DNA of 64,000 nucleotides from Candidatus Eiseniibacteriota bacterium (GTDB lineage: Bacteria; Eisenbacteria; RBG-16-71-46; CAZEPH01): contig JBGATO010000006.1 in assembly GCA_044229145.1 (NCBI GenBank), positions 1-64,000 on the forward strand. Direction: 5' to 3'. This document shows, one piece after another, positions 1 through 64,000 of this stretch. Under the pieces are notes generated by a model that made no database searches, was not told the DNA's origin, and saw only the letters and a program-made list of their open reading frames with translations. How positions within the stretch are numbered: the first letter of the stretch is position 1; every line of letters starts with the position of its first letter. The translations under genes were made by a program, and so were the position numbers.

Positions 1-741
1 AAGCCCGCCGTTCGATTGCATGAACTGCACCCGCGCGGAGCGCGGAAGCGCCCTGGTCAGGCGCTCGACGTACGCGAGCAGCACCGGCGTGAGGTACGCA
101 TCGGCGACCGTCGTGTCGGCACGTCCCAGGAACTTGGCGAGAGCACTGACGTCGGAACTCGCGGTCACGTGCGGGAACCCGATCGCCCGCGCGATCTCCG
201 CCACGCGCCGCTCGTGCGCCGGATACGCCCAGCCATGGACGAAGGCGATGGCGAGGCTGCGCACGCCGTCGTCGTACGCGTGCAGCAAGGCGGCGCGCAC
301 TTGGTGGTCGTCGAGAGGCGTCACGATCGCGCCGTCGGCCGTCACGCGTTCGGCGATCTCGAGGGTGCGCGCGTGCAGTGCCGCCGGCTTCCGAATGTGC
401 CGGGCGAAGATGTCGGGGCGCGCCTGCGTGCCGATCGTCAGCGCGTCGCCAAAACCCTGCGTCACGACGAATGCTACCGGCTCGCCACGCCGTTCGAGCA
501 GGGCGTTGGTGGCGACCGTCGTGCCGACGCGCACGTCCTCCACCGCGTCGAGCGGCGCGCCGTGCTCGCGCAGGATCGCGGCGATGCCGGCCCACGTCGC
601 GTCGTCGTAGCGCGCCGGATCGATCGAGAGCAACTTGCGCGTCAGTCGTTCGCCCCGCGGACCGTGGGCAACGATGTCGGTAAACGTCCCGCCACGGTCC
701 ACGGCGAAGCGCCAGCCGGCGGGGTGCGAGGAGACGGACAT
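1..741 (-). CDS. 5-oxoprolinase/hydantoinase A-family protein, N-terminal part (runs off window start)
   Basis: Manual translation from ATG 741: MSVSSHPAGWRFAVDRGGTFTDIV...VRVGTTVATNALLERRG...TVADAYLTP...FMQSNGGL, the hallmark hydantoinase_A/oxoprolinase motifs. Not in the ORF track because it has no stop in the window. Confidence 0.9.
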   Translation of the reverse strand, partial: MSVSSHPAGWRFAVDRGGTFTDIVAHGPRGERLTRKLLSIDPARYDDATWAGIAAILREHGAPLDAVEDVRVGTTVATNALLERRGEPVAFVVTQGFGDALTIGTQARPDIFARHIRKPAALHARTLEIAERVTADGAIVTPLDDHQVRAALLHAYDDGVRSLAIAFVHGWAYPAHERRVAEIARAIGFPHVTASSDVSALAKFLGRADTTVADAYLTPVLLAYVERLTRALPRSARVQFMQSNGGL

Positions 742-893
742 GGTACGCGATGGTCGCGGCGGCGCGGGCGGAGTGCAAGCGGATTCCCTGCCGCACCTGC
801 GACGTCCCTCCACGCTGCGCGCGAAACGGTGTATCGTCGCCGGCACGATTCGGCGCGCACGGGCGCGCCGCCGCATCGCGCCAGGAGCCCCGC

Positions 894-2285
894 ATGTCCG
901 AACGCCCCGCCGAGTACGCCGCGCGCGACACCTCACGCCAGTTCGTCGAGGCGGTCAGCGGCCTCTTTGAATGTCTGGGCCGCGCCATCGTGTGCCTGGA
1001 TCGCGACTTCCGGGTCGTGCATGCCAGCGATGGCCTCGACGGATTCGCCACCCCGGGCACCAGCGAGGCCATCGTCGGTCGCGACGCCGCGAGCCTCTTC
1101 GGCGCCGACCTCTTCGGCGAGCAAGGCCGGATGCGCCGTGCACTGAGCGCCGGCGAACGGCGTGAGGGATGGGGCGCCACGCTGACACTCGACGGCGTGC
1201 CGGGTCGACTGTTGTCGATGAGCGCCGCCCCGGTCGGCGGCATCGATTCGCCGCTGTGCGATCCGCGTGTGGCGTACCTGTTGGTCGTCCGCGATGGCAG
1301 CGATCCCGGGATCGCCGAAACATCGCCGCTCACCTTCTTCGCCGGCATGGTGGGGCAGTCGCCGGCGATGCTCCGCGTCTTCCACTTGGTACAGAGCCTG
1401 AGCGAGAGCGACGCTTCCGTTCTCTTGTCGGGCGAAAGCGGGACCGGGAAGGAGCTAGTCGCGCGGGCGCTTCATCTCACGTCGCCGCGGCGCGCCGGCG
1501 CGTTCGTCGCGGTCAACTGCAGCGCGCTGCCGGGCGAGTTGTTCGAATCGGAAGTGTTCGGTCACGTGCGCGGCGCGTTTACGGGCGCGGTGCGGGATCG
1601 CGTCGGCCGGTTCGCCATGGCGCAGGGCGGCACGCTGTTCCTCGACGAAGTTGGCGAGTTGTCGGTGTCCCTCCAGGTCAAATTGTTGCGCGTGCTGCAG
1701 GAGCGCACCTACGAACGCGTCGGGGACAGCCATTCGCTGACCACCGACGCGCGCATCATCGCCGCCACCAACCGCGATCTGCCGCGCGAGGTGAAGGAAG
1801 GTCGGTTCCGCGAGGATCTCTACTACCGGCTCCGCGTGGTGCCGATCGATCTGCCGCCGCTCCGCCATCGCCGGGAGGATGTCGAGCCGTTGGCGCGGCA
1901 CCTCCTGGCACGGGTGGCGGGCCGTCAAGGACGGGCGGTACTGCTGGCACCGGATGCGGTTCGGGCGTTGCTCGCGTACGCCTGGCCGGGGAACGTGCGT
2001 GAATTAGAGAATGCGCTGGAGTACGCCGTGGCGGTGAGTCGCGGACAGACGCTCCACGCCACGGATTTGCCGGAGGAGATCCGGACCGTTCGCCCGGCCC
2101 TCGGTGCCGTGACGCCGGACGCGCCGCCGCCGCTGCCGACTCCTGCCGACGATCCGGGTGAACGCGAACGGCTCCGCAACGCGCTGGAGGCCCACCGGTG
2201 GAACCGGGCGGCTGCCGCGAAGGCTCTCGGGGTGAGCCGCACCACACTCTGGCGACGTGTCCGCGAGCTCGGTCTCGACGACTAG
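894..2285 (+). CDS. Sigma-54-dependent enhancer-binding transcriptional activator (PAS-like N-terminus, AAA+, Fis HTH)
   Basis: GESGTGKE Walker [35 protein letters not shown]-terminal [26 protein letters not shown] before ATG 894. Confidence 0.93.
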
Positions 2286-2298
2286 CCGCGAGTCATTT

Positions 2299-2338
2299 TG
2301 TTTCAAGTGAAACATAGTGTTGCACCGTTATGTTTCAC
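2299..2338. promoter_or_regulatory. Candidate upstream activator sequence for the adjacent sigma-54 activator
   Basis: Palindrome TGTTTCA-AG-TGAAACA (2299-2314), inverted repeat GTGAAACATA-N12-TATGTTTCAC (2307-2338), and TGTTKCA at 2299, 2318 and 2331, in an AT-rich gap about 90-125 bp upstream of the expected transcription start. Confidence 0.65.
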
Positions 2339-2398
2339 GCACGAACCCTCAATCTCCATGCAATACGATAAAGCGTTGTCAATAATATAGATCGCTCG

Positions 2399-2414
2399 TG
2401 GCACGTGGGCTGCA
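2399..2414 (+). promoter_or_regulatory. Sigma-54 (-24/-12) promoter of the psr operon
   Basis: TGGCAC-GTGGG-CTGCA with GG (2400-2401) N10 GC (2412-2413), upstream of GGAGGAG RBS and ATG 2439, and downstream of a bEBP gene. Confidence 0.85.
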
Positions 2415-2438
2415 ATCTCCCCGCGCGGGAGGAGCTCC

Positions 2439-4634
2439 ATGACCACTCTTTCGCGGCGGCGGTTTCTACAGGTGTTCGGCGGCGGTGTCGGGCTGGCCGC
2501 CGGGGCAGCGGGCTTGCCGAAGTGGACGACCGCCCTGGCAGGCGACCGCGAGGCGGCCGGCGACATCCGCCGCATCCCCACCTACTGCGACATCTGCTTC
2601 TGGAAGTGCAACGCCATCGCCACGACGCGCGGCGGACGCCTGTGGAAGATCGAAGGCAACCCGCACGATCCGCTGTCGGGCGGCCGGCTGTGCCCGCGCG
2701 GCACCGGTGGGGTCGGCGCCCATTTCGATACCCAGCGCCTGACCTCGCCGCTGATCCGTCGCGCCGACCGCGGCGAAGAGCGATGGGTCGCGGTGACCTG
2801 GGACGAAGCGCTGCACCACATCGCCACCAAAATGCAGGCGATCAAGGCGCAGTACGGCCCCGAAGCGATGGCGCTGTTCAGTCACGGCATCGGCGGCAAC
2901 TTCCTCAAGCACACGATGAAGGCGTACGGCACGCCGAATCTGGCCGCGCCGTCGTACGCGCAGTGTCGCGGTCCGCGCGACGTCGGCTTCGAGCTCACCT
3001 TTGGCGAACCGGTGGGATCGCCCGAGCGCACGGACATCCGCAATGCCCGCTGCCTGACACTGATCGGCTCGCACCTCGGCGAGAACATGCACAACTCCCA
3101 GGTGCAGGAGTTTGCCGACGCGGTGGGCAGCGGCGCATCACTCATCGTCGTCGACCCGCGCCTGTCGGTGGCCGCGAGCAAGGCAACGCACTATCTGCCG
3201 ATCAAGCCGGGCACTGACGTCGCGCTGCTTCTCGCGTGGATGCAGGTCCTGGTCAGCGAACAGCTCTACGACCGCGCCTACGTCGACGCCCACGGCTTCG
3301 GCTTCGACGCGTTCGCGGCGGAGGTCGCGCCGTACACGCCTGAGTGGGCCTATCCAATCACCGGCATCGCCCCCGACATGATTCGCGAGACCGCGCGCGA
3401 GATGGCGCGTCATCGCCCCGCGTCTCTCGTACATCCCGGCCGCCACGCTACGTGGTACGGCGACGACACGCAGCGCAGCCGCGCAATCGCGCTGCTCAAC
3501 GCCCTGCTCGGCACGTGGGGGCGCAAGGGTGGCTTCTACCAACCGGCCAACATGGACGTGCCGGCGTATCCCTACCCGCCGTACCCGACGTCGACGCGTG
3601 GGCGCGCCGACAATCCGGGCCACCGCTTCGCATTCGGCGCGGAGACGATCACCACTGGCCTGCGTCACGCCACCCTCACCGGGGAGCCGTATCCGATCAA
3701 GGGCTGGATGGTCTACGCCACGAATCTTCTGCAAGCGATGCCGAACCAAGCGGAGACGATTCGGGCGATCCAGAACCTCGATCTGCTCGTCGTCATCGAC
3801 GTCGTGCCGAGCGAAATCGCCGGCTGGGCCGATGTCGTGCTCCCCGAGGCCGTGTATCTCGAACGTTACGACGACCTCAACGTCGAAACCTTCCGCGAGC
3901 CGTTCGTCGCGCTGCGCCAGCCCGTCGTCGAGCCGCCGGCGCAGCAGAAGCCGAACTGGTGGATCGCGCGGCAGCTCGCGCACGAACTCGGCCTCGGCGC
4001 CTTCTACCCGTGGAAGTCGATCGAGGAGTACCTCGACACGCGGTTGCGCGGTGCCGGGCTGTCGCTCGAGACCCTCAAGCAGACGGGCATCGTGCGCGGG
4101 CCGCAGCCACCGGTTTACTTCGAGGACGGCGTGACGCCGGAGTTCCCGACGCCGAGCGGCAAGATCGAGTTCTACTCGACGCAATTGCGCGACGCCGGCT
4201 TCGACCCGGTGCCGCGCTACACGGCGCACGAGGAGCCGCCCGCCGGCAGCTTCCGCTTGCTGTTCGGCCGCGCGCCGATGCACTCGTTCGGCCGCACGCA
4301 GACGAATCCGCTGCTGCGCGACGTCATGGACGAGAACGAGGTGTGGATCAATGAGGATGCCGCGCGACGCCTGGGCCTTCCCGACGGCGCATACGTCCGC
4401 CTGCGCAATCAGGACGGCGTGGTGAGCAACCGCGTGCGTGTCAAGGCCACCCAGCGCATCCGCGGCGACTGCGTCTACATGGTGCACGGATTCGGCCACA
4501 CCGCCCGCGGCATGCGCCCGGAATCGAAGAAGGGCGCGAGCGATTCGGGTCTCGTCACGCGCTACACCACCGACCCGCTGATGGGCGGCAACGGCATGAG
4601 CGTCAACTTCGTGACGCTCGATGTGGAGGCATAG
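2439..4634 (+). CDS. psrA: Polysulfide/thiosulfate reductase catalytic subunit (PsrA/PhsA-type molybdopterin oxidoreductase, Tat-exported)
   Basis: Tat motif SRRRFL; [4Fe-4S] motif CDICFWKC...LCPRG; likely Mo-ligand segment APSYAQCRGPR; C-terminal molybdopterin dinucleotide-binding domain; followed by B and NrfD subunits. Confidence 0.85.
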   Translation: MTTLSRRRFLQVFGGGVGLAAGAAGLPKWTTALAGDREAAGDIRRIPTYCDICFWKCNAIATTRGGRLWKIEGNPHDPLSGGRLCPRGTGGVGAHFDTQRLTSPLIRRADRGEERWVAVTWDEALHHIATKMQAIKAQYGPEAMALFSHGIGGNFLKHTMKAYGTPNLAAPSYAQCRGPRDVGFELTFGEPVGSPERTDIRNARCLTLIGSHLGENMHNSQVQEFADAVGSGASLIVVDPRLSVAASKATHYLPIKPGTDVALLLAWMQVLVSEQLYDRAYVDAHGFGFDAFAAEVAPYTPEWAYPITGIAPDMIRETAREMARHRPASLVHPGRHATWYGDDTQRSRAIALLNALLGTWGRKGGFYQPANMDVPAYPYPPYPTSTRGRADNPGHRFAFGAETITTGLRHATLTGEPYPIKGWMVYATNLLQAMPNQAETIRAIQNLDLLVVIDVVPSEIAGWADVVLPEAVYLERYDDLNVETFREPFVALRQPVVEPPAQQKPNWWIARQLAHELGLGAFYPWKSIEEYLDTRLRGAGLSLETLKQTGIVRGPQPPVYFEDGVTPEFPTPSGKIEFYSTQLRDAGFDPVPRYTAHEEPPAGSFRLLFGRAPMHSFGRTQTNPLLRDVMDENEVWINEDAARRLGLPDGAYVRLRNQDGVVSNRVRVKATQRIRGDCVYMVHGFGHTARGMRPESKKGASDSGLVTRYTTDPLMGGNGMSVNFVTLDVEA

Positions 4635-4637
4635 GCG

Positions 4638-5177
4638 ATGGCGCGTTTCGGCATGGTGATCGATACGCGACGCTGCGTGGGATGCACCGACTGCGTCGTC
4701 GCGTGCAAGACGGAGAACGATGTTCCCGATGGTTTCTGTCGCGACTGGATCGTCACGGAGGCCGCCGGCACCTTCCCGGACACCCGGCTCGAGATTCGCA
4801 GCGAGCGCTGCAACCACTGCGACTCGCCGCCGTGCGTCAGCTGCTGCCCGACTGGCGCCAGCCACGTGGAAGAGTACGGCCACGTCGTGCTGGTGACGCA
4901 CGATGCGTGCATCGGCTGCAAGGCGTGCCTCGCGTCATGTCCGTACGACGCGCGCTTCATCCACCCCAAGGGCTACGCCGACAAGTGCACGTTCTGCCTG
5001 CACCGTGTGAAGGACGGCCTCGACCCAGCCTGCGTCGCGGTGTGCCCAACACACTGCATGCATTTCGGCGATCTCGACGACCCGCACAGCGAGGTGAGCC
5101 AATTGCTCGCGTCGCGCCCGCACCACGCGCTGCTGCCGGACGCCGGCACCGGTCCGCGCGTGTTCTACCTCACGTAG
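4638..5177 (+). CDS. psrB: Four-cluster Fe-S electron transfer subunit (PsrB/NrfC type)
   Basis: CVGCTDCVVAC, CNHCDSPPCVSCC, CIGCKACLASC, KCTFC...PACVAVC. Confidence 0.92.
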   Translation: MARFGMVIDTRRCVGCTDCVVACKTENDVPDGFCRDWIVTEAAGTFPDTRLEIRSERCNHCDSPPCVSCCPTGASHVEEYGHVVLVTHDACIGCKACLASCPYDARFIHPKGYADKCTFCLHRVKDGLDPACVAVCPTHCMHFGDLDDPHSEVSQLLASRPHHALLPDAGTGPRVFYLT

Positions 5178-5187
5178 GGAGAGGCTC

Positions 5188-6126
5188 ATGTTCGAACTCA
5201 CGACGACACGCGCCAATCACCTCGTCGATCCGGTGGTGCATGTGTGGGCGTGGCAGATTCCGGTCTATCTATTCCTTGGCGGGTTGGTGGCCGGGATGAT
5301 GATCGTACAGGGCTGGTTCCTGCTCGATCCGCGGCGTCGCACGCGCCAGTCGGTGACCTACGCGCTGCCGATCCTCAGCCTCGGGCTGCTGAGCGCAGGG
5401 ATGGGAGCGCTCTTTCTCGACCTCGAACACAAGGCGTACGTGTGGCGGCTGTATACGACGTTCCGGCCCAGTTCGCCGATGTCGTGGGGCGCGTGGATTC
5501 TGATCGGCGTGTACCCGGTGCTCCTGGCGGCGATGGCACTCCGCATGCCGCACCTGGTGGCGCCGGTGCTGCCGGCGCTGCGACGCCTCGGTGACCGCTG
5601 GAACGGGGACGAGGCGGTCGTGCGGCGTATCGCGTTCGCCTGCATCGGACTCGGCGGGGCACTCGGGATCTACACCGGAATCTTGCTCAGCGCATTGAGT
5701 GCGCGCCCGGCGTGGAACAGCGCCGTGCTCGGACCGCTGTTCTTGGCCTCGGGACTATCGAGCGCGGCCGCGCTCGTCCATCTGCTCGCCGCCGACGCCG
5801 ACGAGCGCGAGACGCTGACGCGCGCCGATGCGCGCTTCGTCCTCGGTGAACTCGTGGTGCTGGCGCTCTACTTCATTGGCCTGGCGAGCGCGGCACGTGC
5901 GCAGGCCGAGGCGGCGCGCCTGTTCTTCGGGGGGCCGTTCACCGCGGTGTTCTGGGTGGGCGTGGTGGGATGCGGTCTCGTGCTGCCGCTCACACTGCAC
6001 GCACTCACGGTGACGCGGCGCATGCACCACACGGTGGTCGCGCCACTGTTGGTGCTGGCAGGCGGCCTTCTGCTGCGCGTGGTGATCGTTCAAGCGGGCC
6101 AGATCAGTCACTGGCCTCGCGTGTGA
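5188..6126 (+). CDS. psrC: NrfD/PsrC-type quinol-interacting membrane anchor
   Basis: WAWQIPVYLFLGGL, LFLDLEH, SPMSWGAW, YTGILLS...RPAWN; multiple TM helices. Confidence 0.9.
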   Translation: MFELTTTRANHLVDPVVHVWAWQIPVYLFLGGLVAGMMIVQGWFLLDPRRRTRQSVTYALPILSLGLLSAGMGALFLDLEHKAYVWRLYTTFRPSSPMSWGAWILIGVYPVLLAAMALRMPHLVAPVLPALRRLGDRWNGDEAVVRRIAFACIGLGGALGIYTGILLSALSARPAWNSAVLGPLFLASGLSSAAALVHLLAADADERETLTRADARFVLGELVVLALYFIGLASAARAQAEAARLFFGGPFTAVFWVGVVGCGLVLPLTLHALTVTRRMHHTVVAPLLVLAGGLLLRVVIVQAGQISHWPRV

Positions 6127-6145
6127 GAAGTCGGAGGATCGTTCG

Positions 6146-6745
6146 ATGAGCACTCTGTCTCCCGCCGCGCTCACGGCACCGCCGTCGCACGCCGCGACAC
6201 GCGATCGCGCGGACGCACAGGCGACGCTGCGCACCGCTGCGCCCTACATGAATCCGTATCTCGCGGGGATCGGACTCGGCGCGGTCCTGCTCGCCGCCTA
6301 CGTGACGATGGGCCGCGGCCTTGGCGCGTCGGGCGCCATCGGCTCGCTGGTGTCGTGGGCGCTCGGGGGCGTCGCTCCGGAGCACGCGCGCACCAATGAG
6401 TTCTTCCGCGGCTACCTCGAAGACGGCGTCGGGCATCCGCTCAAAGCGTGGCTGGTGTTCGAGGTGCTCGGCGTGATCGCCGGCGGGTTCCTCTCGGGCG
6501 CCCTCGCCGGACGGCTGGCGCGCGTGGTCGAGAAGGGGCCGCGGATCTCGGTGACCGGCCGGCTCGCGTTTGCCTTCGCCGGCGGCGCGCTCATGGGAAT
6601 CGGCGCCAAGCTCGCGCGCGGCTGCACCAGCGGCCAGGCGCTCAGTGGCGGCGCCACGCTCAACGCGGGCTCGTGGGCTTTCATGATGATGGTATTCGCC
6701 GGCGCGTATCTGCTCGCCGGCGTGATGCGGAGGGAATGGCGATGA
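6146..6745 (+). CDS. YeeE/YedE sulfur-transport family membrane protein (half-size, first)
   Basis: NPYLAGIGLG, GLGASG, GGALMGIGAKLARGCTSG. Confidence 0.85.
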   Translation: MSTLSPAALTAPPSHAATRDRADAQATLRTAAPYMNPYLAGIGLGAVLLAAYVTMGRGLGASGAIGSLVSWALGGVAPEHARTNEFFRGYLEDGVGHPLKAWLVFEVLGVIAGGFLSGALAGRLARVVEKGPRISVTGRLAFAFAGGALMGIGAKLARGCTSGQALSGGATLNAGSWAFMMMVFAGAYLLAGVMRREWR

Positions 6746-7341
6746 ACCTGCCACTCTACAAGTTCGGCGCATTCGGCGATGAGGCGTCGCTGCTGGTGGC
6801 ATTCGTGATCGGCGTGGCGTTCGGGTTCTTCCTCGAGCGCGCGGGCTTCGGCAGTGCGAAGAAGCTGGTGTCGCAGTTCTATCTCAACGACCTCGCCGTC
6901 TTCAAGGTCATGTTCACCGCCATCGTCACCGCCATGCTCGGCATCTTCTACCTCGCGTGGATGGGCGTGCTCGATCTGTCGCAGGTCTACCTCACGTCGA
7001 CGTTCCTGTGGCCGCAGATCGTCGGTGGCCTGGTGCTCGGGTTCGGCTTCGTGATCGGCGGCTACTGTCCGGGCACGTCGATGGTGGCGATGGCCACCGG
7101 CCGTATCGACGGCGTGGTCTACGTGCTCGGCGTGATCGCCGGCACGTACGCGGTGGGCGAAGCGTTCCCGCTGCTCAAGTCGTTCTACGAGTCCGGCGCA
7201 CATGGACGATTGACGTTGCCGGAAGTGTTCCATCTGCCGTACGGCGCGGTGGTCTTCCTCGTCGTGCTGATGGCGCTCGGCGGCTTCGCCGGCGCGGAAT
7301 GGGTCGAGCGCCGCATGGCGGCGCGTCACACGGAGCGCTGA
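6742..7341 (+). CDS. YeeE/YedE sulfur-transport family membrane protein (half-size, second)
   Basis: ATGA overlap with the previous stop; GVAFGFFLERAGF, GGLVLGFGFVIGGYCPGT. Confidence 0.85.
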   Translation: MNLPLYKFGAFGDEASLLVAFVIGVAFGFFLERAGFGSAKKLVSQFYLNDLAVFKVMFTAIVTAMLGIFYLAWMGVLDLSQVYLTSTFLWPQIVGGLVLGFGFVIGGYCPGTSMVAMATGRIDGVVYVLGVIAGTYAVGEAFPLLKSFYESGAHGRLTLPEVFHLPYGAVVFLVVLMALGGFAGAEWVERRMAARHTER

Positions 7342-7342
7342 C

Positions 7343-8008
7343 ATGCAGATCGTCTGGACGCGCAATCGCCTCCTGGCTGGTGCCGCCTTCGCGCTCGGTG
7401 TCGTCGCGCTCTTCGGTCGGCCAACGCCAGGGCATACGGTGCGCCTCGACACGCAGGAACTCGCGACCATCGTCGCCGACAAGGTCGATCATGTGAGCGC
7501 GGTCGAACTCGCCGACTGGATCATCCAGAACAAGAGCGACTATCGCCTCGTCGATGTCCGCACGCCGGACGAGTTCGCCGCCTATCACATCCCGACCGCG
7601 GAGAACGTGCCGATCACGCAACTCCCCGACTTCGGACTCGGGCGCACCGAGAAGATCGTGCTGTACTCGGAAGGCGGCATCCACTCGGCGCAGGCGTGGA
7701 TGTTGTTGCGCGCGGAGAAATACGCCGGCGTGTACATCTTGTTCGGCGGTCTCGATGCGTGGAACGACGAGGTGCTGCACCCCGTGGCGCCCGTCGCCGC
7801 GACGCCACAGCAGACGGCGGCGTTCGAACGCGCGGCACAAGTCGCGCGATTCTTCGGTGGCGCGCCGCGCGCGGCCTCCGCACACGACACCACGCTGCTC
7901 GCGCTCGCGCCACCTCCCGTCGCCGCCGCACCCAAAGTTGCTGCTCCGAAATCCCCGGCTGGCACCGCCCCCGCGGCCCCGGCCAAGAAGAAGAAGGAAG
8001 GATGTTGA
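7343..8008 (+). CDS. Membrane-anchored/exported rhodanese-like protein lacking the canonical active-site Cys, with a C-terminal Pro/Ala tail ending KKKKEGC
   Basis: N-terminal hydrophobic helix; LVDVRTPDEFAAYHIPTAENVP and LFGGLDAW rhodanese motifs; active-loop position reads VLYSEGGIHS. Confidence 0.85.
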   Translation: MQIVWTRNRLLAGAAFALGVVALFGRPTPGHTVRLDTQELATIVADKVDHVSAVELADWIIQNKSDYRLVDVRTPDEFAAYHIPTAENVPITQLPDFGLGRTEKIVLYSEGGIHSAQAWMLLRAEKYAGVYILFGGLDAWNDEVLHPVAPVAATPQQTAAFERAAQVARFFGGAPRAASAHDTTLLALAPPPVAAAPKVAAPKSPAGTAPAAPAKKKKEGC

Positions 8009-8049
8009 GCGGCCGCGACGTCCAGGCCGCGTCCCCGGAGGACTCACGC

Positions 8050-9369
8050 ATGCACTCCCATCGACAGCTCTCGCTCGCACTCGCGGCAGGGCTCCTCGCC
8101 GTGGCGTCGATTGCACACGCCACCAATGGTATGTACCTCGCCGCGTACGGTAGTGAGGCGGCGGGACGCGGAGGCGCCAACATCGCCATCGCCGACCGCG
8201 CACTCGGGCTCCAGGCGAATCCGGCTGGCATCGCACAATTGCAGGGACAGCACCTCAGCCTCGACGTACAGATGCTCGCGCCACGGCTGCACTACGGTGG
8301 CGATCCGTTCGGCAACACGCTCGATGCCAAGCACACGATCTTCGGCATGCCGTCGCTGTCGTACGTGCGCGGTGGCAAAGACACACCGTGGACGTGGGGT
8401 TTCGCGCTTCTGAGCCAGGGCGGCATGGGCGCCACATTCGACGGATACCACACGCCGTTCGGCACCACCGACGAGACGTACAGCGAGGTGCGCTTCCTCA
8501 CCGCGACGCCGACGCTCGCCTACTCGGTGAACGAGGACTTGTCCTTCGGCGTGTCCGGCAATGCCGGCTACTCCGACGTCACGTTCCGCTTCTATCCGCA
8601 CACCAGCTTCTATAGCGACGCTGGCACCGCCGAGGATCCGAGCGACGACATGGGCTTCTTTGGGGCCAACGTCTCGTCACGCGCCCGCGCGTTCAACTAC
8701 AGCGGCCGCGCCGGTGCGATGTGGGCGGCGCACCCGCGCGTCCAACTCGGCGCGATCTACCAGACCAAGACGCACGGCGAATACAAGAACGGCACGCTGA
8801 CGCTCAATGAAACCGCATTGGGACTCGGTATGGTCGACTACGACGCCGTCGTCGAAGGCTTCACGTGGCCCGAGCAGTACGGCGCGGGTGTGCAGCTGCG
8901 TCCGGTCGACCGGGTGATCGTCGCCGCCGACGCGCGCCGGTATCTATGGAGCGGGGCGATCCGCACCATCACGGTGCGCGGCTCCAACCCCACGGCGGCC
9001 ACCCCGGTCACCGACCCGGTGATGCCGTTCGTGTTCGACTGGAGTGACGCGTGGGCGTTCAGCGTCGGCGCCGAAGTGCGGGCGACACCGAACCTCACTC
9101 TCCGGGGCGGAGCCAACCTCGGCGACAACCCAGTGCCCGACGCCACCCTCAATCCTCTATTCCCGGCGATCACGACGAGCCATGCCACGCTCGGTGTCGG
9201 CTACACGCATCACGGCAGCACGTGGAATCTCGCGCTCGAACGCGCGTTCGAGGCGACGCAGACGAATCTCAACATCGACCAGAACGTCAATCCGTTCGGG
9301 CCGGGCGCCACGGTGAGCCACGCGCAGTGGACCGTGTCGCTCGGCATCAGCCGCGCGTTCTCGCGCTAG
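8050..9369 (+). CDS. FadL/TodX/OmpP1-family outer-membrane channel
   Basis: Signal peptide, then NGMYLAAYG..AGRGGA...ANPAG (the NPA hatch motif of the FadL family); beta-barrel-like pattern ending in ..ISRAF; GGAG RBS. Confidence 0.82.
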   Translation: MHSHRQLSLALAAGLLAVASIAHATNGMYLAAYGSEAAGRGGANIAIADRALGLQANPAGIAQLQGQHLSLDVQMLAPRLHYGGDPFGNTLDAKHTIFGMPSLSYVRGGKDTPWTWGFALLSQGGMGATFDGYHTPFGTTDETYSEVRFLTATPTLAYSVNEDLSFGVSGNAGYSDVTFRFYPHTSFYSDAGTAEDPSDDMGFFGANVSSRARAFNYSGRAGAMWAAHPRVQLGAIYQTKTHGEYKNGTLTLNETALGLGMVDYDAVVEGFTWPEQYGAGVQLRPVDRVIVAADARRYLWSGAIRTITVRGSNPTAATPVTDPVMPFVFDWSDAWAFSVGAEVRATPNLTLRGGANLGDNPVPDATLNPLFPAITTSHATLGVGYTHHGSTWNLALERAFEATQTNLNIDQNVNPFGPGATVSHAQWTVSLGISRAFSR

Positions 9370-9382
9370 AGTGGGGGACAGC

Positions 9383-9739
9383 ATGCACACCCGTACGCGA
9401 CTGGCCCTCGGGCTCGTCCTCGCCGCGGCCGCCTGCTTCGCGGTCGCCAGCGTCGCCAACGAGCGCATCGCGGCCGACACGCGCAAAGACTGCACGGCGT
9501 GTCACGACAAGCCGGGCAGCAAGCGCCTCACCGACGCCGGCAAGTACTTCGAAACGCAGAAGACGCTCGACGGATTCGACGCGATCCAGACGTCGTTCGG
9601 TCACTGTACGGCGTGCCACGACACCAAGCCAGGGTCGACGAAGCTGACGGCCAAGGGCACGCAGTTCTCGGCGTTCGCCAAGGACATGCCGGCACTCACC
9701 GAGTGGATGAAGGCGAATCACCCATCGCCGGCCAAGTAG
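9383..9739 (+). CDS. Small exported diheme cytochrome c
   Basis: Signal peptide; two CTACH motifs within an internal duplication. Confidence 0.85.
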   Translation: MHTRTRLALGLVLAAAACFAVASVANERIAADTRKDCTACHDKPGSKRLTDAGKYFETQKTLDGFDAIQTSFGHCTACHDTKPGSTKLTAKGTQFSAFAKDMPALTEWMKANHPSPAK

Positions 9740-9802
9740 AGCGCATGCGCGCGCCGGGTTACGCGCTGATGGAACCCGGCGTGGCGTGTCGAGGAGGTGT
9801 TC

Positions 9803-10816
9803 ATGTTTCGCGTTTGTGCGATCGCTGCCCTGTTGGCGGGCGCGCTCACGGTGTCACCGGCCGCCGCTGCTCCCGACGCCGCGCAGCCGGTCTTCGTCTC
9901 ACTGGCCGACTCGCTGCGCGGCACGGTCGACGAACTCGTCGCACCGGTACGCGCGGCGTGCGTGGCACACGGTTTCGAAGTTGTCGCGGTACACGAGGCA
10001 ACGGCGCCCGGCGGCTGTTCGTCCCACGCGCAGGTCTTCGTGCTGCAGCAGCCGCGTTACACACAGCAGGTGTTGGCGCACGGTCCGCGCGCCGCGTTCG
10101 CGGTTCCGGTGCGACTCGTGCTCTTTGACGATGAGGCGGGCGTGCATCTCGCCGCGATCAACCCGCTGTCGCTCGACCGCACGATGGTGGCCGAGTCTGG
10201 ATTCGAGGACCCCGCGGCCACACTTTTGGCGGATCTGCAAGCCGTGGCGCGCGACGCCGGCCACGGCGCGCGCGCGGCGCGTGGCGGCTTCGGCCAGGTG
10301 CGAACGCGCGGCCTCATCGGCCGCACGATGGGCGTGATGGCCGGCGGTCCATTCCTCGACAAAGTGCAGGACGTGACGAGCGAGCCGGGGACCACACAAC
10401 TGGACCTCGCCCGCGTGGCCGATCGTGTGTGGAAAGGCGTCACGATGCACGCGGGACGCGGCCGCTGGCAAATGCGCGGTGCCTACCGTCTCGATCTGGC
10501 GCCGCGCGGCGTGGTGATCATCGGCGTCTCCGGTCCCGCGATGGAGGCGAAGAGCTATGCCATCGTCGGCGCTGGTGGAGATGCGCGCCGCGCGCGGTTC
10601 GCCTGTCCGGGGCTCGCCTACGCCGCGGCGTATCCAATCGAAATCGTCGTGTATCTCGAGGGCGGCCGCGTCCACGTTGCCACCGTCGAGGCGATGTATC
10701 GCATGAAGATGTACTTCGAGGACGCCGGCAAGATGAAGTTCGCCGCCAACATGACGATGCCCGGCTCGATCGCGGATGAATTGCGCGGATTGATTACCGC
10801 GGGTCTCGCGCAGTAG
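9803..10816 (+). CDS. Exported protein with tandem DUF302-like domains
   Basis: GAGGAGG RBS; signal peptide; AAFAVPVRLVLFDDEAGVHLAAINP and AAAYPIEIVVYLEGGRVHV resemble the DUF302 core. Confidence 0.6.
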   Translation: MFRVCAIAALLAGALTVSPAAAAPDAAQPVFVSLADSLRGTVDELVAPVRAACVAHGFEVVAVHEATAPGGCSSHAQVFVLQQPRYTQQVLAHGPRAAFAVPVRLVLFDDEAGVHLAAINPLSLDRTMVAESGFEDPAATLLADLQAVARDAGHGARAARGGFGQVRTRGLIGRTMGVMAGGPFLDKVQDVTSEPGTTQLDLARVADRVWKGVTMHAGRGRWQMRGAYRLDLAPRGVVIIGVSGPAMEAKSYAIVGAGGDARRARFACPGLAYAAAYPIEIVVYLEGGRVHVATVEAMYRMKMYFEDAGKMKFAANMTMPGSIADELRGLITAGLAQ

Positions 10817-10894
10817 GACACACGGCCGCCCTGCCCGCGTGCTAGCATGCGGATAGGGCGCGCCACTGCGGCTCGTCCATCCGGAGAGTCGACC

Positions 10895-11257
10895 ATGATG
10901 CCGCACCTCCCCGGCTCCGCCCCCGACGCAGCGGGCGAGCCATTTGCCGCCGACCTCGTCGCCTACCAGCCCGGCACGGTGGTGAGTCGCACGTTGATCA
11001 AGAAGCCGACCGGCACGGTGACGGTGTTCGCCTTCGACGCGGGCGAAGGGTTGAGCGAACATACGGCGCCGTTCGACGCACTCGTCCTGGCGCTGGATGG
11101 CGAGGCGGAGATTCCGATCGCCGGCGTCATGCATCGCGTGGCGGCGGGGCAATTGCTGCTGCTCCCCGAAGGCAAGCCGCACGCGGTGAAGGCGGTGACG
11201 CCGTTCAAGATGATGCTGATCATGATCCGCGGCGCGGCGGCTCCGACCAGCGGCTAG
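10895..11257 (+). CDS. Cupin-domain protein
   Basis: FAFDAGEGLSEHTAP...LDGEAEI...PHAVKA cupin motifs. Confidence 0.85.
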   Translation: MMPHLPGSAPDAAGEPFAADLVAYQPGTVVSRTLIKKPTGTVTVFAFDAGEGLSEHTAPFDALVLALDGEAEIPIAGVMHRVAAGQLLLLPEGKPHAVKAVTPFKMMLIMIRGAAAPTSG

Positions 11258-11790
11258 ATCTCGCCGTGATACGCGCGCGCTTCGGCCCATGCCCGATGCG
11301 CTGCCACGCGCTTCTCGAGTAGCGCCGCAACGTTGGCCCGCACGCGGTCGCCGTCATACACCGGCGACACCTTGACCGGCGGCACCGCGGCAAGGCGCGT
11401 GGCCACGTCGGCGGCGGCCGACCCGAGCGCGGACTCGCACTCGGCGTAAATACCGCCGGGCCCTTCTTCGAGCGGATTGTGCGCGAGCAGAATGCTCCAG
11501 AGGTGGCCGATCGTCTCGCCGTCCGCCGGGAGAGCCATCAAGCCCGCGAGAGCCGCGTGATCGGTGCGAATCAAATCTTCGAGCGCGAGACGTTCGCCGT
11601 CCCGGCAGCCGCGCGCCGCCGGAAACAACACCTTCTCCTCCATCGCGATGTGATGGAGGAGCGCGGCGCGGAACTCATCGTAGAGCGCGGGATCCGGCGT
11701 ATCGCCGCTGGCCCGCAGGCGCTGCAACAGCGCCCCCAGCGCGTGGTGATCGGCGATCAGCACATCGGTCGCCCGAACGGTCGTGGTCAT
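11254..11790 (-). CDS. Hemerythrin (HHE cation-binding) domain protein
   Basis: DHHAL, HHIAMEEKVLFP, DHAAL, HNPLEE pattern; GGAG RBS before ATG 11790. Confidence 0.8.
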   Translation of the reverse strand: MTTTVRATDVLIADHHALGALLQRLRASGDTPDPALYDEFRAALLHHIAMEEKVLFPAARGCRDGERLALEDLIRTDHAALAGLMALPADGETIGHLWSILLAHNPLEEGPGGIYAECESALGSAAADVATRLAAVPPVKVSPVYDGDRVRANVAALLEKRVAAHRAWAEARAYHGEI

Positions 11791-11810
11791 GAGGGGACTC
11801 CTGTCTCCGG

Positions 11811-12821
11811 CTAGGCGCCGGCTGCGGCCATCTCCGCGGTGCGGTACACGTAGGCGCCGGGTGCGCGTTCGCGGAGGATGCGCGCGGCGTCGGCGTCGGT
11901 CTTGCCGTACACGGTGGTCGCGGCGACGTCCGCGAGCATGCAGCCCGCGGCACGCACCGTCAGGCTGTGCGCGCGCACCAGGCGCGGCGACGCGGTGAAC
12001 GGGTCGAGGATGTGGTGGTAGCGCCGGCCCTCGTAGTCGAAGTAGCGCATGTAGTCGCCCGAGGTCGCGACCGATTCGTCGCTCACCTCGAACTCCGCGA
12101 CCAGTCCGTCCGGATCGGTTGGCGACTGCACGCCGACACGCCACGGCTTCCCTTCCGCGTTGTGCCCCATCGCGTAGAGGTCGCCGCCGATGTTCACGAG
12201 TCCGTTCTCGACGCCGAACGCGCGCAGCGTCTCGACCGCGCGCTCGATGCCGTAGCCCTTGGCGATACCGCCGAGATCGAGCTTGGCGTCGGCGTGCGCG
12301 AAGCGGAGCGCCGGCTCGCCGGCGGCGCGCGTCAGCTCCACCGCGTGGTGCAGGCGACGTCCCGCGAGTGGCTCGTACTGTCCAGCGGTCGGGGGCACGC
12401 GGCGACTCTTCACGTCCCACAGGTCGATGGCCTTGCCAATGGCGGGGTCGTACGAACCGCCGCTCGCCTCCGCCCACGCCAACGCTTCGCGCACCACCGC
12501 GGCGGTTTCGCGCGACACCGGCACTGCGCGCCGCGCGGCGTCCAGATTGGCGCGACCGATGTCGGAGCTGACGGAATAGTTCGTCATCAGACGTTCGACA
12601 CGTCGCAGCTCGTCGTACGCGGCGTCGATCGCGGCCTGCGCGCGCAGCGGGTCGTGGCTCACCACGCCGAGTTCGGCGACGGTGCCCATGACCGGAACGG
12701 TGCGCCGCACCAGACGCACACGGCGCGACGCGAACGGCACGGCCGACACCACGAAGGCGCCCAAGGCGAGCGTGAGGAACTCACGACGGCTCACGCCGTG
12801 CTGCGAACTCGACTGCGTCAT
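11811..12821 (-). CDS. apbE: FAD:protein FMN transferase (flavinylates RnfG/RnfD)
   Basis: VMGT, LDLGGIAKGY, NIGGD, VATSGDY, RYHHILDP; twin-arginine-like SRREFL N-terminus. Confidence 0.93.
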   Translation of the reverse strand: MTQSSSQHGVSRREFLTLALGAFVVSAVPFASRRVRLVRRTVPVMGTVAELGVVSHDPLRAQAAIDAAYDELRRVERLMTNYSVSSDIGRANLDAARRAVPVSRETAAVVREALAWAEASGGSYDPAIGKAIDLWDVKSRRVPPTAGQYEPLAGRRLHHAVELTRAAGEPALRFAHADAKLDLGGIAKGYGIERAVETLRAFGVENGLVNIGGDLYAMGHNAEGKPWRVGVQSPTDPDGLVAEFEVSDESVATSGDYMRYFDYEGRRYHHILDPFTASPRLVRAHSLTVRAAGCMLADVAATTVYGKTDADAARILRERAPGAYVYRTAEMAAAGA

Positions 12822-12994
12822 CTCCGGTCTCCTTTGCCGCCCGCCGGGGCGGTGCCTTCCGACTTGTCACACGATCCGCCGCACGACCCGCATCCGTGGC
12901 CGTCGCACGGCTTGTGGCGATACACGATCACGAACGCGGTGCCCAGCACCGCGCAGATCGCCACCCCGAGCACCCCCTGCAACCATCCGGTCAT
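12818..12994 (-). CDS. 58-aa single-TM Cys-rich small protein (NqrM-like or FeoB-associated Cys-rich type)
   Basis: Manual translation MTGWLQGVLGVAICAVLGTAFVIVYRHKPCDGHGCGSCGGSCDKSEGTAPAGGKGDRR*; fills the rnfA-apbE gap, with its TGA overlapping the apbE ATG. Confidence 0.8.
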   Translation of the reverse strand: MTGWLQGVLGVAICAVLGTAFVIVYRHKPCDGHGCGSCGGSCDKSEGTAPAGGKGDRR

Positions 12995-12998
12995 CTGC

Positions 12999-13583
12999 CT
13001 ACCCCGCGCTGAAGAGGCCGGCGAAGCCCATGAACGCCAGCGACAGACAGCTGGCGATCAGCATGGTGAGCGCGGTGCCTTTGAGCACCGCGGGCGTGTC
13101 GGCCAGTTCGAGGTCTTCGCGAATCGACGCCATCAGCACGAGCGCAAGGGTCAGCCCGAGTCCAGCGCCGAGCGCGAAGACGATGCCTTCCACCAATCCA
13201 TACCCACGCGACGTTTGGAACAGCGCCAGCGCGAGCACCGCGCAATTGGTGGTGATGAGGGGCAGGTAGATCCCGAGTTCGCGGAACAGCGTCGGGCTCA
13301 CCTTCTTGATCACCATCTCGACGAACTGGACGGTCGACGCGATCACCACGATGAACGCGATGAGCCGCAGATACGGCACCGTCGAGAGCAGGAAGCGATT
13401 GAGGAACCACGTGCAAATCGCCGTGATCACCAGCGTGAAGGTGTCGGCGGCGCCAAGACGGATCGCGGTGTCGACGCGCTTCGACACGCCCATGAACGCG
13501 CACAGGCCGAGAAACATCATGAAGGTGAAATTGTTCACCAACAGCGACGAGATGAAGATCCACGCGAGGTTGTGATTGCTCAT
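12999..13583 (-). CDS. rnfA: Rnf electron transport complex subunit A
   Basis: LVNNF..FLGLC, LGIYLPLITTNCAVL, SLAFMGF. Confidence 0.95.
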   Translation of the reverse strand: MSNHNLAWIFISSLLVNNFTFMMFLGLCAFMGVSKRVDTAIRLGAADTFTLVITAICTWFLNRFLLSTVPYLRLIAFIVVIASTVQFVEMVIKKVSPTLFRELGIYLPLITTNCAVLALALFQTSRGYGLVEGIVFALGAGLGLTLALVLMASIREDLELADTPAVLKGTALTMLIASCLSLAFMGFAGLFSAG

Positions 13584-14221
13584 CACGCGACCCTTTCCGT
13601 CACGGCCGCCGTCTGCTTCGCGGCCTTCCGCTGCGCCCGCCACACGATCAGCATCATGAAGAAGCCGAGCGTCAGGAAGCCTCCGGGCGGCAGCACCATG
13701 ATGACCCACGGCTCGTAGTGCGGTCCGAACACCGAGAAGCCGAGGAAGGTGCCGTTGCCAATCACCTCGCGCAACGTGCCCATCGCCAGCAACACACCCG
13801 TGAAGCCGATGCCGTTACCGAGCGCGTCGAGCGTCGAGCGCCACACCGTGTTCTTCGACGCGAACGCCTCGGCGCGGCCGAGCAGGATGCAGTTCACGAC
13901 GATCAGCGGCACGAACGGCCCGAGCGACTTCGAGACCGCCGGCAACAGCGCGGCGATCGTCATGTCGGCCACCGTCACGAACGTGGCGATGATCACCACG
14001 TAGGTGCCGATGCGCACCTCGTTCGGCACCACCTTACGGACTGCGGCCACCATCGCGCTCGAGGCCACCAGACAGAACAGCGTGGCGATGCCCATCGTGA
14101 TGCAATTGGCGACGGTATTCGTGACGGCCAGCGTCGGGCACAGCCCGAGCACCTGCACCAGCACCGGATTCTCTACCCACATGCAGCGCAGGAAGTCGTC
14201 GCGTGCGGTGGATTCGCTCAT
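13583..14221 (-). CDS. rnfE: Rnf electron transport complex subunit E
   Basis: ENPVLVQVLGLCPTLAVT, PLIVVNCILLGRAEAFASKN, LPPGGF. Confidence 0.95.
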   Translation of the reverse strand: MSESTARDDFLRCMWVENPVLVQVLGLCPTLAVTNTVANCITMGIATLFCLVASSAMVAAVRKVVPNEVRIGTYVVIIATFVTVADMTIAALLPAVSKSLGPFVPLIVVNCILLGRAEAFASKNTVWRSTLDALGNGIGFTGVLLAMGTLREVIGNGTFLGFSVFGPHYEPWVIMVLPPGGFLTLGFFMMLIVWRAQRKAAKQTAAVTERVA

Positions 14222-14919
14222 CGGGTCCCCTTGTCGTCGGCGGCCGCCGGATGCGACGCCATGTAGGCCTGGAGCAGCGGCTGGTCCTTCTCCACCGCAC
14301 CGTTGATGATGCGGATGACGGCGCGCGAGCTGATCGTCGCGCCGGTGATCATGTCGACCTTGTGCTTGTCACCGCCGTGATCGACACCGCCCTTGACGCC
14401 GGCGATCGGCGCCAGCGCGCCGACGAAACCGTCGATGAAGCGGCGGTCCTTCATGATCTTGTCGCCGAGCCCGGGCGTCTCCTTGCTCGAGAGCACCTTC
14501 ATGCCCATCACACTCTGCGCCGTCGGGTCGTAGCCGAAGATCAGCTGGATGTCGTCTTGGAATCCCGGCGCGGTCGACACGATGGCGAATCCAGCGCGCT
14601 GACCGGCCGCATCGTAGCCGGCGTAGATGTGGTCGACCTTCTTCTCGTCGACGCCGGCCGGCAGCTTCTCGACCAGCGCGTTGTTGTAGAGCAACAGCGT
14701 GTCGAAGCGCTTGGCGTCCTTGAGCACTTCATAGATCGCGGCGCGGGTCTCCGCGGCATGCTGACGCTCGATCGACGGAAGCGTCCAGGTGTAGACGAGC
14801 ACCATCAACAGGCCGGCGAGGCCGCTCGACATGCCGAGAACGAGGATCAAGCGCCACGCCGGCACGCCGACGTGTGCGGGCGCCTGCGCCGGAGCGGCGG
14901 CATCGTGGGGCGGGGTCAT
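14218..14919 (-). CDS. rnfG: Rnf electron transport complex subunit G
   Basis: N-terminal TM helix, KETPGLG, FMN-attachment motif DMITGATISS. Confidence 0.93.
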   Translation of the reverse strand: MTPPHDAAAPAQAPAHVGVPAWRLILVLGMSSGLAGLLMVLVYTWTLPSIERQHAAETRAAIYEVLKDAKRFDTLLLYNNALVEKLPAGVDEKKVDHIYAGYDAAGQRAGFAIVSTAPGFQDDIQLIFGYDPTAQSVMGMKVLSSKETPGLGDKIMKDRRFIDGFVGALAPIAGVKGGVDHGGDKHKVDMITGATISSRAVIRIINGAVEKDQPLLQAYMASHPAAADDKGTR

Positions 14920-15923
14920 GACGACTTCTCCGCGAGGCGGGCCGCGCCGAACACGCGCGGTTGCGTCGCCCGGTTGATGAACGGCACCAAGACATTCATG
15001 AGCAGGATCGCGTACATCACACCTTCGGGCAGACCGCCCCAGATGCGGATCAGCACCACCAGCACGCCGATGCCAGCGCCGAAGATCCACGCGCCGCGAT
15101 GCGATACCGGCGAAGTCACCGGATCCGTCGCCATGTAGACGGCGCCGAGCATGAGACCGCCCGAAAACAGCATGAATCCCGCACCCGGATACCGCTGCGG
15201 GTCGATGGTGTGCAGGATGGTGGCGAACACGGCGACGGTGGCCAGCAAGCTGGCCGGCGTGCGCCACGACATCATCTTCTTCCACACCAGGAACGCGCCG
15301 CACGCGAGGATGACCAGCCCGCCGGTCTCGCCCACCGAACCGCCGGTGTTGCCGATCATCAGGTTGAGCAGCGGCGTCGGCAGGTGCTCGAACTTGGCGA
15401 GGCCGAGCGGCGTCGCCGAGGTCACGATGTCGGCGGTGTGCGGGTGGAGGAACGGCCACGCGAAGTTGTCGCCACGGAGCTGGAACCACGAACCCGGCGT
15501 CTTGGGCCAGGTGGTGATCGCCACCGGGAACGCCGCCTGGAGGAACGCGCGACCGAGCATCGCCGGATTGAAGATGTTGTAGCCGAGCCCGCCGAAGATC
15601 AGCTTGCCGAGCAGGATGCCGAACACGCCGCCGAGAAACGCCATCCACATCGGGAAGCCGGGCGGCAGCGACAATCCGAGCAGCAGCCCGGTGATCACCG
15701 CGGATCCGTCCGCCAGCATGCGCCAGCCCTTGAACACGCCTTCGCAGACACAGGCGCCGGCGGTGCCGGCGAGCGCCACGAACAGCGCGCTCGGTCCGAA
15801 GAAGTACATGCCGGTGAGCAGCACGGGCACCAAGCTCCACACCACCGTCCACATCACCTTCGGCAGCGTCACCTGGCTGGCCAGGTGCGGCGACGCGGTG
15901 AGTAGGAATCGTTGCTCGCTCAT
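14916..15923 (-). CDS. rnfD: Rnf electron transport complex subunit D
   Basis: ASPHL, DGSAVITGLL, KLIFGGLGYNIFNPA, FMN motif TSATPL, MATDPVTSP, PEGVMYAILLMN. Confidence 0.95.
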   Translation of the reverse strand: MSEQRFLLTASPHLASQVTLPKVMWTVVWSLVPVLLTGMYFFGPSALFVALAGTAGACVCEGVFKGWRMLADGSAVITGLLLGLSLPPGFPMWMAFLGGVFGILLGKLIFGGLGYNIFNPAMLGRAFLQAAFPVAITTWPKTPGSWFQLRGDNFAWPFLHPHTADIVTSATPLGLAKFEHLPTPLLNLMIGNTGGSVGETGGLVILACGAFLVWKKMMSWRTPASLLATVAVFATILHTIDPQRYPGAGFMLFSGGLMLGAVYMATDPVTSPVSHRGAWIFGAGIGVLVVLIRIWGGLPEGVMYAILLMNVLVPFINRATQPRVFGAARLAEKSS

Positions 15924-17323
15924 ACCGCGATCGCCTCCTTCGGGGCCGGCGCGTCGACATCGGCGGCGGGTGCGCCGTCGGCCACCACCGGCGGCGCCGG
16001 GGCCGCCGTGGTCGCCTGCTTGCGCAGCATCATCTTGCTCAACTGAAACATCTGCGCGAGCGGGATGTTCGACGGACACACGTACGAACAGCAGCCGCAC
16101 AACATGCAGTCACTCAGGTGCATCGCCGCCATGTCCTCGTAGCGCCGCACGCGCGCCAAGCGGCCGAGATGCGACGGGTTGAGGAACACCGGACACGCAT
16201 CGAGGCAGCGTCCGCAGCGAATGCACGGATACACCTCGGGACGCCGGCACTCGTCGTCGGTCAGCACCAACACGCCGGTGGTGCCCTTGGTGATCGGGGT
16301 GTCGAGGCTGCCCTGTGCGATGCCCATCATCGGCCCGCCGAATACCACCTCGCGCGCCTTGGGCGCGAGGCCGCCGCAGAAGGCGAAGACGTCGCGCAGC
16401 ATCACGCCGACCGGAATGATCAAGTTAGACGGCTTGGCGATGCCGTGTCCCGTCACCGTGACGATGCGCTCGATGAGCGGCAGTCCGGTATCGAACACTT
16501 CTGCCACCGCGGCGAGCGACGCGACGTTCTGCACCAGCACGCCGACCGACGACGGCAACTTGCCGCTGGGCACCGCACGCCCCGTCACCACCTCGATCAG
16601 CATCTTCTCCGCGCCCTGCGGATACTTCACCGTGAGCGGCAGGATGGTGACGTCGATGTCGGACGGCTTGGTGCGTTCCATCGCGGCGATCGCGTCGGGC
16701 TTGTTGCGCTCGATGCCGACGATCACCTTGGCGATGCCGAGGCAGCGCATGGCGATGCGGATGCCTTCGTGCACGCGCTCCGGCTGCTCGACCATCACGC
16801 GGTGGTCGGTGGTGAGGTACGGCTCGCACTCGCAGCCGTTGACGATCAGGGTGTCGATCGTCGCGTCCTTCGGCGGAATCAGCTTGACGTGCGTCGGGAA
16901 CGCGGCGCCGCCAAGGCCGACCACGCCCGCGTCCTGCACCGCCTGCACGATCTGCTCGGGCGAGAGGTCGCGCCAATCCGGCACCATGCGCGGCCGCGGC
17001 AGCTGTCCCGAGAAGCGCTCGACGTCGATGCGGATCGCGAGTTCCGCCGCGCCCATCGGGTGCGGCCAGTACTCGATGGCCGCCACCGTGCCAGTCGCCG
17101 ACGCATGCACCGGCGCCGAGATGAAGCCGTCGGCCTTGGCGAGCAGGTCGCCGCGTTCGACGCGGTCGCCCGCCTTGACCAGCGGAATCGCCGGCTTGCC
17201 GGTGTGCTGCCGCAGCGGCAGCACCACCTGATCGGGGAACGGCATACGGCGTGTCGCCACCGCGGCCGTGAGGTCTTTCAGCTCCGGCGGATGGACGCCG
17301 TGCTGGAATGTCGTCCGCGTCAT
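15920..17323 (-). CDS. rnfC: Rnf electron transport complex subunit C
   Basis: GVVGLGGAAFPTHVK, NGCECEPYLTTD, KYPQGAEK, GGPMMG, CIRCGRCLDACP, CMLCGCCSYVCPS. Confidence 0.95.
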   Translation of the reverse strand: MTRTTFQHGVHPPELKDLTAAVATRRMPFPDQVVLPLRQHTGKPAIPLVKAGDRVERGDLLAKADGFISAPVHASATGTVAAIEYWPHPMGAAELAIRIDVERFSGQLPRPRMVPDWRDLSPEQIVQAVQDAGVVGLGGAAFPTHVKLIPPKDATIDTLIVNGCECEPYLTTDHRVMVEQPERVHEGIRIAMRCLGIAKVIVGIERNKPDAIAAMERTKPSDIDVTILPLTVKYPQGAEKMLIEVVTGRAVPSGKLPSSVGVLVQNVASLAAVAEVFDTGLPLIERIVTVTGHGIAKPSNLIIPVGVMLRDVFAFCGGLAPKAREVVFGGPMMGIAQGSLDTPITKGTTGVLVLTDDECRRPEVYPCIRCGRCLDACPVFLNPSHLGRLARVRRYEDMAAMHLSDCMLCGCCSYVCPSNIPLAQMFQLSKMMLRKQATTAAPAPPVVADGAPAADVDAPAPKEAIAV

Positions 17324-17324
17324 G

Positions 17325-20300
17325 CTATTGGAACCGCTCGGCGCGCTTCACCCACTTGTCGAGATCCTTCTCCTTCGGATTCCGCGGCGTGCCGGGGTGG
17401 ATGATGCTCACCGGACACTTCTCCGCCGCGAGCACCAACTGCTGGAACGTCCCGGCACTCGCATCCTTCACGTAGGCCTGCTTCTTTGCGTTGTACGAGA
17501 ACAGCTTGCCATTGAGGTTCGTGCACTCGTTGCAGGTGGTGCAGCGCGCCGACTCGATGTACGCCTCGAGTCCGCCTTCGTCCTCGGCTTCCGCCACCGC
17601 GGTGGCAGCGGGCGCCGGTGCGGCGGCGGCCGGTGTGGCGGCGGCGGGCGCCGCGGCGGCCGTCGCGGCTGGTGCCGGCGCCGCCGCGGGCGCCACCGGC
17701 GGCAGCGCCGACGGAGCCGGCAACGACTTCAGCAGATCGGTCACCGTGCCGCCGTTACCCGCCATGCCCATGAGACCTTCGGCGAGACGGCGCGCGATCA
17801 CCTGCGGATAGCGCGTCTTGAGGTCGGTGAGCTTCGCCTCGTACTCATCGCGCAGCGCCTGCATCTTGAGTTCGAACTCGCTCTCCACCATGCCGGCGAC
17901 GGTGTCGCGCACCGCGTCGGGCACGTCGAGGCCGGCGATCTCGCGCAGCGTGTGCCAGTAGTCGAGGCGCTCTTCGGCCAGCATCACGATCTCCGGCGCC
18001 ACCGCCACACGGCCAAGCCGGCGCGTGTCGTCGAGGACGTAGATGAATGGCGTCTTCCCGTCGCGCTCGTCACGCGGCAGGGCGACGAACTCGCCGAACG
18101 GCACCATGTCGTCGTTCCAGTCGTCGCGCTTGACGCGGCGGAAGTGCTTGCTGAAACGCGTCTCGGTGGCGGCCCAGTCGGCGGTGGTGAGCGGCAGCGT
18201 CATCGTCTGCTCGGCACCCGCGTCGTCGACGTACGTGAGGTCGTACGTCGGCCACGTCTCGTCGAGCATCGGGTTGCCGTCCAAGTGCAGACGGTCGGCC
18301 ATCGTCGGGCCGCCGGACGGGTCGTAGACCAAGAACGGCACCGCGCGCGACTCGAGAGCCAGCTTCGCGGCGTGCGCCGAGGCGTCGTCGGCGAGTCCGT
18401 GCTCCGGCGGACACGGCGTGTGGATGATGAACACCGCCGGGTGGTGCGACTGCAGACCGCGCAGAACGCCATTGAGCAAGTGCGACGGCGATGCCTGCGA
18501 CGACTGCACCACGAACGCGGTGCGGTGCGCCATCGCCAGGAACCCGAGCTCCTTGCGCATCTCCTGCTTGCCGTGCTGGTCGCGGCCGTAGGTCGCCATG
18601 TCGGAGATTTCGCCGAGGAAGCCGGACGTGCATGCCTGACCGCCGGTGTTCGAGTACACCTGCGTGTCGAGCACGATCACGCGGATCGGCTTGTCCGAAG
18701 CCAGCAAACGCGACAGGTTCTGGAAGCCGATGTCGAACATTGCGCCGTCGCCGCCCACCGCGAAGATCGGCGGACAGAGCTGGAACTCGGCGTCGGAGAA
18801 CTCCTTCCAGTCGAAGTGCTGGAAGAAGCGGTCGTGCACCGACGGATCGTAGGCGTCTTCGAGTTCGAGCTCCGCGCGGCGGATGAGCGCGAAGCCGTCC
18901 GCCATCTTGCGCATGTGCCCTTCGAACAGACCGATCGCCACCGAGGGCGAATCCTGGAACAGGTGATTCACCCACGGGAACGGATACGGATTGAGCGGGA
19001 AGGTGCTCGCCCATACCGACGAACAGCCGGTGGAGTTCGCCATCGCCATCTGCGCGCGACCGTGACCGCCCGGGCCCTCGGTGTAGCGCCACAGCAAGTC
19101 CTTGAGGCCGTGCACGAGGTCGGTAAGGCGTTCGAGTTTCTGCTTCTTCTCGTCGCTGAGCGGCACCGCGACGCTGCCACCGCGCGCATGCGCCGCCGAG
19201 TCGAGGTCGGCGTCTGCCACCAGCAGCTCGCGCGCCTGGTGATCGAGCTTGCCGATCAACGCGTCGAGATTCTGCACGTGCCGGGCGACGCGCGGACCCA
19301 TCAGCGCGTTGACCGCACTCAGCACCAAGTGGATGCCCGTCTTCTCGCCACAGCCCATGCACGCGCCGTCGCCGCCGGCCATCGACATGTAGTTTTGCTT
19401 CTTGAGCAGGAGCGACGACAGCACGCCGATGCCTTCGTTGATGTCGAAGACGTTGATGTAGTCGTCCGGCGTCTCCGGCAGCTTCTGCCAGATCTGGAAG
19501 CCGCGGCGCAGCGACGCCACCTTCGCGTCGTCCTGCTTCACCGTCACCAGCGCCTTCTCCGGGCACACCTCGACACACAGGTTGCAGCCCTTGCAGGTGT
19601 ACGGGTTGATGAGGATGTTGAGCAGCGCGCCGTTGCCCTTCGTCTTGCCTTCGGGCACGTCGAAGAACGGCTGCGTCTTGGCCAGCGGCATGTCGCGCAG
19701 CACGGTGAGCACGCGCGCGAACTCGGCGTCGAGTTGCGCCTTGCGCTCGTTGTCCGCGTCGAGCTTGGCGACCACCGGCGCGTACGCCGCCGCCACCGTG
19801 TCGGCGAAGGTGACGAACGCGTCGCCGCCGAGCATCTGCTTGCGCACCTCGCGGCCAAGGTTCTTGGCGATCTGCCGCACCTTGTCCACCGCGCCGCCGT
19901 CCGCTTCCGCGATGTCGAATGCGGCGCGCAGCGCGTCATCGATCTGCGTCACGATCGCCGGGATCGCCGAGTCCGGACACTGCACCCAGCACTGCCCGCA
20001 GCCGGTGCACTTCGACGCCACGAAATCCGGCACCTCGAAGCGGATATCGGTCATGTCGCGGAACGAACTGGTCGACGCCGGAATCGTGCTGAGGGCGACG
20101 AACGGGTCGGCGAGCGGATCCTGTCCGACCTTCGACGGGAAGCACACGGTCTCCCAGAAGCGGCCTGGGTCCGCGAGGCCCGCCTCGACGTGCGACCCGG
20201 CGACCAGCGCCGGCACGCCCGCCGCGCCCTTGCGCTCGGCCGGCGCGTCGGTGAGCGTCGCGACGTCGAGTTCGCGCACCTCGTCGTAGCCGCGGCGGAT

Positions 20301-22364
20301 CACCCGCACGTTGTCCTCGACGATGCGGTCGCCGAGCTTGCCGAACTTCTTGACCTGCTGCGCGCGAATGCCCTCGAACAACTTCGCCTCGTCGAGCCCG
20401 GCATCCTTGGCGAGCGTGGTGGCGCGGAAGAAGGCGCCCATGAACGCCGCGCCCTGCATGCGGTAGCGCAGGTCTTGCGACGTCGCTTCCTCACCGGCGA
20501 TCTTGAACGCGTCGAGCGAGAACACGCGGATCTTGCGGTCGCGAATGACGCGGCGCGCGTCGGCCGGCAGCGTGTTCCACAGATCCTGCGGCGACAGTCC
20601 ACTCTGGATCACGAACGCCCCCCCGCTGGCCAAGCCGGCCAGCGGATCGCTGTGCCGGAACACGTTGGCGTCCGGCGACAGCACGACGTTCACGTGCTTG
20701 AGTTCGCAGTTCAGCCGAATCGGCTCCTTGGCGAACACCGCGTAGAACGTCGTCGGCTGGCCCTTCTTCTCCGAGCCGTACTTGGGATTGGCCTTCACGT
20801 GCAGACCGCACAACTCGAACACGGTCATCGTCACGTTCTTGCCCATGGTGATCGCGCCCCACCCGCCGACCGAGTGGATGCGCAGCGCCGTCGCGCTGTC
20901 CGGCAGCAAGTTGATGTCGCCCGCGGTCGCCAGCGACAGCTCCGGCAGGTGCGGGTACGACTCGAGCAACTGCTCCTGCCAGATCTGCATCTTGGGCAGC
21001 TTGGTGCCCTGACGCACGAAGTCGATGCCGAGGTAGAACTGCCGGCGCTGCGCGCCGCCGTCGAGGATGTTCTCGACCGCCGCGATGAGGTCGCCCGGCT
21101 GCAGGTCGCGCGAGCCGAGACCGAAGCAGCCGCTGAAGAAGTCCGGCACGTCCTGCGGCGCCAACGGCGTCACGCCGGCGTGCGGCACCGAGGCCTTGGC
21201 GCGGCCGTTCTCGACACCCTTGCCCATCGCCGCGCGAATCTCGCGCAAGAGCGGCGCGTCCACCGCGAGCGGCTGGTCGACGCGCTCGAGCACCACCACC
21301 GCCTTCTTGCCCTTGAGCAAAGCGGTGATGCAGTCGGCCGGGAACGGACGGAACATCGACACGTTCAACACGCCGACCTTGAGCTTGCGTTCCTTGCGCA
21401 GGTAATCGGCAACCGCCTCGGCGTTCGGGATCAACGATCCTTGGCCGGCGATCACGTAGTCGGCGTCATCCAGCTTGTAGCCGGAGGCGCGCGCGTAGCG
21501 GCGGCCGGTGAGCGCCGCGAACTCCTCGAACGCGCGGTCCGCGAGCGGCTGCACGTGGTCGAAGTAGAACGGCCGCTGCGCGGCGACGCCCTGCTGGTAG
21601 CTGTCCTGGTTCTGCACCACGCCAACCATCGCCGGGTAGTCGAGGTTCATCAGCTCGGGCACGCGGCGCCGCGTCTCGCCGAACACCATCCGCTGCGCCG
21701 GCGTCGGCGAGTCGATGATGTCACTCGGCTCGCCGAGGTACGCCTTCACCAACTCACGCTCCGGCACCACCGCCGACTCGATGACGTGCGACGTCAAGAA
21801 GCCGTCCTGCGCGCTGATGCCCGGATTCAGCGAGAGCTCCGCGATGCGGTGCGCGATCAGCGTAAAGTCGGCCGCTTCCTGCACGTTCTTGGCGAAGATC
21901 TGGAAGAAGCCGGTGTCGTCGACGGCGTGGTAGTCGTCGTGCCCGCAGTGCACGTTGAGACCTTGCTTGGTGATCGCGCGCGCCGCGACGTTGAGCACGT
22001 AGGTGAGCCGCTTGCCGACCGCCGGGTAGAGCGACTCGTGCATGTAGGCGATACCCTGGCCGCTCGAGAAGTTGGTCGCCCGCAATCCCATCATGCTGAG
22101 GCCCGCGGTCACCGCCGCCGCCGCGTGCTCGCCTTCCGGCTCGAAGAAGATCAGCCGGCGGTTGAACGCATTCGGCACACCGGCGCCGACCGCCGCCGCC
22201 CATCCCTCGCCCATCTGCGTCGATGGCGTGATCGGGTAGGCACCGGCGGCCTCGCTGGCCGCGGTTTCCGACAGAACGACCGCCGCGCTGCCGTCCAGTG
22301 CGTCCGGCATTCCGGGGAACTGCGGCGTCGTGGGGGTCGTGGGGGTTGCTGTCCCAAGCTTCAT
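17325..22364 (-). CDS. por: Large single-chain pyruvate:ferredoxin oxidoreductase (NifJ-type) with insertions and an extra C-terminal ferredoxin domain
   Basis: AYPITPST, ARA, gamma domain HSVGGWGA, CTGCGQCWVQCP/CKGCNLCVEVCP, GACMGCGE, TGCSSVW, GGDGAMFDIG..YSNTGGQ; Pro/Ala linker then CTTCNEC...KCP. GGAG RBS 7 nt before ATG 22364. Confidence 0.9.
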   Translation of the reverse strand: MKLGTATPTTPTTPQFPGMPDALDGSAAVVLSETAASEAAGAYPITPSTQMGEGWAAAVGAGVPNAFNRRLIFFEPEGEHAAAAVTAGLSMMGLRATNFSSGQGIAYMHESLYPAVGKRLTYVLNVAARAITKQGLNVHCGHDDYHAVDDTGFFQIFAKNVQEAADFTLIAHRIAELSLNPGISAQDGFLTSHVIESAVVPERELVKAYLGEPSDIIDSPTPAQRMVFGETRRRVPELMNLDYPAMVGVVQNQDSYQQGVAAQRPFYFDHVQPLADRAFEEFAALTGRRYARASGYKLDDADYVIAGQGSLIPNAEAVADYLRKERKLKVGVLNVSMFRPFPADCITALLKGKKAVVVLERVDQPLAVDAPLLREIRAAMGKGVENGRAKASVPHAGVTPLAPQDVPDFFSGCFGLGSRDLQPGDLIAAVENILDGGAQRRQFYLGIDFVRQGTKLPKMQIWQEQLLESYPHLPELSLATAGDINLLPDSATALRIHSVGGWGAITMGKNVTMTVFELCGLHVKANPKYGSEKKGQPTTFYAVFAKEPIRLNCELKHVNVVLSPDANVFRHSDPLAGLASGGAFVIQSGLSPQDLWNTLPADARRVIRDRKIRVFSLDAFKIAGEEATSQDLRYRMQGAAFMGAFFRATTLAKDAGLDEAKLFEGIRAQQVKKFGKLGDRIVEDNVRVIRRGYDEVRELDVATLTDAPAERKGAAGVPALVAGSHVEAGLADPGRFWETVCFPSKVGQDPLADPFVALSTIPASTSSFRDMTDIRFEVPDFVASKCTGCGQCWVQCPDSAIPAIVTQIDDALRAAFDIAEADGGAVDKVRQIAKNLGREVRKQMLGGDAFVTFADTVAAAYAPVVAKLDADNERKAQLDAEFARVLTVLRDMPLAKTQPFFDVPEGKTKGNGALLNILINPYTCKGCNLCVEVCPEKALVTVKQDDAKVASLRRGFQIWQKLPETPDDYINVFDINEGIGVLSSLLLKKQNYMSMAGGDGACMGCGEKTGIHLVLSAVNALMGPRVARHVQNLDALIGKLDHQARELLVADADLDSAAHARGGSVAVPLSDEKKQKLERLTDLVHGLKDLLWRYTEGPGGHGRAQMAMANSTGCSSVWASTFPLNPYPFPWVNHLFQDSPSVAIGLFEGHMRKMADGFALIRRAELELEDAYDPSVHDRFFQHFDWKEFSDAEFQLCPPIFAVGGDGAMFDIGFQNLSRLLASDKPIRVIVLDTQVYSNTGGQACTSGFLGEISDMATYGRDQHGKQEMRKELGFLAMAHRTAFVVQSSQASPSHLLNGVLRGLQSHHPAVFIIHTPCPPEHGLADDASAHAAKLALESRAVPFLVYDPSGGPTMADRLHLDGNPMLDETWPTYDLTYVDDAGAEQTMTLPLTTADWAATETRFSKHFRRVKRDDWNDDMVPFGEFVALPRDERDGKTPFIYVLDDTRRLGRVAVAPEIVMLAEERLDYWHTLREIAGLDVPDAVRDTVAGMVESEFELKMQALRDEYEAKLTDLKTRYPQVIARRLAEGLMGMAGNGGTVTDLLKSLPAPSALPPVAPAAAPAPAATAAAAPAAATPAAAAPAPAATAVAEAEDEGGLEAYIESARCTTCNECTNLNGKLFSYNAKKQAYVKDASAGTFQQLVLAAEKCPVSIIHPGTPRNPKEKDLDKWVKRAERFQ

Positions 22365-22401
22365 GACCACACTCCGTTTCTGGGCTTGCGGCGCTTCGGA
22401 A

Positions 22402-23268
22402 CTACACGGCCATCGCGGCGGGTCGCGGCGCCGCGGGCTGCGAGGTGGTGGGGGCGAACTGCGTGCCCTCCACCCAGACGATTGCGTTGGTCGGGCAGCG
22501 CTGCGTCGCCGCGGCGCTCGCCAACGCGGCGAGCTGGCCGTTGACGACCGGCAGGTTGCCCTTCATCGCCACCACGCCGGTTTCGGCGTCGAGCGCGCAG
22601 CGGCCGCACGCGTTGCAGGCGACGCGGCAGAGCGCGGTCGCCGCCTCGCCGGCGAGCAGGCTGCGGCACTGCACCAGGAGCTTCTCGCGCAGCGACTGGA
22701 GGACGAAGAGATCCTTCGGGCACGCCGTCACGCAGTCGCCGCACGACGTGCATTTCTCGATGTCGACCACCGGCAGTCCGGCCGCGTTCATGACGATCGC
22801 GTCGAACGTGCAGGCGCGGGCGCAATCGGCGAGGCCGATGCAGCCCCACGTGCAACCCTTGCCGCCCGACTGCACCGAGGCGGCGGCGGCACACGTCTCG
22901 ATGCCGTAGTAGTCGGCCTGCTGCACCGCGACATCGGTGCCGCCGGCGCACAGCAGACGCGCCACACGCTTGTCCGCGGTGCCGGCATCGACGCCGAGGA
23001 AGTCGGCGATCGCCGCGTGCGTGTCGCTATTCGACACCGTGCACCCGGAGGGCTTGATGCGTCCGGCGACGACGTTCTCGGCGAACTGACGGCAGCCGGC
23101 GAGACCGCAGGCACCGCAGTTCACGTTCGGCAACATCCCGGCCACGACGTCGAGCCGCGGGTCTTCCCACACGTACAGCTTGGTGTGCGCGAAGGCGAGC
23201 ACGCTGGCGAAGAACACACCGAGCCCGCCCAGGATCGCCACCGCCTGCAGGATCGTGCTGGTCTGCAT
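22402..23268 (-). CDS. rnfB: Rnf electron transport complex subunit B (long polyferredoxin form)
   Basis: N-terminal TM helix, EDPR, LPNVNCGACGLAGC, CIGLADCARAC, CTSCGDCVTACP, CNACGRC. Confidence 0.92.
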   Translation of the reverse strand: MQTSTILQAVAILGGLGVFFASVLAFAHTKLYVWEDPRLDVVAGMLPNVNCGACGLAGCRQFAENVVAGRIKPSGCTVSNSDTHAAIADFLGVDAGTADKRVARLLCAGGTDVAVQQADYYGIETCAAAASVQSGGKGCTWGCIGLADCARACTFDAIVMNAAGLPVVDIEKCTSCGDCVTACPKDLFVLQSLREKLLVQCRSLLAGEAATALCRVACNACGRCALDAETGVVAMKGNLPVVNGQLAALASAAATQRCPTNAIVWVEGTQFAPTTSQPAAPRPAAMAV

Positions 23269-23271
23269 GGC

Positions 23272-24339
23272 TTATTCGAGCTCCGACGCGTCGACGAGGC
23301 TGAGGATCCACGAGGCGAGGTGATCGACCTTGGGATCGCTGGCCGGCGCCGGCGTGCTGCCGTTGAGGGCGGACTTCGCGGCGGCTGGTGTCGCGGCCGG
23401 TGTCGCCGGCGCGGCCGGCGCGGGTGCCACCGCCGGCGCGGCCACATCGACCAGCGCGAGCGCTTGCAACTGCCGCAACTCGTCGAGCTGACGTTCGGGC
23501 GACAAGCCGCCCCGCGTCTGCGCGATGCGGCCCTGCGGCACGAACGCGATGTCGAGCCGCTTGGCCGGCGTCTCGCCCGCCGCCGGGTCATGCACGAAGT
23601 GCGCGGCGTTCTCCGACACCCACGCCACCACCGCCGGCCCGGCGAACGCGGCGAACCGCGCGAAGCAGGCGCCGTCCGGCGTCTGCGCCACGAACGTCCC
23701 CGGCGTGATCAGGCGCACCAGCGCAGCCGGCGCGCATTCGCCGCGCACCACCAGCACCAGCTTTTGCCGGCCGTCGAGGAACTCGGCGAGATCACCCGCG
23801 CGCACGTCGGCGCCCTCGACGTCGATGACCAACGGCGGCGCGACCTGACGCTCCGCCGTCGACCACGTCTCCGGCGGGCAGGCGCGCAACAGCGCCGCCT
23901 CGATCGCCTGATCGCCTTGGTGTTGGCGTTCGAGGCGCACCACGCGCGCCGCGCCGAACGCCCGCCCGAACTCGCCGAGCGCCGCGTTCACCGCGTCGCG
24001 CATCCGGCCGCCCGACGGCACGCGCACCACGAAGGCCTCGCGGGTGGATTCGGCCACCGTGCGCAGCACGCGCAGCGCGTCACCGATGCGCAGCTCCGCC
24101 GCCACATCGATGGTGTCCGTGTGCCCCGCGAGCTGGGCAAAGCGCTCGGCGTCGACGTGCGCGGTGGCGAACACGCCGAGCTCGAGCCGCGCACGTCCGC
24201 CGTCGTTCATCTGCGAGGAGGCGTGGCTGGCCAGATAGCCACGCACCGCCTCCGCGGTCTCCGCGACCGCGGAGTGATACGCGTTGAGGGCGCCCGACAC
24301 TGCGTCGAGCGCGGCGGCGATGCGGTCGTCAGACGGCAT
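23272..24339 (-). CDS. Hypothetical protein; apparent degenerate paralog of the PFOR C-terminal TPP-binding domain
   Basis: Start overlaps the korB 3' end and stop lies 3 nt before rnfB; colinear similarity by eye to the neighbouring PFOR beta domain, without the GDG motif or Fe-S cysteines. Confidence 0.7.
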   Translation of the reverse strand: MPSDDRIAAALDAVSGALNAYHSAVAETAEAVRGYLASHASSQMNDGGRARLELGVFATAHVDAERFAQLAGHTDTIDVAAELRIGDALRVLRTVAESTREAFVVRVPSGGRMRDAVNAALGEFGRAFGAARVVRLERQHQGDQAIEAALLRACPPETWSTAERQVAPPLVIDVEGADVRAGDLAEFLDGRQKLVLVVRGECAPAALVRLITPGTFVAQTPDGACFARFAAFAGPAVVAWVSENAAHFVHDPAAGETPAKRLDIAFVPQGRIAQTRGGLSPERQLDELRQLQALALVDVAAPAVAPAPAAPATPAATPAAAKSALNGSTPAPASDPKVDHLASWILSLVDASELE

Positions 24340-25285
24340 AGCGATCCAGCTCCCGTGCCAGCAAGGTGAGTTTCTCCTCCGCGGTATGCACCGGGAGATG
24401 ACGGATCTCGTCGTAGCGTGCCGCGGTGTCGCTGCGGTAGAACACGCCGACGCGGAACTTGTCGAAGTCCTCGGCCATCGCGCGTGCCGCGGCGAGGTCG
24501 GTAGGATCGTGTTCGACGCGGTTCTTGTAGACGGAGGCAAGCTCCTCCGCCATCACGCCGCGCGGGTGCACCAGCATCTCGATTTGCCGCACGTCCTTGA
24601 TCGCCCCGTCGAACATGCCGGGCAGATACGCCGGGCAGCGCTGCACGATGCGCACGAACGACAAGCCATCGTGGTGGTACGCCGCGCGCACCGTCTCGTA
24701 GAGGTGATCCGGAATCCACTCCACCGTCTGCGCGACATAGGACACGTTGGTGACGCCGAGCGCCACGCTGAGCGGATTGAGCGGCGGCAGGTACGGCCCG
24801 TGCAGCGCGGTGTTGCTCGCCACGCCCATCGGCGTGGTCGGCGACATCTGCTTCTTGGTCAGGCCGTAGATACCGTTGTCGAGCAGCAGCACCACCATCT
24901 TCAGGTTGTAGCGCAGCCCGTGCAGCCAGTGCCCGGCGCCGATCGAGGTGCAGTCACCGTCGCCCATCACCACGAACACGTTGAGGTCGGGGCGCTGCAA
25001 CTTGACGCCGGTGGCGATCGGCAGCGCGCGGCCATGCAGGCCATGGAAGCCGTAGGTGTTCATGTAGTGCGGGAAGCGGCTCGAGCAGCCGATGCCGGAA
25101 ACGAAGACCGTTTGCTCCGGCACGAGTTGCTCGTCGGCGAGCACGCGTTGGACGGCGGTAAGCACCGAGTGATCGCCACAACCGGGACACCAGCGCGCCA
25201 AAGCGCCGGCGTAGTCTTCCATCTCGAAGAAATCGTGATCGTCTTCGAGCGAGCAGTCGAGCAGGGTGCGCGGCGCGGAGGACAT
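24329..25285 (-). CDS. korB: 2-oxoacid:ferredoxin oxidoreductase beta subunit
   Basis: WCPGCGD, SGIGCSSR, HGRALP, GDGD..SIG, DNGIYGLTK.Q.SPT. Confidence 0.92.
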   Translation of the reverse strand: MSSAPRTLLDCSLEDDHDFFEMEDYAGALARWCPGCGDHSVLTAVQRVLADEQLVPEQTVFVSGIGCSSRFPHYMNTYGFHGLHGRALPIATGVKLQRPDLNVFVVMGDGDCTSIGAGHWLHGLRYNLKMVVLLLDNGIYGLTKKQMSPTTPMGVASNTALHGPYLPPLNPLSVALGVTNVSYVAQTVEWIPDHLYETVRAAYHHDGLSFVRIVQRCPAYLPGMFDGAIKDVRQIEMLVHPRGVMAEELASVYKNRVEHDPTDLAAARAMAEDFDKFRVGVFYRSDTAARYDEIRHLPVHTAEEKLTLLARELDRYAV

Positions 25286-25298
25286 GCGCGACTCCTTC

Positions 25299-27221
25299 CT
25301 AGCGGGTGGCGGCCGGCTGCGGATAACGCGCCCGCAGCGCCTGAGCGATGTGACCGGGACGCAGCGGCTCGCCGTAGACGCGCGTCCAGCAGTCGACGTC
25401 GACGAGCGTGTGCGCGCGCAGCAGCCACGCGAGTTGTCCGAGCCGGCGGTTCTCCGGCGTGATGTACGGCGCGTCCGGTTCGTCGCTGTAGTTGATCTCC
25501 ACCGTCATCACCTTGGTGAAGCGGGCGAAGATCTCCTTGAGGCCCGGCTCCATCGGCGACAGGAAGCGCAAGTGGAGCGACGACACGCGCAGACCGTCGG
25601 CGCGCAACCGCGCCACCGCCTCTTCGATCGCGCCCTTCGTGCTGCCCCAGCCGACGACGAGCAGATCGCCGCTCGGGTCGCCGTTGACCACCGGCGGCTT
25701 GAGCGTGTGCTGCAGCACCGCGAGCTTGCGGCTGCGCATGGTGCAGCCGAGTTGGTGCATGTCGGGGTCGTACGCAACCTTGCTGCGCTGGTCGTGCGAG
25801 AGGCCGGTGACCGTATGCATGCCACCCGGCTGTCCCGGCAGGATGCGGCGCGACAGGCCGGTCTTGTCGTCCCACTCGAAGGCGCGCTTGCCCTCGGCCG
25901 GCTCGCTGGTGTCGATCGGCGCCGCTTGCCAGTGCGCGTCGAGGTCGGGGCGCGGCCACGGCTGCACGCCGGTGGCGAGGTTGGCGTCCGACAACACGTG
26001 CACCACCATGCGGAAGGATTCCGCGATGTAGCGCGCCGTGGTCATGACGTGGAAGCACTCTTCGATGGTGGCCGGCGCGATGACCACGTGCGGTGCGTCG
26101 CCCGGCTGTCCATAGAGCACCGCGAGCAGGTCCGACTGCTCGACCTTGGTCGGCAATCCGGTGGACGGACCGCCGCGCTGCACGTCGACGATGACCAGCG
26201 GCACTTCGGTCATCACCGCGAGGCCGGTGGCTTCCGTCTTGAGCGCGAGGCCCGGGCCCGACGTCACCGTGAATGCCACCTTGCCGGCGTACGACGCGCC
26301 CACCGCGACGTTGATCGCGGCGATCTCGTCCTCGGCCTGGTGCAGCGTGCCGCCGAACTTCTCGAACACTTCGGCGAGGTAGTGCGACACCGAGGTGGCC
26401 GGAGTGATCGGATACATCGCGCACATGTCCAGGCCGGCCGCGATGGCACCCATGCCGATCGCTTCGTTGCCGTTCATCACCACCATCGGGCGCTGCGACG
26501 GCGTCGCGGTGACCTGGATGCGGAAGTCGAGGTTCTCCGACGCCCAGCGCGCGCCGAGCTCGAGCAGCGCGACGTTCTGCTCGTAGACCGCCGGCGCCTT
26601 CTTGCGGAACTCGTGGGCGATTTGATCGCGGGCGCGGTCGAGATCGCGGCCGAAGATCCAGCACAACATCCCGAGCGCGAACATGTTCTTCCCGCGCCGC
26701 GGATTTTCCATGAGCGTGAGGCACTGCTCCTGCATCGGCACGCGCACGATGCGGTACGGGTGTCCCGCCAATTCCTGCATGGCGGCGTCCCACTGCGCGC
26801 GGATCGCCTCGTTGGGGTCACTCGCCCACTGCTCTTCGAGGAGGATGATGGCGTCTTCGGCAAGTGTCTTGGTGCGCACGCGGCCGAGCAGCGCCTGCTC
26901 GTTGAACGCGACGATCAGGTTCGTCTCGTCGCCCCAGTTGGTGACCGCCTTCTCGCCGATGCGGATGCGGTTCCCCGAGGCGCCGGCCGGCGTACGCGGC
27001 GGCGGCTGCACCTCGGCGGGGATGATCTCCACCGTCCACACGCCGTTGCCCATCTTGGCGGAGACGGCGCCGAAGATCTGTCCGCACTTCTGCGCGCCTT
27101 CGCCGGAGTCGGACACGATTTCGATCACGTACTCGTGCCGGCGCAGGATTTCCGGGTCGCGGGATCCGGAAGCCACGCCCGCCGGTGCCGGAGCGCCGGA
27201 AGGCTGAGGGCTGGTCGTCAT
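25299..27221 (-). CDS. korA: 2-oxoacid:ferredoxin oxidoreductase fused gamma-alpha subunit
   Basis: DSGEG, GNEAIG, YPITPAT, QAEDEIAA, TSGPG, QRGGPSTGLPTK.EQSD. Confidence 0.92.
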   Translation of the reverse strand: MTTSPQPSGAPAPAGVASGSRDPEILRRHEYVIEIVSDSGEGAQKCGQIFGAVSAKMGNGVWTVEIIPAEVQPPPRTPAGASGNRIRIGEKAVTNWGDETNLIVAFNEQALLGRVRTKTLAEDAIILLEEQWASDPNEAIRAQWDAAMQELAGHPYRIVRVPMQEQCLTLMENPRRGKNMFALGMLCWIFGRDLDRARDQIAHEFRKKAPAVYEQNVALLELGARWASENLDFRIQVTATPSQRPMVVMNGNEAIGMGAIAAGLDMCAMYPITPATSVSHYLAEVFEKFGGTLHQAEDEIAAINVAVGASYAGKVAFTVTSGPGLALKTEATGLAVMTEVPLVIVDVQRGGPSTGLPTKVEQSDLLAVLYGQPGDAPHVVIAPATIEECFHVMTTARYIAESFRMVVHVLSDANLATGVQPWPRPDLDAHWQAAPIDTSEPAEGKRAFEWDDKTGLSRRILPGQPGGMHTVTGLSHDQRSKVAYDPDMHQLGCTMRSRKLAVLQHTLKPPVVNGDPSGDLLVVGWGSTKGAIEEAVARLRADGLRVSSLHLRFLSPMEPGLKEIFARFTKVMTVEINYSDEPDAPYITPENRRLGQLAWLLRAHTLVDVDCWTRVYGEPLRPGHIAQALRARYPQPAATR

Positions 27222-27249
27222 GCTGGATCGTCCTCTCGTCGAGATGCGA

Positions 27250-28593
27250 CTACATGAGGTACCGCAGGTACACGTAGACGGTGCAGATGGCGATGTTGAG
27301 CACCATCAGCGGGAACGCGACCTTCATGTAGGGCACGAACTTGATCGGGTGCCCTTCGCGCTCCGCGATGCCGGCCACCACCAGGTTGGCGCTGGCGCCG
27401 ATCAGCGTGCCGTTACCACCCAAGCACGCGCCGAGCGACAAGCACCACCACAGCGGCATCAGCTTCTCGGGACCGCCAAAGGTCGACGCCATCGTCTTGA
27501 TGAGCGGGATCATCGCCGCCACGAACGGGATGTTGTCGATGAACGCCGACAACACGGCTGACGCCCACAGGATCGCCATCGCGGTGATGTTGAGGTCACC
27601 GTGGGTGGCGGCGAGGAGCTTCTGCGCCAAGATGCCGAGCAGGCCGGCCTGCTCCACACCGGCGACGACGATGAACAAGCCGAGGAAGAACATGAGGGTG
27701 ACCCACTCGACCTCGGTGAATGCGCGGTGCACCTCGGAGGACTGCTCCTCCGACGGCTTGCCGAGGTTGTCGAGCAGGAGCAACAGCGCGGCGCCGAACA
27801 TCGCGATGGTCGCCGGCTCGAGGTGAATCTTGCGCGCGAAGACGAAGCAGCCGATGACGACCGCGAGCACCGCGAGAGCTTGCTTGAGCAAGCGCGGGTC
27901 CTTGATCGCCTCGTGCTCGGCGAGGTTCATCACCCGCTGCCGGTCTTCCGGCGCCGCGTGGAATTCCTTGCGCCACAGGAAGCGAATCGGCACGAGGGTG
28001 GCAAGGAGCACCACGGCGCACACGGGTGCCAAGTTCACCACGAACTCATTGAAGGTGATACCGACACCCGAGCCGATCATGATGTTCGGCGGATCGCCGA
28101 TCAGCGTCGCCGTGCCGCCGATGTTCGAACTGAAGATCACCGCCACCAGATACGGATACGGCTTCACCCGCAGATCCTGCGTGATCAGCAGCGTCACCGG
28201 CAGCGTCAGTAACACCGTCGTCACATTGTCGAGGAACGCCGAGAACACCGCCGTCACCAGCGACATCATCACCAGCACGCGCCACGGCTCCGCCTTCACC
28301 AGCTTCGCCGCCCAGATCGCCACGTACTGGAACACCCCGGAGCGCCGCGTGATCGCGACGATGATCATCATCCCCGCCAGCAGCCCGATGGTGTTGAAGT
28401 CGATCCCGCGAATCGCCGCTTCTTGCGTCAACACGCCCGCCAGGATCATCACCCCGGCGCCCAGCAACCCGACGATGGCGCGGTTGATCTTGTCGCTCAT
28501 CACCACGATGTAGGTGAGCACGAACAGCGGGGTGGCCACCCATAGGGCGTTCCACCCGAACACGACGTGTGAGGCCGCTGCCTCCGGATTCAT
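27250..28593 (-). CDS. ArsB/NhaD/SLC13 (CitMHS/P-protein-like) ion transporter, copy 1
   Basis: IDFNTIGLLAGMM, SAFLDNVTTVL, SNIGGTATLIGDPPN, DNIPF, GGNGTLIGASAN; stop is 28 nt upstream of korA. Confidence 0.9.
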   Translation of the reverse strand: MNPEAAASHVVFGWNALWVATPLFVLTYIVVMSDKINRAIVGLLGAGVMILAGVLTQEAAIRGIDFNTIGLLAGMMIIVAITRRSGVFQYVAIWAAKLVKAEPWRVLVMMSLVTAVFSAFLDNVTTVLLTLPVTLLITQDLRVKPYPYLVAVIFSSNIGGTATLIGDPPNIMIGSGVGITFNEFVVNLAPVCAVVLLATLVPIRFLWRKEFHAAPEDRQRVMNLAEHEAIKDPRLLKQALAVLAVVIGCFVFARKIHLEPATIAMFGAALLLLLDNLGKPSEEQSSEVHRAFTEVEWVTLMFFLGLFIVVAGVEQAGLLGILAQKLLAATHGDLNITAMAILWASAVLSAFIDNIPFVAAMIPLIKTMASTFGGPEKLMPLWWCLSLGACLGGNGTLIGASANLVVAGIAEREGHPIKFVPYMKVAFPLMVLNIAICTVYVYLRYLM

Positions 28594-28678
28594 TCTCAGG
28601 TTCTCCGTCGCGGACACCGAGTCCGGTCTCTCCGGCCGCGCGCCAGCACGGCAGAGATGTGCGAGGGGTACGCGGCGA

Positions 28679-28714
28679 ATCGTTGTCCCGCATCGTGGGA
28701 CTGTCAATCTGCGA
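28679..28714 (-). promoter_or_regulatory. Putative sigma-70 promoter of transporter copy 1 and the kor-por-rnf operon
   Basis: Minus strand TCGCAGA-TTGACA-N17-AACGAT; the same elements recur upstream of copy 2. Confidence 0.55.
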
Positions 28715-28924
28715 CGGGGGTCTACACCGATGGGCAACTAAAGGCTACGTGTGCATACTCCGCCAGCGACTGCGCGCCGCCAATGCGTTGCGCGCGTTCA
28801 TTCTGGCAGCGACACGCCGGCGCAGCACAGAGCTGACGCCGGCGTGGATCCGACTGGTGAGCGCCGCTCACTTGCTACCATTGGAGAGTGCCGATAGCGC
28901 TCGCCAATGCGTCGCCGGCGCCGT

Positions 28925-30265
28925 CTACAGGTAGCGCAGGTAGATATACGCGGTACAGATCACGATGCTGAGCAGCATCATCGGGAATCCGACTTTCATG
29001 TAGGGCACGAACTTGATCGGGTGCCCTTCCCGCTCCGCGATGCCGGCGACGATGAGGTTTGCACTCGCGCCCACCAGCGTTCCGTTGCCACCCAAGCAGG
29101 CGCCGAGCGAGAGCGCCCACCACAGCGGCATCAAGTGCTCGGCGCCACCGAATGCGGGCGCCATCGACTTGATGAGCGGGATCATCGCCGCCACGAATGG
29201 GATGTTATCGACGAGGGCCGAGAGCACCGCCGATGCCCACAAGATGGCAAGCGTGGTGGCCTTGAGGTCTCCGCCCGTCGCGGCGAGCAGCTTGCGCGCG
29301 AGGATGTCGAGCAAGCCGGCCTGCTCCACACCGGCGACGACGATGAACAAGCCGAGGAAGAACATGAGGGTGACCCACTCGACCTCGGTGAACGCGCGGT
29401 GCACTTCGGAGGACTGCTCCTCCGACGGCTTGCCGAGGTTGTCGAGCAGGAGCAACAGCGCGGCGCCGAACATCGCGATGGTCGCCGGCTCGAGGTGGAT
29501 TTGCCGCGCGAACACGAAGCAGCCGATGACGACCGCCAGCACGCTCAGCGCCTGCTTGAGGAGGCGCGGGTCCTTGATCGCCTCGTGCTCCGCGAGGTTC
29601 ATCACCCGCTGCCGGTCTTCCGGTGCCGCGTGGAATTCCTTGCGCCACAGGAAGCGAATCGGCACGAGGGTGGCAAGGAGCACCACGGCGCACACGGGCG
29701 CCAAGTTGACCACGAACTCATTGAAGCTGATGCCGACGCCCGAGCCGATCATGATGTTCGGCGGATCGCCGATCAGCGTCGCGGTGCCGCCGATGTTCGA
29801 ACTGAAGATCACCGCCACCAAGTACGGGTATGGCTTCACCCGCAGGTCCTGCGTGATCAGCAGCGTCACTGGCAGCGTCAGTAACACCGTCGTCACATTG
29901 TCGAGGAATGCCGAGAACACCGCCGTCACCAGCGCCATCATCACCAGCACGCGCCATGGCTCCGCCTTCACCAGCTTCGCCGCCCAGATCGCCACGTACT
30001 GAAATACGCCGGAGCGCCGCGTGATCGCGACGATGATCATCATCCCGGCCAGCAGCCCGATGGTGTTGAAGTCGATCCCGCGAATCGCCGCTTCTTGCGT
30101 CAACACGCCCGCCAGGATCATCACCCCGGCGCCCAGCAACCCGACGATCGCGCGGTTGACCTTGTCGCTCATCACCACGATGTAGGTGAGCACGAACAGC
30201 GGGGTGGCCACCCACAGGGCGTTCCACCCAAAGACGACGTGTGAGACGGCAGAGTCCGGGTGCAT
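28925..30265 (-). CDS. ArsB/NhaD/SLC13-type ion transporter, copy 2 (tandem paralog)
   Basis: Same motifs; near-identical to 27250-28593 over the N-terminal ~70%. Confidence 0.9.
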   Translation of the reverse strand: MHPDSAVSHVVFGWNALWVATPLFVLTYIVVMSDKVNRAIVGLLGAGVMILAGVLTQEAAIRGIDFNTIGLLAGMMIIVAITRRSGVFQYVAIWAAKLVKAEPWRVLVMMALVTAVFSAFLDNVTTVLLTLPVTLLITQDLRVKPYPYLVAVIFSSNIGGTATLIGDPPNIMIGSGVGISFNEFVVNLAPVCAVVLLATLVPIRFLWRKEFHAAPEDRQRVMNLAEHEAIKDPRLLKQALSVLAVVIGCFVFARQIHLEPATIAMFGAALLLLLDNLGKPSEEQSSEVHRAFTEVEWVTLMFFLGLFIVVAGVEQAGLLDILARKLLAATGGDLKATTLAILWASAVLSALVDNIPFVAAMIPLIKSMAPAFGGAEHLMPLWWALSLGACLGGNGTLVGASANLIVAGIAEREGHPIKFVPYMKVGFPMMLLSIVICTAYIYLRYL

Positions 30266-30347
30266 GCAGGGTCTCCGATCCGGGCGACCAATGGCGCACC
30301 ACCGCGCATTCGCGCGGCACGCGCCGTGAGGGGGCATGACGCAGCGC

Positions 30348-30383
30348 ATGGTTCCGGGCGCGCGCGAGCCTGTCAATCTGCGA
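30348..30383 (-). promoter_or_regulatory. Putative sigma-70 promoter of transporter copy 2
   Basis: Minus strand TCGCAGA-TTGACA-N17-AACCAT; the 14-mer is identical to the one upstream of copy 1. Confidence 0.55.
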
Positions 30384-30571
30384 GCGGTATCGAGCACGTC
30401 GACTTGGCACCGCCCGCGTCCGCGAATCGCTCGCGCGGGTCGACCATGGTAGACGAATCATCGCGTTCACTCGCGTCTCCTACATCATGCGGAGTTGGCT
30501 TCCGTGATCCACGCGAGCGCCCCACCGTTCGTCGACTTCCCCGTCCTTCCTCCCAGACTGGAGAAACCGAC

Positions 30572-32104
30572 ATGCATTGGCGACCCCTACATACCCGGCG
30601 CGTCCTCCTCGCCGTCACCGGGCTCGCGGCGCTCGTGGCGCTGCCGTTCCTGGCGCGTCCGCTCGGCGCGGCGGCCCCGCCGATGGCGCGGCGCGCCCCG
30701 GCGAGCACTCTCGGTGAGTACGTGCTGCTCGGCTGGAATGACCTCGGCATGCACTGCGCGAACAAGATCTTCGCCGATCTCTGCGTGCTGCCGCCGTACA
30801 ACAACGTCTTCGCCCAGCTCATCAAGCGCGGCGATGCGAGTCATGCGCCGCAGCTCATGAATGCGCCCTACTCCGTGAGCTACGGCATCGAGAACAACAC
30901 CTATTCGGTGGGCAAGACGGATTTCTGGACCTACGCGCAGCAGTTGTTCGGCGTCGCGCTACCGCCCGACATCGGGCTCACCGGCAAGGGCATGTCGGGG
31001 ACAATGGACGCGAAGGGCACATACTTCGAAGCCGAAGGCGTGCCGATTACGCCGTACAACGACTCGAGCCTGACGACCTGGTACGCCTACCAGCTCGGCG
31101 CGTTGAGCGCCTACGACTCGCTCGGCCGCTCGCTCGCCAGCACCGAGATCGTGGTGCCGGTGAGCAACGAACTGCGCTGCGATTCGTGCCACGTCGCCAC
31201 CCGCACCTACACTACCGATCAGGTCATCCTGCGCAAGCACGACGCGGAGAACGGCACGCACTTGATGGCGTCGCGCCCGGTGTTGTGCGCGAGTTGCCAC
31301 GCCGACAACGCGCTCGGTCTCCCGGGCAAGCCGGGCCTGCCGAGCCTCTCCGAGGCGATGCACGACAAGCACGGCGACATCGCCCCGAATTGCTACAGCT
31401 GCCACCCCGGCCCGGTTACGCAGTGTTTGCGCGATGTGATGTCGCAACAGCACGGCATGACCTGCCAGGACTGCCACGGCAGCACCAAACACGTCGCCGA
31501 AACGATCAAGAACGGCCGCCAGCCGTGGCTACAGGAGACGCCGCGCTGCGGCACCTGCCACGGCTCGCAGTACGCCGAGATCCCCGGCAAACTGTTCAAG
31601 GAGTCGAACAACGGACACGGCGGGCTCTACTGCTCGGCGTGTCACTCGAGCCCGCACGCCATCCTGCCGTCGCGTGAGGAACGCGACAACCGGCAGAACA
31701 TCGCGCTGCAGGATTCGAGCGGGACGCTGCGTTCGTGCGTGGTGTGTCACGGCACGACGCCGAGCGGCGCCGGCCCGCATGGTATCTACGCGACCGGCGT
31801 GCGCGATCCGCAGCACCGCGGCACGTTCGCGGCGAGCGTGTCGGTGTCACCGAATCCGTCGAGCGGCCGCGTGCAGCTCGCCTACCGCACCGTCGCGCGC
31901 GGTCCGTTGACGCTGGAGATCTGCGATGCGTCCGGCCGCGTGGTGCGGACGATGGCGCGCAGCACCGATCAACCGGGCGATCACACGCTGATGTGGGACG
32001 GCCTCGACGCGCGCAGCCGCACCGTGCCGCCGGGCGTCTACTATTGCCGCCTGAGCAACGGTGGACAGCGTGCCTCGGCGCGCCTCGTGCGCAGCGGCCG
32101 CTGA
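30572..32104 (+). CDS. Exported multiheme (7 CxxCH) cytochrome c with C-terminal FlgD-Ig/T9SS-like domain
   Basis: Signal peptide; GWNDLGMHC...LPPYN N-domain; CDSCH, CASCH, CYSCH, CQDCH, CGTCH, CSACH, CVVCH; tail SPNPS...DASGRVVRT...WDGLD...PGVYYCRL. Confidence 0.88.
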   Translation: MHWRPLHTRRVLLAVTGLAALVALPFLARPLGAAAPPMARRAPASTLGEYVLLGWNDLGMHCANKIFADLCVLPPYNNVFAQLIKRGDASHAPQLMNAPYSVSYGIENNTYSVGKTDFWTYAQQLFGVALPPDIGLTGKGMSGTMDAKGTYFEAEGVPITPYNDSSLTTWYAYQLGALSAYDSLGRSLASTEIVVPVSNELRCDSCHVATRTYTTDQVILRKHDAENGTHLMASRPVLCASCHADNALGLPGKPGLPSLSEAMHDKHGDIAPNCYSCHPGPVTQCLRDVMSQQHGMTCQDCHGSTKHVAETIKNGRQPWLQETPRCGTCHGSQYAEIPGKLFKESNNGHGGLYCSACHSSPHAILPSREERDNRQNIALQDSSGTLRSCVVCHGTTPSGAGPHGIYATGVRDPQHRGTFAASVSVSPNPSSGRVQLAYRTVARGPLTLEICDASGRVVRTMARSTDQPGDHTLMWDGLDARSRTVPPGVYYCRLSNGGQRASARLVRSGR

Positions 32105-32122
32105 TCGTCTCCGCGCAACACG

Positions 32123-32155
32123 AAGGCGGCACGGGCTCCGCGCCCGTGCCGCCTT
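32123..32155. terminator. Hairpin between convergent genes (probable bidirectional terminator)
   Basis: AAGGCGGCACGGGC-tccgc-GCCCGTGCCGCCTT, a perfect 14-bp stem. Confidence 0.7.
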
Positions 32156-32159
32156 GTGC

Positions 32160-34156
32160 GTCTGTCGTCGCGGTCGAGAGTGGGGCTGCGCGCCGCCAAT
32201 CCGATTGTCGGTCGCCAACAGCGCCTTGATGAGCGACTCGCCCGCCACGAGACCCGAGGCGATCGGCACGTTGTAGAGGTCTTGGTTCTTCGCGTTGAAC
32301 CGCGACCACACCCACGAAAACGTCGCACCGACGGTGAAGGCGAGCGCATTGCTGAAGAACACGACCCACCCGAGACCGATGCCCATCGCCGACGGCATGT
32401 ACGGCCGCGCTTTGGGGAATTGCTTCTCGAGCACCGGAAGCGCAACGCCGATCAGTGCGCCAATCAGAATGATGTAGCGCGCCGACATCGGCAGGCTCTC
32501 GAGCCCGTTCGACAGCACGCGCGCTACCGCCACCCACGTGTTGGTGGCCGGCAGCGGGAACTTCTCGAGCGCCGCGTCGTTCGGGATCATCAGATACCAC
32601 GCCGGCACGATGGCGAGCGTCCCGAAGAACACGCCGGTGAACTGCGCGAGGAACTGCTGGCGCGGGTTGGCGCCGAGCAAGTAGCCGGACTTGAGATCGG
32701 TGAGCAGGTCAGCACTCGCCGACGCACTGTTCGCGCCGATACCGGCCGACGCCAAGTTGTGCGTGACGTTGCCCGGGCTGAGGAACGCGAACAACAGCTG
32801 CATGACCTTGCCCATCGCGCCGATCGGCGTGGTGTCGGTCTCTCCGGTGGACCGCGAGCCCACCAACGACAACACGAACGACATGCCGATGGCGATGAGG
32901 CCGGCCCACCACGCGATCTTGAACGCCACTACCTGGATGAACAACATGGCGATGGTGATCGGCACCATGCCGACGATCATCCACTTGACCGGCACTTCGA
33001 TGGCCGCCATGCGCGCGTCGAGATCGCCGCCGGCCGCCGCGCCCGGACCGCGCTTCAACATCGTGAACGAGCGCGCGACCGTCTTCCACTGCAACGCGAG
33101 CGACGTGAGGCTCGAGAACACCATCACCGCCGTGCCGCCCCACAGGCCCCAGCGCACCGCGTGATACGCGGCGCCGCCGCCGACCATCGGAATCGACGGC
33201 ACGTAGCCCGCGACGTTGGCGCTCGCCAAATCGATACTGGCGAGCCACGGCGCCACCACGAAGTGCAACAGCGCCGACGCCACCAGCATCGACAGCGACA
33301 CCCGCAATCCGACGATCATGCCGGCGCCGATCAGCAGCACGCTCGGCTCGAATCCGAGCGCGACGAACGGCTTGCCGTTGAACTGCTTGAAGCCCTCCGC
33401 CGGCACCAAATCCGGCAGGTGCACGTTGAACGCCTTCGCGCGCATCCAGGCGAAGAACTTGCCGAGCGCGACGAACTGGTCCTCGGTGGTGTTGAGCACG
33501 CCGACGATCGCGCCGGCCGCCAGCGCGATCAGCAGCGAGTACGCCTTCTTGAGCGCATCGCCCGAGTGGCTGTAGAGACTGCGCAGCGTGGTGGCCGCCG
33601 CGATACCCGACGGGAACGGCAGATTCTCCTGGTTGATCAACTGGCGCTTCATCGGAATCGCCAGGAAGCACCCCATCGCGGCGGTCGCCAGCGTGAAGGA
33701 GCCGACGATGTACCAGGGTTGGTGCTGGTGATTCGGATCGAGGATCAGCATGGCGCCGAAGCACGTCGCGATCGTCGCGCCGGTCGACGCGCCCGCCGCC
33801 GACGCCGTCGACTGCATGCAGTTGTTCTCGAGGATCGTCATCCGCGACACCCGGCCGCCGGACAACGTGACGAACGCGTTCCACACCACGTACGAGATCA
33901 CGCACGACGTGATCGCCACCCCGAACGACCAGCCCACCTTCAGCGTCGTGTACAGGTTCGACACCGACATCAGCATGCCGAGGATCGCGCCCATGATGAT
34001 CGACCGCGGCGTGAGCTGTTTCATGCGGTCGCCCATGTACACGGTTTCGAACCAATGCCGGTCCTTCTCCTCGGGCGAGGCATCGGGCGGCAAGGGCGTG
34101 AACTCCGGCGGGAGTTCGTCGGTGGTCGCGAGGTGCGGCAACGGAGCGGTCGACAC
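32160..34156 (-). CDS. OPT-family oligopeptide transporter; 3' end anomalous, end coordinate approximate
   Basis: GGAGG RBS + GTG 34156; QLTPRSII.G, LKVGW, LENNCMQSTASA, LPFPSG.AAA, DLKSGYLLGANPR.Q, SGLVAGES. The frame reads through the hairpin to 31847. Confidence 0.85.
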
Positions 34157-34299
34157 GTGGAGGTCCTCCAGGTCGGTAGGCGGTAGCGGGGTACGGCGCG
34201 GGGGAGCGCCACAGAACGAACGCTCCAGAGGGTAGGGAGCGGACCGAGAGGGCGACAATACCACGCAAGAGGACGCCTGGCACCGTGGCCCGCATGCGA

Positions 34300-34343
34300 C
34301 AGGGCGGCGGCGCCGCGGCACGAGGCCGGGCACCACCGCCCTG
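34300..34343 (-). terminator. GC-rich hairpin downstream of the beta-barrel gene
   Basis: Minus strand CAGGGCGGTGGTGCCCGGC-ctcgt-GCCGCGGCGCCGCCGCCCTG pairs using G-U pairs and one bulge; no U tract. Confidence 0.4.
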
Positions 34344-34362
34344 GTCGGTGTGCTGCGGAGAA

Positions 34363-34893
34363 CTACTTCCCGGCGAACCGCACGCCCGCGGTGACCGGCA
34401 CCACGGCGGTGCCATCGCGGTCGAAGAAGCCCGACTCGATGAACACGGACATCTTCTCGCCCGCCTTGAAGCCGATCCCGGCGCCACCGCCGAACGCCGG
34501 CTTCCACTCGTCCTCGCTCATGTACTCCGTGGTGCCCGGCGAGTAGTGGTGGTTGAGCACGCCGAACGTCCCCATGATGTAGGGCTTGGCCTTGCCTTCC
34601 GTCTTGATCGGGTACACCAGGCGGCCGAGGACGCCGTACAGATTGGTGGCGTCGCCCATGGTGCCTTCGTGCGAGTTCTTGCCGTAGACGGCGTCGATCC
34701 GCACTGCCACCGGCCACGACTCACCCTTGATACCGACGCCAGCGAGGCCCTGCCATCCTGTCTTCGCGTAGTCGGCGTAGTCGCCCATCGGCAGCGCGAG
34801 GCCGCCGCCAACGTGGAAGTTCATCGCCGTCGAACCGGCGAATGCCGCGGTCGCCACGAGCAGGGCGGCAGCGGTGAGCATCAATGCACGCAT
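34363..34893 (-). CDS. Small outer-membrane beta-barrel protein (OmpA/OmpW-like)
   Basis: Signal peptide, alternating strands, KPYIMGTFG, FGGGAGIGF, C-terminal VTAGVRF. Confidence 0.75.
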   Translation of the reverse strand: MRALMLTAAALLVATAAFAGSTAMNFHVGGGLALPMGDYADYAKTGWQGLAGVGIKGESWPVAVRIDAVYGKNSHEGTMGDATNLYGVLGRLVYPIKTEGKAKPYIMGTFGVLNHHYSPGTTEYMSEDEWKPAFGGGAGIGFKAGEKMSVFIESGFFDRDGTAVVPVTAGVRFAGK

Positions 34894-34986
34894 TCAGACC
34901 TCCGAGGGTAGAGCGTCACGGGATGTACGGGAGCAGGACGTGGACCCACGCCGCCAGAATAGACAAACCTCGGCCTTTGGGAAGCC

Positions 34987-36294
34987 CTAATTCGCGTCGG
35001 CCGCGGCCCGGATGGCGTCCCACGCGCGGCGGACATCGTCCTCGCCGGTACGCCCGTTGCCGATGGCGAGCCGGATCACCGTGCGGCCGCCGAGCCGCGT
35101 GTGCCCGATGAAGGCCTCCCCGCCGGCGTTGACGCGATCGCAGATGGCCTCGTTGTGCGCATCGTCACCGGCATGGCGGAAGCACACCAGCGAGAACGTG
35201 CGCGGCGCGCAGATGTCCCAGCCAGGTGTGTCGCGGACCCAGGACTCGAACAGCGCGGCGAGCCGCACGTGCTCGCGGATCAGCGCCTGCAGCCCGTCGC
35301 GGCCGAACACGCGCAACACCGCCCACAGCTTCAGCGCGCGGAAGCGGCGGCCGAACGCCGGGCCGTAGTCGGAGAGCGCGTCGGTGACCTCCGGCGTCTT
35401 GAGGTAATCGGCGCTGAGGCTGAACGCCGCCTTGAACGCGTCGGGCCGCGCGGTCCATAGGCACGAGCAATCCATCGGCACCTGCAGCCACTTGTGCGGA
35501 TTGACGACCAGCGAATCGGCGCGCGCGACGCCGGCCGCGGTGTGGCGCATCTCAGGACACACCCACGACGCGCCGGCGTACGCTGCATCGACGTGCAGCC
35601 AGGCCCCGGCCGCGGCGGCGCGATCCGCGAGTTCCGGCACTGGGTCGATGGCGGTGGACGACGTCGTCCCAACGGTGGCGACCACGGCGGCCGCATCGTC
35701 GAGCCGCGCGAGATCGGCGCGCATCGCGAAGGTGGCGGGATCGGCCGGCACCTTGCGCGTCTCCATGCCGAGGATGCGCGCCGCGCGTTCGACCGAGGTG
35801 TGCGCGTGTTCGCTGCACACCACGATGCGGCGGCCGGTGGCCTCGCGCGCGGCGCACAAGGCGGCGAGCGTGCCGGTGGACGCGGTATCCTCGATGTGGC
35901 CGTGCCAGCCGCGCGGGAGATCGAGCAACTGCGCGAGCCAATCGACCACGTGCAGTTCGAGTTCGGTGGAGGCCGGCGCGGCGCGCCACAAGAAGCCGAC
36001 GGAGTTGAGCGTCGCCGCGAGCAGTTCCGCCAGGATGCCAGGCTCCGACGCGCGATTGGCGAAGTACGCGAAGAAGCGCGGGTGCTGCCAATGCGTGATG
36101 CCGGGCATCAGGATCGCGTCGAGGTCGTGCAACACGGCGGCGAAGCTCTCGCCGTGGTCCGGCGGTGCTGGCGGCAGCGCGCGGCGGATATCGCCCGGTT
36201 GCGTGCGGGCGAGCACCGGGCGGTCGCCGACGGTGTCGAGATACTGCGCCGCCCAGTCGACGGCGGCGTGCGCATCGTCGCGGAAACTCGGCAC
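34987..36294 (-). CDS. PLP-dependent group II (aromatic-L-amino-acid-type) decarboxylase
   Basis: PGITHWQHPRFFAYF, SPASTELE-like APASTELE, ATVGTT, HVDAAYAG, NPHKW, GRRFRALKLW. Confidence 0.92.
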   Translation of the reverse strand: MPSFRDDAHAAVDWAAQYLDTVGDRPVLARTQPGDIRRALPPAPPDHGESFAAVLHDLDAILMPGITHWQHPRFFAYFANRASEPGILAELLAATLNSVGFLWRAAPASTELELHVVDWLAQLLDLPRGWHGHIEDTASTGTLAALCAAREATGRRIVVCSEHAHTSVERAARILGMETRKVPADPATFAMRADLARLDDAAAVVATVGTTSSTAIDPVPELADRAAAAGAWLHVDAAYAGASWVCPEMRHTAAGVARADSLVVNPHKWLQVPMDCSCLWTARPDAFKAAFSLSADYLKTPEVTDALSDYGPAFGRRFRALKLWAVLRVFGRDGLQALIREHVRLAALFESWVRDTPGWDICAPRTFSLVCFRHAGDDAHNEAICDRVNAGGEAFIGHTRLGGRTVIRLAIGNGRTGEDDVRRAWDAIRAAADAN

Positions 36295-36303
36295 GTGAAC
36301 CTC

Positions 36304-37545
36304 CTACAAGCGGCGCAGGGCGACGACGGTGACGTCGTCGCGCATCGGCGCGCCGTCGCCGAAGCTGTCCACCGCGCTCAGCACCTCCCCGACGATCGAG
36401 GCCGCTGCCGCCCCATCGAGGGCGTGCAGCAACGCGCGCAATCGCCGAAGCCCGAACTCTTCGCCGGCCGGCGACTGCCGTTCGACCACGCCATCGGTGT
36501 AGAGCAGGAGGATGTCACCGCTCGCCATCGCGACGTCGGCCGCCTCGAAGCGCGCCTGCGGCAGCGGACCGAGGAGCGTGCCGCCGCGATCGAGTTCGAT
36601 GAATTGATCGCGCCGGCCGAGCAAGGGCGGATTGTGGCCCGCATTGCAGTACGTCAGCGTGCCGTCGCAGCGCACCTCGGCGTAGAACAGCGAGACGAAC
36701 TTGGCGGCGAGCGCGGCGCGCGCCAGCACCTTGTTGAGCCGTTCGATCATCACCGGGATCGGCCGGTCGTCCCACACACCCATACGCAGTCCGGTGAGGG
36801 CATCGCGCGCCAAGAGCGCCGCCGGCAAGCCGTGGCCGGACGAATCGAGGATGGCCACGCCCAAGCGATCGGCGCGCAGCGGGAAGTAGTCGAAGAGATC
36901 GCCGCCGACCAGATCGGCGGGCAATGAGCGGCCAGCGAGTTCGAAGCCGTCGAAATCCGGCAGCGTGCGCGGCAGCAGACTCTCTTGGATCGTCCGCGCT
37001 TCGACGATGATGTCGAGCAGGTCCTGCTGCTGCAGCTTGACGTTGATGACGTGGCGTAGCGCGGTGAGCGTCGAGAGCAGGTCGTCGTGACGGGGCTCGC
37101 CAGTGATCGAGAAGGCGATGATGTGGGTGTTCTCGGGTCCGACCGCGATTGCCGCGAAGGTCGACGAGACGCCGATGCGTTCCTCGAATTCGACGTCGAA
37201 TCCTTGCTCGCCGCGCGACATGATGAGCAGGCCGTGCGCCAGCAGTTCGCGGTGCGGCGGATAATCGGGCGGCACCTTCATGCCACGCGGCGCGTGCTTC
37301 GAGCGGCCGAAGCCGGCGACCAGCACGTAATCCTCGCCGATGCGTTCGTAGATGCGGCCGCCGACGAATCCGAGTTCGTGCGCAAAGCGTTGCAACAAGC
37401 CTTCGAGGATCGTCTCGAGCATCTCCGGGACGTTCTCGATGCGCTCGATCTGCGCCAGCGCCGCCTCGAGCTTGCGATACAGCGTGCGGAATTCGGCGCC
37501 GCGCCGCGCGGAGGCGTGATCGGTGAAGGTGACGTCGTCCGTCAT
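36304..37545 (-). CDS. PP2C/SpoIIE (RsbU-like) phosphatase with GAF-like N-terminus
   Basis: IQESLLP, VGGDLFD, DSSGHG, NAGHNPP, LYTDGVVE, DDVT. Confidence 0.9.
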   Translation of the reverse strand: MTDDVTFTDHASARRGAEFRTLYRKLEAALAQIERIENVPEMLETILEGLLQRFAHELGFVGGRIYERIGEDYVLVAGFGRSKHAPRGMKVPPDYPPHRELLAHGLLIMSRGEQGFDVEFEERIGVSSTFAAIAVGPENTHIIAFSITGEPRHDDLLSTLTALRHVINVKLQQQDLLDIIVEARTIQESLLPRTLPDFDGFELAGRSLPADLVGGDLFDYFPLRADRLGVAILDSSGHGLPAALLARDALTGLRMGVWDDRPIPVMIERLNKVLARAALAAKFVSLFYAEVRCDGTLTYCNAGHNPPLLGRRDQFIELDRGGTLLGPLPQARFEAADVAMASGDILLLYTDGVVERQSPAGEEFGLRRLRALLHALDGAAAASIVGEVLSAVDSFGDGAPMRDDVTVVALRRL

Positions 37546-37716
37546 CGAAACGAAGGATCCTCGCAGCGTAGGGTGCAGCGTGTCGCGGGGGCGCGCTGCT
37601 CAGCCGCCGCGTCCCACGCTCTCGCACGCGGACGCTACCGGAGCCACGCAGCGGACGCAACCTGGCCCCGGAGTCCACCGTATCGCCGGGCGGCGCGCCG
37701 GGCGTATCATGGCCGC

Positions 37717-38565
37717 ATGCGGCCGTCGTCCCTGCGCGTGCGCCCGGCGCACACTCTCCCCCCTTCGCGGTTGGTCACGCTGTTCAACGATGCCTACAGC
37801 GACTACAGCGTCCCGATGCACCTGAGCGAGACGTTGCTCACGCGCATGGTCGATTTGTTTTCGCTCGATCTCGCCGTCTCGCGCGTCGGCTGGGCGGGAC
37901 GCACGCTCGCGGCATTGACATTGGTTGGACGGCGCGACGACCGCGCGTGGCTGGCCGGCGTCGGCGTCGCGGTGGCGATGCGGCATCGCGGCTACGGCGA
38001 TGCCATCACACGCGCCGCCTGCGACGCGGCGCGCGACGACGGCGCCCGCGATATCTGGCTCGAAGTCCTCGACACCAACTTTTCGGCGCGCCGCATCTAC
38101 GAGGCGATCGGCTTCGAGACCACACATCGATTGGGCGTGTGGACGTGCGCGCCGACGCACGGCGCACCGCCGGCGCGGCCGGACGGCTTCGCCGAGGTTG
38201 CGCCCACCGACGCCCTCGGGTGGCTGGCACCGCGCCGCACGCCGGGCGCGTCGTGGCAGCGCTCCACCGAAACGTTCGCGCGCGGGTTGCCGTACTATCG
38301 CGCGCTCGCCGCCGGCGATCCGCGCGATCCGCGCGCCGTCGTGCTCTACAGCGCGGCGCCCGAGTTCGTCGATGTCATGGAAGTGGTGGCGCGCGACGAC
38401 GCCTGGGATGACGCGCTCGAGTTGCTGCGCGCCCTGCGCACGCGACACCCCGACTGCGTCGTGCGCATGGTCAACTACCCGGAGACCTCCCTCGCGGTGC
38501 CGTTGTTCGAAGCGCTCGGCGCCATCGTGATTTGGTGGCAGCAGGAGATGGTGCTGCGCGGTTAG
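37717..38565 (+). CDS. GNAT N-acetyltransferase
   Basis: GVGVAVAMRHRGYG, WLEVLDTN..ARRIYEAIGF. Confidence 0.8.
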   Translation: MRPSSLRVRPAHTLPPSRLVTLFNDAYSDYSVPMHLSETLLTRMVDLFSLDLAVSRVGWAGRTLAALTLVGRRDDRAWLAGVGVAVAMRHRGYGDAITRAACDAARDDGARDIWLEVLDTNFSARRIYEAIGFETTHRLGVWTCAPTHGAPPARPDGFAEVAPTDALGWLAPRRTPGASWQRSTETFARGLPYYRALAAGDPRDPRAVVLYSAAPEFVDVMEVVARDDAWDDALELLRALRTRHPDCVVRMVNYPETSLAVPLFEALGAIVIWWQQEMVLRG

Positions 38566-40949
38566 CGCACCCACGCGATGCGCGCCCGCGCGCCGTCGGC
38601 GACGATCCAATACACCCCAGGCGCCGGCGGCGCATTCCACTGGCCGGCGCGCGCCGGCCGCCACATCCGCACGCAGCGTCCGCGCACGTCGAGCGCACGC
38701 ACGGCGCGTGGCGCGCCCTCGACACTCCACTCGATGCCGGCGCGCGTGGCCCACGCCCGGAGCGTCTGCGGCGGCGTCCGCGCGGGTGGCGGCGCCGCGG
38801 TGAGACCCGCGCCGGTGTTGGGCAACACGGTGAACGTATTGCTGTCGAAGTTGGTCACCAGCAGGTCCTGCTTGCCGTCGCCGGTGAGATCCCCGATGGC
38901 CACACCTTGCGGATACGACCCGACGCCGAAATCGGCGCGCGCCGCGAACGTGCCGTCGCCCTTGCCGGCGAACACCGACACCGTGTTGCTGCCGCCGTTG
39001 ACGACGGCGAGGTCGAGCAGCGTGTCGGCGTTGAGCTGCGCGAAGCGCACCGCCCACGGATAGCGCCCGGTGGCCATGTCGAGCCGGCCGCCCAGCGACC
39101 CGCCGCCGGTGCCGAGGAAGAGCGACACCGTGTGCGATGTCGTGTTGGCGACCGCGAGATCGACGCGGCCGTCGTGATTGCAGTCGGCCGCGGCGACTCC
39201 GCTCGGCAGCGCGCCGGTGCCGTACGCCACCGGCGCCGCGAAGGTGCCGCCGCCGAGCCCGAACAACAGGCCGACGGTATTGTTGTTGGCCGTCACCGCG
39301 AGGTCGCGCCGGCCGTCACCGTCGAAATCGGCGAGCGCCGCGAACTGCGGGAACGGCCCGCACGCCGATGACAGCGCCGCGCCGAACGCGCCGCCGCCGA
39401 GACCGGGCAGCACGCTCACGCTCGCGGCGTCGAAGTTCACCGTGAGCAGATCGGCCGTGTCGTCGCCGGTGACGTCGCCGAGCAACACGGCGCCCGGTCC
39501 GCTCGCCGCGCCAGTGCTGTACAACACGCGCGGCGCGAATCCGCCGCCGGCGTTCGCGAGCAACACCGCGGCCTGGTCGCTCGACGCGCACGCCACCGCG
39601 AGGTCGGCGCGGCCGTCGCCGCTGAGATCGGCGGCCGCGATGTCATCGGCTTCCACCGCAACGCGATAGTCGGTCTTGCCGGTGAAGCCGCCGGTGCCGG
39701 TGCCGGTGTAGACGGAGACCGAGTCGGTGCCCGCGTTGGCGATCGCGACGTCGAGTGCGGCGTCTCCGCCGAACTGCGCGAGCACCGCGGCGTTCGGGCT
39801 GGTGCCGGTCCACACCGAGGTCGCGCCGCCGAAGCCGCCGCTGCCGGTGCCGGGCAGCACGGCACAGGCGTTGCCGGCGTTGGCGGCGGTCGCGGCGTCG
39901 AGTGTGCCATCGCCGGTGAGGTCCGCGAGCACCACGCCGCGCGGGGTCGCGCCACCCGGCGCGTCGGCGTGCGCGGCGAAGGTGCCGTTGCCGTTGCCGA
40001 GCGCCACCGATGCGGTGCTCGCCAACGCGTTCGCGGTCACCAGGTCGAGCTTGCCGTCGCCGTTGAGATCGCCGAGCGCGACCGCCACCGGCCCGCGATC
40101 CACCGTCACGTCGTTGCGCAATCCGAACGATCCGGCGCCGTTGCCGAACAGCACGTTGACCGCGGCGGCGTTTGCGCAGGCCGCCGCGATGTCCTGTTTG
40201 CCGTCGCCGTTGACGTCGGCCACGGTGAGCGCCTGCGGGCCGTTGGCGGTCGCGAAGTCGGTCTTGGCGCCGAAGCTCCCGGCGCCGGCGCCGAGCAGCA
40301 CCGACACCGCGTTGGCGCCGCCGTCGGCCACCAGCAGATCGAGCTTGCCGTCGCCCGACACGTCGCGCGCGACCACCGCGAGCGGCGAGGCGCCGGTGGC
40401 GAAGTCGGTGCGCGCCCCGAACGCGCCGCCGCCCGTGCCAAGAAACACCGACACGGAGGCGGCGCCACTGTTGGCGCTGACGATGTCGAGCACGCCGTCG
40501 GCGTTGAGGTCCGCCACCGCGAGGCCGGCCGGCGACGCCGGTGTCGCCAGCGTCACCGGCGACGCGAACGTGCCGTCTCCGGCGCCGGCGCAGATCGACA
40601 GCGTGCCGGAGCCGGTGTTGGCCACCACGAGGTCGAGCACGTGATCGCCGGTGACGTCGGCCAGCGCCACCGCGCGCGGCGTGCCGCCGGCCGCCGCGTC
40701 GTGCTTCGCCGCGAACAGTCCGCCGCCCAGGCCGCGCAGAACCGACACGGTGCCGGACCCGTCGTTGCCGACGGCGAGGTCGAGGAGGCCGTCGCCGTTG
40801 ACGTCGCCGCTGGCGATGCAGCGCGGCAGCGAACCGCAGTCGTAGGACAGGAAGGTCGCGCCGAACGACACCGCCGGCACGGCGGCGCACGCACGCGGCG
40901 CGCCGAGAGCGGCCACGACGCAAAGAAGGGTGAAAGAGCGGTGGGTCAC
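38562..40949 (-). CDS. Secreted FG-GAP/VCBS repeat protein (14 repeats) with a degenerate FlgD/T9SS-like tail
   Basis: GGGAG RBS + GTG; signal peptide; 14 DxxGDGxxDL-type repeats; tail LDVRGRCVR...PAPGVYWIV. Confidence 0.88.
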   Translation of the reverse strand: MTHRSFTLLCVVAALGAPRACAAVPAVSFGATFLSYDCGSLPRCIASGDVNGDGLLDLAVGNDGSGTVSVLRGLGGGLFAAKHDAAAGGTPRAVALADVTGDHVLDLVVANTGSGTLSICAGAGDGTFASPVTLATPASPAGLAVADLNADGVLDIVSANSGAASVSVFLGTGGGAFGARTDFATGASPLAVVARDVSGDGKLDLLVADGGANAVSVLLGAGAGSFGAKTDFATANGPQALTVADVNGDGKQDIAAACANAAAVNVLFGNGAGSFGLRNDVTVDRGPVAVALGDLNGDGKLDLVTANALASTASVALGNGNGTFAAHADAPGGATPRGVVLADLTGDGTLDAATAANAGNACAVLPGTGSGGFGGATSVWTGTSPNAAVLAQFGGDAALDVAIANAGTDSVSVYTGTGTGGFTGKTDYRVAVEADDIAAADLSGDGRADLAVACASSDQAAVLLANAGGGFAPRVLYSTGAASGPGAVLLGDVTGDDTADLLTVNFDAASVSVLPGLGGGAFGAALSSACGPFPQFAALADFDGDGRRDLAVTANNNTVGLLFGLGGGTFAAPVAYGTGALPSGVAAADCNHDGRVDLAVANTTSHTVSLFLGTGGGSLGGRLDMATGRYPWAVRFAQLNADTLLDLAVVNGGSNTVSVFAGKGDGTFAARADFGVGSYPQGVAIGDLTGDGKQDLLVTNFDSNTFTVLPNTGAGLTAAPPPARTPPQTLRAWATRAGIEWSVEGAPRAVRALDVRGRCVRMWRPARAGQWNAPPAPGVYWIVADGARARIAWVR

Positions 40950-41193
40950 GCGGGGGCTCCCAGACGAGGCAGGTCGAAGGTCGGCGTATTCTACGGAATA
41001 TCGGCGCGACTCGGAGCGCTCGCCACCCGCACCGCGCCGGCGTCCCGCCGATTTCACCACGCACCGGCACGCGCGTCCGCCCGGCGGCGACCGCCTTTCC
41101 GCTTGACTCTGCTGGACGGGCGACCAAAGTAGACGCTGACAGCTCGGCCGTGCGTCCGCCGGCCGCGTACCCTCCAGGGATGAGGAGCCCCCC

Positions 41194-43947
41194 ATGACCC
41201 GACGCGTTCGCGCCGCCTTGTGCGCGTTCTTCGTGTTCTGTCTCGCCGGCGCCGCCCACGCCGCCACCATCACCGGCACCGTGTCCGACAGCACCGGCGC
41301 TGCCCTCGACCAGGCGGTCGTGCGCATCCAAGGCACCCTGCTGCGGGGCGTCAGCGACGACCACGGCGCCTACACCATCGCCAACGTCCCCGCCGGCACG
41401 CACGTCCTGCGCGCCATGCACGTCGGGCACAAGTCGGCGAACAAGGTGGTGACGGTCGCCGCCGGCGACAAGGCCACCGCTGACTTCGCGCTCAGCCGCG
41501 TGCCGTTCCAGGCGGCGCAGGTCGATGTCGTGGTCGGCTCGCGCGCCAATCACACCGCCGCCGAGGAGCTCGCGGTGCCGGTCGACATCTTCACCGCCGA
41601 GAAGATCGCCCAGCAAGGGTCGACCGAGACCGGTGCGATCTTGCAAGCGCTCTCGCCGTCGGTGAACTTCCCGCGCCAGAGCGTCACCGACGCCACTGAT
41701 GTCGTGCGTCCGTTCACGCTGCGCGGCCTGTCGCCGGACCACACGCTGGTGCTAGTCGACGGCAATCGCCGCCACCAGACCGCGCTCGTCAACACGTTCG
41801 CCTACGGCACAAACGCCGGCTCGAGCGGCGTCGACCTCAACGCAATTCCGTCGAGCGCCATCGGCCAGCTCGAAGTGTTGCGCGACGGCGCCTCGGCGCA
41901 GTACGGCTCCGACGCCATCGCCGGCGTCGTCAACGTGGTGACGCGCAAGGGACGCTTCGCGCCGTTCGTGTCGGCCACCACCGGTCGTTATTTCACCAAG
42001 GACTACCCGGACGACGGCAACACATACAATGTGAACGGTGGCGTCGGGCTCGGCGTCGGCCGCGGCTCGCTCGGCCTGTTCGCCGAAGTGCTCGACCGCC
42101 AGCCGACCAACCGCGCGTGGGCCGACCCGTACGATGTCGGCTCGGTCGGCGTGCCGGACTCGATCGGCCCGGACGGCCAAGTCATCGAGAAGCGCAACAA
42201 CGTCACGCAGCCCAACCAGCACTGGGGCGATGGCCTCGAGCGTGACGTGCTCACCTACGCCGACCTCCGCGTGCCGGTGACCGCGAGCGGCCTGACGCAG
42301 TTCTACGTGCACGGCGGCTACTCGTTCCGCCGCGGCGCTGGCCAGGGCTACAAGCGCTACACCGAATCCGACCGGAACTGGACCGCGCTCTACCCCGAAG
42401 GCTATCTGCCCGAGTTCCACCCCGACGTCGTCGACTACAACGCCGCCACCGGCGTGTGGGGCGTGACGCGTGGTTGGAAGGTGGACGCCAGCGCGTCGCT
42501 CGGTCACAACGACTTCCAGTACAACTTGCGCAACACGATGAACGTGTCGCTCGGACCGTGCCTCGGCGCGCCGTGCGCACCCGGCGCCGACGGCGTGCTC
42601 GGCACCGACGACGACCCGAACATCCCGAATCAGACGTCGTTCTTCGCCGGCGCCGTGAAGCGCGACGAGATCATCGGCTCGATCAACGCGTCGAAGGAAC
42701 TCGAACTCGGCTTCCGCTCGCCGGTCAACGTCGCGTGGGGCGGCGCCTACCGCTACGAGAAGTACGGCGTCGAGGCGGGCGAACTCGCCTCGTACATCGA
42801 CGGCGGGCACACCAACGTCAACGGCGACGACGCGCCGGGCGGCTCGCAGGTGTTCCCCGGCTTCTCACCGAGCGACGCCGTCGACGCGCACCGCTCCAAC
42901 ATCGGCCTCTACACCGACTGGGAAGCCGACCTCACGAGCGCGCTGCTCGCCAACGCCGCCGCGCGCTACGAGCACTACAGCGACTTCGGCGATCTGCTCA
43001 CCGGCAAGTTCGCCGCGCGCGTGCAACCGTCGCGCCGCGTCACGCTGCGCGCCGCCGCGAGCACCGGCTTCCGCGCGCCGGGCCTCGGGCAGATCTACTG
43101 GGGCAAGGTGGTGACCAACGTGATCAGCGGCGAGCCGGAGGAGATCGGCGTGTTCCCGGTCAGTCACCCGGCCGCGCGCTTGCTCGGCGCCAAGGATCTG
43201 AAGGCCGAGAAGTCGGTGAACGTGAGCGCCGGCTTCGCGCTCACGCCGGTCGATGGCTTTACGCTGACCGCCGACTACTTCAACATCAAGCTGAACGACC
43301 GCATCATCCTCGGCGCGACGTTCGACGACGACGTGACGCGACAGATCCTCTCCGACGGCGGCTACGGGCACATCGCCGGCGTGCAGTACTTCACCAACGG
43401 TCTCGACACGCGCACCACCGGCCTCGACGTCACCGGCGTCGTCAACGCGATCTCGCACGGCGGCCGCACGCTGACCTTCACCGGCGCGGCGAACTACACG
43501 CACAACACGATCACGTCGGTGGACCCGCTGCCGACCGAACTCGCCGGCTCTTCCGAGCCCGGCTTGCTCGACACCGTGACGCGCGTCGCCATCACCGAGG
43601 AGCGTCCCGACTGGCGTTTGTCGCTCACCACCGACTACGCCCACGGCGCCTACCACGCGATGGCGCGCGGCTCCTACTACGGCAAGTTCGCGTCGGCGCA
43701 GCCGGGCTACTGCGACGACTGCCGCGAGGAGTACGGAGCGAAGTCGCTGGTCGACACCGAGGTGGGATACAAGGTGGGCACCGCCGACATCTCGCTCGGC
43801 GCGCGCAATCTGCTCGACACGTATCCCGACAAGGCGCGTCTCGACTACAACAACAACTTCGCGACGTTCCCGTGGGCGGCGGCCTCGCCGTTCGGCTACA
43901 ACGGGCGCTACGTCTATCTGAAGATGACGACGCCGTTGTCGAAGTAG
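41194..43947 (+). CDS. TonB-dependent receptor with N-terminal carboxypeptidase-regulatory-like domain
   Basis: ITGTVSD..GAAL; VVVGSR; plug LRGLSPDHTLVLVDG, DLNAIP, EVLRDGASAQYGSDAIAGVVN; GARNLLD..P, GRYVYL. Confidence 0.93.
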   Translation: MTRRVRAALCAFFVFCLAGAAHAATITGTVSDSTGAALDQAVVRIQGTLLRGVSDDHGAYTIANVPAGTHVLRAMHVGHKSANKVVTVAAGDKATADFALSRVPFQAAQVDVVVGSRANHTAAEELAVPVDIFTAEKIAQQGSTETGAILQALSPSVNFPRQSVTDATDVVRPFTLRGLSPDHTLVLVDGNRRHQTALVNTFAYGTNAGSSGVDLNAIPSSAIGQLEVLRDGASAQYGSDAIAGVVNVVTRKGRFAPFVSATTGRYFTKDYPDDGNTYNVNGGVGLGVGRGSLGLFAEVLDRQPTNRAWADPYDVGSVGVPDSIGPDGQVIEKRNNVTQPNQHWGDGLERDVLTYADLRVPVTASGLTQFYVHGGYSFRRGAGQGYKRYTESDRNWTALYPEGYLPEFHPDVVDYNAATGVWGVTRGWKVDASASLGHNDFQYNLRNTMNVSLGPCLGAPCAPGADGVLGTDDDPNIPNQTSFFAGAVKRDEIIGSINASKELELGFRSPVNVAWGGAYRYEKYGVEAGELASYIDGGHTNVNGDDAPGGSQVFPGFSPSDAVDAHRSNIGLYTDWEADLTSALLANAAARYEHYSDFGDLLTGKFAARVQPSRRVTLRAAASTGFRAPGLGQIYWGKVVTNVISGEPEEIGVFPVSHPAARLLGAKDLKAEKSVNVSAGFALTPVDGFTLTADYFNIKLNDRIILGATFDDDVTRQILSDGGYGHIAGVQYFTNGLDTRTTGLDVTGVVNAISHGGRTLTFTGAANYTHNTITSVDPLPTELAGSSEPGLLDTVTRVAITEERPDWRLSLTTDYAHGAYHAMARGSYYGKFASAQPGYCDDCREEYGAKSLVDTEVGYKVGTADISLGARNLLDTYPDKARLDYNNNFATFPWAAASPFGYNGRYVYLKMTTPLSK

Positions 43948-43965
43948 GTCGCGGCGAAAAACGCG

Positions 43966-44002
43966 ACGGCCGGCGAGAGTCTCAGCTCTCGCCGGCCGTT
44001 TT
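43966..44002. terminator. Intrinsic terminator between the TonB receptor and feoB
   Basis: ACGGCCGGCGAGAG-tctcag-CTCTCGCCGGCCGT followed by TTT; an A-run lies shortly upstream. Confidence 0.8.
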
Positions 44003-44012
44003 GCGTGCGGCG

Positions 44013-45959
44013 CTAAGCACCGAGCGGCGCCAAGTGCGCCACGATCCCCGCGATCAGAACCGCGACGCCAAAGTTGAGCGCCGCCGACACACCGGCGGTC
44101 TTCCAACCGCCTTCCTTGGCGAGCGTCGTCAGCGTCGCCACGCACGGGATGTAGAACATCGTGAACAGCACCAGCGACAGGATCTGCCCATGCGTCAACA
44201 CGCTGCCCGGATCGACGACGCCGAGCGCCGCGCCGAGCATCAGCAGCGTGAGTTCCTTGCGCAGGATGCCGAGGAAGAGCGCGATGCCCACCGCCACCGG
44301 CAACTTGAGCACGCCGATGGTGAGCGGCGCGAACAGCATGTTGATCGGCTTGTCGACGCCGATGAAGCTGAGCGCCGACATCACGACGCTCGACACCAAG
44401 AGCACCGGCCACGCCACCGTCACGAACTCGCGCAGGCGATACCAGATCTTCTTCGACAGGATGCCCCAGTAGGGACGCCGCAGCGGCGGCACCTCCATGA
44501 CGACGCCGAGCGCCGGCATCTTCTGCAGCTTCGACACGAACCAGCTCACCAGCATCGCGACGGCGACGCCGAGCAAGTACAACCCGGCGGCCCACCATGC
44601 GCCAAGATACTTCCCGGCGAGCGCAAGGATGACGACGCTGCGCGCCGAGCACGTCACGAACGGCAGCACCAGCATCGTCAGGTAACGGTCGCGGGCGTTC
44701 TCGAGATTGCGCGTCGCCATGATCGCCGGGACGTTGCAACCGAAGCCGAGAATCAGCGGCACCACCGACTTGCCGTGCAGCCCGACGCGGTGCAGCACGC
44801 CGTCCACCATGAACGCGATGCGCGGCAGCAGTCCGGTGTCTTCGTAAATCGACAGCAGGAGCAAGAGCGGCAGCAGATACGGCAGCACGATGCCGGCGCC
44901 GGCGACCACGCCGTCGACGAGCCCGCTCAGCATCGACGCGAGGATGCCGGGCGGCATCGCGTGCACGCGGTCCATGAGCGCGGTGGTCGGGCCGCTCATC
45001 AACGCCGCGATTTGATTGCCGAGGAAGATCGCGAGATAGAACGTCAGCACCAGCGAGCCGATCACGGTGACGAAGCCGCCGACCGGATTGGTGATGATGC
45101 GGTCGATCCGTTCGCGCATGCCGATGTGCGCGCGGCGTTGGTGCGTGGCGACTTGTTCGTAGAGATCGAGCACGAGGCCGTGGCGATGCGAGCCGAGCAC
45201 GCCGGCTTCTGGCCAGCCGTGCATCTCGGCGAGCCGCTTGCGCTCGCCGCGCGCGTGCTGCAGAAACGCCGCGTCCACCGCGCCGACGCGCTTTTCGAAC
45301 TCACCGTCCATTTCGAGGAGGCGCAGCGCGACGAAGCGTTCGTCGAGCGGCCACGCCTGCCGCAGGGCCTCGGGATACACCCGCAGGATCCGCGCGAGGC
45401 CATCCTCGATGTCGCGGTCGTAGTGCGGCGTCACCGGGTGATAGTCGGCGGCCTTCATGCGCAGCACTTCGCGGAACACATCGTCGATGCCGGTACCGCG
45501 CACCGCGACGCCGGGCAGGATCGGCACGCCGGTGAGTTCGCTCAGCTTCGGCAAGTCGATCGCGATGCCCTTGCGCTCCGCCTCGTCCATCATGTTGAGG
45601 CAGACCACCATCGGGATGCGCATTTCCATCAGCAACAGCGTGAGCTCGAGCGAGCGCGAAAGCAGGGATGCATCGGCGACGTTCAGCACGACATCGACTT
45701 CGCCGGACAGCAGGAAGTCGCGCGCGACGCGTTCGGCGGGATCGTGCGAGGAAATGGAGTAGGTGCCGGGAAGGTCGACGAGGCGGATCATCCGGCCTTC
45801 GAAGCGCACCACGGTTTCGGCATAGGTCACGCTGGTGCCGGCGAAGTTGCCGGTGTTGACCTTGAAGCCGGCCGCCGCGTTGAATACCGTCGACTTGCCG
45901 CAGTTGGGCTGGCCGACCAGGGCGACGACGAGTTCGTCCGGACTACGTCTGACTGCCAC
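44013..45959 (-). CDS. feoB: Ferrous iron transporter B
   Basis: GQPNCGKS, GNFAGTSV, DLPGTYS, NMMD, GFGCNVPA, PFVTCSAR, FYIPCVAT. Confidence 0.95.
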   Translation of the reverse strand: MAVRRSPDELVVALVGQPNCGKSTVFNAAAGFKVNTGNFAGTSVTYAETVVRFEGRMIRLVDLPGTYSISSHDPAERVARDFLLSGEVDVVLNVADASLLSRSLELTLLLMEMRIPMVVCLNMMDEAERKGIAIDLPKLSELTGVPILPGVAVRGTGIDDVFREVLRMKAADYHPVTPHYDRDIEDGLARILRVYPEALRQAWPLDERFVALRLLEMDGEFEKRVGAVDAAFLQHARGERKRLAEMHGWPEAGVLGSHRHGLVLDLYEQVATHQRRAHIGMRERIDRIITNPVGGFVTVIGSLVLTFYLAIFLGNQIAALMSGPTTALMDRVHAMPPGILASMLSGLVDGVVAGAGIVLPYLLPLLLLLSIYEDTGLLPRIAFMVDGVLHRVGLHGKSVVPLILGFGCNVPAIMATRNLENARDRYLTMLVLPFVTCSARSVVILALAGKYLGAWWAAGLYLLGVAVAMLVSWFVSKLQKMPALGVVMEVPPLRRPYWGILSKKIWYRLREFVTVAWPVLLVSSVVMSALSFIGVDKPINMLFAPLTIGVLKLPVAVGIALFLGILRKELTLLMLGAALGVVDPGSVLTHGQILSLVLFTMFYIPCVATLTTLAKEGGWKTAGVSAALNFGVAVLIAGIVAHLAPLGA

Positions 45960-46182
45960 GCTCCACCTCGATCGCTTGGGCCATGTCGCGCGCGATCATG
46001 ATGCGCACCCCACTAGCCGGGTCCTCCACCAGGAGCGGGCCGGAGAAGGGTGCGGCACGCAGGAAACGTACGCGGCGCCCGGCGAAGAATCCCAGGGCTT
46101 CGATCCGGCGGGTGAGCGCGGGATCGCCATGCACGGCGCGGATGTCGGCGGTTTGGCCTTCAGAGAGATCGAGCAGGGTCAT
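45943..46182 (-). CDS. feoA: Ferrous iron transport protein A
   Basis: MTLLDL..G, RRIEALGF..G, APFSGP; directly upstream of feoB. Confidence 0.9.
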   Translation of the reverse strand: MTLLDLSEGQTADIRAVHGDPALTRRIEALGFFAGRRVRFLRAAPFSGPLLVEDPASGVRIMIARDMAQAIEVERGSQT

Positions 46183-46256
46183 CGCTGGCTCTCGGTGCGT
46201 GTGACGTCGGACATCCACGGAGACTGCCACAGGGCAGCGCCTCGTTCAATCTGAAG

Positions 46257-46270
46257 ATAGGTCCACCTAA
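46257..46270. promoter_or_regulatory. Candidate metal-regulator operator upstream of feoAB (DtxR/IdeR-like)
   Basis: ATAGG-TCCA-CCTAA (core palindrome TAGGT-N2-ACCTA); weaker copy AGAGGTCCAACTTT at 46301-46314. Confidence 0.45.
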
Positions 46271-46326
46271 GTCGAATCGGCCACCGGAATCGCCAACTTG
46301 AGAGGTCCAACTTTGGATTGACTAAC

Positions 46327-46344
46327 ATACCAACCGGTTGGTAT
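46327..46344. promoter_or_regulatory. TetR operator overlapping its own promoter
   Basis: Perfect 18-bp palindrome ATACCAACCGGTTGGTAT between TTGACT (46318) and TATTGT (46342), just before ATG 46354. Confidence 0.8.
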
Positions 46345-46353
46345 TGTGCTCAC

Positions 46354-46974
46354 ATGCTCGACACCGCGCCCGACACCCGCACACGCTTGCTCGACGCCGC
46401 GATCCAGCTGGTCCGTGAAAAGGGCTATGCCGCAACCAGCGTGGACAACCTGTGCGCGGCGGCGGGCGTCACCAAAGGCGCGTTCTTCCACCACTTTGCA
46501 AGCAAGGAAGCACTCGCCGTCGCCGCCGTCGATCGTTGGCTGGAGCGGACCGGGAGCTTCTTCGCCGACGCCGACTACCGCCGCCTGACCGATCCGCTCG
46601 ACCGCGTGCTCGCCTACGTCCGTCTGCGCCGCGACATGGTGCGCGGCGATTTCCCCGAATTCACCTGTTTCGCCGGAACACTGGTGCAGGAGACGTTCGG
46701 CAGTCACGACGCGATCCGCGAGGCATGTGGCACCAGCATCACGTCGCACGCCGCCACGCTGGTCGCCGACATCGAGACGGCACGGCAGCTCTACGTCCCC
46801 GCGGCCACCTGGAGCGCCGCATCGCTCGCACTGCATACCCAAGCCGTGATCCAAGGCGCGTTCGTGGTGGCGAAGGCCACGCACGATCCGCAGCGCGCCG
46901 TGGAAAGCATCGAGCATCTCGAACGCTACATTCGCCTGTTGTTCGACCGCCCCCCGACACGAGAGGAGACCTGA
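46354..46974 (+). CDS. TetR/AcrR-family regulator (NemR-like)
   Basis: TRTRLLDAA...KGYAATSV..LC.AAGVTKGAFFHHFASKE; C-domain TCFAGTLVQE. Confidence 0.92.
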   Translation: MLDTAPDTRTRLLDAAIQLVREKGYAATSVDNLCAAAGVTKGAFFHHFASKEALAVAAVDRWLERTGSFFADADYRRLTDPLDRVLAYVRLRRDMVRGDFPEFTCFAGTLVQETFGSHDAIREACGTSITSHAATLVADIETARQLYVPAATWSAASLALHTQAVIQGAFVVAKATHDPQRAVESIEHLERYIRLLFDRPPTREET

Positions 46975-46975
46975 C

Positions 46976-47752
46976 GTGCCGCTCACCAGACCGTATTCGT
47001 TCTTGTGGTATGAACTGATGGCGCCGGACATCCCCGCCGCGCTCGATTTCTACGCGAAGATCTTCGGCTGGACCTACGCCGACGCCGGAATGCCGGATAT
47101 GGGCTACACGCTCATCCAGGTGCAAGGCGAAGCCATCGGCGGAGCCATGACGCTGACCGACGAGATGGCGGCCGGCGGTGCGCGCACCGGCTGGATGGGC
47201 TACATCGCCGTCGACGACATCGACGCCAAGACGAAGGAAATCGTCGCGGCGGGCGGTGCGATCTTCGTGCCGATCGTCGAGATCCCGGAGATGCTGCGCT
47301 TCGCCATCGTCGGCGACCCGGGCGGCGCCGCGTTCGCGCTGTTCCAGCCGCTCGGCGAAGGTGACATGACGCCGTTCCCGCCGGCCACTCCGGGCGCGGT
47401 GGACTGGCACGAATTGCACGCCGCCGACGGTGCCTCCGCGTGGGCGTTCTACTCCTCGCTGTTCGGCTGGGAGAAGGACGAGGCGATGGAAATGGCGCCC
47501 GGTGAGGTCTACCAACTCTGGAAGGCCGGCGGCGACCCGATCGGCGGCATGATGACCAAGATGCCGGAGACGCCGGCGCCGTTCTGGGCCTACTACGTGT
47601 GCGTCGACGGCATCGACGCGGCGATCGCCCGCGTCACGGCCAATGGTGGCACCATCATCCACGGCCCGATGGAAGTGCCGGGCGGCAGCTGGATCGCCAA
47701 CTGCATCGACCCGCAGGGCGGCTTCTTCGCGATGGTGTCGCAGACCAAGTAG
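46976..47752 (+). CDS. VOC/glyoxalase-family protein (two domains)
   Basis: FLWYELM...FYAKIFGW, DPGGAAF; WHEL...FYSSLFGW, DPQGGFF. Confidence 0.9.
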   Translation: MPLTRPYSFLWYELMAPDIPAALDFYAKIFGWTYADAGMPDMGYTLIQVQGEAIGGAMTLTDEMAAGGARTGWMGYIAVDDIDAKTKEIVAAGGAIFVPIVEIPEMLRFAIVGDPGGAAFALFQPLGEGDMTPFPPATPGAVDWHELHAADGASAWAFYSSLFGWEKDEAMEMAPGEVYQLWKAGGDPIGGMMTKMPETPAPFWAYYVCVDGIDAAIARVTANGGTIIHGPMEVPGGSWIANCIDPQGGFFAMVSQTK

Positions 47753-47782
47753 CGTCTCACCGCGAGCCTGATGGCGCCCCGG

Positions 47783-48892
47783 TCACCGCGCGGTGGCCGG
47801 GGCGTTCGCGTCGCGCCACGCACAGCCCACCGCCGCGCCGCGCACGTACATGTCGAAGAGAACCCGGCGCACCGCCGACGTACCGCACAGCGTGTCGCGA
47901 AAGCGCGTGAGGTCCACGGTGCGACGGAAACCGGCGAGCGAATCGCCGCGGGCCGCCGCGGTGCGCGCCTGCGCCGCAATCGACTCGCACATCGACGCCA
48001 GCGTCGCCGCATATGTCGTGTCGCGCATCACCGGGCCGTGGCCGGGCACCACGATGGCGGGATGCATCGCCAGCACACGCCGCAACGCCGGCCCCCACGT
48101 GTCGACGTGCGACTGCGGTTCGCCGATCAGCGGAACCGGCCACGCGACGAGATCGCCGGTGGCGACGATGCCATCGTCCGGTAATTCGACGACGAGGTCG
48201 CCCGCCGTGTGACCGGCGCCGACTGCGCGCACGATGATGCGACGCGAGCCGCGATACAGCGTCAGAGAATCGGCGATCGTGAGCGTCGGCAACACGGTCG
48301 GCGACTGCAGGGAATCGCGCAGAACGACGTCGACCAGCCCGAGGTCGCTTTCGTAGCTGGCGCGCGTGTCGGCAGTCAACGAATCGCCGGCGAGATCGCG
48401 GCCCTTCGCCATTTCCTCGCGAATATAGGCGGCGAACCCCGGTGCCTCGGCGACGAAGTTGCGGCGATTCGCCTCGCCCTGCGCGGCCATGTAGGGCCGC
48501 ATCGCCGCGGAGGCGATGAACTCGACGCCGGGATACGCCGCCGCGTACACACTGTTGCCGCGGATGTGATCGTCGTGCCAATGCGTGTTGACGACGTAGC
48601 GCACCGGCAACGGCGTGATCTTCCGGAGCGCCTTCACTACCTCGCGCGTGATCGTCGGCGCACCGTTGCTATCGACGACGATGACGTCGTGCTCGCCGAC
48701 GATGAACAGGTTGTTGGCGTCGACCATCATCCCTGGCACGTCGTCGCGCACGACGGCGTACACGCCGTTGGCGAGCCGTTCGACATGAAAGCGGGTGGCG
48801 GGGTCGGTGGCGGATGCGCCCACCGCGCCCGCGGCGCGAATGCCCAGCGACAACGAGACGAAGACCCAGCACACGAACAGGCGACACGACAT
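47783..48892 (-). CDS. Exported MBL-fold metallo-hydrolase
   Basis: Signal peptide; NTHWHDDHIRGN, GHTAGD, TGDL, VPGHG. Confidence 0.88.
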   Translation of the reverse strand: MSCRLFVCWVFVSLSLGIRAAGAVGASATDPATRFHVERLANGVYAVVRDDVPGMMVDANNLFIVGEHDVIVVDSNGAPTITREVVKALRKITPLPVRYVVNTHWHDDHIRGNSVYAAAYPGVEFIASAAMRPYMAAQGEANRRNFVAEAPGFAAYIREEMAKGRDLAGDSLTADTRASYESDLGLVDVVLRDSLQSPTVLPTLTIADSLTLYRGSRRIIVRAVGAGHTAGDLVVELPDDGIVATGDLVAWPVPLIGEPQSHVDTWGPALRRVLAMHPAIVVPGHGPVMRDTTYAATLASMCESIAAQARTAAARGDSLAGFRRTVDLTRFRDTLCGTSAVRRVLFDMYVRGAAVGCAWRDANAPATAR

Positions 48893-49252
48893 GGGAGAGA
48901 CCTTTCGATCCGGCGCCGGGCGGCGCGGACTTGCCTGCGGGGGGACGACGGACCACCAGTGTCGCATGCGGCCCTGCACCCGTCAGCGGCAAACCGCGCA
49001 CACCGGGCAAATCCGCACCTACCTCCGTCGGCGATCGTGCGATACACTCGCGCCTTCCCGCGGTCCGCGATCGGACGGCGGCGCGACCCAGACGGACGCC
49101 TCTCACACCTGGGTCGAATCCTCGATTGCCGGCATCCGTCACCACCCCGCCGGCCACTCCGCATGAACACGTCGCCCTGCTCTGTGCGTGCGCTTTCACG
49201 GCATCTCCGCGCCGTCACGCACATCGACCCTGTTTCCCGAGGAGATTGCCTG

Positions 49253-52200
49253 ATGCGCCGCGCTCACGCTGTCGCCATCGCAGTGCTGTTGTTCTGGCCG
49301 CTCGCCGCGAGCCGGGTGGCGGCAGCCACCGCGTTCGTCTCGGAAACCGTGGACAGCAACGGATCGACGGGCAACTGCGCCTCGCTCGCCGTCGACGCCG
49401 CGGAGAATCCCCACATCGCGTACACGGATTACAGTTCCGCGTTCTACGCCAGCAAGATCGGCGGCGCATGGGCGGTCGAGGTGGTGGATGCGGCCGGCTC
49501 CACAGGTCAGTTCACGGCGCTGGCACTCGACGCACAGGATCGGCCGCACATCGCCTACCAGGAAATCTCCGCCGCCGACGTGAAATACGCCACCAAAACA
49601 GGCTCCACCTGGGTCATCGAAACTGTCGATGCCACAGGATCGACCGGGCTGTACATCTCGCTCGCCGTCGATGCATCCGGCAATCCGCGCATCAGTTACC
49701 AGACGCAGTCTGGCAATGACCTCCGCTATGCCGCCAAGAACGGCGGCGCGTGGACGCTCGAAACCGTCGACGCGACCGGCACGACAGGGCTGTACACGTC
49801 ACTCGCGCTCGACGCCGCGGGCAATCCGCGCATCAGCTATCACGACTTCACCAACGGCGACCTCCGCTACGCCGCCAAGAACGGCGGTGTGTGGACGCTC
49901 GAAACCGTAGACGCGGCCGCGCGCACCGGCTTGCACACGTCGCTGGCGCTCGATGCGTCGGGCAACCCGCACATTAGTTACCAGGACTCGACCAGCGGCG
50001 ACTTGAAGTACGCGCGCAAGAGCGGCGGCGTGTGGACGATCGAAACCGTCGACGCCATCGGGGTGACCGGCCAGTACACCTCGATCGCCGTCGATGCCGA
50101 CGGCAATCCGCGCATCGCCTACTATGACGTGACCAACGCCGACCTGCGGTACGCACGCAAGGTGAGCGGCGTGTGGTTGCTCGAGACTGTCGATGCCACG
50201 GGCAGCACGGGTTCGTGGACTTCGCTCGACCTCGATCGCGCGGGCAGCCCGCGCATCGCCTATCGCGACGGCGGCAATGGCGACCTCCGCTTTGCCGACG
50301 CCGCATTTCGCGTTTCGTCGCCGGTCGGTGGCGAGCGCTGGGGTGTGGGCACGCAACAGCCGGTGACGTGGGTCGGGAGCGGCACCGTCGCAGTGCAACT
50401 GTCGCTCGACGGCGGCGCAAGTTACGCCACACTTCTCCCGGCGGTCTCGGCGAACACGGTCACACTCACGGTGCCGAACGCCTCGTCGGCAACCGCGCGC
50501 ATCCGCATTACCCGCACCTCGCCGTCCTCGACGGCGGACAGTCCCGGCTTCTTTGCGATCGCGCCGGACCTCGTCTCGCCGTGGTGGACGAAGCCGGTGA
50601 TCGCCGTCGGCACGACAGGACTTTCTCCCTCCCTCGCGCTCGACGCGCTCGACGGCGCCCGCCTCGCCTACGATGACGGCAGCGACCTGCGGTACGCGAC
50701 GAAGACCGGCGGGAGCGCGTGGACGACGGAACTCGTCGACGCCACCAATCACGCGGGCGGCTACGCATCGTTGGCGCTCGACAGCCAGGGCAATCCGCGC
50801 ATCAGCTATTACGACTTCACCGCCGGCGACTTGAAATACGCCAGCCGCACCGCCGGCGTGTGGGCCACCGAGACGGTGCACGCGACGAATACCGTGGGCC
50901 AATACTGTTCGCTGGCCCTCGATGCATCCGGCAACCCGCGCATCAGCTACTACGACGCGACAGGAGGCGACCTCCGCTACGCGAGCAAGTCAGGTGCGCT
51001 GTGGGCGCTCGAGGTCGTCGACGCCTCGGCGTTGTCGTCGACGGGTCTGTATACCTCGCTCGCTCTCGATGCATCCGGCAATCCGCGCATCAGCTACTAC
51101 GACGCGACCGGCGGCAATCTGCGCTACGCCGCCAAGGACAATGGCGCGTGGACGCTCGAAACCGTGGACGGCGCGGGAACCACGGGCCAATACACTTCGC
51201 TCGCACTCGACGCGTCCGGCGCTCCCCACATCGCCTACTACGATGCGACGGTCGGCGATCTGCGCTATGCCAGCAAGAGTGGCGGCACGTGGACGCTCGA
51301 ATCCGTCGACACGACGGGGACCACGGGGATGTCCGCATCGCTCGCGCTGGACGCGCAGGGCAATCCCCACATCGCCTACGCGTCATCGACGGCGCTGCGT
51401 GTGGCACACAAGGAGTCGGGGCAGTGGACACTCGAGACGGTCGAGGCGTTAGCGTCCGGCGCAACCAGCGCGGCGGTGTCCCTCTATCTCGATACGTACG
51501 GCAACGCGCGCCTCGTGTACGCCGACGACAATGACAGCGACTTGCGCTACGCCTCGACCGCCGTCGAATTTGCAATGCCGGTGGCCGCCGAGGTCTGGCC
51601 GGTTGGCGCGTCGCGCGGCATCGCCTGGGATGGCACCGGACGCGTGGACCTCTCGCTGTCCGTGGACGGCGGCAGTTCGTGGACGCCCGTTGCGAGCGGC
51701 GTGGCGGGAGGGCTTTACCGCGAATTGGTGCCGCACGCGCCCACCAAGTTCGCACAGTACCGCGTCGAGCGGGCGGTACCGCGATCGGTGGCGAGGTCCG
51801 GCGTGTTCACCATTCAGTCCTCGATTGCGCTCCTCGCCCTCGCCGCTGTGCCGGGCACCGACGGGAGCGCGACAGTCTCGTGGGCCAGCGACCCCGGACC
51901 GGCGGATCTCGCCGGGTACCAGCTCGAACGCCGCGACACGCCCACCGGAGAGTTCCGGACGCTCGTCGCACTCACGCAGGCGACGAGCTATCGCGATGTC
52001 GCCGCTCCCGCGGGCGCCCGCTACCGGCTGCACGCAGTGAACGGCCTCGGAGAAGTACACCTACTCGGCGACGCGACGCTGGCGCCGGCACGTCCGCTGG
52101 CGGCGTGGCCGCAACCGGCACGCGGCGGCGAGATCACGGTTGCATTCGCCGTGGAGCGTCGGGGTGAAACGCGCGTCGAGGTTCTCGACACCGCGGGACG

Positions 52201-52363
52201 TCTGGTGCGGATTCTCGTCCAGGCGCTGCTGGATCCGGGCAGCCACCGCACGACGTGGAATGGAACGGACACGCACGGGCATCGGGTGGCGGATGGCGTG
52301 TACGTCCTGCGGACGACGGGCGGAGGGGACGCGGCGAGGATCAAACTGGTGCTGGCGCGCTAG
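49253..52363 (+). CDS. Secreted protein: (7-repeat beta-propeller + Ig-like) x2, FN3-like, FlgD/T9SS-like tail
   Basis: GAGGAG RBS, signal peptide; 14 copies of ~47-aa W.LETVD..G.TG.YTSLALDA.GNPRISYYD...DLRYA; tail WPQP...DTAGRLVR...WNGTD...GVYVLR. Confidence 0.85.
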   Translation: MRRAHAVAIAVLLFWPLAASRVAAATAFVSETVDSNGSTGNCASLAVDAAENPHIAYTDYSSAFYASKIGGAWAVEVVDAAGSTGQFTALALDAQDRPHIAYQEISAADVKYATKTGSTWVIETVDATGSTGLYISLAVDASGNPRISYQTQSGNDLRYAAKNGGAWTLETVDATGTTGLYTSLALDAAGNPRISYHDFTNGDLRYAAKNGGVWTLETVDAAARTGLHTSLALDASGNPHISYQDSTSGDLKYARKSGGVWTIETVDAIGVTGQYTSIAVDADGNPRIAYYDVTNADLRYARKVSGVWLLETVDATGSTGSWTSLDLDRAGSPRIAYRDGGNGDLRFADAAFRVSSPVGGERWGVGTQQPVTWVGSGTVAVQLSLDGGASYATLLPAVSANTVTLTVPNASSATARIRITRTSPSSTADSPGFFAIAPDLVSPWWTKPVIAVGTTGLSPSLALDALDGARLAYDDGSDLRYATKTGGSAWTTELVDATNHAGGYASLALDSQGNPRISYYDFTAGDLKYASRTAGVWATETVHATNTVGQYCSLALDASGNPRISYYDATGGDLRYASKSGALWALEVVDASALSSTGLYTSLALDASGNPRISYYDATGGNLRYAAKDNGAWTLETVDGAGTTGQYTSLALDASGAPHIAYYDATVGDLRYASKSGGTWTLESVDTTGTTGMSASLALDAQGNPHIAYASSTALRVAHKESGQWTLETVEALASGATSAAVSLYLDTYGNARLVYADDNDSDLRYASTAVEFAMPVAAEVWPVGASRGIAWDGTGRVDLSLSVDGGSSWTPVASGVAGGLYRELVPHAPTKFAQYRVERAVPRSVARSGVFTIQSSIALLALAAVPGTDGSATVSWASDPGPADLAGYQLERRDTPTGEFRTLVALTQATSYRDVAAPAGARYRLHAVNGLGEVHLLGDATLAPARPLAAWPQPARGGEITVAFAVERRGETRVEVLDTAGRLVRILVQALLDPGSHRTTWNGTDTHGHRVADGVYVLRTTGGGDAARIKLVLAR

Positions 52364-52384
52364 GCGAAGCCGAAACTCGCGAGG

Positions 52385-52459
52385 TGGCTCCTGAGGTAGG
52401 ACTCGAACCTACAACCCTCCGGTTAACAGCCGGATGCTCTGCCATTGAGCTACTCAGGA
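52385..52459 (-). tRNA. tRNA-Asn (GTT)
   Basis: Reverse complement TCCTGAGTAGCTCAATGGCAGAGCATCCGGCTGTTAACCGGAGGGTTGTAGGTTCGAGTCCTACCTCAGGAGCCA: full cloverleaf, anticodon GTT, encoded CCA. Confidence 0.97.
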
Positions 52460-52546
52460 ACTGGCAACCATTTGTGGGACAAACTCTTAACTTCCGATCG
52501 CGCACCTAGCGGCACGCACACGAACGCGTCCCCGAATGGACGTGAG

Positions 52547-52575
52547 AATATATCGGCCGTGACGAAGGACGTCAA
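52547..52575 (-). promoter_or_regulatory. Sigma-70 promoter of tRNA-Asn
   Basis: Minus strand TTGACG-N17-TATATT. Confidence 0.75.
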
Positions 52576-52634
52576 CTGCGAATTCCGCCGAGTCGCGTCC
52601 GTCGCGTGCCGATCCACGCCTCGCCCGACGGCCG

Positions 52635-53498
52635 TCAGTTCATGCGTGCGTGGAGGCGGCGCAGTGCCGCCACCGCGTCCTCGACCTCCTCGACGTCGTC
52701 GTTCGGGTCGGCGAGATCCAGGTAGCGCTGGAAGTCGGCGAGCGCGCCGTGTGTGTCGTCGAGGCGCAACCGCACCAATCCGCGATCGCGCCATTCGTAC
52801 GCATTGTCGGGCTCGAGATCGATCAGGCACTGCGCGACGCCGAGCGCGCGCCGAAAATCTTCCTCGCGCACGTACGCCGACTTCAAATTGCGCAGCACGC
52901 GGGTGACGATGCCGAGACGGTTGGTGGTGCTCAACTGGCTGCGGTGGAAGCGGACCTCGGGACCGTGCAGCGAGCCGAGCAGCGCCTGGCAGTCGTCGTC
53001 GCTCATGATCGCACCGCCGGCGAACACGTCGATGATGAGACCGGGCACCACGCCGGTGTGCTTGACCAGGAAGTGGCCGGGGAATCCGACGCCTTCCATC
53101 GGAATGCCGGCGCGCCGCGCGACATCGACGTAGACGATCGCCAGCGTGATCGGCATGCCGCGGCGGCGGTCGAGCACGCGGTGCAACAGGCTGTTCTCGG
53201 GGTTGAAGTACTCCTCGCGATCGCCGGCGAAGCCGTGCACGCCGAACAGAACCTCGTTGAGCGCAGTGATGTCGACCAAAGCGCGCGTGCTTGCCGGCAT
53301 CTTGGTGCGGCGGCGCTGCCTGACTTCGGCCGCGAAGCCCTCCAGCTGCCCAAGGTAGCGATCGACGTCGAGCCCGGGTGCCTCGCCGCTGGCGATGGCG
53401 AGAGCGGTTTCGGCCAGGCCGCAGTCTTCCTCGCGGCGCATCAGGCAGGCGGCGATGCGCCGCGAGGCGCCCGCCCACGCGTCGTTCACGAGCGCCAT
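52635..53498 (-). CDS. SirB1/transglutaminase-like protein with C-terminal TPR
   Basis: GFAGDREEYFNPENS...VLDRRRGMPITL, GVGFPGHFLV, RVLRNLK, RDRGL. Confidence 0.88.
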   Translation of the reverse strand: MALVNDAWAGASRRIAACLMRREEDCGLAETALAIASGEAPGLDVDRYLGQLEGFAAEVRQRRRTKMPASTRALVDITALNEVLFGVHGFAGDREEYFNPENSLLHRVLDRRRGMPITLAIVYVDVARRAGIPMEGVGFPGHFLVKHTGVVPGLIIDVFAGGAIMSDDDCQALLGSLHGPEVRFHRSQLSTTNRLGIVTRVLRNLKSAYVREEDFRRALGVAQCLIDLEPDNAYEWRDRGLVRLRLDDTHGALADFQRYLDLADPNDDVEEVEDAVAALRRLHARMN

Positions 53499-53986
53499 CG
53501 CGTCCCCACACCGAGCGGATACAGCGCACGCATCGGCGTGTTGCGCTTGAGTGCCGCGTCGGCGCCCCACGTGCAGCCGGCGTAGAACATCGCGCACACC
53601 AACGACACGCTCGCCGCCAGCAAGTTGCCCCAGGCGGACGACGCGCTGAAGTGCCCCGTGGCCCAGTAGTAATTGAGGAACATGAGCGACGCGAGGGGCC
53701 CGGCGAGCCCGACTCCGAGCCCCAGCACGAAACACGCGCCGAGCACCAGTTCCCCGAGCATGACGAGCGCCGCGAACAAACCCGCGTGCGGCACCGCGAC
53801 GTTGAGCAGGAAATCGCGGTACCACCCGTGCGGGTTGTCGAGCGCGAACGATGTCAGAATTCCGGGGAGCTCGACGGCGAAGTGCGCGGTCAGCTTGTCG
53901 AGACCGTAGTGCAGCAAGAGCACGCCGACGAGCACGCGCACCACCGCGAGGCCGCGTCCTCCGGTTTCGGCGTGACTATCGCGCAT
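53486..53986 (-). CDS. DoxX/DoxD-family membrane protein
   Basis: VRVLVG...GLDK, WYRDFL, GELVLGACFVLG, WGADA. Confidence 0.8.
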   Translation of the reverse strand: MRDSHAETGGRGLAVVRVLVGVLLLHYGLDKLTAHFAVELPGILTSFALDNPHGWYRDFLLNVAVPHAGLFAALVMLGELVLGACFVLGLGVGLAGPLASLMFLNYYWATGHFSASSAWGNLLAASVSLVCAMFYAGCTWGADAALKRNTPMRALYPLGVGTRWRS

Positions 53987-54001
53987 CGATCACTCCTCGT
54001 A

Positions 54002-56947
54002 TCAGCGGTTGCCGGCAGCGCGCTCGAGATCGCGAAGATCGCGCGCCAGCGCTTCGAGTTCCTGCCCGGCGGCTCCTGCCTTGCCCTCGCCCATCAACTG
54101 CTGATAGCGGCGCAGGTGCTCGGCGGCCGAGCGCACCCGCGCAGGATCGGCGCCGCTGGTCCGTGCGGCGGCACGCACTCGCGCTGCGGCCGGCAGGGCG
54201 GCGGATGCCGGAACAGCGACCGTATCGCCGACCGCGGCCGGGGCCATCGCTCCCACCTGCGGACCGAACAGATCGCTCAGCGCTTCCTCCAGCGAATTAC
54301 CGTAGCCGATGTCCTTTTGCGTCGCCACGATCACCCGCTTGAGTTCGGGAATCTTGCCGCCGGTCGACTGGATGTACAACGGCTCGATGTAGAGGAACGA
54401 CGCATCGATGGGCACCGCCAGCAGGTTTCCGCGCAGCACCTGCGATCCCTGCTGGTTCCAGAGCGTGAGATCCTTCGAGATCGTCGCGTCCTGATCGATG
54501 CGCGCTTCGATCTGTCGCGGTCCGTACGCGATCGTGCCCTTCGGCAGATGGTACGCGAGGATGCGCCCGTAGCGGTCGCCGTCGCAGAGGCCGGCGACCC
54601 ACGCGATCATGTTGTCCTTGTCGCGCGGCGTGAGTGGCAGCATTTGCAGATATTCGGCGCGCGGCTCATCGGGCAGGCGCATGAGCATGTAGTAGGGAAT
54701 GACCGGCACCCGATTGTCGCCATCGGGCTGGTCGTGCACTTCGGTGCTGCCCTCCCACACGTCCTCGTGGTTGTAAAAGGTGACCGGATCCTTGACGTGG
54801 AACGTGCCGTAGACCTGCGCCTGCATCGCCAGCATGTCTTCGGGATAGCGATAGTGCGCGCGCACGGCGGCCGGCACTTGCGCGGCGGGCGCGAAGAGCT
54901 CGGGGAAGATGGCGCGGTAGGTGCGCACCAGCGGATCGCTTTCGTCGGTGACGAAGAACCGCACCGTGCCGTCGTAGCAATCCACCGTCGCCTTCACCGA
55001 GTTGCGCATGTAGTTGAGGCCGTTGTAGCGCGCCGCGTACGGGAAGCGCTCGCTGGTCGTGTAGTAGTCGCGCACCATGGTGAGCCCGCCGTCGCCGCGC
55101 ACGATGGCGTAGGGATCACGATCCGCCCGCAGGAACGGCGCCAGCTTGCCCAGCCGCGTATCGATGTCGCGGTCGAACAGGATGCGCGTGTCGGCACCGA
55201 TGTACGACGACAGGAAGAACTTCGCCGTGTGATAGCGCAGCGCGAAGGCAATGCGCCTGAGCGACAACGTCTGTCCGAGCGTAATCCCGGCGGAGCCTTG
55301 ATACGTCGTGAAGATGTTGTCGTCGCCGCGCGGATAGTCGAACTCCTGCTGCCCGTGCGCGCGCACCATCACCGGATGCGTGGTGAGTTCGCCGAAGTAG
55401 ATCTGCGGACGCGTGAGATGCAACTCGCGCACCGTCGACACCGGCGGCAGGTCGCGCACGTACAACTCCGGAATGCCTTCCGGCGTGAACGCATTCACGC
55501 TCGAGATGCACGCGCCATAGCCGTGCGTGTAGATGAACCAGCGATTGATGTCCCACCCGTTGGAGCCGGCCGCCTGCGGCACCTTGGTGTGATCGAGTTC
55601 GCGCAGCGACAGCATCACCATGCGCTGCTGCCCGTCGATCGTGTAGCGATCGAGGTCGATATCGGCGAAGCGATAGTAGGTGCGCAGGGTTTGCAGCTGA
55701 TTGAAGGTGTGCTGCAGCGGCCGCCAGTCGGCCAGCCGCAAGTTGCTGATGGTGGTGCGATCGCGCGCTACTTCCTCGGCGGACGGATCGCGCGGCTCGG
55801 GGAAGTCGCGCACCGTGACATGCATCGAATCGAGACCCCACGCTTCGCGTGTCATCTCGAGGTGGCGCTTGATGTACGGCAACTCGGCGCGCAACTGCTC
55901 GGGGCGAATCGCCAGCGCATCGTAGACGGACGGAATGACGCCGAGCTCGAGCACGCCGCTCGCAATGACGAACCCCGCCAGCGCGATCACGAAGCGCCGG
56001 TTGCGCGGCCCGACGATCGCCAGCACGAGGCCCGCCACCAGCAGCGTCACGGCGAAAATCGCCAGCAAGTCCGCGCCGAGCCGCGCGTCCACGGCCGACA
56101 CGCCGACCAGCGGCCCGCGCCGGCTGTAGACGAGTTCGTAGCGCGAGATCCACGCGCTGTTCGCCCAGCACACCAACAGCAGGCCGACCAGCACGCTGAG
56201 ATGGCGTGCGCCACGCCGCAGGTGATCGATCCACGTGCCCTGCGTCAACCCTGCGATCGCCGCCGGCAACACGTACAGCACTGCGGTGCTGATGATGCAG
56301 GCGAGCACCACACCGATCGCCCAATTCACCAGAGCGCTCCACGCCGGCAAGGTGAAGACGAAGAAGGCGACGTCGCGGTGGAACTGCGGGTCGCGCACGC
56401 CGAAGGGCTGTTGGTGCAGCGCGGTGAGGAACGTCCACCACGCGGAGCCGAGACCGCTCCCGAGCACGAACGCGAGGAACACGAGGATCACCAGTCGCAG
56501 GCGGTCGAGCGTCTGGGCGAGCTGCGAGGCACCGGCCGCCGGATTCAAGCGGCCGCTGGCGATGTCGATGATCTCGGGTTCGCCCGGGCGGCCGCCGCCG
56601 CGCGGCGGGTGGAAACGCGGTCCATTCGGCATCTGCGGGCGGTGCCCGCGCGCCAGCACCGCGTTGAGCCACAGCAAGAGGAACGACACCACGATGCCGC
56701 CGATGCTGAGGCCGCCCTTCGCGGTGAATTCGGTCCAGAACCGTTGCTCGGCGTGTAGTTCGCGAAACCACAGGGCGTCGACGTATACCGACAAGGCACT
56801 CTGGAAGAGGACGAGGAGCAGCACGAGCGCCACGCTGATGCGCACCGCGCCGCCGACCTTCACCTCTTCGCCACGGCCGCGCCGCGACAGCGCACGGAGG
56901 GCCGGCAGGGCGGCGAGGACATAGAGGAGCAACACCAGCACGTCCAT
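54002..56947 (-). CDS. UPF0182 family membrane protein
   Basis: DALWF, FGVRDPQFHRDVAFFVFTLP, YTHGYG, PQIYFGE, NYMRNSVKA, RYPED, GNLLAVP, PELKRVIV. Confidence 0.92.
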   Translation of the reverse strand: MDVLVLLLYVLAALPALRALSRRGRGEEVKVGGAVRISVALVLLLVLFQSALSVYVDALWFRELHAEQRFWTEFTAKGGLSIGGIVVSFLLLWLNAVLARGHRPQMPNGPRFHPPRGGGRPGEPEIIDIASGRLNPAAGASQLAQTLDRLRLVILVFLAFVLGSGLGSAWWTFLTALHQQPFGVRDPQFHRDVAFFVFTLPAWSALVNWAIGVVLACIISTAVLYVLPAAIAGLTQGTWIDHLRRGARHLSVLVGLLLVCWANSAWISRYELVYSRRGPLVGVSAVDARLGADLLAIFAVTLLVAGLVLAIVGPRNRRFVIALAGFVIASGVLELGVIPSVYDALAIRPEQLRAELPYIKRHLEMTREAWGLDSMHVTVRDFPEPRDPSAEEVARDRTTISNLRLADWRPLQHTFNQLQTLRTYYRFADIDLDRYTIDGQQRMVMLSLRELDHTKVPQAAGSNGWDINRWFIYTHGYGACISSVNAFTPEGIPELYVRDLPPVSTVRELHLTRPQIYFGELTTHPVMVRAHGQQEFDYPRGDDNIFTTYQGSAGITLGQTLSLRRIAFALRYHTAKFFLSSYIGADTRILFDRDIDTRLGKLAPFLRADRDPYAIVRGDGGLTMVRDYYTTSERFPYAARYNGLNYMRNSVKATVDCYDGTVRFFVTDESDPLVRTYRAIFPELFAPAAQVPAAVRAHYRYPEDMLAMQAQVYGTFHVKDPVTFYNHEDVWEGSTEVHDQPDGDNRVPVIPYYMLMRLPDEPRAEYLQMLPLTPRDKDNMIAWVAGLCDGDRYGRILAYHLPKGTIAYGPRQIEARIDQDATISKDLTLWNQQGSQVLRGNLLAVPIDASFLYIEPLYIQSTGGKIPELKRVIVATQKDIGYGNSLEEALSDLFGPQVGAMAPAAVGDTVAVPASAALPAAARVRAAARTSGADPARVRSAAEHLRRYQQLMGEGKAGAAGQELEALARDLRDLERAAGNR

Positions 56948-57054
56948 CACACTCTCCTTCGACCGCGCACGGAGGCGCCGGGGCGGCGCGCGGGGCACGG
57001 CAGCCGCCAAGGATAGACCAACCTCGCCCCGGCTGCTAATCTCGCCGCCGCCCT

Positions 57055-58807
57055 ATGGTCCCGCCCCGCTCCGACGCCGACGACCCCATCCGGGTCCCCC
57101 CGCCTCCGGCCGCCACCCCTCCGGCTGGCCCCGACTTGCCCGAGCGCTACCGGCGGGAGCGCGCGCTCGGCGAACTCGCCGAGGAACTGCTCCGGGTCAG
57201 CGACACCCCGAAGGCCTTGCGCGCCGCCCTCGACTTCGCCCTCGAACTCTATGCGGCGGACGGCGGCTGGGTGCTGCTGCGCGACTCGGCGGACGGTCCG
57301 CTGACCCGCGCCGCGTCACGCGGCCCGGCGGCGCCCGACGCGGCGACCTTGGAGCTGGTGGCGGCGTTCATCGCGCAACGCCGACCGTCGCTTCCGGCCA
57401 CCGTGATCCTGGCGCCGGTGGCGCGCGGCGGACGCACGATCGGCGCCCTCGCGCTGCAGCGCGCGCAGCCGTTCGCGCGCGGCGACGGTCGATTCCTCAC
57501 CCGCATCTCCCACCGGCTCGGGCAAGAGATCGAGCGGCGGGAGGAACAGCGCGTCATCGCGGTGCTCGAACGTATCAGCGCCAAGATCGTGCAGGAACTG
57601 CGACCGAACGATCTCGTCTACCAGCTGCTGCATGGCCTGCGCGCGCTGCTCCGCTACGACCACAGCTCCGCGCTGTTCGTCCCCGGGCCGACGCCGGACA
57701 CGCTCGTGTTGCGCGCCGAACAAATCGCGTGGACGAAGGGCAAGAGCGCGGAGATTGGACGCGCGGTGACGCTGGACAACGTACTGACGCGGCTGCCGGT
57801 CCGCGATGGCGACGGCGTCCACGCGCTGGTGCGCGGCCGCGACGGCCGGACCGGCGTGATGCCGTGGATGACGCTGGCGCCGCGACTCGCGGCGCGGCGC
57901 GGCACCCGCCGAGCAGGCGATGCTCGTGGTGCCGCTGTGGTACAAGGGGCGGCTCCTCGGCGTCCTCAAAGTCTCCTCGACCGACCCGGCGTTCTTCGGC
58001 GACCGCGAGCAGCGTTTGGCGGAGCGCCTCTTGCCGTTCGCGGTGGCGGCGCTCGCGCATGCCGAGGCGGCGATTCGCTTCGAGGAACAGATCGTCGAAA
58101 CCGAGAAGCGCGCCGCGCTGAGCGATCTGGCCCGCGGCGTGGCGCACGACGTCAATAACGCGCTCGGCGCCATCCTGCCGCTCGCCGACCAGCTGCGGGA
58201 CGAAGCCGAGCGCGGCGAACTCGATGTCGCGGACGCGGCCGCCGACCTCGCCGAGATTGCCCGCGCCGCCCGCACGGCCAAGCGCATCATGACCGGCATG
58301 CTGCACTACGCGCGCGGCGGCGCCGCGCCGCGCGAGCGCGTGGACGTCGCGCGCGCCATCGACGCCGCCACGCACCTGGTGGCCGCGCGTCTCGCCGAGC
58401 GCGCGATCCAACTTGAGCGCGTGGTGGCTCCCGACGCCGACGCGGTCTACGCCGCGCAAACGCAGGTCGAACGCATCCTGCTCAACCTGCTGCTCAACGC
58501 CATCGACGCGTCGCCGGACGGCGGCACCGTCACCGTCCGCGCCATCCGCGACGTCGACGCCAGCACCGGCACCGCGCGCGTCAAGCTCACCGTCGAAGAC
58601 CACGGCACCGGAATCCCGTCCGCCCTGCTCGCGCAGGTCGAAGAGCCGTTCTTCACGACCAAGCCAGGCGGAACAGGCTTGGGTCTGGCGATCGTGCGGT
58701 CGCTGGCGTGGGAGAACGGCGGGCGGCTCGCCATCGACACCAGCCCGGCCGGCACCTGCGTGCACGTCACGCTGATGGCGGCGACCGGAGGACGCGATGG
58801 CGCGTGA
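57055..58807 (+). pseudogene. GAF-containing sensor histidine kinase split by a frameshift near 57840-57900
   Basis: GAF-like domains in the 57055 frame; the rest of the GAF and the kinase (AHDVNNALG, NLLLNAIDA, DHGTGI, PFFTTK, GTGLGL) lie in the +1 frame (ORF 57920-58807). Confidence 0.8.
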
Positions 58808-59960
58808 GCACATCGTCGTGGTCGACGACGAGCCGGGCGTGCGTCGCGCCATCGAGCGCATCCTGCGTAACCGCGCGCAGGTGACCGCAGTGGAAACCGC
58901 GGAGGACGCGCTCGCCGTGCTCGACCGCGAACCGGCGGACCTGGTGCTCGCCGACGTGCGATTGCCCGGCATCGACGGACTCGATCTGCTGTCGCGGATC
59001 AAGGAACGCAAGATCGACACCGACGTCATCGTCATGACCGGCTCGTCGGGCGAACGCGATGAATGGCTGCTGCACGCGATCGAGGGCGGCGCCTACTTCT
59101 TCCTCACCAAACCATTCGAACGTTCGGTGCTCGAGGCGCTGGTCGAGCGCTGTTTGGCATCGCGGCGTCTGCGCCGCGCAAATGAACAGCACACGCAACG
59201 CATCGAGGAGAGCCTCGAGCAGGCGCGGCGCTTTCAGGCCAACTTGTATCCCCGGCGCGCGCCGACGGTGCCGGGAGCCCGGGTGGCCGCGCAGGCGCGG
59301 CCGTGCGAATCGCTCGGAGGCGACCTCTACGACTTCGTCGCGCATCCCGAGGGCACACTCGAACTGTTCATCTCCGACGTCTCGGGGCACGGTGTTGGCG
59401 CGGCGATGTTCACGGGAGCGGTCAAGGTTGCGTTCCGCCGCCACGCGCAGCGCGAGGCCCGCGCCGAATCGCTGGTGCACGACCTGCGGCTTGCGGCCGG
59501 CCTCATGGGCGCCGGGAAGTTCGTCACCGCCATCCACGCCGAGTATGACACCACAACGCGCGTGCTCACCTATTGGAACGCCGGGCACCCCGCCTTCGCG
59601 CGCATCTCGGCGACGGGCGATGTGGAGTACGGCGACAGCACCATGCCGATCCTCACGTCGGCCCTGCCCGAAATGCCGCTCGACCGCCGCACGCTGCAAC
59701 TGGCCCCTGGCGACCGCGTGCTGTTCTATAGCGATGGTCTGGTCGAGATGCGCAATCCGCTCAATCACGTGTTCGGGCTCGACACGGTGATCCACACGCT
59801 GCATGGCATGCAGGATGCCTCGCCGGGCGAAACGCTCTACCGCCTCGAAGAATTGGTCGACGCTTTCCGCGCCGGGCGCCCGCTCGAAGACGACGTCACA
59901 CTGCTCTTGCTGGCGGTCGATCCGGCACCACAGGCCGCGGACTTCGAGGATGCGACCTAG
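58797..59960 (+). CDS. Response regulator receiver fused to PP2C/SpoIIE phosphatase
   Basis: VVDDE, LADVRLPGIDG, MTG, TKPF; GGDLYD, DVSGHG, NAGHP, YSDG, DDVT. Confidence 0.92.
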   Translation: MAREHIVVVDDEPGVRRAIERILRNRAQVTAVETAEDALAVLDREPADLVLADVRLPGIDGLDLLSRIKERKIDTDVIVMTGSSGERDEWLLHAIEGGAYFFLTKPFERSVLEALVERCLASRRLRRANEQHTQRIEESLEQARRFQANLYPRRAPTVPGARVAAQARPCESLGGDLYDFVAHPEGTLELFISDVSGHGVGAAMFTGAVKVAFRRHAQREARAESLVHDLRLAAGLMGAGKFVTAIHAEYDTTTRVLTYWNAGHPAFARISATGDVEYGDSTMPILTSALPEMPLDRRTLQLAPGDRVLFYSDGLVEMRNPLNHVFGLDTVIHTLHGMQDASPGETLYRLEELVDAFRAGRPLEDDVTLLLLAVDPAPQAADFEDAT

Positions 59961-60820
59961 CGCGCACTCTCCAGCAAGTCGGCGATGTCGTCTTCCTCGA
60001 GTCCGAGGTAGTGCCCGATCTCATGGATCAACGTCACCGTCAACTCGTCGACGAACTCCTCCGGCGTGCTGCACACGCGTTCGATGTTGCGCCGGAAGAG
60101 CAGCAGTTGCGGACGCTGCTCGGGTGACGGCTCGGGTGACGGCTCGGCGGCAGGCTCGCCCTCCGTCGGCGCGGGCGCGGCGACGTCGACGAGCGCGCCG
60201 GGCAGCAACGGCGAGAGCGGCGGCGTCTCGCTGCGCAGAAACTCGAACGGCGGCAGATCCATCACCGTGATGCCGACTTCCCCGCTGCGCAGCGGCCGGC
60301 GAATATCGGCCGGCAAGTCGTGTGTCGCGGTGTCGAGCAGCTTCTCGAAATCGGCCTCGCTCACCCGCGGCGGGACGAAGAAGCAATCGGCATCGAGTTC
60401 AGCGGCCTTGGCGTAGCAGGCGGCCGCGGCGTCGTCCTCACCGCGCAGTTCGTGCGCGATGGCGAGCCAGTAACGTGCGTCGGGGTTCTCCGGATCGTCG
60501 CGCACCACGGCGCTCAGACCGCGTACACCTTCCTCCAAGCGCAGCAGGCCGATCTGCGAGGCCGCGATGTCGAGACGGATCGAGGGATCGCCCGGATACG
60601 ACGCCAGCGCGCGCGTCAGGTGCTCGAGCGCTTCGCCGTAGACTTCTTGATCGACCAACGCGGCGCCGAGAAGGTAGTGCGCTTCCGGCGCGTCGGGCAG
60701 GAGATCGAGCGCGCGGCGCGCTTCGTCTTCGGCCGCTTCCGGGTCGTCGTCTTCCATCGCGTCCCAACCGTGCTCGAGATACGCCTCGGCGGCGCGACGA
60801 TCCTTGGGGGTGAGTCCCAC
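59957..60820 (-). CDS. TPR-containing zincin-like metallopeptidase family protein
   Basis: AGGAGG RBS + GTG 60820; TPR-like helices; LFRRNIER...TLIHEIGHYLGL (HExxH). Confidence 0.85.
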   Translation of the reverse strand: MGLTPKDRRAAEAYLEHGWDAMEDDDPEAAEDEARRALDLLPDAPEAHYLLGAALVDQEVYGEALEHLTRALASYPGDPSIRLDIAASQIGLLRLEEGVRGLSAVVRDDPENPDARYWLAIAHELRGEDDAAAACYAKAAELDADCFFVPPRVSEADFEKLLDTATHDLPADIRRPLRSGEVGITVMDLPPFEFLRSETPPLSPLLPGALVDVAAPAPTEGEPAAEPSPEPSPEQRPQLLLFRRNIERVCSTPEEFVDELTVTLIHEIGHYLGLEEDDIADLLESAR

Positions 60821-60960
60821 CGGTGTCCTCCTGGTCACCCGCTGATGGTACACAACGGCGCCGGACGGTGCCACACACGGCGCGCAAGGACTGGACGCCA
60901 CCGGCACGGTCTTCGACAATGAGACTCTCGTGGAGTGCGCATGCTTGGAGGAAGGTTCAC

Positions 60961-61587
60961 GTGCCCGGCCCCGCCTATCGCCTCGTCACGTCGCGCCTGG
61001 TGCTGCGATGCCCTGATCCCGCCGACGCGTCACATTTCAAGCGCGCCATCGACGCGAGTCACGAGGCGCTTGCGGCGTGGATGCCGTGGATGCACCCGAC
61101 GCCGGATGTCGCCGGCCTGGTGGCGACCCTGAGGCGATTCCGCGCCGAGTTCGATACCGATGTCTCCTATCCGTACGCGGTGTGGAGCCGGGACGAAGCC
61201 GAGTTGTGGGGCAGTGCGTCGCTGCACCTACGCGTCGGACCGGGCGCGACCGAAATCGGCTATTGGATCCACAGCGCACGCACGGGGCAGGGCTTGGCCA
61301 CCGAGCTGACCGCGGCGCTGACCCGCATCGCCTTCGCGGTCCATGGCTTCTCGCGTGTCGAAATCCACGTCGCGCCGGGCAATCGCGCCAGCCTGCGGGT
61401 GCCCGAGAAGCTCGGGTTCACCCACGAGGCCACGCTCGCTCGCCGCATCGTCATCCCGACGGCGGAGGGTGTCGATGCGGTGCACGACCGGTCGATTTGG
61501 ACGATGTTCGCCGGCGAGTTCGCCGCGTCGCCCTGCGCCGCGGCCGAGGTCCAGGCCTTCGACGCGCTCGGCGATCGGATCCTGTAG
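60961..61587 (+). CDS. GNAT acetyltransferase, RimJ/RimL type
   Basis: TSRLVLR, WMPW, EIGYW...GQGLATE, N.ASLRVPEKLGF. Confidence 0.88.
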   Translation: MPGPAYRLVTSRLVLRCPDPADASHFKRAIDASHEALAAWMPWMHPTPDVAGLVATLRRFRAEFDTDVSYPYAVWSRDEAELWGSASLHLRVGPGATEIGYWIHSARTGQGLATELTAALTRIAFAVHGFSRVEIHVAPGNRASLRVPEKLGFTHEATLARRIVIPTAEGVDAVHDRSIWTMFAGEFAASPCAAAEVQAFDALGDRIL

Positions 61588-61617
61588 CGGCACGCGACGC
61601 GTGGTAGACTTCCGGGC

Positions 61618-62658
61618 ATGAAGGTCCTCCTTGCCACCCCGCGCGGATTCTGCGCCGGCGTCGATCGCGCGATCGACATCGTCGCGCTCGCCCTCGACGT
61701 GTTCGGCCCGCCGGTCTTCGTGCGGCACGAAATCGTCCACAACCGGCACGTCGTGGACCGCCTGCGCGCGCGCGGCGCCGTCTTCGTCGAAGATTTGCAC
61801 GAGGTGCCGGAAGGGTCGATCCTCGTCTTCAGCGCACACGGCGTGGCGCCGGCGGTGCGCGCCGAGGCCACCGCGCGACGGCTGCGCACCATCGACGCCA
61901 CCTGCCCGCTGGTGACCAAGGTGCACTCGGAAGCCGTGCGCTTCGCGCGCGAGGGCTATTCGATCGTGCTCATCGGCCACAAGGGACATCCCGAGGTGGA
62001 CGGCACCATGGGCGAAGTGCCCGGCCACATCACGTTGGTCGAAAACGCCGGCGATGTCGCGGCGCTGCCCGCGGCCGACGAGCCGGTGGCGTATCTGTCG
62101 CAAACCACGCTGTCGGTCGACGAAACGCGGGCCGTCATCGACGCGATTCGCGTGCGCTTCCCGCAGGCGCGCGGCCCGGCGAAGGACGACATCTGCTATG
62201 CCACGTCGAACCGCCAGAGCGCGGTGAAGGAGTTGGCGGCACGCTGCGACGTGGTGTTCGTGGTCGGGTCCAGCACGTCGTCGAACTCGACACGCTTGCG
62301 CGAGGTGGCGGAAGCGTTGGGCGCCCGCGCCTACCTGGTGGAAGAAGCGAGCAACATCGACCCGGCCTGGCTCGATGGCGCGCAGTGCGTCGGCGTGACC
62401 GCCGGTGCCTCCGCGCCGGAGGATTTGGTCGAAGATGTGGTGTCGTGGCTGCGGGCCCATGGTGCCGTCACCGTCGAGGACTTGGTCACCGTGAGCGAGG
62501 ATGTCTACTTCGCGCTGCCCCCCGAGTTGCTCCGTGAGATCGCCGCGCGCGGTGTGGAATCCACCACGCTCGACAAGCACACGGCGCGTCCCGCCACCAT
62601 GCGGCGGCTCGAAGAAACCCGCCGACAGCTCGAGGAGAAGGCGGCCCGCGAGGGTTAG
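61618..62658 (+). CDS. ispH: 4-hydroxy-3-methylbut-2-enyl diphosphate reductase
   Basis: PRGFCAGVDRA, HEIVHN, SAHG, DATCPLVTKVH, HPEV, QTT, DICYATSNRQ, SSNS, GVTAGASAPE. Confidence 0.97.
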   Translation: MKVLLATPRGFCAGVDRAIDIVALALDVFGPPVFVRHEIVHNRHVVDRLRARGAVFVEDLHEVPEGSILVFSAHGVAPAVRAEATARRLRTIDATCPLVTKVHSEAVRFAREGYSIVLIGHKGHPEVDGTMGEVPGHITLVENAGDVAALPAADEPVAYLSQTTLSVDETRAVIDAIRVRFPQARGPAKDDICYATSNRQSAVKELAARCDVVFVVGSSTSSNSTRLREVAEALGARAYLVEEASNIDPAWLDGAQCVGVTAGASAPEDLVEDVVSWLRAHGAVTVEDLVTVSEDVYFALPPELLREIAARGVESTTLDKHTARPATMRRLEETRRQLEEKAAREG

Positions 62659-63665
62659 TCCGCGCGCCGCGCCTCGATTACCGACAGCGGTGAATCCGTC
62701 GCGGTCACGCGTGATACCGCTAATCCCGCCGCGTCACAGAGCTGACGATACTCGTCTGCGGTTCGCTCGCGACCGCCGGCGGTGAGGACCAGCATGTTGA
62801 GATCCATCAGCGTCGCGCGATGCGGCGTGCCGTCGTCCGGCACCAACATTTCGATGATGGCGATGCGTCCGTCGTCGCGCATCGCCTCACGGCAACGGCG
62901 CAGCACCGTGATCGCGTGCGCATCGTCGAGGGCGTGCAGGAAGTACTTGAGTAGATAGAGATCACCAGCGGGCGCGGCATCCGTGAAGACGTCGAGACGG
63001 AGCCGGTGCGCGCGCCCTGTCTCACACAACGTGACGAACGCCGGGTCCAACGTCACGTCCTCGGAGTTGTCGACGAGGATTCCGTGCGCGGCTGGAACCT
63101 CGGCCAGCATGCCGGCCAGCAAGGCGCCGCTGCCTCCGCCCACGTCGACGACGCAGCGCGCATCGGCGATCTGCAGCACCTCGCGGACGGCACGCAGATT
63201 CATGTGCGTCGACACCCGCATCCACGCATCGTACACGGTGCGCTCGGCGGGATGTGCGGCGAGCCAGTCGAAAATCGTCGCGCCCGCCGTGACGCTCAAC
63301 GCTGCCTCGCCGGTGCGAATGCTGTGCGCGAGCGCACCCCACGCCGCGACGTGCACGTCGCTGCCCATGAGCAGCGCGGCATCGCGCACCGAATCCGGCG
63401 CGTCGGCGCGCAACGTCGCACCGAGCCGCGTCAGCGCGTACCCGCGCACCAGATCGCCCTGCGTCACGCCGATCATCGCCAGCACCCGCAGCAAGCGCGC
63501 GAGCGACGGAGCGTGCGTCGCGGTGGCCGCGGCGATGTCCTCGACCGGCCGCGGCGTGTCGCCCATCGCCTCCGGGATGCCGAGCGACACCGCGACATGG
63601 AGCGCGCGCGCCGGCCAGTGACCGACGATCATCTGCAGCATCTGCGCCGCCGGTGGCGGTGTCAT
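62655..63665 (-). CDS. SAM-dependent O-methyltransferase (dimerisation domain + Methyltransf_2)
   Basis: LARLLRVL, VDVGGGSG, YLLKYFLH, DLNMLV..GGRERT..EY. Confidence 0.9.
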   Translation of the reverse strand: MTPPPAAQMLQMIVGHWPARALHVAVSLGIPEAMGDTPRPVEDIAAATATHAPSLARLLRVLAMIGVTQGDLVRGYALTRLGATLRADAPDSVRDAALLMGSDVHVAAWGALAHSIRTGEAALSVTAGATIFDWLAAHPAERTVYDAWMRVSTHMNLRAVREVLQIADARCVVDVGGGSGALLAGMLAEVPAAHGILVDNSEDVTLDPAFVTLCETGRAHRLRLDVFTDAAPAGDLYLLKYFLHALDDAHAITVLRRCREAMRDDGRIAIIEMLVPDDGTPHRATLMDLNMLVLTAGGRERTADEYRQLCDAAGLAVSRVTATDSPLSVIEARRAD

Positions 63666-63684
63666 CGCAGGATCGGCCAACGCG

Positions 63685-64000
63685 TCACTCCACCCAGACT
63701 GTCTTGACGTTGACGAAGGCGCGGATGCCGTCGCGGCCCAGTTCGCGGCCGAAGCCTGACGCCTTGACGCCGCCGAACGGCACACGGGGATCCGACTTCA
63801 CCATCCCGTTCACGAAGACGCAGCCATTCGCGAACTCCGCGGCGAGCCGTGTGCCGCGCGCTCGATCAACGGTCCACAGCGCCGCGCCGAGCCCGAAGCG
63901 ACTCGCGTTGGCGAGCGCCACGGCATCGACGACATCGCGCGCGCGCACCACCGCCGCCACCGGCCCGAACGTTTCCTCGTCGAACGCCGGCATGCCGGGG
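63685..64000 (-). CDS. NAD(P)-dependent aldehyde dehydrogenase (succinate-semialdehyde type), C-terminal part
   Basis: [38 protein letters not shown]; the gene starts beyond the window end. Confidence 0.9.

What the first reader, a model, noticed from the sequence alone, without database searches (positions are those of the whole stretch)
2439..11257. Extended Psr/Phs operon that appears to encode an envelope-spanning sulfur delivery pathway
Seen: psrABC followed, with gaps under 80 nt or overlaps, by two YeeE halves, a rhodanese, a FadL-type channel, a diheme cytochrome c, a tandem DUF302-like protein and a cupin. Known: YeeE/TsuA moves thiosulfate-type sulfur via conserved Cys; rhodaneses such as Wolinella Sud deliver polysulfide to Psr; FadL channels pass hydrophobic solutes across the outer membrane. 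Inference: a dedicated route for taking up hydrophobic S0/polysulfide (or Se analogues) and delivering it to the periplasmic Mo enzyme. I do not recognise this ten-gene combination as a characterised system.
Basis: partly seen in the sequence, partly recalled or inferred. Interest (0 to 1): 0.82.

Follow-up and report, generated by a model that had tools for sequence, protein, structure and literature searches.

The report
Psr reductase operon with cysteine-tailed sulfur carrier
This is a real ten-gene operon whose first six genes, a polysulfide-reductase-type molybdenum enzyme, a two-piece cysteine-lined membrane sulfur channel and an inactive rhodanese-like protein ending in one invariant cysteine on a flexible tail, form a widespread and apparently uncharacterised module.

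Summary
Ten co-directional genes (2439-11257) lie behind a sigma-54 activator gene and a -24/-12 promoter-like site.

PsrA matches the Thermus thermophilus PsrA structure (723 bits). Its best family model is PhsA, below that model's cut-off.

- psrABC, two YeeE halves and the rhodanese-like gene form an invariant block: 57 of 57 testable genome loci from at least six phyla. In metagenome contigs found through the rhodanese-like protein, each upstream gene was present wherever the contig reached.
- FadL is next to the block in about a quarter of loci.
- The dihaem cytochrome and tandem DUF302 recur only in closer relatives.
- The cupin recurs nowhere.

New points:
- The "rhodanese" lacks the catalytic cysteine.
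- Its only invariant cysteine is the last residue (KKKKEGC), after a disordered linker.
- In a sister clade it is fused to the second YeeE half and keeps the terminal cysteine.

My best reading (confidence about 0.45) is a quinol-driven periplasmic reductase of zero-valent sulfur, served by a cysteine relay and a swinging carrier arm. The substrate is not shown. Published Melioribacter roseus data (arsenate induction, no growth on sulfur) argue against simple sulfur respiration. I rate it a new variant of a known kind.

The parts
750..2285 (+). Sigma-54-dependent activator (enhancer-binding protein) with a weak PAS match at its N-terminus.
   Evidence: Pfam Sigma54_activat 1.8e-68, AAA_lid_14, HTH_8. 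Orthologues with more than 50% identity lie upstream on the same strand in 15 loci.
2399..2414 (+). Sigma-54 -24/-12 promoter-like element TGGCACGTGGGCTGCA, 25 nt before the psrA ATG.
   Evidence: It is the only match in the window with one mismatch or fewer; sequence. Similar elements follow the activator gene in 11 of 15 related loci.
2439..4634 (+). psrA: twin-arginine-exported Mo-bisPGD catalytic subunit of the PsrA/PhsA/SrrA lineage.
   Evidence: 2vpw_A, 723 bits over residues 5-728. 283 relatives in species genomes; the best 80 are 64-79% identical.
4638..5177 (+). psrB: four-cluster Fe-S electron-transfer subunit without its own signal peptide.
   Evidence: Fer4_11 1e-22. NrfC, ArrB, DsrO and TtrB models score 154-176 bits, all below their cut-offs.
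5188..6126 (+). psrC: NrfD-type quinol-oxidising membrane anchor with eight predicted helices.
   Evidence: NrfD 1.8e-42; hydropathy scan.
6146..6745 (+). E1: YeeE/YedE half that matches the C-terminal half of full-length YeeE (PmpA/YedE1 type). Invariant Cys160 sits in the motif GCTSG.
   Evidence: Sulf_transp profile 168-310. Cys160 is present in 66 of 66 orthologues; alignment A2.
6736..7341 (+). E2: YeeE/YedE half that matches the N-terminal half (PmpB/YedE2 type). Invariant Cys111 sits in the motif GGYCPGT. Its predicted C-terminus is cytoplasmic.
   Evidence: Sulf_transp profile 1-156. Cys111 is present in 62 of 62 orthologues; A3; hydropathy.
7343..8008 (+). R*: membrane-anchored periplasmic rhodanese-fold protein. 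The catalytic Cys is replaced (YSEGGIHS). It ends in a disordered linker of about 45 residues and the motif KKKKEGC-COOH.
   Evidence: Cys221 in 59 of 59; 119 of 120 homologues end in Cys. Fused to E2 in a sister clade.
8050..9369 (+). FadL/TodX-family outer-membrane channel with a signal peptide. The start is uncertain (8002 or 8050).
   Evidence: Toluene_X 2.4e-26. Orthologues of 52-73% identity lie next to R* or E2 in L064, L100, L124, G088, G090 and G089.
9371..9739 (+). Small periplasmic dihaem cytochrome c, an internal duplication of the motif C-x-x-CHD-x-KPGS.
   Evidence: Two CXXCH motifs. Orthologues of 46-64% identity lie directly after FadL in L100, L124, G088, G090 and G089.
9797..10816 (+). 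Secreted tandem DUF302-fold protein with one invariant Cys in each repeat (Cys74, Cys270).
   Evidence: DUF302 1.1e-5; A5. Model pLDDT 69.8, pTM 0.73. Foldseek hits 1j3m and 1q9u, probability 1.00. 60% identical orthologue in G089 and 42-43% in L039 and L057 by alignment.
10847..11257 (+). Cupin with no signal peptide. It is the last gene of the co-directional block and is not conserved elsewhere.
   Evidence: Cupin_2 2.1e-7. No tblastn match in any fetched locus.

Best explanation
This is a sigma-54-controlled operon for a periplasmic, quinol-dependent Mo-bisPGD reductase of the Psr/Phs type. The enzyme works together with a dedicated cysteine relay for zero-valent (sulfane) sulfur.

Proposed mechanism:
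1. PsrC takes electrons from menaquinol, PsrB passes them on, and PsrA reduces sulfane sulfur to sulfide.
2. The two YeeE halves (E1 and E2, one invariant Cys each) form a YedE1E2/PmpAB-type channel in the inner membrane.
3. R* is anchored beside that channel. Its rhodanese-fold domain lies in the periplasm and is catalytically dead.
4. The single cysteine at the very end of R*'s long polybasic tail carries sulfur as a persulfide or polysulfide. It swings between the channel mouth and the PsrA active-site funnel, in the manner of the SoxY arm.
5. In this organism FadL admits hydrophobic S8 or organic polysulfanes through the outer membrane. The secreted two-Cys DUF302 protein and the dihaem cytochrome are periplasmic helpers whose roles are unknown.

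Shown here: gene content, order, conservation, the invariant cysteines, the dead rhodanese loop, the tail, the E2-R* fusion and the promoter motif.

Inferred: the substrate, the carrier role of the tail, the direction of sulfur flow and the role of FadL.
For: Enzyme type:
- PsrA matches the T. thermophilus PsrA structure at 723 bits over residues 5-728. The Cys in SYAQCRGPRD aligns to a Cys in that chain.
- PhsA is the best NCBIfam model. A twin-arginine leader is present.

Obligatory linkage:
- All six core genes are in the same order in 57 of 57 genome loci that reach far enough.
- In loci found through R*: E2 in 43 of 43, E1 in 36 of 36, psrB and psrC in 19 of 19, and psrA in 12 of 12.
- In the window's own phylum R* occurs in 17 of 206 genomes. 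A PsrA of at least 63% identity was found in 15 of those 17. In the other two the contig ends in psrA or psrC.

Cysteine relay:
- E1 Cys160 is invariant in 66 of 66, E2 Cys111 in 62 of 62, and R* terminal Cys221 in 59 of 59. No other R* cysteine is conserved.
- 119 of 120 stand-alone database homologues end in Cys, and 108 of 120 have exactly one Cys.

Fusion:
- In clade-II loci (PsrA 54-57% identical) E2 and R* are one protein ending in GGC. 119 of the 120 best-scoring fused homologues end in Cys.
- In the fusions, the loop before the R* anchor helix carries 5-7 Lys/Arg, which places the rhodanese domain in the periplasm.

Structure and complex:
- The R* model has pLDDT 87, and its tail (175-221) has no secondary structure.
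- Complex prediction for E1+E2+R* gave weak support: score 0.47 against a best control of 0.20. The mark was reached by 116 of 157 solved complexes and 2 of 215 mismatched pairs, but at 0.60 or under by only 18 of those 157 and by both mismatches that passed. Runs agree in at least 86% of contacts, and the partner's pLDDT is at least 69.

Sulfane-sulfur theme:
- Split YedE1E2 pairs import zero-valent sulfur and need their Cys residues (PMC10812762, passages read).
- Passing sulfur from the SoxY Cys into YeeE-like SoxT has been proposed (PMC11582611, passages read).
- Neighbours in other loci include a beta-lactamase-fold/rhodanese fusion, a disulfide-reductase-like/rhodanese fusion and ArsR-like/rhodanese fusions. 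I assigned these from N-terminal sequence only. AhpD-like CMD proteins also occur.
- In Gemmatirosa the E1-E2-R* trio sits beside a SufS-like cysteine desulfurase.

FadL:
- It is adjacent in 21 loci across phyla.
- It lies behind the sigma-54 promoter-like site in L039, L053 and L057.
- A FadL protein was proposed to carry hydrophobic sulfur chains in Chlorobaculum (10.1101/172254, passage read).
Against: - No activity data exist for any member of this module.
- M. roseus has a MerR-psrABC locus of the same layout as the Melioribacter MAG loci here. Its own sequence was not examined. It did not grow with S0 or thiosulfate, and its psr/phsA transcript rose with arsenate (PMC3534657, PMC5492636, passages read).
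- Substrate cannot be read from sequence in the PsrA/PhsA/SrrA lineage (PMC7331816, PMC13047784, passages read).
- FadL is missing from about three quarters of loci, and the cupin from all others.
- G089 has phsAB, a cytochrome b subunit, E1-E2, FadL, the cytochrome and DUF302 but no R*. R* is therefore not indispensable to every variant.
- Gemmatirosa has the E1-E2-R* trio with no psr genes within 9 kb.
- The complex prediction is only weak and gave no interface. No test of R* against PsrA was run.
- Many hosts belong to lineages known mostly as aerobic or facultative heterotrophs (recalled, not tested). That fits detoxification or homeostasis as well as it fits respiration.
Confidence: 0.45

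Rival explanations
1. It is a respiratory or detoxifying reductase for a selenium or arsenic species (Srr-like selenite reductase, or an arsenate or thioarsenate reductase). The YedE-type halves and the cysteine tail would then handle selenium or arsenic rather than sulfur.
For: - SrrA belongs to the same lineage, and rhodanese-like neighbours are regarded as a mark of selenite reducers (PMC8528874, PMC7331816, passages read).
- The best NCBIfam match of E2 is a YedE selenium-transporter model, though weak (42 bits against a cut-off of 200).
- The M. roseus psr/phsA transcript is induced by arsenate, and its authors proposed it as the arsenate reductase (PMC5492636, passages read).
- A MerR-type regulator precedes psrA in 34 loci.
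Against: - The ArrA model scores only 131 bits against 495 for PhsA.
- Ttr-like enzymes are now favoured as the non-Arr arsenate reductases (PMC13608581, passages read).
- Arsenate reduction in that group's work is scored by orpiment formation, so sulfide was present. My inference is that sulfane sulfur or thioarsenate could be the real inducer.
- Neighbouring genes in other loci point to persulfide chemistry.
- No SrrA sequence was available for direct comparison.
Confidence: 0.2
2. It is a thiosulfate (or tetrathionate) reductase. The YeeE pair moves thiosulfate or the sulfite product across the inner membrane, and the R* cysteine binds a thiosulfonate as SoxY does.
For: - The best family model is PhsA.
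- The Protein Data Bank names the closest structure 'thiosulfate reductase'.
- Full-length YeeE/TsuA is a thiosulfate importer (PMC11582611, PMC13047784, passages read).
- The G089 variant has a PhsC-like cytochrome b subunit (FdnI model 1.2e-20).
Against: - The PhsA score is below the equivalog cut-off (495 against 694).
- Split YedE1E2 pairs took up zero-valent sulfur, whereas the full-length form did not in the same assay (PMC10812762, passages read).
- A FadL channel is not needed for a hydrophilic anion.
- M. roseus did not use thiosulfate (PMC3534657, passages read).
Confidence: 0.15
3. The module runs the other way or serves homeostasis. Either sulfide is oxidised at PsrA to sulfane sulfur that R* and E1E2 import for cytoplasmic use or oxidation, or cytoplasmic persulfide is exported to R* and disposed of as sulfide.
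For: - The inner-membrane channel is the invariant companion.
- YedE1E2 acts as an importer (PMC10812762, passages read).
- The Gemmatirosa trio lies next to a persulfide-forming SufS-like enzyme.
- Many hosts are not known sulfur respirers (recalled, not tested).
Against: - Characterised members of this lineage are reductases (PMC7331816, Table 1 read).
- No cytoplasmic acceptor such as TusA, DsrE or a persulfide dioxygenase is encoded in this operon.
- The window's genome carries Rnf and pyruvate:ferredoxin oxidoreductase-like genes typical of anaerobic metabolism.
Confidence: 0.1

Closest known systems
Thermus thermophilus PsrABC (PDB 2vpw-2vpz)
   Same: Three-subunit architecture: twin-arginine-exported Mo-bisPGD subunit, four-cluster protein and NrfD anchor. 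PsrA aligns end to end at 723 bits, and a Cys aligns at the SYAQCRGPRD site.
   Different: Whether the Thermus operon has YeeE halves or an R*-like gene could not be checked here. That this Cys is the Mo ligand is recalled from the literature, not tested.
Wolinella succinogenes Psr with the Sud polysulfide-sulfur transferase
   Same: A periplasmic rhodanese-fold protein accompanies a polysulfide reductase. The Sud structure 1qxn is a weak hit of R* (E 1.5e-4).
   Different: Sud carries sulfur on the Cys of its rhodanese active-site loop (recalled). R* has Ser at that position, is membrane-anchored, and keeps only a C-terminal Cys. No YeeE pair is known to accompany Sud (recalled).
YedE1E2 / PmpAB split YeeE transporters
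   Same: Two adjacent half-size Sulf_transp genes, each with one invariant Cys at the positions of TsuA Cys91 and Cys293 (PMC11582611 and PMC10812762, passages read).
   Different: The halves here are about 200 aa, against about 130-140 aa. The Pfam DUF6691 match is weak and below its cut-off. They are tied to psrABC and to R*, and in a sister clade E2 is fused to R*.
SoxYZ carrier arm feeding SoxT (proposed)
   Same: A cysteine at or near the C-terminus of a flexible arm in a periplasmic protein is thought to hand sulfur to a Cys-lined YeeE-type channel (PMC11582611, passages read).
   Different: R* has a rhodanese fold, not a SoxY fold, so this is analogy and not homology. Its tail is polybasic and ends in EGC. 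The partner enzyme is a Mo reductase, not the Sox enzymes.
SrrABC selenite reductase operon of Bacillus selenitireducens
   Same: Same PsrA/PhsA/SrrA lineage, with rhodanese-like genes in the operon (PMC8528874 and PMC7331816, passages read).
   Different: That host is Gram-positive. The Srr gene content is recalled only, and no YeeE pair or FadL is recalled for it.
Desulfurivibrio dismutans psr operon with a periplasmic rhodanese lipoprotein
   Same: A psr operon that includes a secreted rhodanese protein. YeeE and a porin are discussed as parts of a sulfur route (PMC12142623, passages read).
   Different: There the sulfurtransferase has three rhodanese domains, and the YeeE and porin genes lie elsewhere in the genome. 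No C-terminal cysteine tail is described.

Membership tests
PsrA/PhsA/SrrA lineage of Mo-bisPGD (DMSO reductase family) catalytic subunits | Scores best against Psr/Phs members rather than other DMSO reductase family lineages. | tested here: met
   PhsA model 495 bits against 248 (Fdh-alpha), 131 (ArrA) and 50 (TtrA). PDB best is T. thermophilus PsrA at 723 bits, next 209.
PsrA/PhsA/SrrA lineage of Mo-bisPGD (DMSO reductase family) catalytic subunits | Twin-arginine leader, N-terminal Fe4S4 cysteine motif and a Cys ligand to Mo. | tested here: met
   RRRFLQ leader and the YCDICFWKC...C motif. Molybdop_Fe4S4 5.3e-8. A Cys aligns with a Cys of 2vpw_A. That this Cys is the Mo ligand is recalled.
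PsrA/PhsA/SrrA lineage of Mo-bisPGD (DMSO reductase family) catalytic subunits | Placement inside the clade in a tree with characterised PsrA, PhsA, SrrA and SreA references. | not tested
   No named reference sequences could be obtained. HMM and pairwise scores stand in for the tree.
Thiosulfate reductase PhsA (NCBIfam NF012032 equivalog) | Score at or above the curated cut-off of 694 bits. | tested here: not met
   495.1 bits, and 423.5 bits in the genome search. It is not filed as PhsA.
NrfD/PsrC quinol-oxidising membrane subunit | NrfD profile above its cut-off and about eight transmembrane helices. | tested here: met
   146.5 bits against a cut-off of 25.8. Eight hydrophobic segments.
Split YeeE/YedE transporter (PmpAB / YedE1E2 type) | Two adjacent genes matching the two halves of Sulf_transp, each with one conserved Cys. 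| tested here: met
   Profile 168-310 and 1-156. Cys160 in 66 of 66 and Cys111 in 62 of 62.
Split YeeE/YedE transporter (PmpAB / YedE1E2 type) | Transport of zero-valent sulfur. | not testable with these tools
   Known only for the Cupriavidus and Sinorhizobium pairs (PMC10812762, passages read).
Catalytically active rhodanese sulfurtransferase (including Sud) | Rhodanese fold. | tested here: met
   PF00581 1.1e-17. Model pLDDT 87 with alternating strands and helices across residues 37-145.
Catalytically active rhodanese sulfurtransferase (including Sud) | Catalytic Cys in the active-site loop after the central strand. | tested here: not met
   Ser stands where 6mxv has Cys. No Cys occupies that column in 32 aligned orthologues. 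The only invariant Cys is the last residue.
SoxY-type swinging-arm sulfur carrier | Cysteine on a flexible C-terminal arm of a periplasmic protein. | tested here: met
   Terminal Cys in 59 of 59 orthologues and 119 of 120 database homologues. The tail is unstructured. Periplasmic side follows from the positive-inside rule.
SoxY-type swinging-arm sulfur carrier | SoxY fold and sequence family. | tested here: not met
   Only the Rhodanese family was found. The resemblance is functional analogy only.
FadL/TodX outer-membrane channel | Toluene_X profile above its cut-off and a signal peptide. | tested here: met
   92.6 bits against a cut-off of 29.7. N-terminal hydrophobic segment 7-25. Hatch and lateral opening were not examined.
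DUF302 (TT1751-like) | DUF302 profile and fold. | tested here: met
   25.7 bits against a cut-off of 23. Foldseek 1j3m and 1q9u, probability 1.00, target TM-score 0.69-0.78. A second repeat is inferred from the repeated strand-helix pattern.
SrrABC respiratory selenite reductase system | Closer to SrrA than to PsrA or PhsA, and selenite reductase activity. | not tested
   No SrrA sequence or model was at hand. Only the shared lineage and rhodanese neighbours are known (PMC8528874, passages read).

The most novel reading that the evidence does not exclude
R* is a dedicated substrate-carrier protein. PsrA would then be the first DMSO reductase family enzyme that acts on a protein-bound persulfide or polysulfide. 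The sulfur sits on a C-terminal cysteine arm, and that arm is loaded by a Cys-lined split-YeeE channel which extracts S8 dissolved in, or passing through, the inner membrane. Together with FadL this would make a trans-envelope cysteine bucket brigade for elemental sulfur, present in many soil, sediment and sludge heterotrophs not regarded as sulfur reducers.
Probability: 0.25. Interest if true: 0.8.

Novelty: new variant of a known kind. Interest (0 to 1): 0.62.

Why it matters
How insoluble elemental sulfur reaches polysulfide reductases is a long-standing gap in the field. So is what YeeE-family proteins do on the periplasmic side.

This module offers a concrete and genetically compact test case:
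- one invariant terminal cysteine to mutate;
- a natural E2-R* fusion that argues for physical coupling;
- cultured carriers named in the record titles (Rosettibacter primus, Gemmatirosa kalamazoonensis for the trio), plus probably Melioribacter roseus.

The module is common. PsrA had 283 relatives among species genomes. R* and the fused form each have about 2,000 or more database clusters. It occurs in Ignavibacteriota, Acidobacteriota, Gemmatimonadota, Bacteroidota, Gammaproteobacteria and Eisenbacteria.

Assigning its substrate would therefore change how psrA/phsA hits are read in metagenomic sulfur, selenium and arsenic budgets. It could also re-interpret the arsenate-induced Psr/Phs enzyme of M. 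roseus.

Tried and rejected
- My first three home-made gene callers mis-split genes in high-GC loci. I replaced them with clustering of all ORFs in the flanks. One cluster (number 5) still merged spurious high-GC ORFs with the true DUF302 orthologues. I picked the true set by hand: 8 loci besides the window.
- The ORF after the cytochrome in L124 is not DUF302-like (hhalign probability 0.1).
- NCBIfam subtyping of the MerR regulator gave only matches to the HTH part, with HspR best at 58-64 bits and below its cut-off. It says nothing about the inducer.
- The conserved 350-aa membrane protein of the Ignavibacteria loci (cluster 11) matched no Pfam or NCBIfam family.
- I looked for a handle to T. 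thermophilus to inspect its psr neighbourhood. It appears only as an unnamed control, so this was left open.
- A blastn search of plasmids found one record only, Gemmatirosa. It carries no annotation.
- Earlier findings of this scan: nothing for this place.
- Rfam found only one tRNA in the window and nothing in the operon.
- Literature searches for a prior description of psrABC with a YeeE pair and a cysteine-tailed rhodanese returned none. Only open-access papers and preprints were searched. Supplements, including Supplementary Figure S3 of PMC5492636, were not read.

Full report
**What is there**

The window is contig C14 of a metagenome-assembled genome: 4.23 Mb, 164 contigs, 89% complete, about 68% GC. 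Between 2439 and 11257 ten genes lie on the + strand. The gaps between them are 3, 10, 19, an overlap of 10, 1, about 41, 1, 57 and 30 nt. Each has the high third-position GC of real genes in this DNA.

Pfam and NCBIfam identify them as:
- a twin-arginine-exported Mo-bisPGD subunit;
- a four-cluster ferredoxin;
- an NrfD membrane anchor;
- two halves of a YeeE/YedE sulfur-transport protein (the first matches profile positions 168-310, the second 1-156);
- a rhodanese-fold protein;
- a FadL/TodX channel;
- a 122-residue protein with two CXXCH motifs;
- a DUF302 protein;
- a cupin.

A model of the DUF302 protein (pLDDT 69.8, pTM 0.73) matches the DUF302 structures 1j3m and 1q9u (probability 1.00). 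It shows the same strand-helix pattern twice, so "tandem DUF302" holds.

**Regulation**

A sigma-54 activator gene (750-2285) lies directly upstream. The sequence TGGCACGTGGGCTGCA at 2399-2414, 25 nt before the psrA start, is the only match in the window to the -24/-12 consensus with one mismatch or fewer. The total number of matches at two mismatches or fewer was no more than chance: 24 found, 24.2 expected.

In 15 related loci the orthologous activator lies upstream on the same strand. In 11 of these a GG/GC-anchored match with two mismatches or fewer lies within 400 nt after it. I ran no shuffle control for that count. In L039, L053 and L057 the element precedes FadL, which is followed by DUF302 and psrA. 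There FadL and DUF302 appear to belong to the same transcription unit as psr. No terminator-like site lies on the + strand inside the block.

**The enzyme**

PsrA matches the solved T. thermophilus enzyme (2vpw_A, named "thiosulfate reductase" in the data bank) at 723 bits over residues 5-728. The next hit is acetylene hydratase at 209 bits, and ArrA scores 131. The best NCBIfam model is PhsA at 495 bits, below its cut-off of 694. Fdh-alpha scores 248, ArrA 131 and TtrA 50.

The subunit therefore lies in the PsrA/PhsA/SrrA lineage but is not a PhsA equivalog. I could not build a tree with named references. Published work states that substrate (polysulfide, thiosulfate or selenite) cannot be read from sequence in this lineage (PMC7331816, PMC13047784; passages read).

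**The conserved core**

A scan of one genome per species found 283 relatives of PsrA. The best 80 are 64-79% identical. By their record titles they come from Ignavibacteriota/Melioribacteraceae, Acidobacteriota (Vicinamibacteria, Thermoanaerobaculia), Gemmatimonadota, Bacteroidota, Gammaproteobacteria (Steroidobacteraceae), an Alphaproteobacteria MAG and Eisenbacteria.

In all 57 of the 57 loci that extend at least 5.7 kb from the psrA start, the order is psrA-psrB-psrC-E1-E2-R*. I then searched in the opposite direction. A metagenome scan with an alignment of R* gave 409 relatives, of which 80 were kept. Wherever the contig reached far enough:
- E2 was directly upstream in 43 of 43;
- E1 was present in 36 of 36;
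- psrB and psrC in 19 of 19;
- psrA in 12 of 12.

In the window's own phylum (206 species genomes) R* occurs in 17, including this one. A PsrA of at least 63% identity was found in 15 of those 17. In the other two (G088, G090) the contig ends inside psrC or psrA. The distribution is patchy: R* is absent from the one other genome of the same genus (70% complete) and from the other genome of the same family.

**The rhodanese-like protein is not a normal rhodanese**

Where active rhodaneses have the catalytic Cys, R* has Ser (YSEGGIHS, aligned to a Cys-containing loop of 6mxv). No orthologue has a Cys in that column. The only invariant Cys is the last residue: 59 of 59 orthologues end in a Lys/Arg-rich stretch followed by EGC.

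Among the 120 best database homologues, 119 end in Cys and 108 contain exactly one Cys. The only names sources give them are "rhodanese-related sulfurtransferase" or "hypothetical protein".

The model (pLDDT 87) shows an N-terminal helix (7-25), the rhodanese domain, one further helix, and no secondary structure from about 175 to 221. The anchor helix is itself conserved: L18, G19 and P27 are nearly invariant.

**A natural fusion**

In genomes of the same phylum whose PsrA is 54-57% identical (G019, G042, G016) the cluster is psrABC-E1-E2 again. In G019 and G042 I read the frames and found E2 continuing into an anchor helix, a rhodanese-like domain, a linker and a basic tail. The tail ends in Cys in G042 and in Cys-Ser in G019. 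In G016 only the tblastn matches were seen.

This fused form is a large family: 2,424 proteins at E of 1e-10 or better among the 8,000 candidates scored. Of the 120 best, 119 end in Cys and one has Cys as the penultimate residue.

In two fused proteins the loop before the anchor helix carries 5-7 Lys/Arg, and the domain after it is net acidic. The C-terminal loop of stand-alone E2 is basic. By the positive-inside rule the rhodanese domain and tail face the periplasm.

A complex prediction for E1+E2+R* gave only weak support: score 0.47 against a best control of 0.20. The mark was reached by 116 of 157 solved complexes and 2 of 215 mismatched pairs, but at 0.60 or under by only 18 of the 157 and by both mismatches that passed. 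Runs agree in at least 86% of contacts, the partner's pLDDT is at least 69, and no interface was reported. The fusion is the stronger argument that R* works at the YeeE pair.

**The cysteines of the channel**

E1 has one invariant Cys (Cys160, GCTSG; 66 of 66). E2 has one (Cys111, GGYCPGT; 62 of 62). Published alignments place the single Cys of PmpB-type and PmpA-type halves at TsuA Cys91 and Cys293. The first of the three cysteines of full-length YeeE is absent from split forms (PMC11582611, passages read).

Split YedE1E2 pairs from Cupriavidus and Sinorhizobium sped up uptake of zero-valent sulfur into E. coli and needed both cysteines. The full-length form did not do this in the same assay (PMC10812762, passages read). 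The same Communications Biology paper considers that sulfur might pass from the SoxY cysteine into the Cys-lined SoxT channel. R* with its terminal Cys is a plausible counterpart of that arm.

**Variable accessory genes**

A FadL-family gene lies within 1.5 kb after R* in 14 of 50 testable genome loci (Ignavibacteria, L049, L064). It ends within 1.3 kb before psrA in 7 of 63 (Vicinamibacteria, Eisenbacteria).

The FadL-dihaem cytochrome pair of the window recurs as follows:
- L100 and L124: FadL 52-55%, cytochrome 46-53% identical;
- G088 and G090: FadL 67%, cytochrome 56-64% identical.

The full set of FadL (73%), cytochrome (58%) and DUF302 (60%) recurs in G089. There it follows E1 (73%) and E2 (68%) behind a different Mo enzyme: PsrA 51% identical, best model again PhsA, with an FdnI/PhsC-like cytochrome b in place of NrfD. 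That cluster has no R*.

True DUF302 orthologues lie next to FadL in eight genome loci. They keep two invariant cysteines, one per repeat. The cupin was found nowhere else.

Other recurrent neighbours (counts of loci with at least one member, out of 81 including the window):
- a MerR-type regulator directly before psrA: 34;
- MobA: 26;
- a multihaem cytochrome: 25;
- AhpD-like CMD proteins: 14;
- further rhodanese-containing proteins: 16.

Judged from their N-terminal sequences only, that last group includes a beta-lactamase-fold/rhodanese fusion, a disulfide-reductase-like/rhodanese fusion and ArsR-like/rhodanese fusions.

On a megaplasmid of the cultured Gemmatirosa kalamazoonensis, E1 (53%), E2 (58%) and an R* (44%, tail RRRGC) occur with no psr genes within 9 kb. 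They are followed at once by a SufS-family cysteine-desulfurase-like gene and an ArsR regulator. The trio is therefore a module in its own right, and here it is coupled to a persulfide-forming enzyme.

**What the literature says about function**

For M. roseus, a MerR gene (MROS_1773) followed by psrABC (MROS_1774-1776) is described. The organism did not use S0, thiosulfate or sulfite but did use arsenate (PMC3534657, passages read). The psr/phsA transcript rose strongly with arsenate, and the authors proposed it as the arsenate reductase (PMC5492636, passages read).

The Melioribacter MAG loci and the cultured Rosettibacter primus locus here have exactly MerR-A-B-C-E1-E2-R*. I therefore regard MROS_1774 as a probable member, but I did not see its sequence. 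Later work from overlapping authors favours Ttr-like enzymes as non-Arr arsenate reductases and scores arsenate reduction by orpiment, which needs sulfide (PMC13608581, passages read). That sulfane sulfur or thioarsenate formed in such media is the real inducer is my inference.

The idea of a psr operon with a secreted rhodanese, plus YeeE and a porin elsewhere in the genome, is already in print for Desulfurivibrio dismutans (PMC12142623, passages read). A FadL protein has been proposed to carry hydrophobic sulfur chains in Chlorobaculum (10.1101/172254, passage read). None of my seven literature searches returned a description of this six-gene module or of the cysteine-tailed dead rhodanese. 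Only open-access papers and preprints were searched, and no supplements were read.

**Verdict**

It is wrong or incomplete in several details:
- the rhodanese is not Sud-like;
- the invariant partners are the inner-membrane channel and the tailed carrier, not FadL;
- the cupin is incidental;
- the substrate is open.

I commit, at about 0.45, to a quinol-driven periplasmic reductase of zero-valent sulfur fed by a cysteine relay with a swinging terminal-cysteine arm. The rivals are a selenium or arsenic substrate (0.2), thiosulfate or tetrathionate (0.15) and a reverse or homeostatic direction (0.1). I rate it a new variant of a known kind, common in environmental heterotrophs and directly testable.

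Noticed in passing
window 11254-27221, - strand: A gene array convergent with the operon: a hemerythrin-domain ORF, ApbE, Rnf subunits (A/E, D, C and a B-like subunit), a 1681-residue fusion resembling pyruvate:ferredoxin oxidoreductase with extra ferredoxin domains, and a second 2-oxoacid:ferredoxin oxidoreductase pair. This suggests an anaerobic, ferredoxin-based energy metabolism.
   Followed up: partly
window 27250-30397, - strand: Two tandem CitMHS/ArsB-superfamily transporter genes of 495 and 490 residues.
   Followed up: no
window 48209-52459: My third-position-GC filter passed no gene between 48979 and 53486, although a 1384-residue ORF (48209-52363, +) lies there. A tRNA lies at 52388-52459 on the - strand.
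   Followed up: no
L012, L013, L066, L069-L077, L082 (Ignavibacteria loci), downstream of FadL on the opposite strand: A conserved polytopic membrane protein of about 350 residues (motif ITALWAFSESAFGGILHAL) with no Pfam or NCBIfam family. It is always next to an AhpD-like CMD gene and a small rhodanese. A related N-terminal domain is fused to an NTPase-like part in L037, L054 and L063.
   Followed up: partly
L181 (Gemmatirosa kalamazoonensis plasmid 1), 8378-11985: The E1-E2-R* trio occurs without psr genes and is followed by a SufS-like cysteine desulfurase and an ArsR regulator. The carrier module may therefore serve enzymes other than Psr.
   Followed up: partly
L184 (G149), 326-4503: A more distant PsrA (39% identical) has a YeeE pair (32% identical) upstream instead of downstream. 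The Psr-YeeE link may be older than the clade studied here.
   Followed up: no
G000 contig C5, 2345-3400: The genome holds a second Mo-bisPGD enzyme: a 1018-residue open frame, 30% identical to PsrA over residues 4-365.
   Followed up: no

Follow-up and report, generated by a model that had tools for sequence, protein, structure and literature searches.

In Wolinella succinogenes, the rhodanese Sud binds polysulfide sulfur on one cysteine and passes it to PsrA. SoxY, an Ig-like beta sandwich partnered with SoxZ, presents a cysteine followed by two glycines, and in DsrC the carrier cysteine is penultimate. The E. coli protein YgaP has a C-terminal membrane anchor and a cytoplasmic rhodanese domain. 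TsuB (YeeD) is a small cysteine-bearing protein that adjoins the thiosulfate transporter TsuA (YeeE) and is described as needed for its function (PMC11582611). A phsABC-pmpA/B-sulfurtransferase gene cluster has been reported from Ca. Electryonea clarkiae, Ca. Lernaella stagnicola and Caldithrix abyssi, and one metagenome-assembled genome (MAG) carries a transporter::sulfurtransferase fusion (Williams et al., 2022; PMC9324843). That report calls both the transported species and the sulfurtransferase's role unknown; its main text, supplements excluded, uses the word 'rhodanese' 0 times, and its account of the cluster mentions neither the loss of a catalytic cysteine nor a terminal cysteine (PMC9324843).

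The window analysed here comprises the first 64,000 nucleotides of contig JBGATO010000006.1 of a Candidatus Eiseniibacteriota bacterium (GCA_044229145.1). It holds a cluster in the gene order given for the published one (PMC9324843), with reductase genes ABC, two short YeeE-family transporters and a sulfurtransferase, here called Rhd (Table 1). The anatomy of Rhd, with a cysteine-less loop and a terminal cysteine, is undescribed in the full-text literature covered, which leaves aside subscription journals and supplements. The gene cluster is already in print, noted once in that literature, and Rhd is probably a swinging-arm sulfur carrier that has so far gone undescribed. The reading favoured here, with a probability of roughly 55%, is that Rhd acts as a helix-tethered, periplasm-facing sulfane-sulfur carrier arm, serving both the split YeeE channel (PmpAB type) and a sulfur enzyme in the periplasm.

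Table 1. Features of Rhd and of the genes around it, in window coordinates.
Feature	Positions	Strand	Basis or remark
Sigma-54-dependent activator (weak PAS_4, AAA+, Fis-type HTH_8), upstream of operon	750..2285	+	Pfam Sigma54_activat, E 1.8e-68
PsrA/PhsA-type molybdopterin catalytic subunit	2439..4634	+	Pfam Molybdopterin, Molydop_binding, Fe4S4 domains
PsrB four-cluster ferredoxin subunit	4638..5177	+	Pfam Fer4_11 and related; NrfC/DsrO/TtrB-like (NCBIfam)
PsrC, NrfD-type quinol-oxidising membrane anchor	5188..6126	+	Pfam NrfD, E 1.8e-42
YeeE1, PmpA-like YeeE/YedE channel half (about the C-terminal half of YeeE)	6146..6745	+	Sulf_transp, profile 168-310
YeeE2, PmpB-like half (about the N-terminal half of YeeE)	6742..7341	+	Sulf_transp, profile 1-155; DUF6691
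Rhd, membrane-tethered Cys-less rhodanese with C-terminal cysteine arm	7343..8008	+	221 aa, then TGA
Rhd N-terminal membrane helix, residues 7-24, with R7 and R9 preceding; signal anchor, N-terminus probably inside	7361..7414	+	
Rhd rhodanese-homology domain, residues 56-142	7508..7768	+	Pfam PF00581
Rhd pseudo-active-site loop VLYSEGGIHS, residues 106-115	7658..7687	+	Ser109 for catalytic Cys, His114 for Arg
Rhd family-specific extension, helix 155-170 and conserved FGGxPR motif	7805..7870	+	AlphaFold2, alignments
Rhd linker rich in Pro and Ala (residues 177-214); both its sequence and its length vary	7871..7984	+	Alignment
Rhd tail KKKKEGC, closing on Cys221, the protein's sole Cys	7985..8005	+	Translation
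FadL/TodX-family outer-membrane channel with signal peptide	8050..9369	+	Pfam Toluene_X, E 5.4e-26
Exported small protein whose two CxxCH motifs both read CTACH; its gene closes the + strand run	9371..9739	+	GC3 0.90

The Rhd reading frame looks like a real gene, given its start 1 nt past the stop of the upstream YeeE-half gene, a GGAG 8 nt before the ATG and a mean AlphaFold2 pLDDT of 90.4. Its membrane helix is predicted at pLDDT 87-96, and two alanines within it, A15 and A22, reach 90% conservation or more across 92 diverse members of the family. The same degree of conservation (at least 90%) holds for F171, G172 and G173 of the FGGxPR motif, which together with the preceding helix is covered by no family in a Pfam search. 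The linker of about 40 residues has pLDDT values of 64-78, above the expectation for a free linker, and the distance from FGG to the end of the protein is 16-56 residues (median 46) in nearly all of 198 members. The translation closes with APAKKKKEGC.

The central domain is a rhodanese by both profile and fold. Pfam Rhodanese matches with E 1.1e-17 and 64.7 bits (cut-off 22.2), and Foldseek returns many rhodanese structures at probability 1.00, among them 3tp9, Alr3790 and YgaP. In a profile alignment to PDB rhodaneses ('ivLySeggihaaqa' in the query against 'MYFYCGGGFRSALV' in 6mxv), Ser109 stands at the position of the catalytic cysteine, His114 at that of the loop arginine and Ser115 at that of the loop serine. 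Among 150 representatives at 50% identity, the catalytic position is occupied by S (114), G (14), A (13), C (5), T (1) or D (1), with 2 showing a gap there, so that 145 of the 150 lack the loop cysteine. Three of those that retain it are canonical multi-domain rhodaneses without a terminal cysteine; two further proteins, P0172 and P0265, have both cysteines. Across 33 sequences, loop residues S109, G111, G112 and H114 are invariant and the position of E110 is 100% acidic. Cys-less rhodanese domains also occur among solved structures, Alr3790 being one example.

The only cysteine of Rhd stands at the very end of the protein. A [KR]n-EGC ending is found in 118 of 119 homologs clustered at 90%, the remaining one ending EGF, and a cysteine directly precedes the stop codon at 77 of 78 genome loci and all 76 metagenome loci (153/154). 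In the wider set the terminal cysteine is present in 120 of 150 representatives at 50% identity. The 30 without it comprise 3 canonical multi-domain rhodaneses with a loop cysteine, 25 that align with the query only up to a point short of residue 200, suggestive of fragments or frameshifts near the end, and 2 that reach the tail region but lack the cysteine: P0144 ends EGG and P0155 continues beyond. Further tail variants in the family are RDGC, RRQC and RRNTC. TGA, TAG and TAA stops number 43, 20 and 15 in one homolog set and 65, 10 and 1 in the other; as all three codons are in use, the protein truly ends at EGC, and selenocysteine read-through at the TGA stop is ruled out. Conservation of the terminal cysteine is far above chance across these alignments. 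The preliminary description had proposed a rhodanese loop without catalytic cysteine and a single cysteine placed last, and both translation and alignment bear this out; the homolog comparison that it suggested finds the terminal GC kept and the loop cysteine lost in at least 9 phylum-level groups.

This anatomy sets Rhd apart from each of the described systems. With Ser109 and His114 in place of the CxxGxR[ST] residues, Rhd does not qualify as an active thiosulfate sulfurtransferase. It resembles Sud (PDB 1QXN; homolog at E 1e-9) as a single rhodanese domain, probably periplasmic, that is encoded alongside a PsrABC-type reductase or acts on one. Unlike Rhd, Sud is soluble and holds its sulfur on the loop cysteine, whereas Rhd is anchored, tied to YeeE and carries its cysteine at the end of a tail of about 45 residues. 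Nor is Rhd a soluble periplasmic homodimer of the Sud type, as a conserved membrane helix replaces the cleaved signal and the loop has no cysteine. YgaP, a structural neighbour, likewise has its rhodanese domain anchored at the inner membrane, but it keeps its catalytic loop cysteine, as entry titles indicate (S-sulfhydration, C63D mutant), and has no cysteine tail. TsuB is soluble, cytoplasmic and of TusA fold, in contrast to the rhodanese-fold, membrane-tethered and probably periplasmic Rhd. With the SoxY/DsrC-like functional class Rhd shares a flexible arm at the C-terminus that has an invariant cysteine at or near its tip, and with SoxY (the GGCGG swinging arm of SoxYZ) also the adjoining glycine and, by its likely topology, the periplasm. 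Pfam detects only Rhodanese and the structural neighbours are all rhodanese domains, with no SoxY or DsrC homology by either route; SoxY differs from Rhd in having an unrelated fold, no membrane anchor, no polybasic stretch and a cysteine that is not last.

Gene neighbourhoods identify the split YeeE/PmpAB channel as the only invariant partner of Rhd, and the reductase is not fixed. YeeE1 lies upstream of Rhd at all 102 loci with enough DNA (75/75 and 27/27), and a YeeE2 reading frame with GYCPG is present in 69 of 70 loci parsed. Rhd is encoded directly after both YeeE halves or is fused to one, as would befit the accessory channel subunit proposed here: 9 of 13 long forms have the order Sulf_transp (N-half), transmembrane segment, rhodanese, terminal cysteine, and the fused half is of YeeE2 type. 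Beyond this trio the clades diverge. The KKKKEGC clade has the cassette PsrABC-YeeE1-YeeE2-Rhd, with PsrA upstream at 55 of 55 loci of the EGC set versus 0 of 9 in the RRRGC set, whose clade has the YeeE1-YeeE2-Rhd trio without Psr; Psr is thereby ruled out as the defining partner. At RRRGC-clade loci Rhd instead lies between an exported tandem rhodanese with a Sec signal (21/21, versus 0/66 in the EGC set) and, downstream, a SufS-like cytoplasmic enzyme (38/38 versus 0/68). FadL follows at 7 of 66 EGC-set loci, including those of an Eisenbacteria (L005) and an Ignavibacteriae (L011) member, too few for a conserved partner. Of the partners first proposed for Rhd (the channel, YeeE and PsrA), YeeE stands throughout, PsrA stands for one clade alone and the FadL-type channel is an occasional neighbour.

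In the window, PsrA matches Thermus thermophilus PsrA (2VPW-2VPZ) over its full length at E 2.7e-216 and NCBIfam PhsA at 495 bits, under the cut-off of 694. The twin-arginine signal MTTLSRRRFLQ in its translation places PsrA in the periplasm. Homologs of the sigma-54 activator stand upstream at three other loci (L019, L037, L069). The assignment of PmpA and PmpB to halves of YeeE follows a published correspondence (PMC11582611). YeeE1 has an invariant C160 in RGCTSGQ (33 sequences) and would have both termini inside. YeeE2 has an invariant C109 in GYCPGTS, a fifth C-terminal membrane helix and a basic C-terminus. The product of the last gene in the run, for which Pfam and NCBIfam searches gave no match, is a probable dihaem cytochrome c by its motifs.

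Membrane tethering, part of the original proposal, is supported by the conserved N-terminal helix and by the natural YeeE-half fusions, as fusion to a YeeE2-type half means that the helix must be transmembrane in the fused forms. With the N-terminus in the cytoplasm, the rhodanese domain and the arm would lie in the periplasm. Several observations count for that side: the YeeE2-Rhd junction is basic, with conserved R190, R191 and R195 in YeeE2 and R7 and R9 in the Rhd of the window; YeeE2 is an N-half with a fifth helix added; PsrA bears a Tat signal; and the tandem rhodanese bears a Sec signal. In StYeeE, the N-half starts outside and helix H7 returns inside (PMC7449682). A predicted complex of YeeE1, YeeE2 and Rhd reaches an ipSAE of 0.54 against 0.21 for the best control, which is in the weak range: among 157 solved complexes 116 reach the calibration mark, as do 2 among 215 mismatches, but only 18 of the 157 reach it at 0.60 or below, along with both mismatches, and the calibration is only rough for this trio, with its own alignments and three chains. 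Contacts agree by at least 84% between runs, with partner pLDDT of at least 69.

As a carrier, Rhd would take sulfane sulfur from polysulfide, S8 or the persulfide of a partner enzyme onto its terminal thiolate, giving Cys-S-Sn(-). The glycine before Cys221 would provide steric freedom, and the Lys/Arg cluster may stabilise the anionic chain or dock the tip; by analogy, the Lys patch may also attract polysulfide, as first proposed. The arm would then shuttle sulfur between an enzyme of the periplasm and the cysteines of the YeeE channel, among them C160 of YeeE1 at the channel's periplasmic mouth, with the Cys-less rhodanese domain serving as a docking or cradle module and not as a catalyst. 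In the window the part of the periplasmic enzyme would fall to the Tat-exported PsrA of the quinol-linked PsrABC reductase, and in the sister clade to the exported tandem rhodanese, with the SufS-like enzyme on the cytoplasmic side. Flow might feed PsrA, import sulfur, or do both. That two independent sulfur contexts, Psr and tandem rhodanese/SufS-like, share the YeeE1-YeeE2-Rhd trio counts for the carrier. Known carrier arms end differently, in SoxY with two glycines after the cysteine and in DsrC with the cysteine penultimate, and to our knowledge none bears a polybasic stretch, which counts against it. A membrane channel is also a puzzling member of a periplasmic reductase operon. So does the positively charged periplasmic indentation reported for StYeeE (PMC7449682), which would not attract a lysine tail, and when the conserved charges of YeeE1 and YeeE2 were scanned, no clear acidic vestibule emerged to receive one. 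Two precedents favour the carrier: the homology of the domain to Sud, and transfer from the SoxY cysteine to a YeeE-like channel, SoxT1A, which has been proposed as conceivable (PMC11582611).

A bolder form of the carrier reading is less likely than the plain one. The catalytic cysteine would have been relocated from the loop to the end of a tether, so that the tip loads in its own Cys-less cradle and then swings to the channel or the reductase. The Gly-Cys-COO(-) tip would be guided into the cradle by the Lys/Arg cluster together with Glu110 and His114 of the loop. P0172 and P0265, with cysteines at both places, could be intermediates in such a relocation. With the two YeeE halves, Rhd would form a reusable three-protein sulfur translocon of 4 + 5 + 1 membrane helices, employed by respiratory Psr in one pathway and, in another, for uptake from the exported rhodanese to the cytoplasmic SufS-like enzyme.

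The invariance of YeeE as partner and the existence of fusions would also suit a gate or redox sensor, in which the split YeeE channel admits the basic tail at its periplasmic mouth and a reversible disulfide or persulfide between the terminal cysteine and a channel cysteine switches transport or signals sulfane availability, with no bulk carriage of sulfur. Regulators flank both cassettes: the sigma-54 activator in the window, and histidine kinases with response regulators at four loci (L026, L094, L093, L103). The YeeE-like SoxT1B has moreover been proposed to act in signal transduction (PMC11582611). Such a role is nevertheless unlikely, as a long and variable linker (16-56 residues) is better suited to reaching a remote partner than to plugging an opening close by, and the co-conservation of exported sulfur enzymes in each of the two cassettes suggests a partner for hand-over.

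A carrier for another chalcogen or a soft metal is distinctly improbable; here the terminal cysteine would bind tellurium, a thiophilic metal or, in the form of a selenopersulfide, selenium, and the cassette would reduce or import that element. Weak matches to selenium proteins speak for it: the YeeE halves match the YedE selenium-transporter model TIGR04112 at 41 bits (cut-off 200), the tandem rhodanese matches ExtH of a selenite/tellurite reduction operon at E 3.5e-15 and 56 bits (cut-off 200), and the similarity of the SufS-like enzyme to selenocysteine lyase is likewise weak. One of the PsrA-like enzymes is a selenite reductase that has accessory genes for rhodaneses, which also speaks for selenium. 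All the selenium-family matches are, however, far under their cut-offs, the full-length match of PsrA is to a polysulfide reductase, and no selenoprotein machinery lies beside the annotated loci.

Least probable is a surface anchor, a scaffold subunit without carrier chemistry whose polybasic stretch lies on anionic lipid heads and whose cysteine is a covalent attachment or second anchor: eukaryotic small GTPases associate with membranes through C-termini that combine a polybasic stretch with a Cys, and a Cys-less rhodanese domain could be pure scaffold, but there is no CaaX-like box because the cysteine is the last residue, we know of no bacterial machinery that modifies such a C-terminal cysteine, and a link exclusively to a sulfur channel and to enzymes of sulfur metabolism speaks for chemistry. 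Sorting signals at the C-terminus, such as PEP-CTERM and MYXO-CTERM, were considered and dropped, as Rhd has no C-terminal hydrophobic helix and its basic cluster stands before the cysteine, not after it.

The family to which the carrier reading would apply is large, with 4066 representative clusters at E ≤0.001 and 95 at E ≤1e-30. Its members occur in Eisenbacteria, Acidobacteriota, Gemmatimonadota, Gammaproteobacteria, Ignavibacteriota, Bacteroidota, Chlorobi-like bacteria, Calditrichota and Myxococcales MAGs, and the MAGs come from soil, groundwater and sediments. Proteins annotated here as 'rhodanese-related sulfurtransferases' cannot use the textbook loop-cysteine mechanism, which calls for caution among annotators. 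Reports on these systems (PMC11582611, PMC9371685, PMC9324843) name two open questions: by what route sulfane sulfur passes the inner membrane, and how periplasmic reductases obtain sulfur that is insoluble or present at a low level. If short YeeE-family channels had a dedicated, tethered cysteine arm as their fixed partner, the question of sulfur transfer would gain a concrete and testable component.

The protein encoded directly after the split YeeE channel is a rhodanese-fold protein in which textbook use of a loop cysteine is impossible and whose invariant cysteine sits at the end of a tether. Its gene, with GGAG 8 nt ahead of the ATG, encodes a single cysteine as the final residue (Cys221). 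Rhodanese is the sole Pfam domain (residues 56-142, E 1.1e-17), and an NCBIfam search returned no specific model at or above cut-off. Profile alignments with solved rhodaneses put Ser109 of the loop VLYSEGGIHS at the catalytic Cys position, His114 at the loop Arg and Ser115 at the loop Ser. An AlphaFold2 model built from a 92-sequence alignment (mean pLDDT 90.4) predicts an N-terminal helix (7-24), the rhodanese core, an added helix (155-170) and an unstructured tail, whose pLDDT of 64-78 is above expectation for a free linker. Foldseek matches are exclusively rhodanese domains, including the Cys-less Alr3790 domain and membrane-bound YgaP. Translation and profile alignments bear out every particular of the preliminary description: a serine in the loop, the only cysteine at the terminus, a Pro/Ala linker and a lysine cluster.

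The terminal cysteine is a real and strongly conserved feature, conserved beyond chance. A Lys/Arg run followed by EGC ends 118 of 119 homologs (90%-identity clusters, 55-77% identical), and EGF ends the other. A conserved terminal cysteine together with loss of the loop cysteine, put forward earlier as a check, is what 150 representatives of 50%-identity clusters display: down to about 32% identity, 120 carry the terminal cysteine, on tails that include KKKKEGC, RRRGC, RRRNTC, KIRDGC and FRRQC, and only 5 have Cys at the catalytic position (Ser in 114, Gly 14, Ala 13, Thr 1, Asp 1, gap 2). Among the 30 representatives without the terminal cysteine, 3 are conventional rhodaneses of several domains that have a loop cysteine, 2 extend into the tail and 25 have alignments that end before query residue 200, which suggests fragments or frameshifted ends. 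Read to the stop in fetched DNA, the gene ends in cysteine at 77/78 genome loci and 76/76 metagenome loci; the exception (L018:2776-3381, 201 residues, ending ...EMPT) appears to be truncated or frameshifted. All three kinds of stop codon are in use at these loci, and TGA as a selenocysteine codon is therefore ruled out. Two homologs, P0172 and P0265 (loops LYCNEDS and IYCKTDS), have both cysteines in the same protein and may mark a transition from ordinary rhodaneses to the tailed form that lacks the loop cysteine. The loop residues Glu110 and His114 are conserved as well, as is an FGGxPR motif following the added helix; between FGG and the C-terminus lies a linker whose length is 16-56 residues (median 46) in nearly all of 198 members.

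Both YeeE halves in the window bear one conserved cysteine each, and they fit the account of PmpA/PmpB by Dahl and co-workers, in which such halves are proposed to pair as a heterodimer that corresponds to a full-length YeeE (PMC11582611). PsrA has the twin-arginine signal SRRRFLQ and matches Thermus thermophilus PsrA across its whole length (E 2.7e-216). The tailed rhodanese is single-copy in the genome, which has no YeeE halves beyond these two and carries one TusA gene at another place. The small exported protein encoded after the FadL gene had no match in Pfam and NCBIfam searches and, with its two CxxCH motifs, is probably a dihaem cytochrome c whose gene is the last of the operon; an Eisenbacteria locus (L005) has a 118-codon ORF at 3959-4315 in the same place.

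Genes of the operon and other features recorded in the window
Feature	Coordinates	Strand	Remarks
sigma-54 activator	750-2285	+	first of listed run
PsrA	2439-4634	+	Tat-type signal
PsrB	4638-5177	+	
PsrC	5188-6126	+	
YeeE half 1 (YeeE1)	6146-6745	+	conserved Cys in RGCTSGQ
YeeE half 2 (YeeE2)	6742-7341	+	conserved Cys in GYCPGTS
tailed rhodanese	7343-8008	+	221 codons, TGA stop; 1 base after stop of preceding gene
FadL-family outer-membrane protein	8050-9369	+	
small exported protein	9371-9739	+	two CxxCH motifs (CTACH twice); directly after FadL gene
RnfC/Nuo51-like flavoprotein	15920-17323	-	adjoins fused POR-like gene
fused pyruvate/2-oxoacid:ferredoxin oxidoreductase-like protein	17325-22370	-	1681 residues; POR_N, PFOR_II, POR, several Fer4 domains, TPP_enzyme_C
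second POR	24329-27221	-	split pair
CitMHS-family transporters	27250-28737; 28925-30397	-	tandem pair, about 490 residues each

Homologous loci form two sets named for their tail ends. The EGC set comprises 80 loci from species-representative genomes, MAGs throughout, labelled Eisenbacteria, Acidobacteriota, Gammaproteobacteria, Ignavibacteriota, Bacteroidota, Gemmatimonadota, Chlorobiaceae, Calditrichaeota and Myxococcales, and every locus with enough DNA retains the order PsrA-PsrB-PsrC-YeeE1-YeeE2-tailed rhodanese. The RRRGC set, a more distant clade with tails RRRGC or RRRAC, comes from soil-type metagenomes; its cassette runs from an exported tandem rhodanese (Sec signal, Cys loop GYCHIGQQAT) through YeeE1, YeeE2 and the tailed rhodanese to a cytoplasmic SufS/CsdA-like class-V aminotransferase. 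The tandem rhodanese lies upstream in 0/66 EGC-set and 21/21 RRRGC-set loci, and the SufS-like gene downstream in 0/68 and 38/38.

YeeE1 lies upstream of the tailed rhodanese in both sets (75/75 EGC, 27/27 RRRGC), whereas an upstream PsrA (55/55, 0/9) and a downstream FadL-type gene (7/66, 0/35) are not shared by the two sets; the trio YeeE1-YeeE2-rhodanese is therefore the invariant unit, and the reductase and FadL channel are clade-specific additions. A GYCPG-bearing YeeE2 ORF is found in 69/70 parsed EGC-set loci. Natural fusions of a YeeE half (N-half type, like YeeE2), a membrane helix, a rhodanese domain and a terminal cysteine account for 9 of 13 longer relatives tested; in the remaining 4, the rhodanese domain alone was detected. 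Of the partners named in the preliminary description, YeeE is upheld by these counts and the fusions, but PsrA is not a general partner and the FadL channel is an occasional neighbour.

The Psr-less cassette (loci L081-L160, e.g., L094:5934-9963), which often has a histidine kinase and response regulator next to it, resembles a route that takes up sulfane sulfur from the periplasm into the cytoplasm. In a Chlorobiaceae-labelled MAG (L026:8748-12403), genes for a MobA-like molybdenum-cofactor guanylyltransferase, a histidine kinase and a sigma-54 response regulator come after the EGC-set cassette, and thus the operon found in the window has a different regulatory arrangement there.

A three-chain prediction of YeeE1 and YeeE2 with the tailed rhodanese as partner (33-row alignment each) scores ipSAE 0.54 (runs 0.54, 0.48, 0.54) versus 0.21 for the best control, with at least 84% of contacts in agreement between runs and a partner pLDDT of at least 69. 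The calibration mark was reached by 116/157 solved complexes and 2/215 mismatches, counts that hold only roughly for a case with its own alignments and three chains; just 18 of the 157 solved complexes, and both mismatches, reached the mark with scores of 0.60 or under. The score, which comes without reported contacts and says nothing on the position of Cys221, weakly supports a physical complex and adds little, since the natural fusions already make association likely.

The YeeE2 C-terminus is basic (…VERRMAARHTER; R190, R191 and R195 conserved), as is the rhodanese N-terminus (MQIVWTRNR). In the fusions these ends would form one short inter-helix loop, which the positive-inside rule would assign to the cytoplasm. 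StYeeE, the full-length YeeE of known crystal structure, is described in the relevant passages with its N-terminus outside, its C-terminus inside and H7 flipping topology between the halves (PMC7449682). YeeE2 consists of the N-half plus a fifth helix, so its end should be inside and the rhodanese helix would then lead out. Co-encoded Cys-bearing enzymes are exported in both cassettes (PsrA, tandem rhodanese). Together, the basic junction, StYeeE topology, fifth helix and exported partners argue for a periplasmic rhodanese domain and arm, on the channel side of the Cys293-equivalent (YeeE1 C160).

Anatomy, conservation and analogy, on which all of the chemical steps depend, make a tethered sulfane-sulfur carrier the most likely reading of the tailed rhodanese. 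The terminal thiolate would take up sulfur as persulfide or polysulfide, with Gly220 making the thiol accessible, the Lys/Arg cluster stabilising the anionic chain or docking the tip, and the Pro/Ala linker supplying reach. The arm would link the YeeE channel to a periplasmic sulfur enzyme, PsrA in the window and the exported tandem rhodanese in the sister clade, while the Cys-less rhodanese domain may be a docking or cradle module. One analogy is Sud, whose domain is homologous in a profile search; the second is SoxY, whose Cys-to-channel transfer is discussed as conceivable in the section concerned (PMC11582611). Against a carrier stands the positively charged outer cavity of StYeeE, as described in part of the structural report (PMC7449682). 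A conserved-charge scan of YeeE1/YeeE2 turned up no conserved acidic vestibule, which also counts against it. Other carrier arms are not known to be polybasic or to end exactly at the cysteine, a further point against.

In a less likely rival reading, the tail may gate the YeeE channel or serve as its redox sensor, consistent with the regulators that adjoin both cassettes and with the signalling role proposed for SoxT1B (PMC11582611). Support for a selenium, tellurium or metal carrier is limited to sub-threshold matches to YedE, ExtH and SclA models. By analogy, the tail might otherwise be a lipid-surface anchor or attachment site.

A phsABC-pmpA/B-sulfurtransferase cluster is described in Ca. 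Electryonea clarkiae, Ca. Lernaella stagnicola (fused form) and Caldithrix abyssi, in passages that call the transported species unknown, likewise the role of the sulfurtransferase, and mention neither the missing loop cysteine nor the terminal one (PMC9324843). Full-text literature searches returned no description of a Cys-less loop with a terminal cysteine, and the public names of homologs are only "rhodanese-like domain-containing protein", "rhodanese-related sulfurtransferase" or "hypothetical protein". By gene order and natural fusion, the tailed rhodanese is the constant partner, and probably the third component, of the split YeeE channel; its anatomy combines traits of rhodanese sulfur carriers and swinging-arm carriers, from which a carrier function is predicted.

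Follow-up and report, generated by a model that had tools for sequence, protein, structure and literature searches.

The window analysed is a 64,000-nt stretch at the start of contig JBGATO010000006.1 from a Candidatus Eiseniibacteriota bacterium (assembly GCA_044229145.1, 164 contigs, 89% complete). Within it, 14 minus-strand genes running from 28593 to 11254 form one tight string, with a maximum gap of 37 nt (ORF listing, start codons and Pfam/NCBIfam assignments). The order is cit2-korA-korB-orfX-rnfB-por-rnfC-rnfD-rnfG-rnfE-rnfA-small ORF-apbE-hemerythrin. The spacings, taken from the coordinates, are 28 nt (cit2/korA), 13 nt (korA/korB), -11 nt (korB/orfX), 3 nt (orfX/rnfB), 31 nt (rnfB/por, or 37 nt if por starts at its ATG), 1 nt (por/rnfC), -4 nt for each of rnfC/rnfD, rnfD/rnfG and rnfG/rnfE, about -1 nt (rnfE/rnfA), 4 nt (rnfA/small ORF), -4 nt (small ORF/apbE) and 20 nt (apbE/hemerythrin). 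The gene order and tight packing given in the original prediction are borne out by the ORF listing, start codons and domain scans, and the coordinates agree with its statement that por ends 1 nt before rnfC (17325 against 17323).

The por gene (17325..22370, minus strand, as are all the genes described here) encodes an oversized PFOR of 1681 amino acids starting at GTG 22370, or 1679 if it starts at ATG 22364, with Pfam domains I-II-III-V-VI. It matches the homodimeric PFOR/NifJ enzymes (M. thermoacetica 6CIN, D. africanus 1B0P; TIGR02176) in domain order, in its ThDP motif and in having three [4Fe-4S] sites, but is some 450-500 residues longer, with an insertion of about 100 residues between its two Fer4 motifs, another of about 90 that follows the first pair of proximal-cluster Cys, and a greatly extended C terminus. 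In the HMMER alignment with 6CIN, both Fer4 motifs, the proximal-cluster Cys and GDG...N are all kept; the protein retains all 12 cluster Cys (three [4Fe-4S] sites), GDG and N1241, and the ThDP and Fe-S ligands are invariant across 14 sequences. Judged by these residues, the enzyme is catalytically intact. It scores 382 bits against TIGR02176, far under the PFOR equivalog cut-off of 911 (NCBIfam), and pyruvate is therefore only a putative substrate.

The C-terminal extension consists of an Ala/Pro-rich flexible linker (residues 1551-1599, 17574..17720; 26 Ala and 11 Pro in 49 residues) followed by a single-cluster ferredoxin domain with a conserved tail (residues 1600-1681, 17328..17573; Pfam Fer4_13 at 1606-1658). 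A 14-sequence alignment shows C1610, C1613, C1616 and C1652 unchanged throughout and the tail H1658-A1677 conserved, and the ferredoxin motif was seen in 51 of the 51 full-length por homologues listed. The original prediction had stated that the operon contains no stand-alone ferredoxin gene. The ORF listing and domain scans do indeed give none within 28593-11254, but the Fer4_13 domain at the end of por had been overlooked. The lipoyl domains of the E2 subunits of 2-oxoacid dehydrogenases ride as swinging arms on Ala/Pro-rich linkers, and by analogy the por arm can be likened to these: both would be small carriers attached by such a linker to a large 2-oxoacid-oxidising enzyme. In por the carrier is a [4Fe-4S] ferredoxin with a putative membrane-complex acceptor, in place of a lipoyl domain, and no homology is claimed.

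A second oxidoreductase is encoded upstream. KorA (25299..27221; Pfam POR, POR_N, PFOR_II) is the alpha subunit, with gamma and alpha domains, of a two-subunit 2-oxoacid:acceptor oxidoreductase. It scores 552.8 bits against TIGR03710 (NCBIfam cut-off 482.75), and its closest solved relative is 6n2n_A (E 3.1e-81). KorB (24329..25285; Pfam TPP_enzyme_C) is the beta subunit, carrying ThDP and a [4Fe-4S] cluster; it falls under the TIGR02177 cut-off (224.7 bits against 261.9), and all 12 sequences compared keep its C33, C36, C67, C217 and G108-D109-G110. The gamma-alpha fusion of KorA is shared with the two-subunit 2-oxoacid:ferredoxin oxidoreductases (6N2N, S. tokodaii 5B46; TIGR03710), and KorB keeps four Cys and GDG as those enzymes do. 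Described enzymes of this class use free ferredoxin. Unlike 6N2N and 5B46, the korAB pair here is always followed by orfX (in the type-2 variant described below, by a longer 'half-PFOR') and then by rnfB. The orfX product (23272..24339, 355 aa) matched no Pfam family and is, from its relationship to PFOR domain VI, a cofactor-less relic of that domain, its C-terminal part consisting of an Ala/Pro linker and then a conserved helix (DPVDKLAAWLL-type). It is present in all 13 loci with korAB. No membrane helix is predicted in por, OrfX, KorA or KorB.

All six subunits of canonical Rnf (A. woodii 9ERI, C. tetanomorphum 7ZC6, A. vinelandii 8AHX) are encoded. RnfB (22402..23268; TIGR01944, 72.5 bits, cut-off 68.7) is of the long type, with 20 Cys and an N-terminal membrane helix whose hydrophobic peak is at residue 9; its closest solved relatives are those of A. 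woodii (9eri_B, E 2.1e-55) and C. tetanomorphum (7zc6_B, E 1.4e-51). The others are rnfC (15920..17323; TIGR01945, 518.3 bits, cut-off 245.95), rnfD (14916..15923; TIGR01946, 304.3 bits, cut-off 207), rnfG (14218..14919; TIGR01947, 113.2 bits, cut-off 102), with a TGAT flavinylation-type motif at residue 192 of its product, rnfE (13583..14221; TIGR01948, 230.5 bits, cut-off 213.4) and rnfA (12999..13583), which is slightly under its TIGR01943 cut-off (225.8 bits against 229.3) and matches Pfam Rnf-Nqr at E 5.2e-53. The differences from canonical Rnf lie in the company these genes keep: a 5-kb PFOR gene separates rnfB from rnfC, the electrons are proposed to come from a ferredoxin domain fused to this PFOR rather than from free ferredoxin, and korAB, orfX, apbE and a small Cys-rich ORF share the string. 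The solved Rnf complexes are not known to have a PFOR-like subunit.

The small ORF (12818..12994, 58 aa, from the ORF listing) has a single hydrophobic helix followed by CDGHGCGSCGGSC, and is a possible maturation factor. Using a loose pattern, small Cys-rich ORFs were found after rnfA in 24 of 44 loci, about 20 of them looking genuine by eye; none matches a Pfam family at E<=1, and hence none matches the NqrM family. The next gene, apbE (11811..12821; Pfam ApbE, E 7.7e-69), encodes an FAD:protein FMN transferase, and apbE also lies downstream of rnfA in 8 korAB-type loci. The nqr operons carry apbE and nqrM as maturation genes, and the likeness to them, a small single-helix Cys-rich ORF and apbE after the last pump gene, is positional only.

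The original prediction could be checked by searching for rnfB-por-rnfC elsewhere, and the order is not unique to this assembly. It was found in 48 of the 62 related loci in which both flanks could be assessed, spread over five bacterial groups (35 Pseudomonadota, 7 Gemmatimonadota, 3 Planctomycetota, 2 Acidobacteriota and 1 SAR324); 12 of the others have neither rnf flank and in 2 only rnfB is present. This goes far beyond what chance would give. In the 5 genomes checked in which a live por stands alone, the bona fide rnfC is elsewhere and in every case has a PFOR-like paralog directly upstream. All RnfC of this Rnf subfamily that were examined are immediately preceded by a PFOR-like gene, live or catalytically dead. 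In a quick, midpoint-rooted RnfC tree, whose only canonical outgroup row sits on a long branch, por-linked RnfC separates from that canonical rnfABCDGE RnfC and the korAB type forms one group (SH-aLRT 95).

It is worth adding that the layout has been seen before. The one passing mention that we found in the literature concerns the rnf2 operon (rnfBCDGEA) of the Solemya velum gill symbiont, which has PFOR genes between rnfB2 and rnfC2, and it was suggested that pyruvate may be the electron donor to that Rnf (Dmytrenko et al., 2014; PMC4287430). That account is a single annotation sentence with no experiment, and in it the por size, tethered ferredoxin, dead paralogs, korAB-orfX and distribution, all added here, do not figure. 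The word 'undescribed' in the original prediction therefore goes a little too far, though beyond this mention the system appears uncharacterised.

A variant of the operon, which we call type 2, is found in two relatives from the same phylum, G048 and G042. Here the order is korAB, a 'half' PFOR with tethered ferredoxin, rnfB, a dead PFOR, rnfCDGEA and apbE. The dead PFOR paralogs, which immediately precede rnfC in all the type-2 operons examined, have lost the proximal-cluster Cys and GDG but retain the 8 domain V Cys (two Fe-S sites), leaving only an electron-relay or scaffold role; their sequences fit an Rnf-associated electron-input module. Every operon whose proteins were inspected has exactly one tethered-ferredoxin protein. 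In type 1 this is por, and in G048, G042, G209 and G210 it is the 'half' protein; in G051 the ferredoxin is on the long por and is absent from the 'half' protein.

On the basis of gene content, intact ligands, the tethered domain and conserved linkage, we consider it reasonably probable that the operon represents a subfamily of its own within the Rnf ferredoxin:NAD+ ion pumps, one with its electron-input side built in. The shared layout suggests a direct wiring of oxoacid oxidation to NAD and to the pumping of ions. In the oxidative direction, por would oxidise a 2-oxoacid, probably pyruvate, and the electrons would travel over the three [4Fe-4S] clusters of the enzyme to the ferredoxin domain of the same protein, swinging on the 49-residue linker. 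This domain would hand them to the polyferredoxin part of RnfB, and Rnf would conduct them on to RnfC and NAD+ while exporting Na+ or H+. KorAB, of 2-oxoglutarate type and having no ferredoxin domain of its own, would feed the same ferredoxin leash, with OrfX probably acting as an adaptor that holds KorAB near the module, while Rnf maturation would fall to ApbE and the small Cys-rich membrane protein. The parts may also dock stably, as a physical PFOR-Rnf supercomplex. In this genome, 89% complete, the physiology bearing on this reading is SucA not matched above cut-off, AceE present and no nifH found. The hard-wired route from 2-oxoacid to Rnf originally predicted gains from the tethered ferredoxin, from its presence on exactly one protein in each operon inspected and from the PFOR-like gene preceding every rnfC examined in this subfamily, and loses from the absence of a predicted membrane segment in por.

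That absence is also what would be expected if soluble PFOR and KorAB were simply co-transcribed with Rnf because all handle low-potential electrons, forming no stable assembly, the fused ferredoxin merely substituting for free ferredoxin and reaching RnfB by diffusion. The long por with its ferredoxin domain lies away from rnf in 12 of the 62 loci, and so can be encoded, and perhaps function, alone; stand-alone Fer4_13-type ferredoxin genes elsewhere in the genome mean that a soluble pool exists; and the second Rnf locus of the genome adjoins an OFOR of a different type, with no embedded gene. However, a dead PFOR with only the domain-V clusters kept, lying before rnfC in all type-2 operons examined, is hard to explain for a free enzyme, and a ferredoxin tethered to two 1681-aa chains (por being assumed, by analogy with solved PFORs, to be a dimer) would gain little unless its acceptor were near. 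Co-regulation by itself thus seems possible but unlikely.

The built-in electron input proposed above could also run mainly in reverse. The OFOR and Rnf reactions are reversible, and the system is thermodynamically reversible: an ion gradient and NADH would drive Rnf to reduce the tethered ferredoxin, which would supply pyruvate synthase and 2-oxoglutarate synthase and so allow otherwise respiring organisms to assimilate CO2 or carry out anaplerosis. Many carriers of rnfB-por-rnfC live by sulfur oxidation, phototrophy or methanotrophy (Thiothrix, Lamprocystis, Methylobacter); AceE (PDH E1) was found in this genome and already covers the oxidative reaction; and 6n2n, the closest solved relative of KorA, is presumably the 2-oxoglutarate enzyme of a reverse-TCA organism. 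Against this, the 89%-complete genome gave no match above cut-off for 2-oxoglutarate dehydrogenase E1 (SucA), so that oxidative TCA flux probably depends on KorAB or the C157 OFOR, and the oxidative direction is favoured for KorAB. A mainly reverse role therefore looks rather doubtful. That the interleaving is an assembly error, or a functionless insertion that arose recently by chance, as the incompleteness and 164 contigs of the assembly might suggest, has next to no probability: it is refuted by the 48 loci, which are independent and include complete genomes and isolates, and argued against by intact frames and tight spacing.

The last gene of the string (11254..11790; Pfam Hemerythrin, E 1.9e-9), whose hemerythrin-domain product may sense or repair oxidative damage, has no homologue at E<1e-8 across 80 related loci, and no cit homologue was matched upstream of korA in 13 korAB-type loci. 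The first gene, cit2 (27250..28593; Pfam CitMHS, E 5.9e-92), encodes a CitMHS/ArsB-NhaD-superfamily permease that may import substrate. Its tandem paralog cit1 (28925..30265; Pfam CitMHS, E 9.6e-94), which may or may not belong to the operon transcript, lies 331 nt away and is identical to it at 413 of 446 residues (93%).

The closely spaced gene string at positions 11254-28593 of the window encodes a variant of Rnf that is widespread and uncharacterised, into which modules of 2-oxoacid oxidoreductases and a tethered ferredoxin are built. An ORF listing, start-codon inspection and scans with Pfam and NCBIfam place all of its genes on the minus strand, with every gap or overlap between neighbours being 37 nt or less. 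In order, these are a CitMHS-type permease gene (cit2, 28593-27250), korA (27221-25299) and the OFOR beta subunit gene korB (25285-24329), orfX (24339-23272), which encodes a 355-residue protein without a family, rnfB (23268-22402), the PFOR-like gene por (22370-17325, 1681 residues, with an alternative ATG at 22364 that has an upstream GGAG), rnfC (17323-15920), rnfD (15923-14916), rnfG (14919-14218), rnfE (14221-13583) and rnfA (13583-12999), all of the rnf genes being identified by Pfam and NCBIfam. There follow a 58-residue ORF (12994-12818), apbE (12821-11811, from the Pfam scan) and a gene matching a hemerythrin domain (11790-11254). The original prediction described this order and tight packing, with only 1 nt between the stop of por and the start of rnfC, and it is confirmed on both counts. 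A scan for consensus promoters and terminators gave 0 and 6 candidate sites respectively, no more than in shuffled sequence (means 1.4 and 8.4). The permease gene is one of a tandem pair: cit1 (28925-30265) lies 331 nt from cit2, and the 93% identity of their proteins points to a recent duplication. None of 13 related korAB-type loci has a CitMHS-type permease gene upstream of korA.

The por protein is a giant PFOR, with Pfam domains in the order I-II-III-V-VI (POR_N 38-261, PFOR_II 303-385, POR 502-696, Fer4 786-973, TPP_enzyme_C 1201-1313). A HMMER alignment to Moorella PFOR (6CIN) shows that every cofactor site is kept: the two Fer4 motifs CTGCGQCWVQCP and CKGCNLCVEVCP, the proximal-cluster cysteines (GACMGCGE, NSTGCSS and HTPC) and the ThDP motif GGDGAM...DTQVYSNTGGQ. 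The GDG...N signature and the 12 cysteines for three [4Fe-4S] clusters are invariant in 14 sequences aligned across phyla (mean column identity 64%). With all catalytic ligands intact, the enzyme is predicted to be alive. Relative to 6CIN it has insertions of about 100 residues between the Fer4 motifs and about 90 residues after the first proximal cysteine pair, and its score of 382 bits against the PFOR/NifJ equivalog TIGR02176, under the cut-off of 911.35, argues for a separate subfamily related to PFOR/NifJ. Pyruvate is the candidate substrate; T48 and R131, with a putative role in pyruvate binding by comparison with the D. africanus PFOR, are conserved. The protein has no predicted membrane helix. 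Its C-terminus carries a Fer4_13 domain (Pfam, residues 1606-1658), attached through a linker of 49 residues (1551-1599) that contains 26 Ala and 11 Pro. In the same 14 sequences the four cysteines of this ferredoxin (C1610, C1613, C1616 and C1652) are invariant and the C-terminal tail is conserved, and the terminal ferredoxin motif is seen in all 51 of the full-length homologues listed.

Genes for all six Rnf subunits are found in the operon. They are not contiguous, the 5046 nt of por splitting rnfB from rnfC. Five pass their NCBIfam cut-offs, namely rnfC (518.3 bits against 245.95), rnfD (304.3 against 207), rnfG (113.2 against 102), rnfE (230.5 against 213.4) and rnfB (72.5 against 68.7), and rnfA falls slightly below (225.8 against 229.3). 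RnfB has a Pfam FeS domain (46-77) together with Fer4 domains, 20 cysteines in all, and an N-terminal membrane anchor with its hydrophobic peak at residue 9; its closest solved relatives are the subunits from A. woodii and C. tetanomorphum. RnfG contains the TGAT motif of a covalent FMN site at residue 192, and the operon has its own ApbE gene, whose product would flavinylate RnfG at this motif. RnfD has no [ST]G[AS]T motif.

The 58-residue ORF (12818-12994) has a single hydrophobic helix, carries the motif CDGHGCGSCGGSC and has no Pfam match at E<=1. A loose pattern search places small helix-plus-Cys ORFs after rnfA in 24 of 44 loci; on visual inspection about 20 of these are convincing. The small Cys-rich ORFs downstream of rnfA in related loci are of two sequence types. 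Pfam gave weak FeoB_associated matches (E 0.025 and 0.33) for two of 12 such ORFs scanned, none of them significant. By likeness to nqrM, the small protein may be a maturation factor.

A scan for por in one genome per species gave 320 pattern matches, 298 of which encode a relative. The best 80 loci were kept and the window proteins were placed on them by tblastn, leaving 62 loci with both flanks long enough to judge. In 48 of these 62, rnfB is directly upstream of por and rnfC directly downstream; 12 have neither neighbour and 2 have rnfB only. The 48 comprise 35 Pseudomonadota (including Thiothrix, Methylobacter, Lamprocystis and Rhodocyclaceae), 7 Gemmatimonadota, 3 Planctomycetota, 2 Acidobacteriota and 1 SAR324. 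The block korA-korB-orfX stands ahead of rnfB in 13 loci, from Gemmatimonadota, Planctomycetota, one Acidobacteriota MAG and one Halieaceae MAG. The arrangement is therefore no assembly accident, and the refuting condition named with the original prediction, an rnfB-por-rnfC order confined to this assembly, does not hold. In five Acidobacteriota MAG loci with a long por alone (L009, L011, L016, L021 and L022), a convergent apbE lies just downstream of por.

Within the phylum of the window, relatives of the C-terminal part of por occur in 13 genomes, and loci were retrieved from three of them. Two (G048 and G042) have a different operon, here called type 2: korA, korB, a protein of about 850 residues made of PFOR domain VI plus an extension ('half'), rnfB, a PFOR paralog of about 1500 residues ('mid'), and then rnfCDGEA and apbE. 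A table of sites shows that the 'mid' paralogs keep the eight domain-V cysteines and have lost all four proximal-cluster cysteines, the GDG and the Asn, so that they must be catalytically dead. 'Half' is likewise dead, and in both G048 and G042 it is the protein with the tethered ferredoxin. The third genome, G051, has korA, korB, 'half', a live long por (61% identical), rnfB, 'mid' and rnfCDGEA, and thus live and dead PFORs together in one operon; here it is the live por that has the ferredoxin, and not 'half'. Across the loci with this variant (L090, L091, L092, L099 and L100), the operon has korAB, a 'half-PFOR' of 800-1300 residues that usually carries the tethered ferredoxin, rnfB, a dead PFOR with eight domain-V cysteines, and rnfCDGEA. 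Each operon whose proteins were inspected has the tethered ferredoxin on one protein, and on one only.

In five genomes where a live long por stands alone, a bona fide rnfC was sought elsewhere; all five have one, in each case with a PFOR-like paralog directly upstream. Three of these regions were extended: two (in G209 and G210) proved to be full type-2 operons with a ferredoxin-bearing 'half', and in the third (G207) only the C-terminal part of a 'mid' paralog before rnfC matched the queries, with no match there to korA, korB, 'half' or rnfB. A PFOR-like gene thus precedes rnfC in every Rnf of this kind examined. That the PFOR-like protein works attached to Rnf is argued most strongly by gene order, in that the dead paralogs, which retain only their relay clusters, are always found before rnfC.

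RnfC was compared in a quick maximum-likelihood tree with 59 sequences, rooted at the midpoint and including one copy from a canonical rnfABCDGE operon. The por-linked RnfCs fall apart from the canonical copy, and the korAB type forms one group (SH-aLRT 95). The RnfC of the window groups with the korAB-type sequences of Gemmatimonadota and Planctomycetota, apart from the type-2 relatives of its own phylum. Among 206 genomes of the phylum, orfX is present in this one only. Together these observations hint that the operon was acquired horizontally.

KorA passes the cut-off for TIGR03710 (552.8 bits against 482.75), and its closest solved chain is 6n2n_A. KorB, with 224.7 bits, is below the cut-off of 261.9 for TIGR02177, though its four cysteines and GDG are still invariant in 12 sequences. 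KorAB has a single cluster and lacks a ferredoxin domain; 2-oxoglutarate is its candidate substrate.

The protein orfX matched no Pfam or NCBIfam family. It belongs to a family of 595 clusters (50% identity, E<=1e-3), nearly all of 320-370 residues. Modelled with AlphaFold2 on an alignment of 12 sequences (pLDDT 80.2), it has PFORs as its top structural matches (Foldseek E about 0.009); a profile-profile comparison aligns residues 118-275 with residues 1150-1374 of por (E 2e-4, probability 47%); and there are collinear motifs in the two proteins, PPLVIDVEGAD in orfX corresponding to PPIFAVGGDGAM in por, and FVHDPAAGETPAKRLD to LVYDPSGGPTMADRLH. The scores are moderate and the three methods agree; on our reading, orfX is derived from PFOR domain VI and has lost the cofactors. 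It has no GDG...N, the ThDP sites aligning as G-A-D, G or a gap; no cysteine is invariant among the 12 sequences, and all of the cluster cysteines are missing. An AAA-type reading was discarded, the top ESM Atlas score to AAA-type clusters (0.87) being under the usable range. An origin from KorB is rejected in favour of the PFOR lineage, since hhalign finds no relation to KorB (E 0.68). orfX aligns as a strongly shortened 'half' protein. Its C-terminus is a helix following an Ala/Pro linker, conserved in 12 of 12 sequences with the consensus DPVDKLAAWLL. orfX accompanies korB in 13 of 13 loci. Given this strict co-occurrence with korAB, the PFOR-derived body and the tethered helix, orfX is a candidate adaptor for KorAB.

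Rnf is seen as a pump supplied by a free ferredoxin pool, and reduction of NAD+ at RnfC with export of Na+ or H+ is established for the family. In the present variant, the PFOR would oxidise its own 2-oxoacid, using the intact sites observed here, and the electrons would arrive at the distal domain-V cluster. From there the tethered ferredoxin, whose domain and linker are observed, would take them to the RnfB polyferredoxin, and Rnf would reduce NAD+ at RnfC and export Na+ or H+. KorAB would feed the same swinging ferredoxin arm. We propose, tentatively and with rather less than even confidence, that a distinct Rnf subfamily contains the PFOR-like protein, whether live or dead, as a structural subunit in stoichiometric amount; that with the swinging-arm ferredoxin it forms a hard-wired, ion-pumping 2-oxoacid:NAD+ oxidoreductase, or in reverse a gradient-driven carboxylase; and that orfX and 'half-PFOR' are adaptors that plug KorAB into the arm. 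The hard wiring of 2-oxoacid oxidation to Rnf in the original prediction is partly supported by our analysis, and has become more specific through the tethered ferredoxin and the retention of dead PFORs before rnfC.

It has been noted, in a passage of a study of the Solemya velum symbiont (Dmytrenko et al., 2014; PMC4287430), that PFOR genes lie between rnfB2 and rnfC2, and pyruvate was proposed as the donor. Sections of two other articles (PMC4014512 and PMC4853749) make no mention of an embedded PFOR. In the literature covered, with most subscription journals outside its scope, the 2014 statement is the only one on a PFOR-Rnf unit, and no biochemical or structural study of such a unit was found there.

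If the proposal is true, it would represent a new form of low-potential electron channelling, by a widespread Rnf subfamily that comes with an oxoacid oxidoreductase and a tethered ferredoxin of its own. One machine would join pyruvate and 2-oxoglutarate metabolism both to NAD(H) and to the membrane potential, and would not equilibrate with other users of ferredoxin. Among the carriers are sulfur oxidisers, methanotrophs, phototrophs and wastewater bacteria from oxic-anoxic interfaces. In these organisms the system could account for energy conservation from oxoacids in hypoxia, or for CO2 fixation by ferredoxin-dependent carboxylation alongside respiration. The pairs of live and dead PFORs would be a natural experiment in which an enzyme becomes a scaffold. 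Since some carriers are in culture, these ideas are open to direct testing.

The genome assembly (4.23 Mb in 164 contigs, 89% complete) contains only three POR_N-bearing genes, these being korA, por and an OFOR on another contig, C157. The latter belongs to a second Rnf locus of canonical order, apbE-rnfCDGEAB followed by an OFOR of delta-alpha and beta-gamma fusions, so that both Rnf loci of the organism are tied to an oxoacid oxidoreductase. Within the extracted region of this locus (L081, C157:84000-103900), the genes lie on the minus strand at about 5952-16126, the OFOR being made up of two fusions, Fer4+POR_N+PFOR_II and TPP_C+POR, and a Fer4_13 match (C157:100341-100511) is found just upstream. 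RnfC matches fall in several separate pieces at 11449-15155 of the region, and one open frame of 1100 residues contains both RnfD and FMN_bind (RnfG-type) domains; frameshifts or gene fusion could explain this, as could the long open frames that GC-rich DNA tends to contain.

No 2-oxoglutarate dehydrogenase E1 reaching the cut-off was found in this 89%-complete assembly; pyruvate dehydrogenase E1 is present. Support of nitrogen fixation is rejected as a role for this Rnf because the same assembly has no nifH above the cut-off. The neighbours of the operon in the window include a polysulfide-reductase-like molybdoenzyme set and multihaem cytochromes. The overall picture is compatible with a facultative anaerobe whose oxidative TCA flux would run through KorAB, with Rnf re-oxidising the reduced ferredoxin. 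At 750-6745, a sigma-54 activator is followed by the molybdoenzyme set, which resembles polysulfide or thiosulfate reductases (molybdopterin oxidoreductase, 4Fe-4S subunit and membrane subunit of the NrfD type), and then by a sulfur-transport protein. The multihaem cytochrome c genes (MtrC/c7-like matches) are on the plus strand on both sides of the operon, at 9371-9739 and 30260-32104, the larger of them overlapping the long cit1 open frame at its upstream end.
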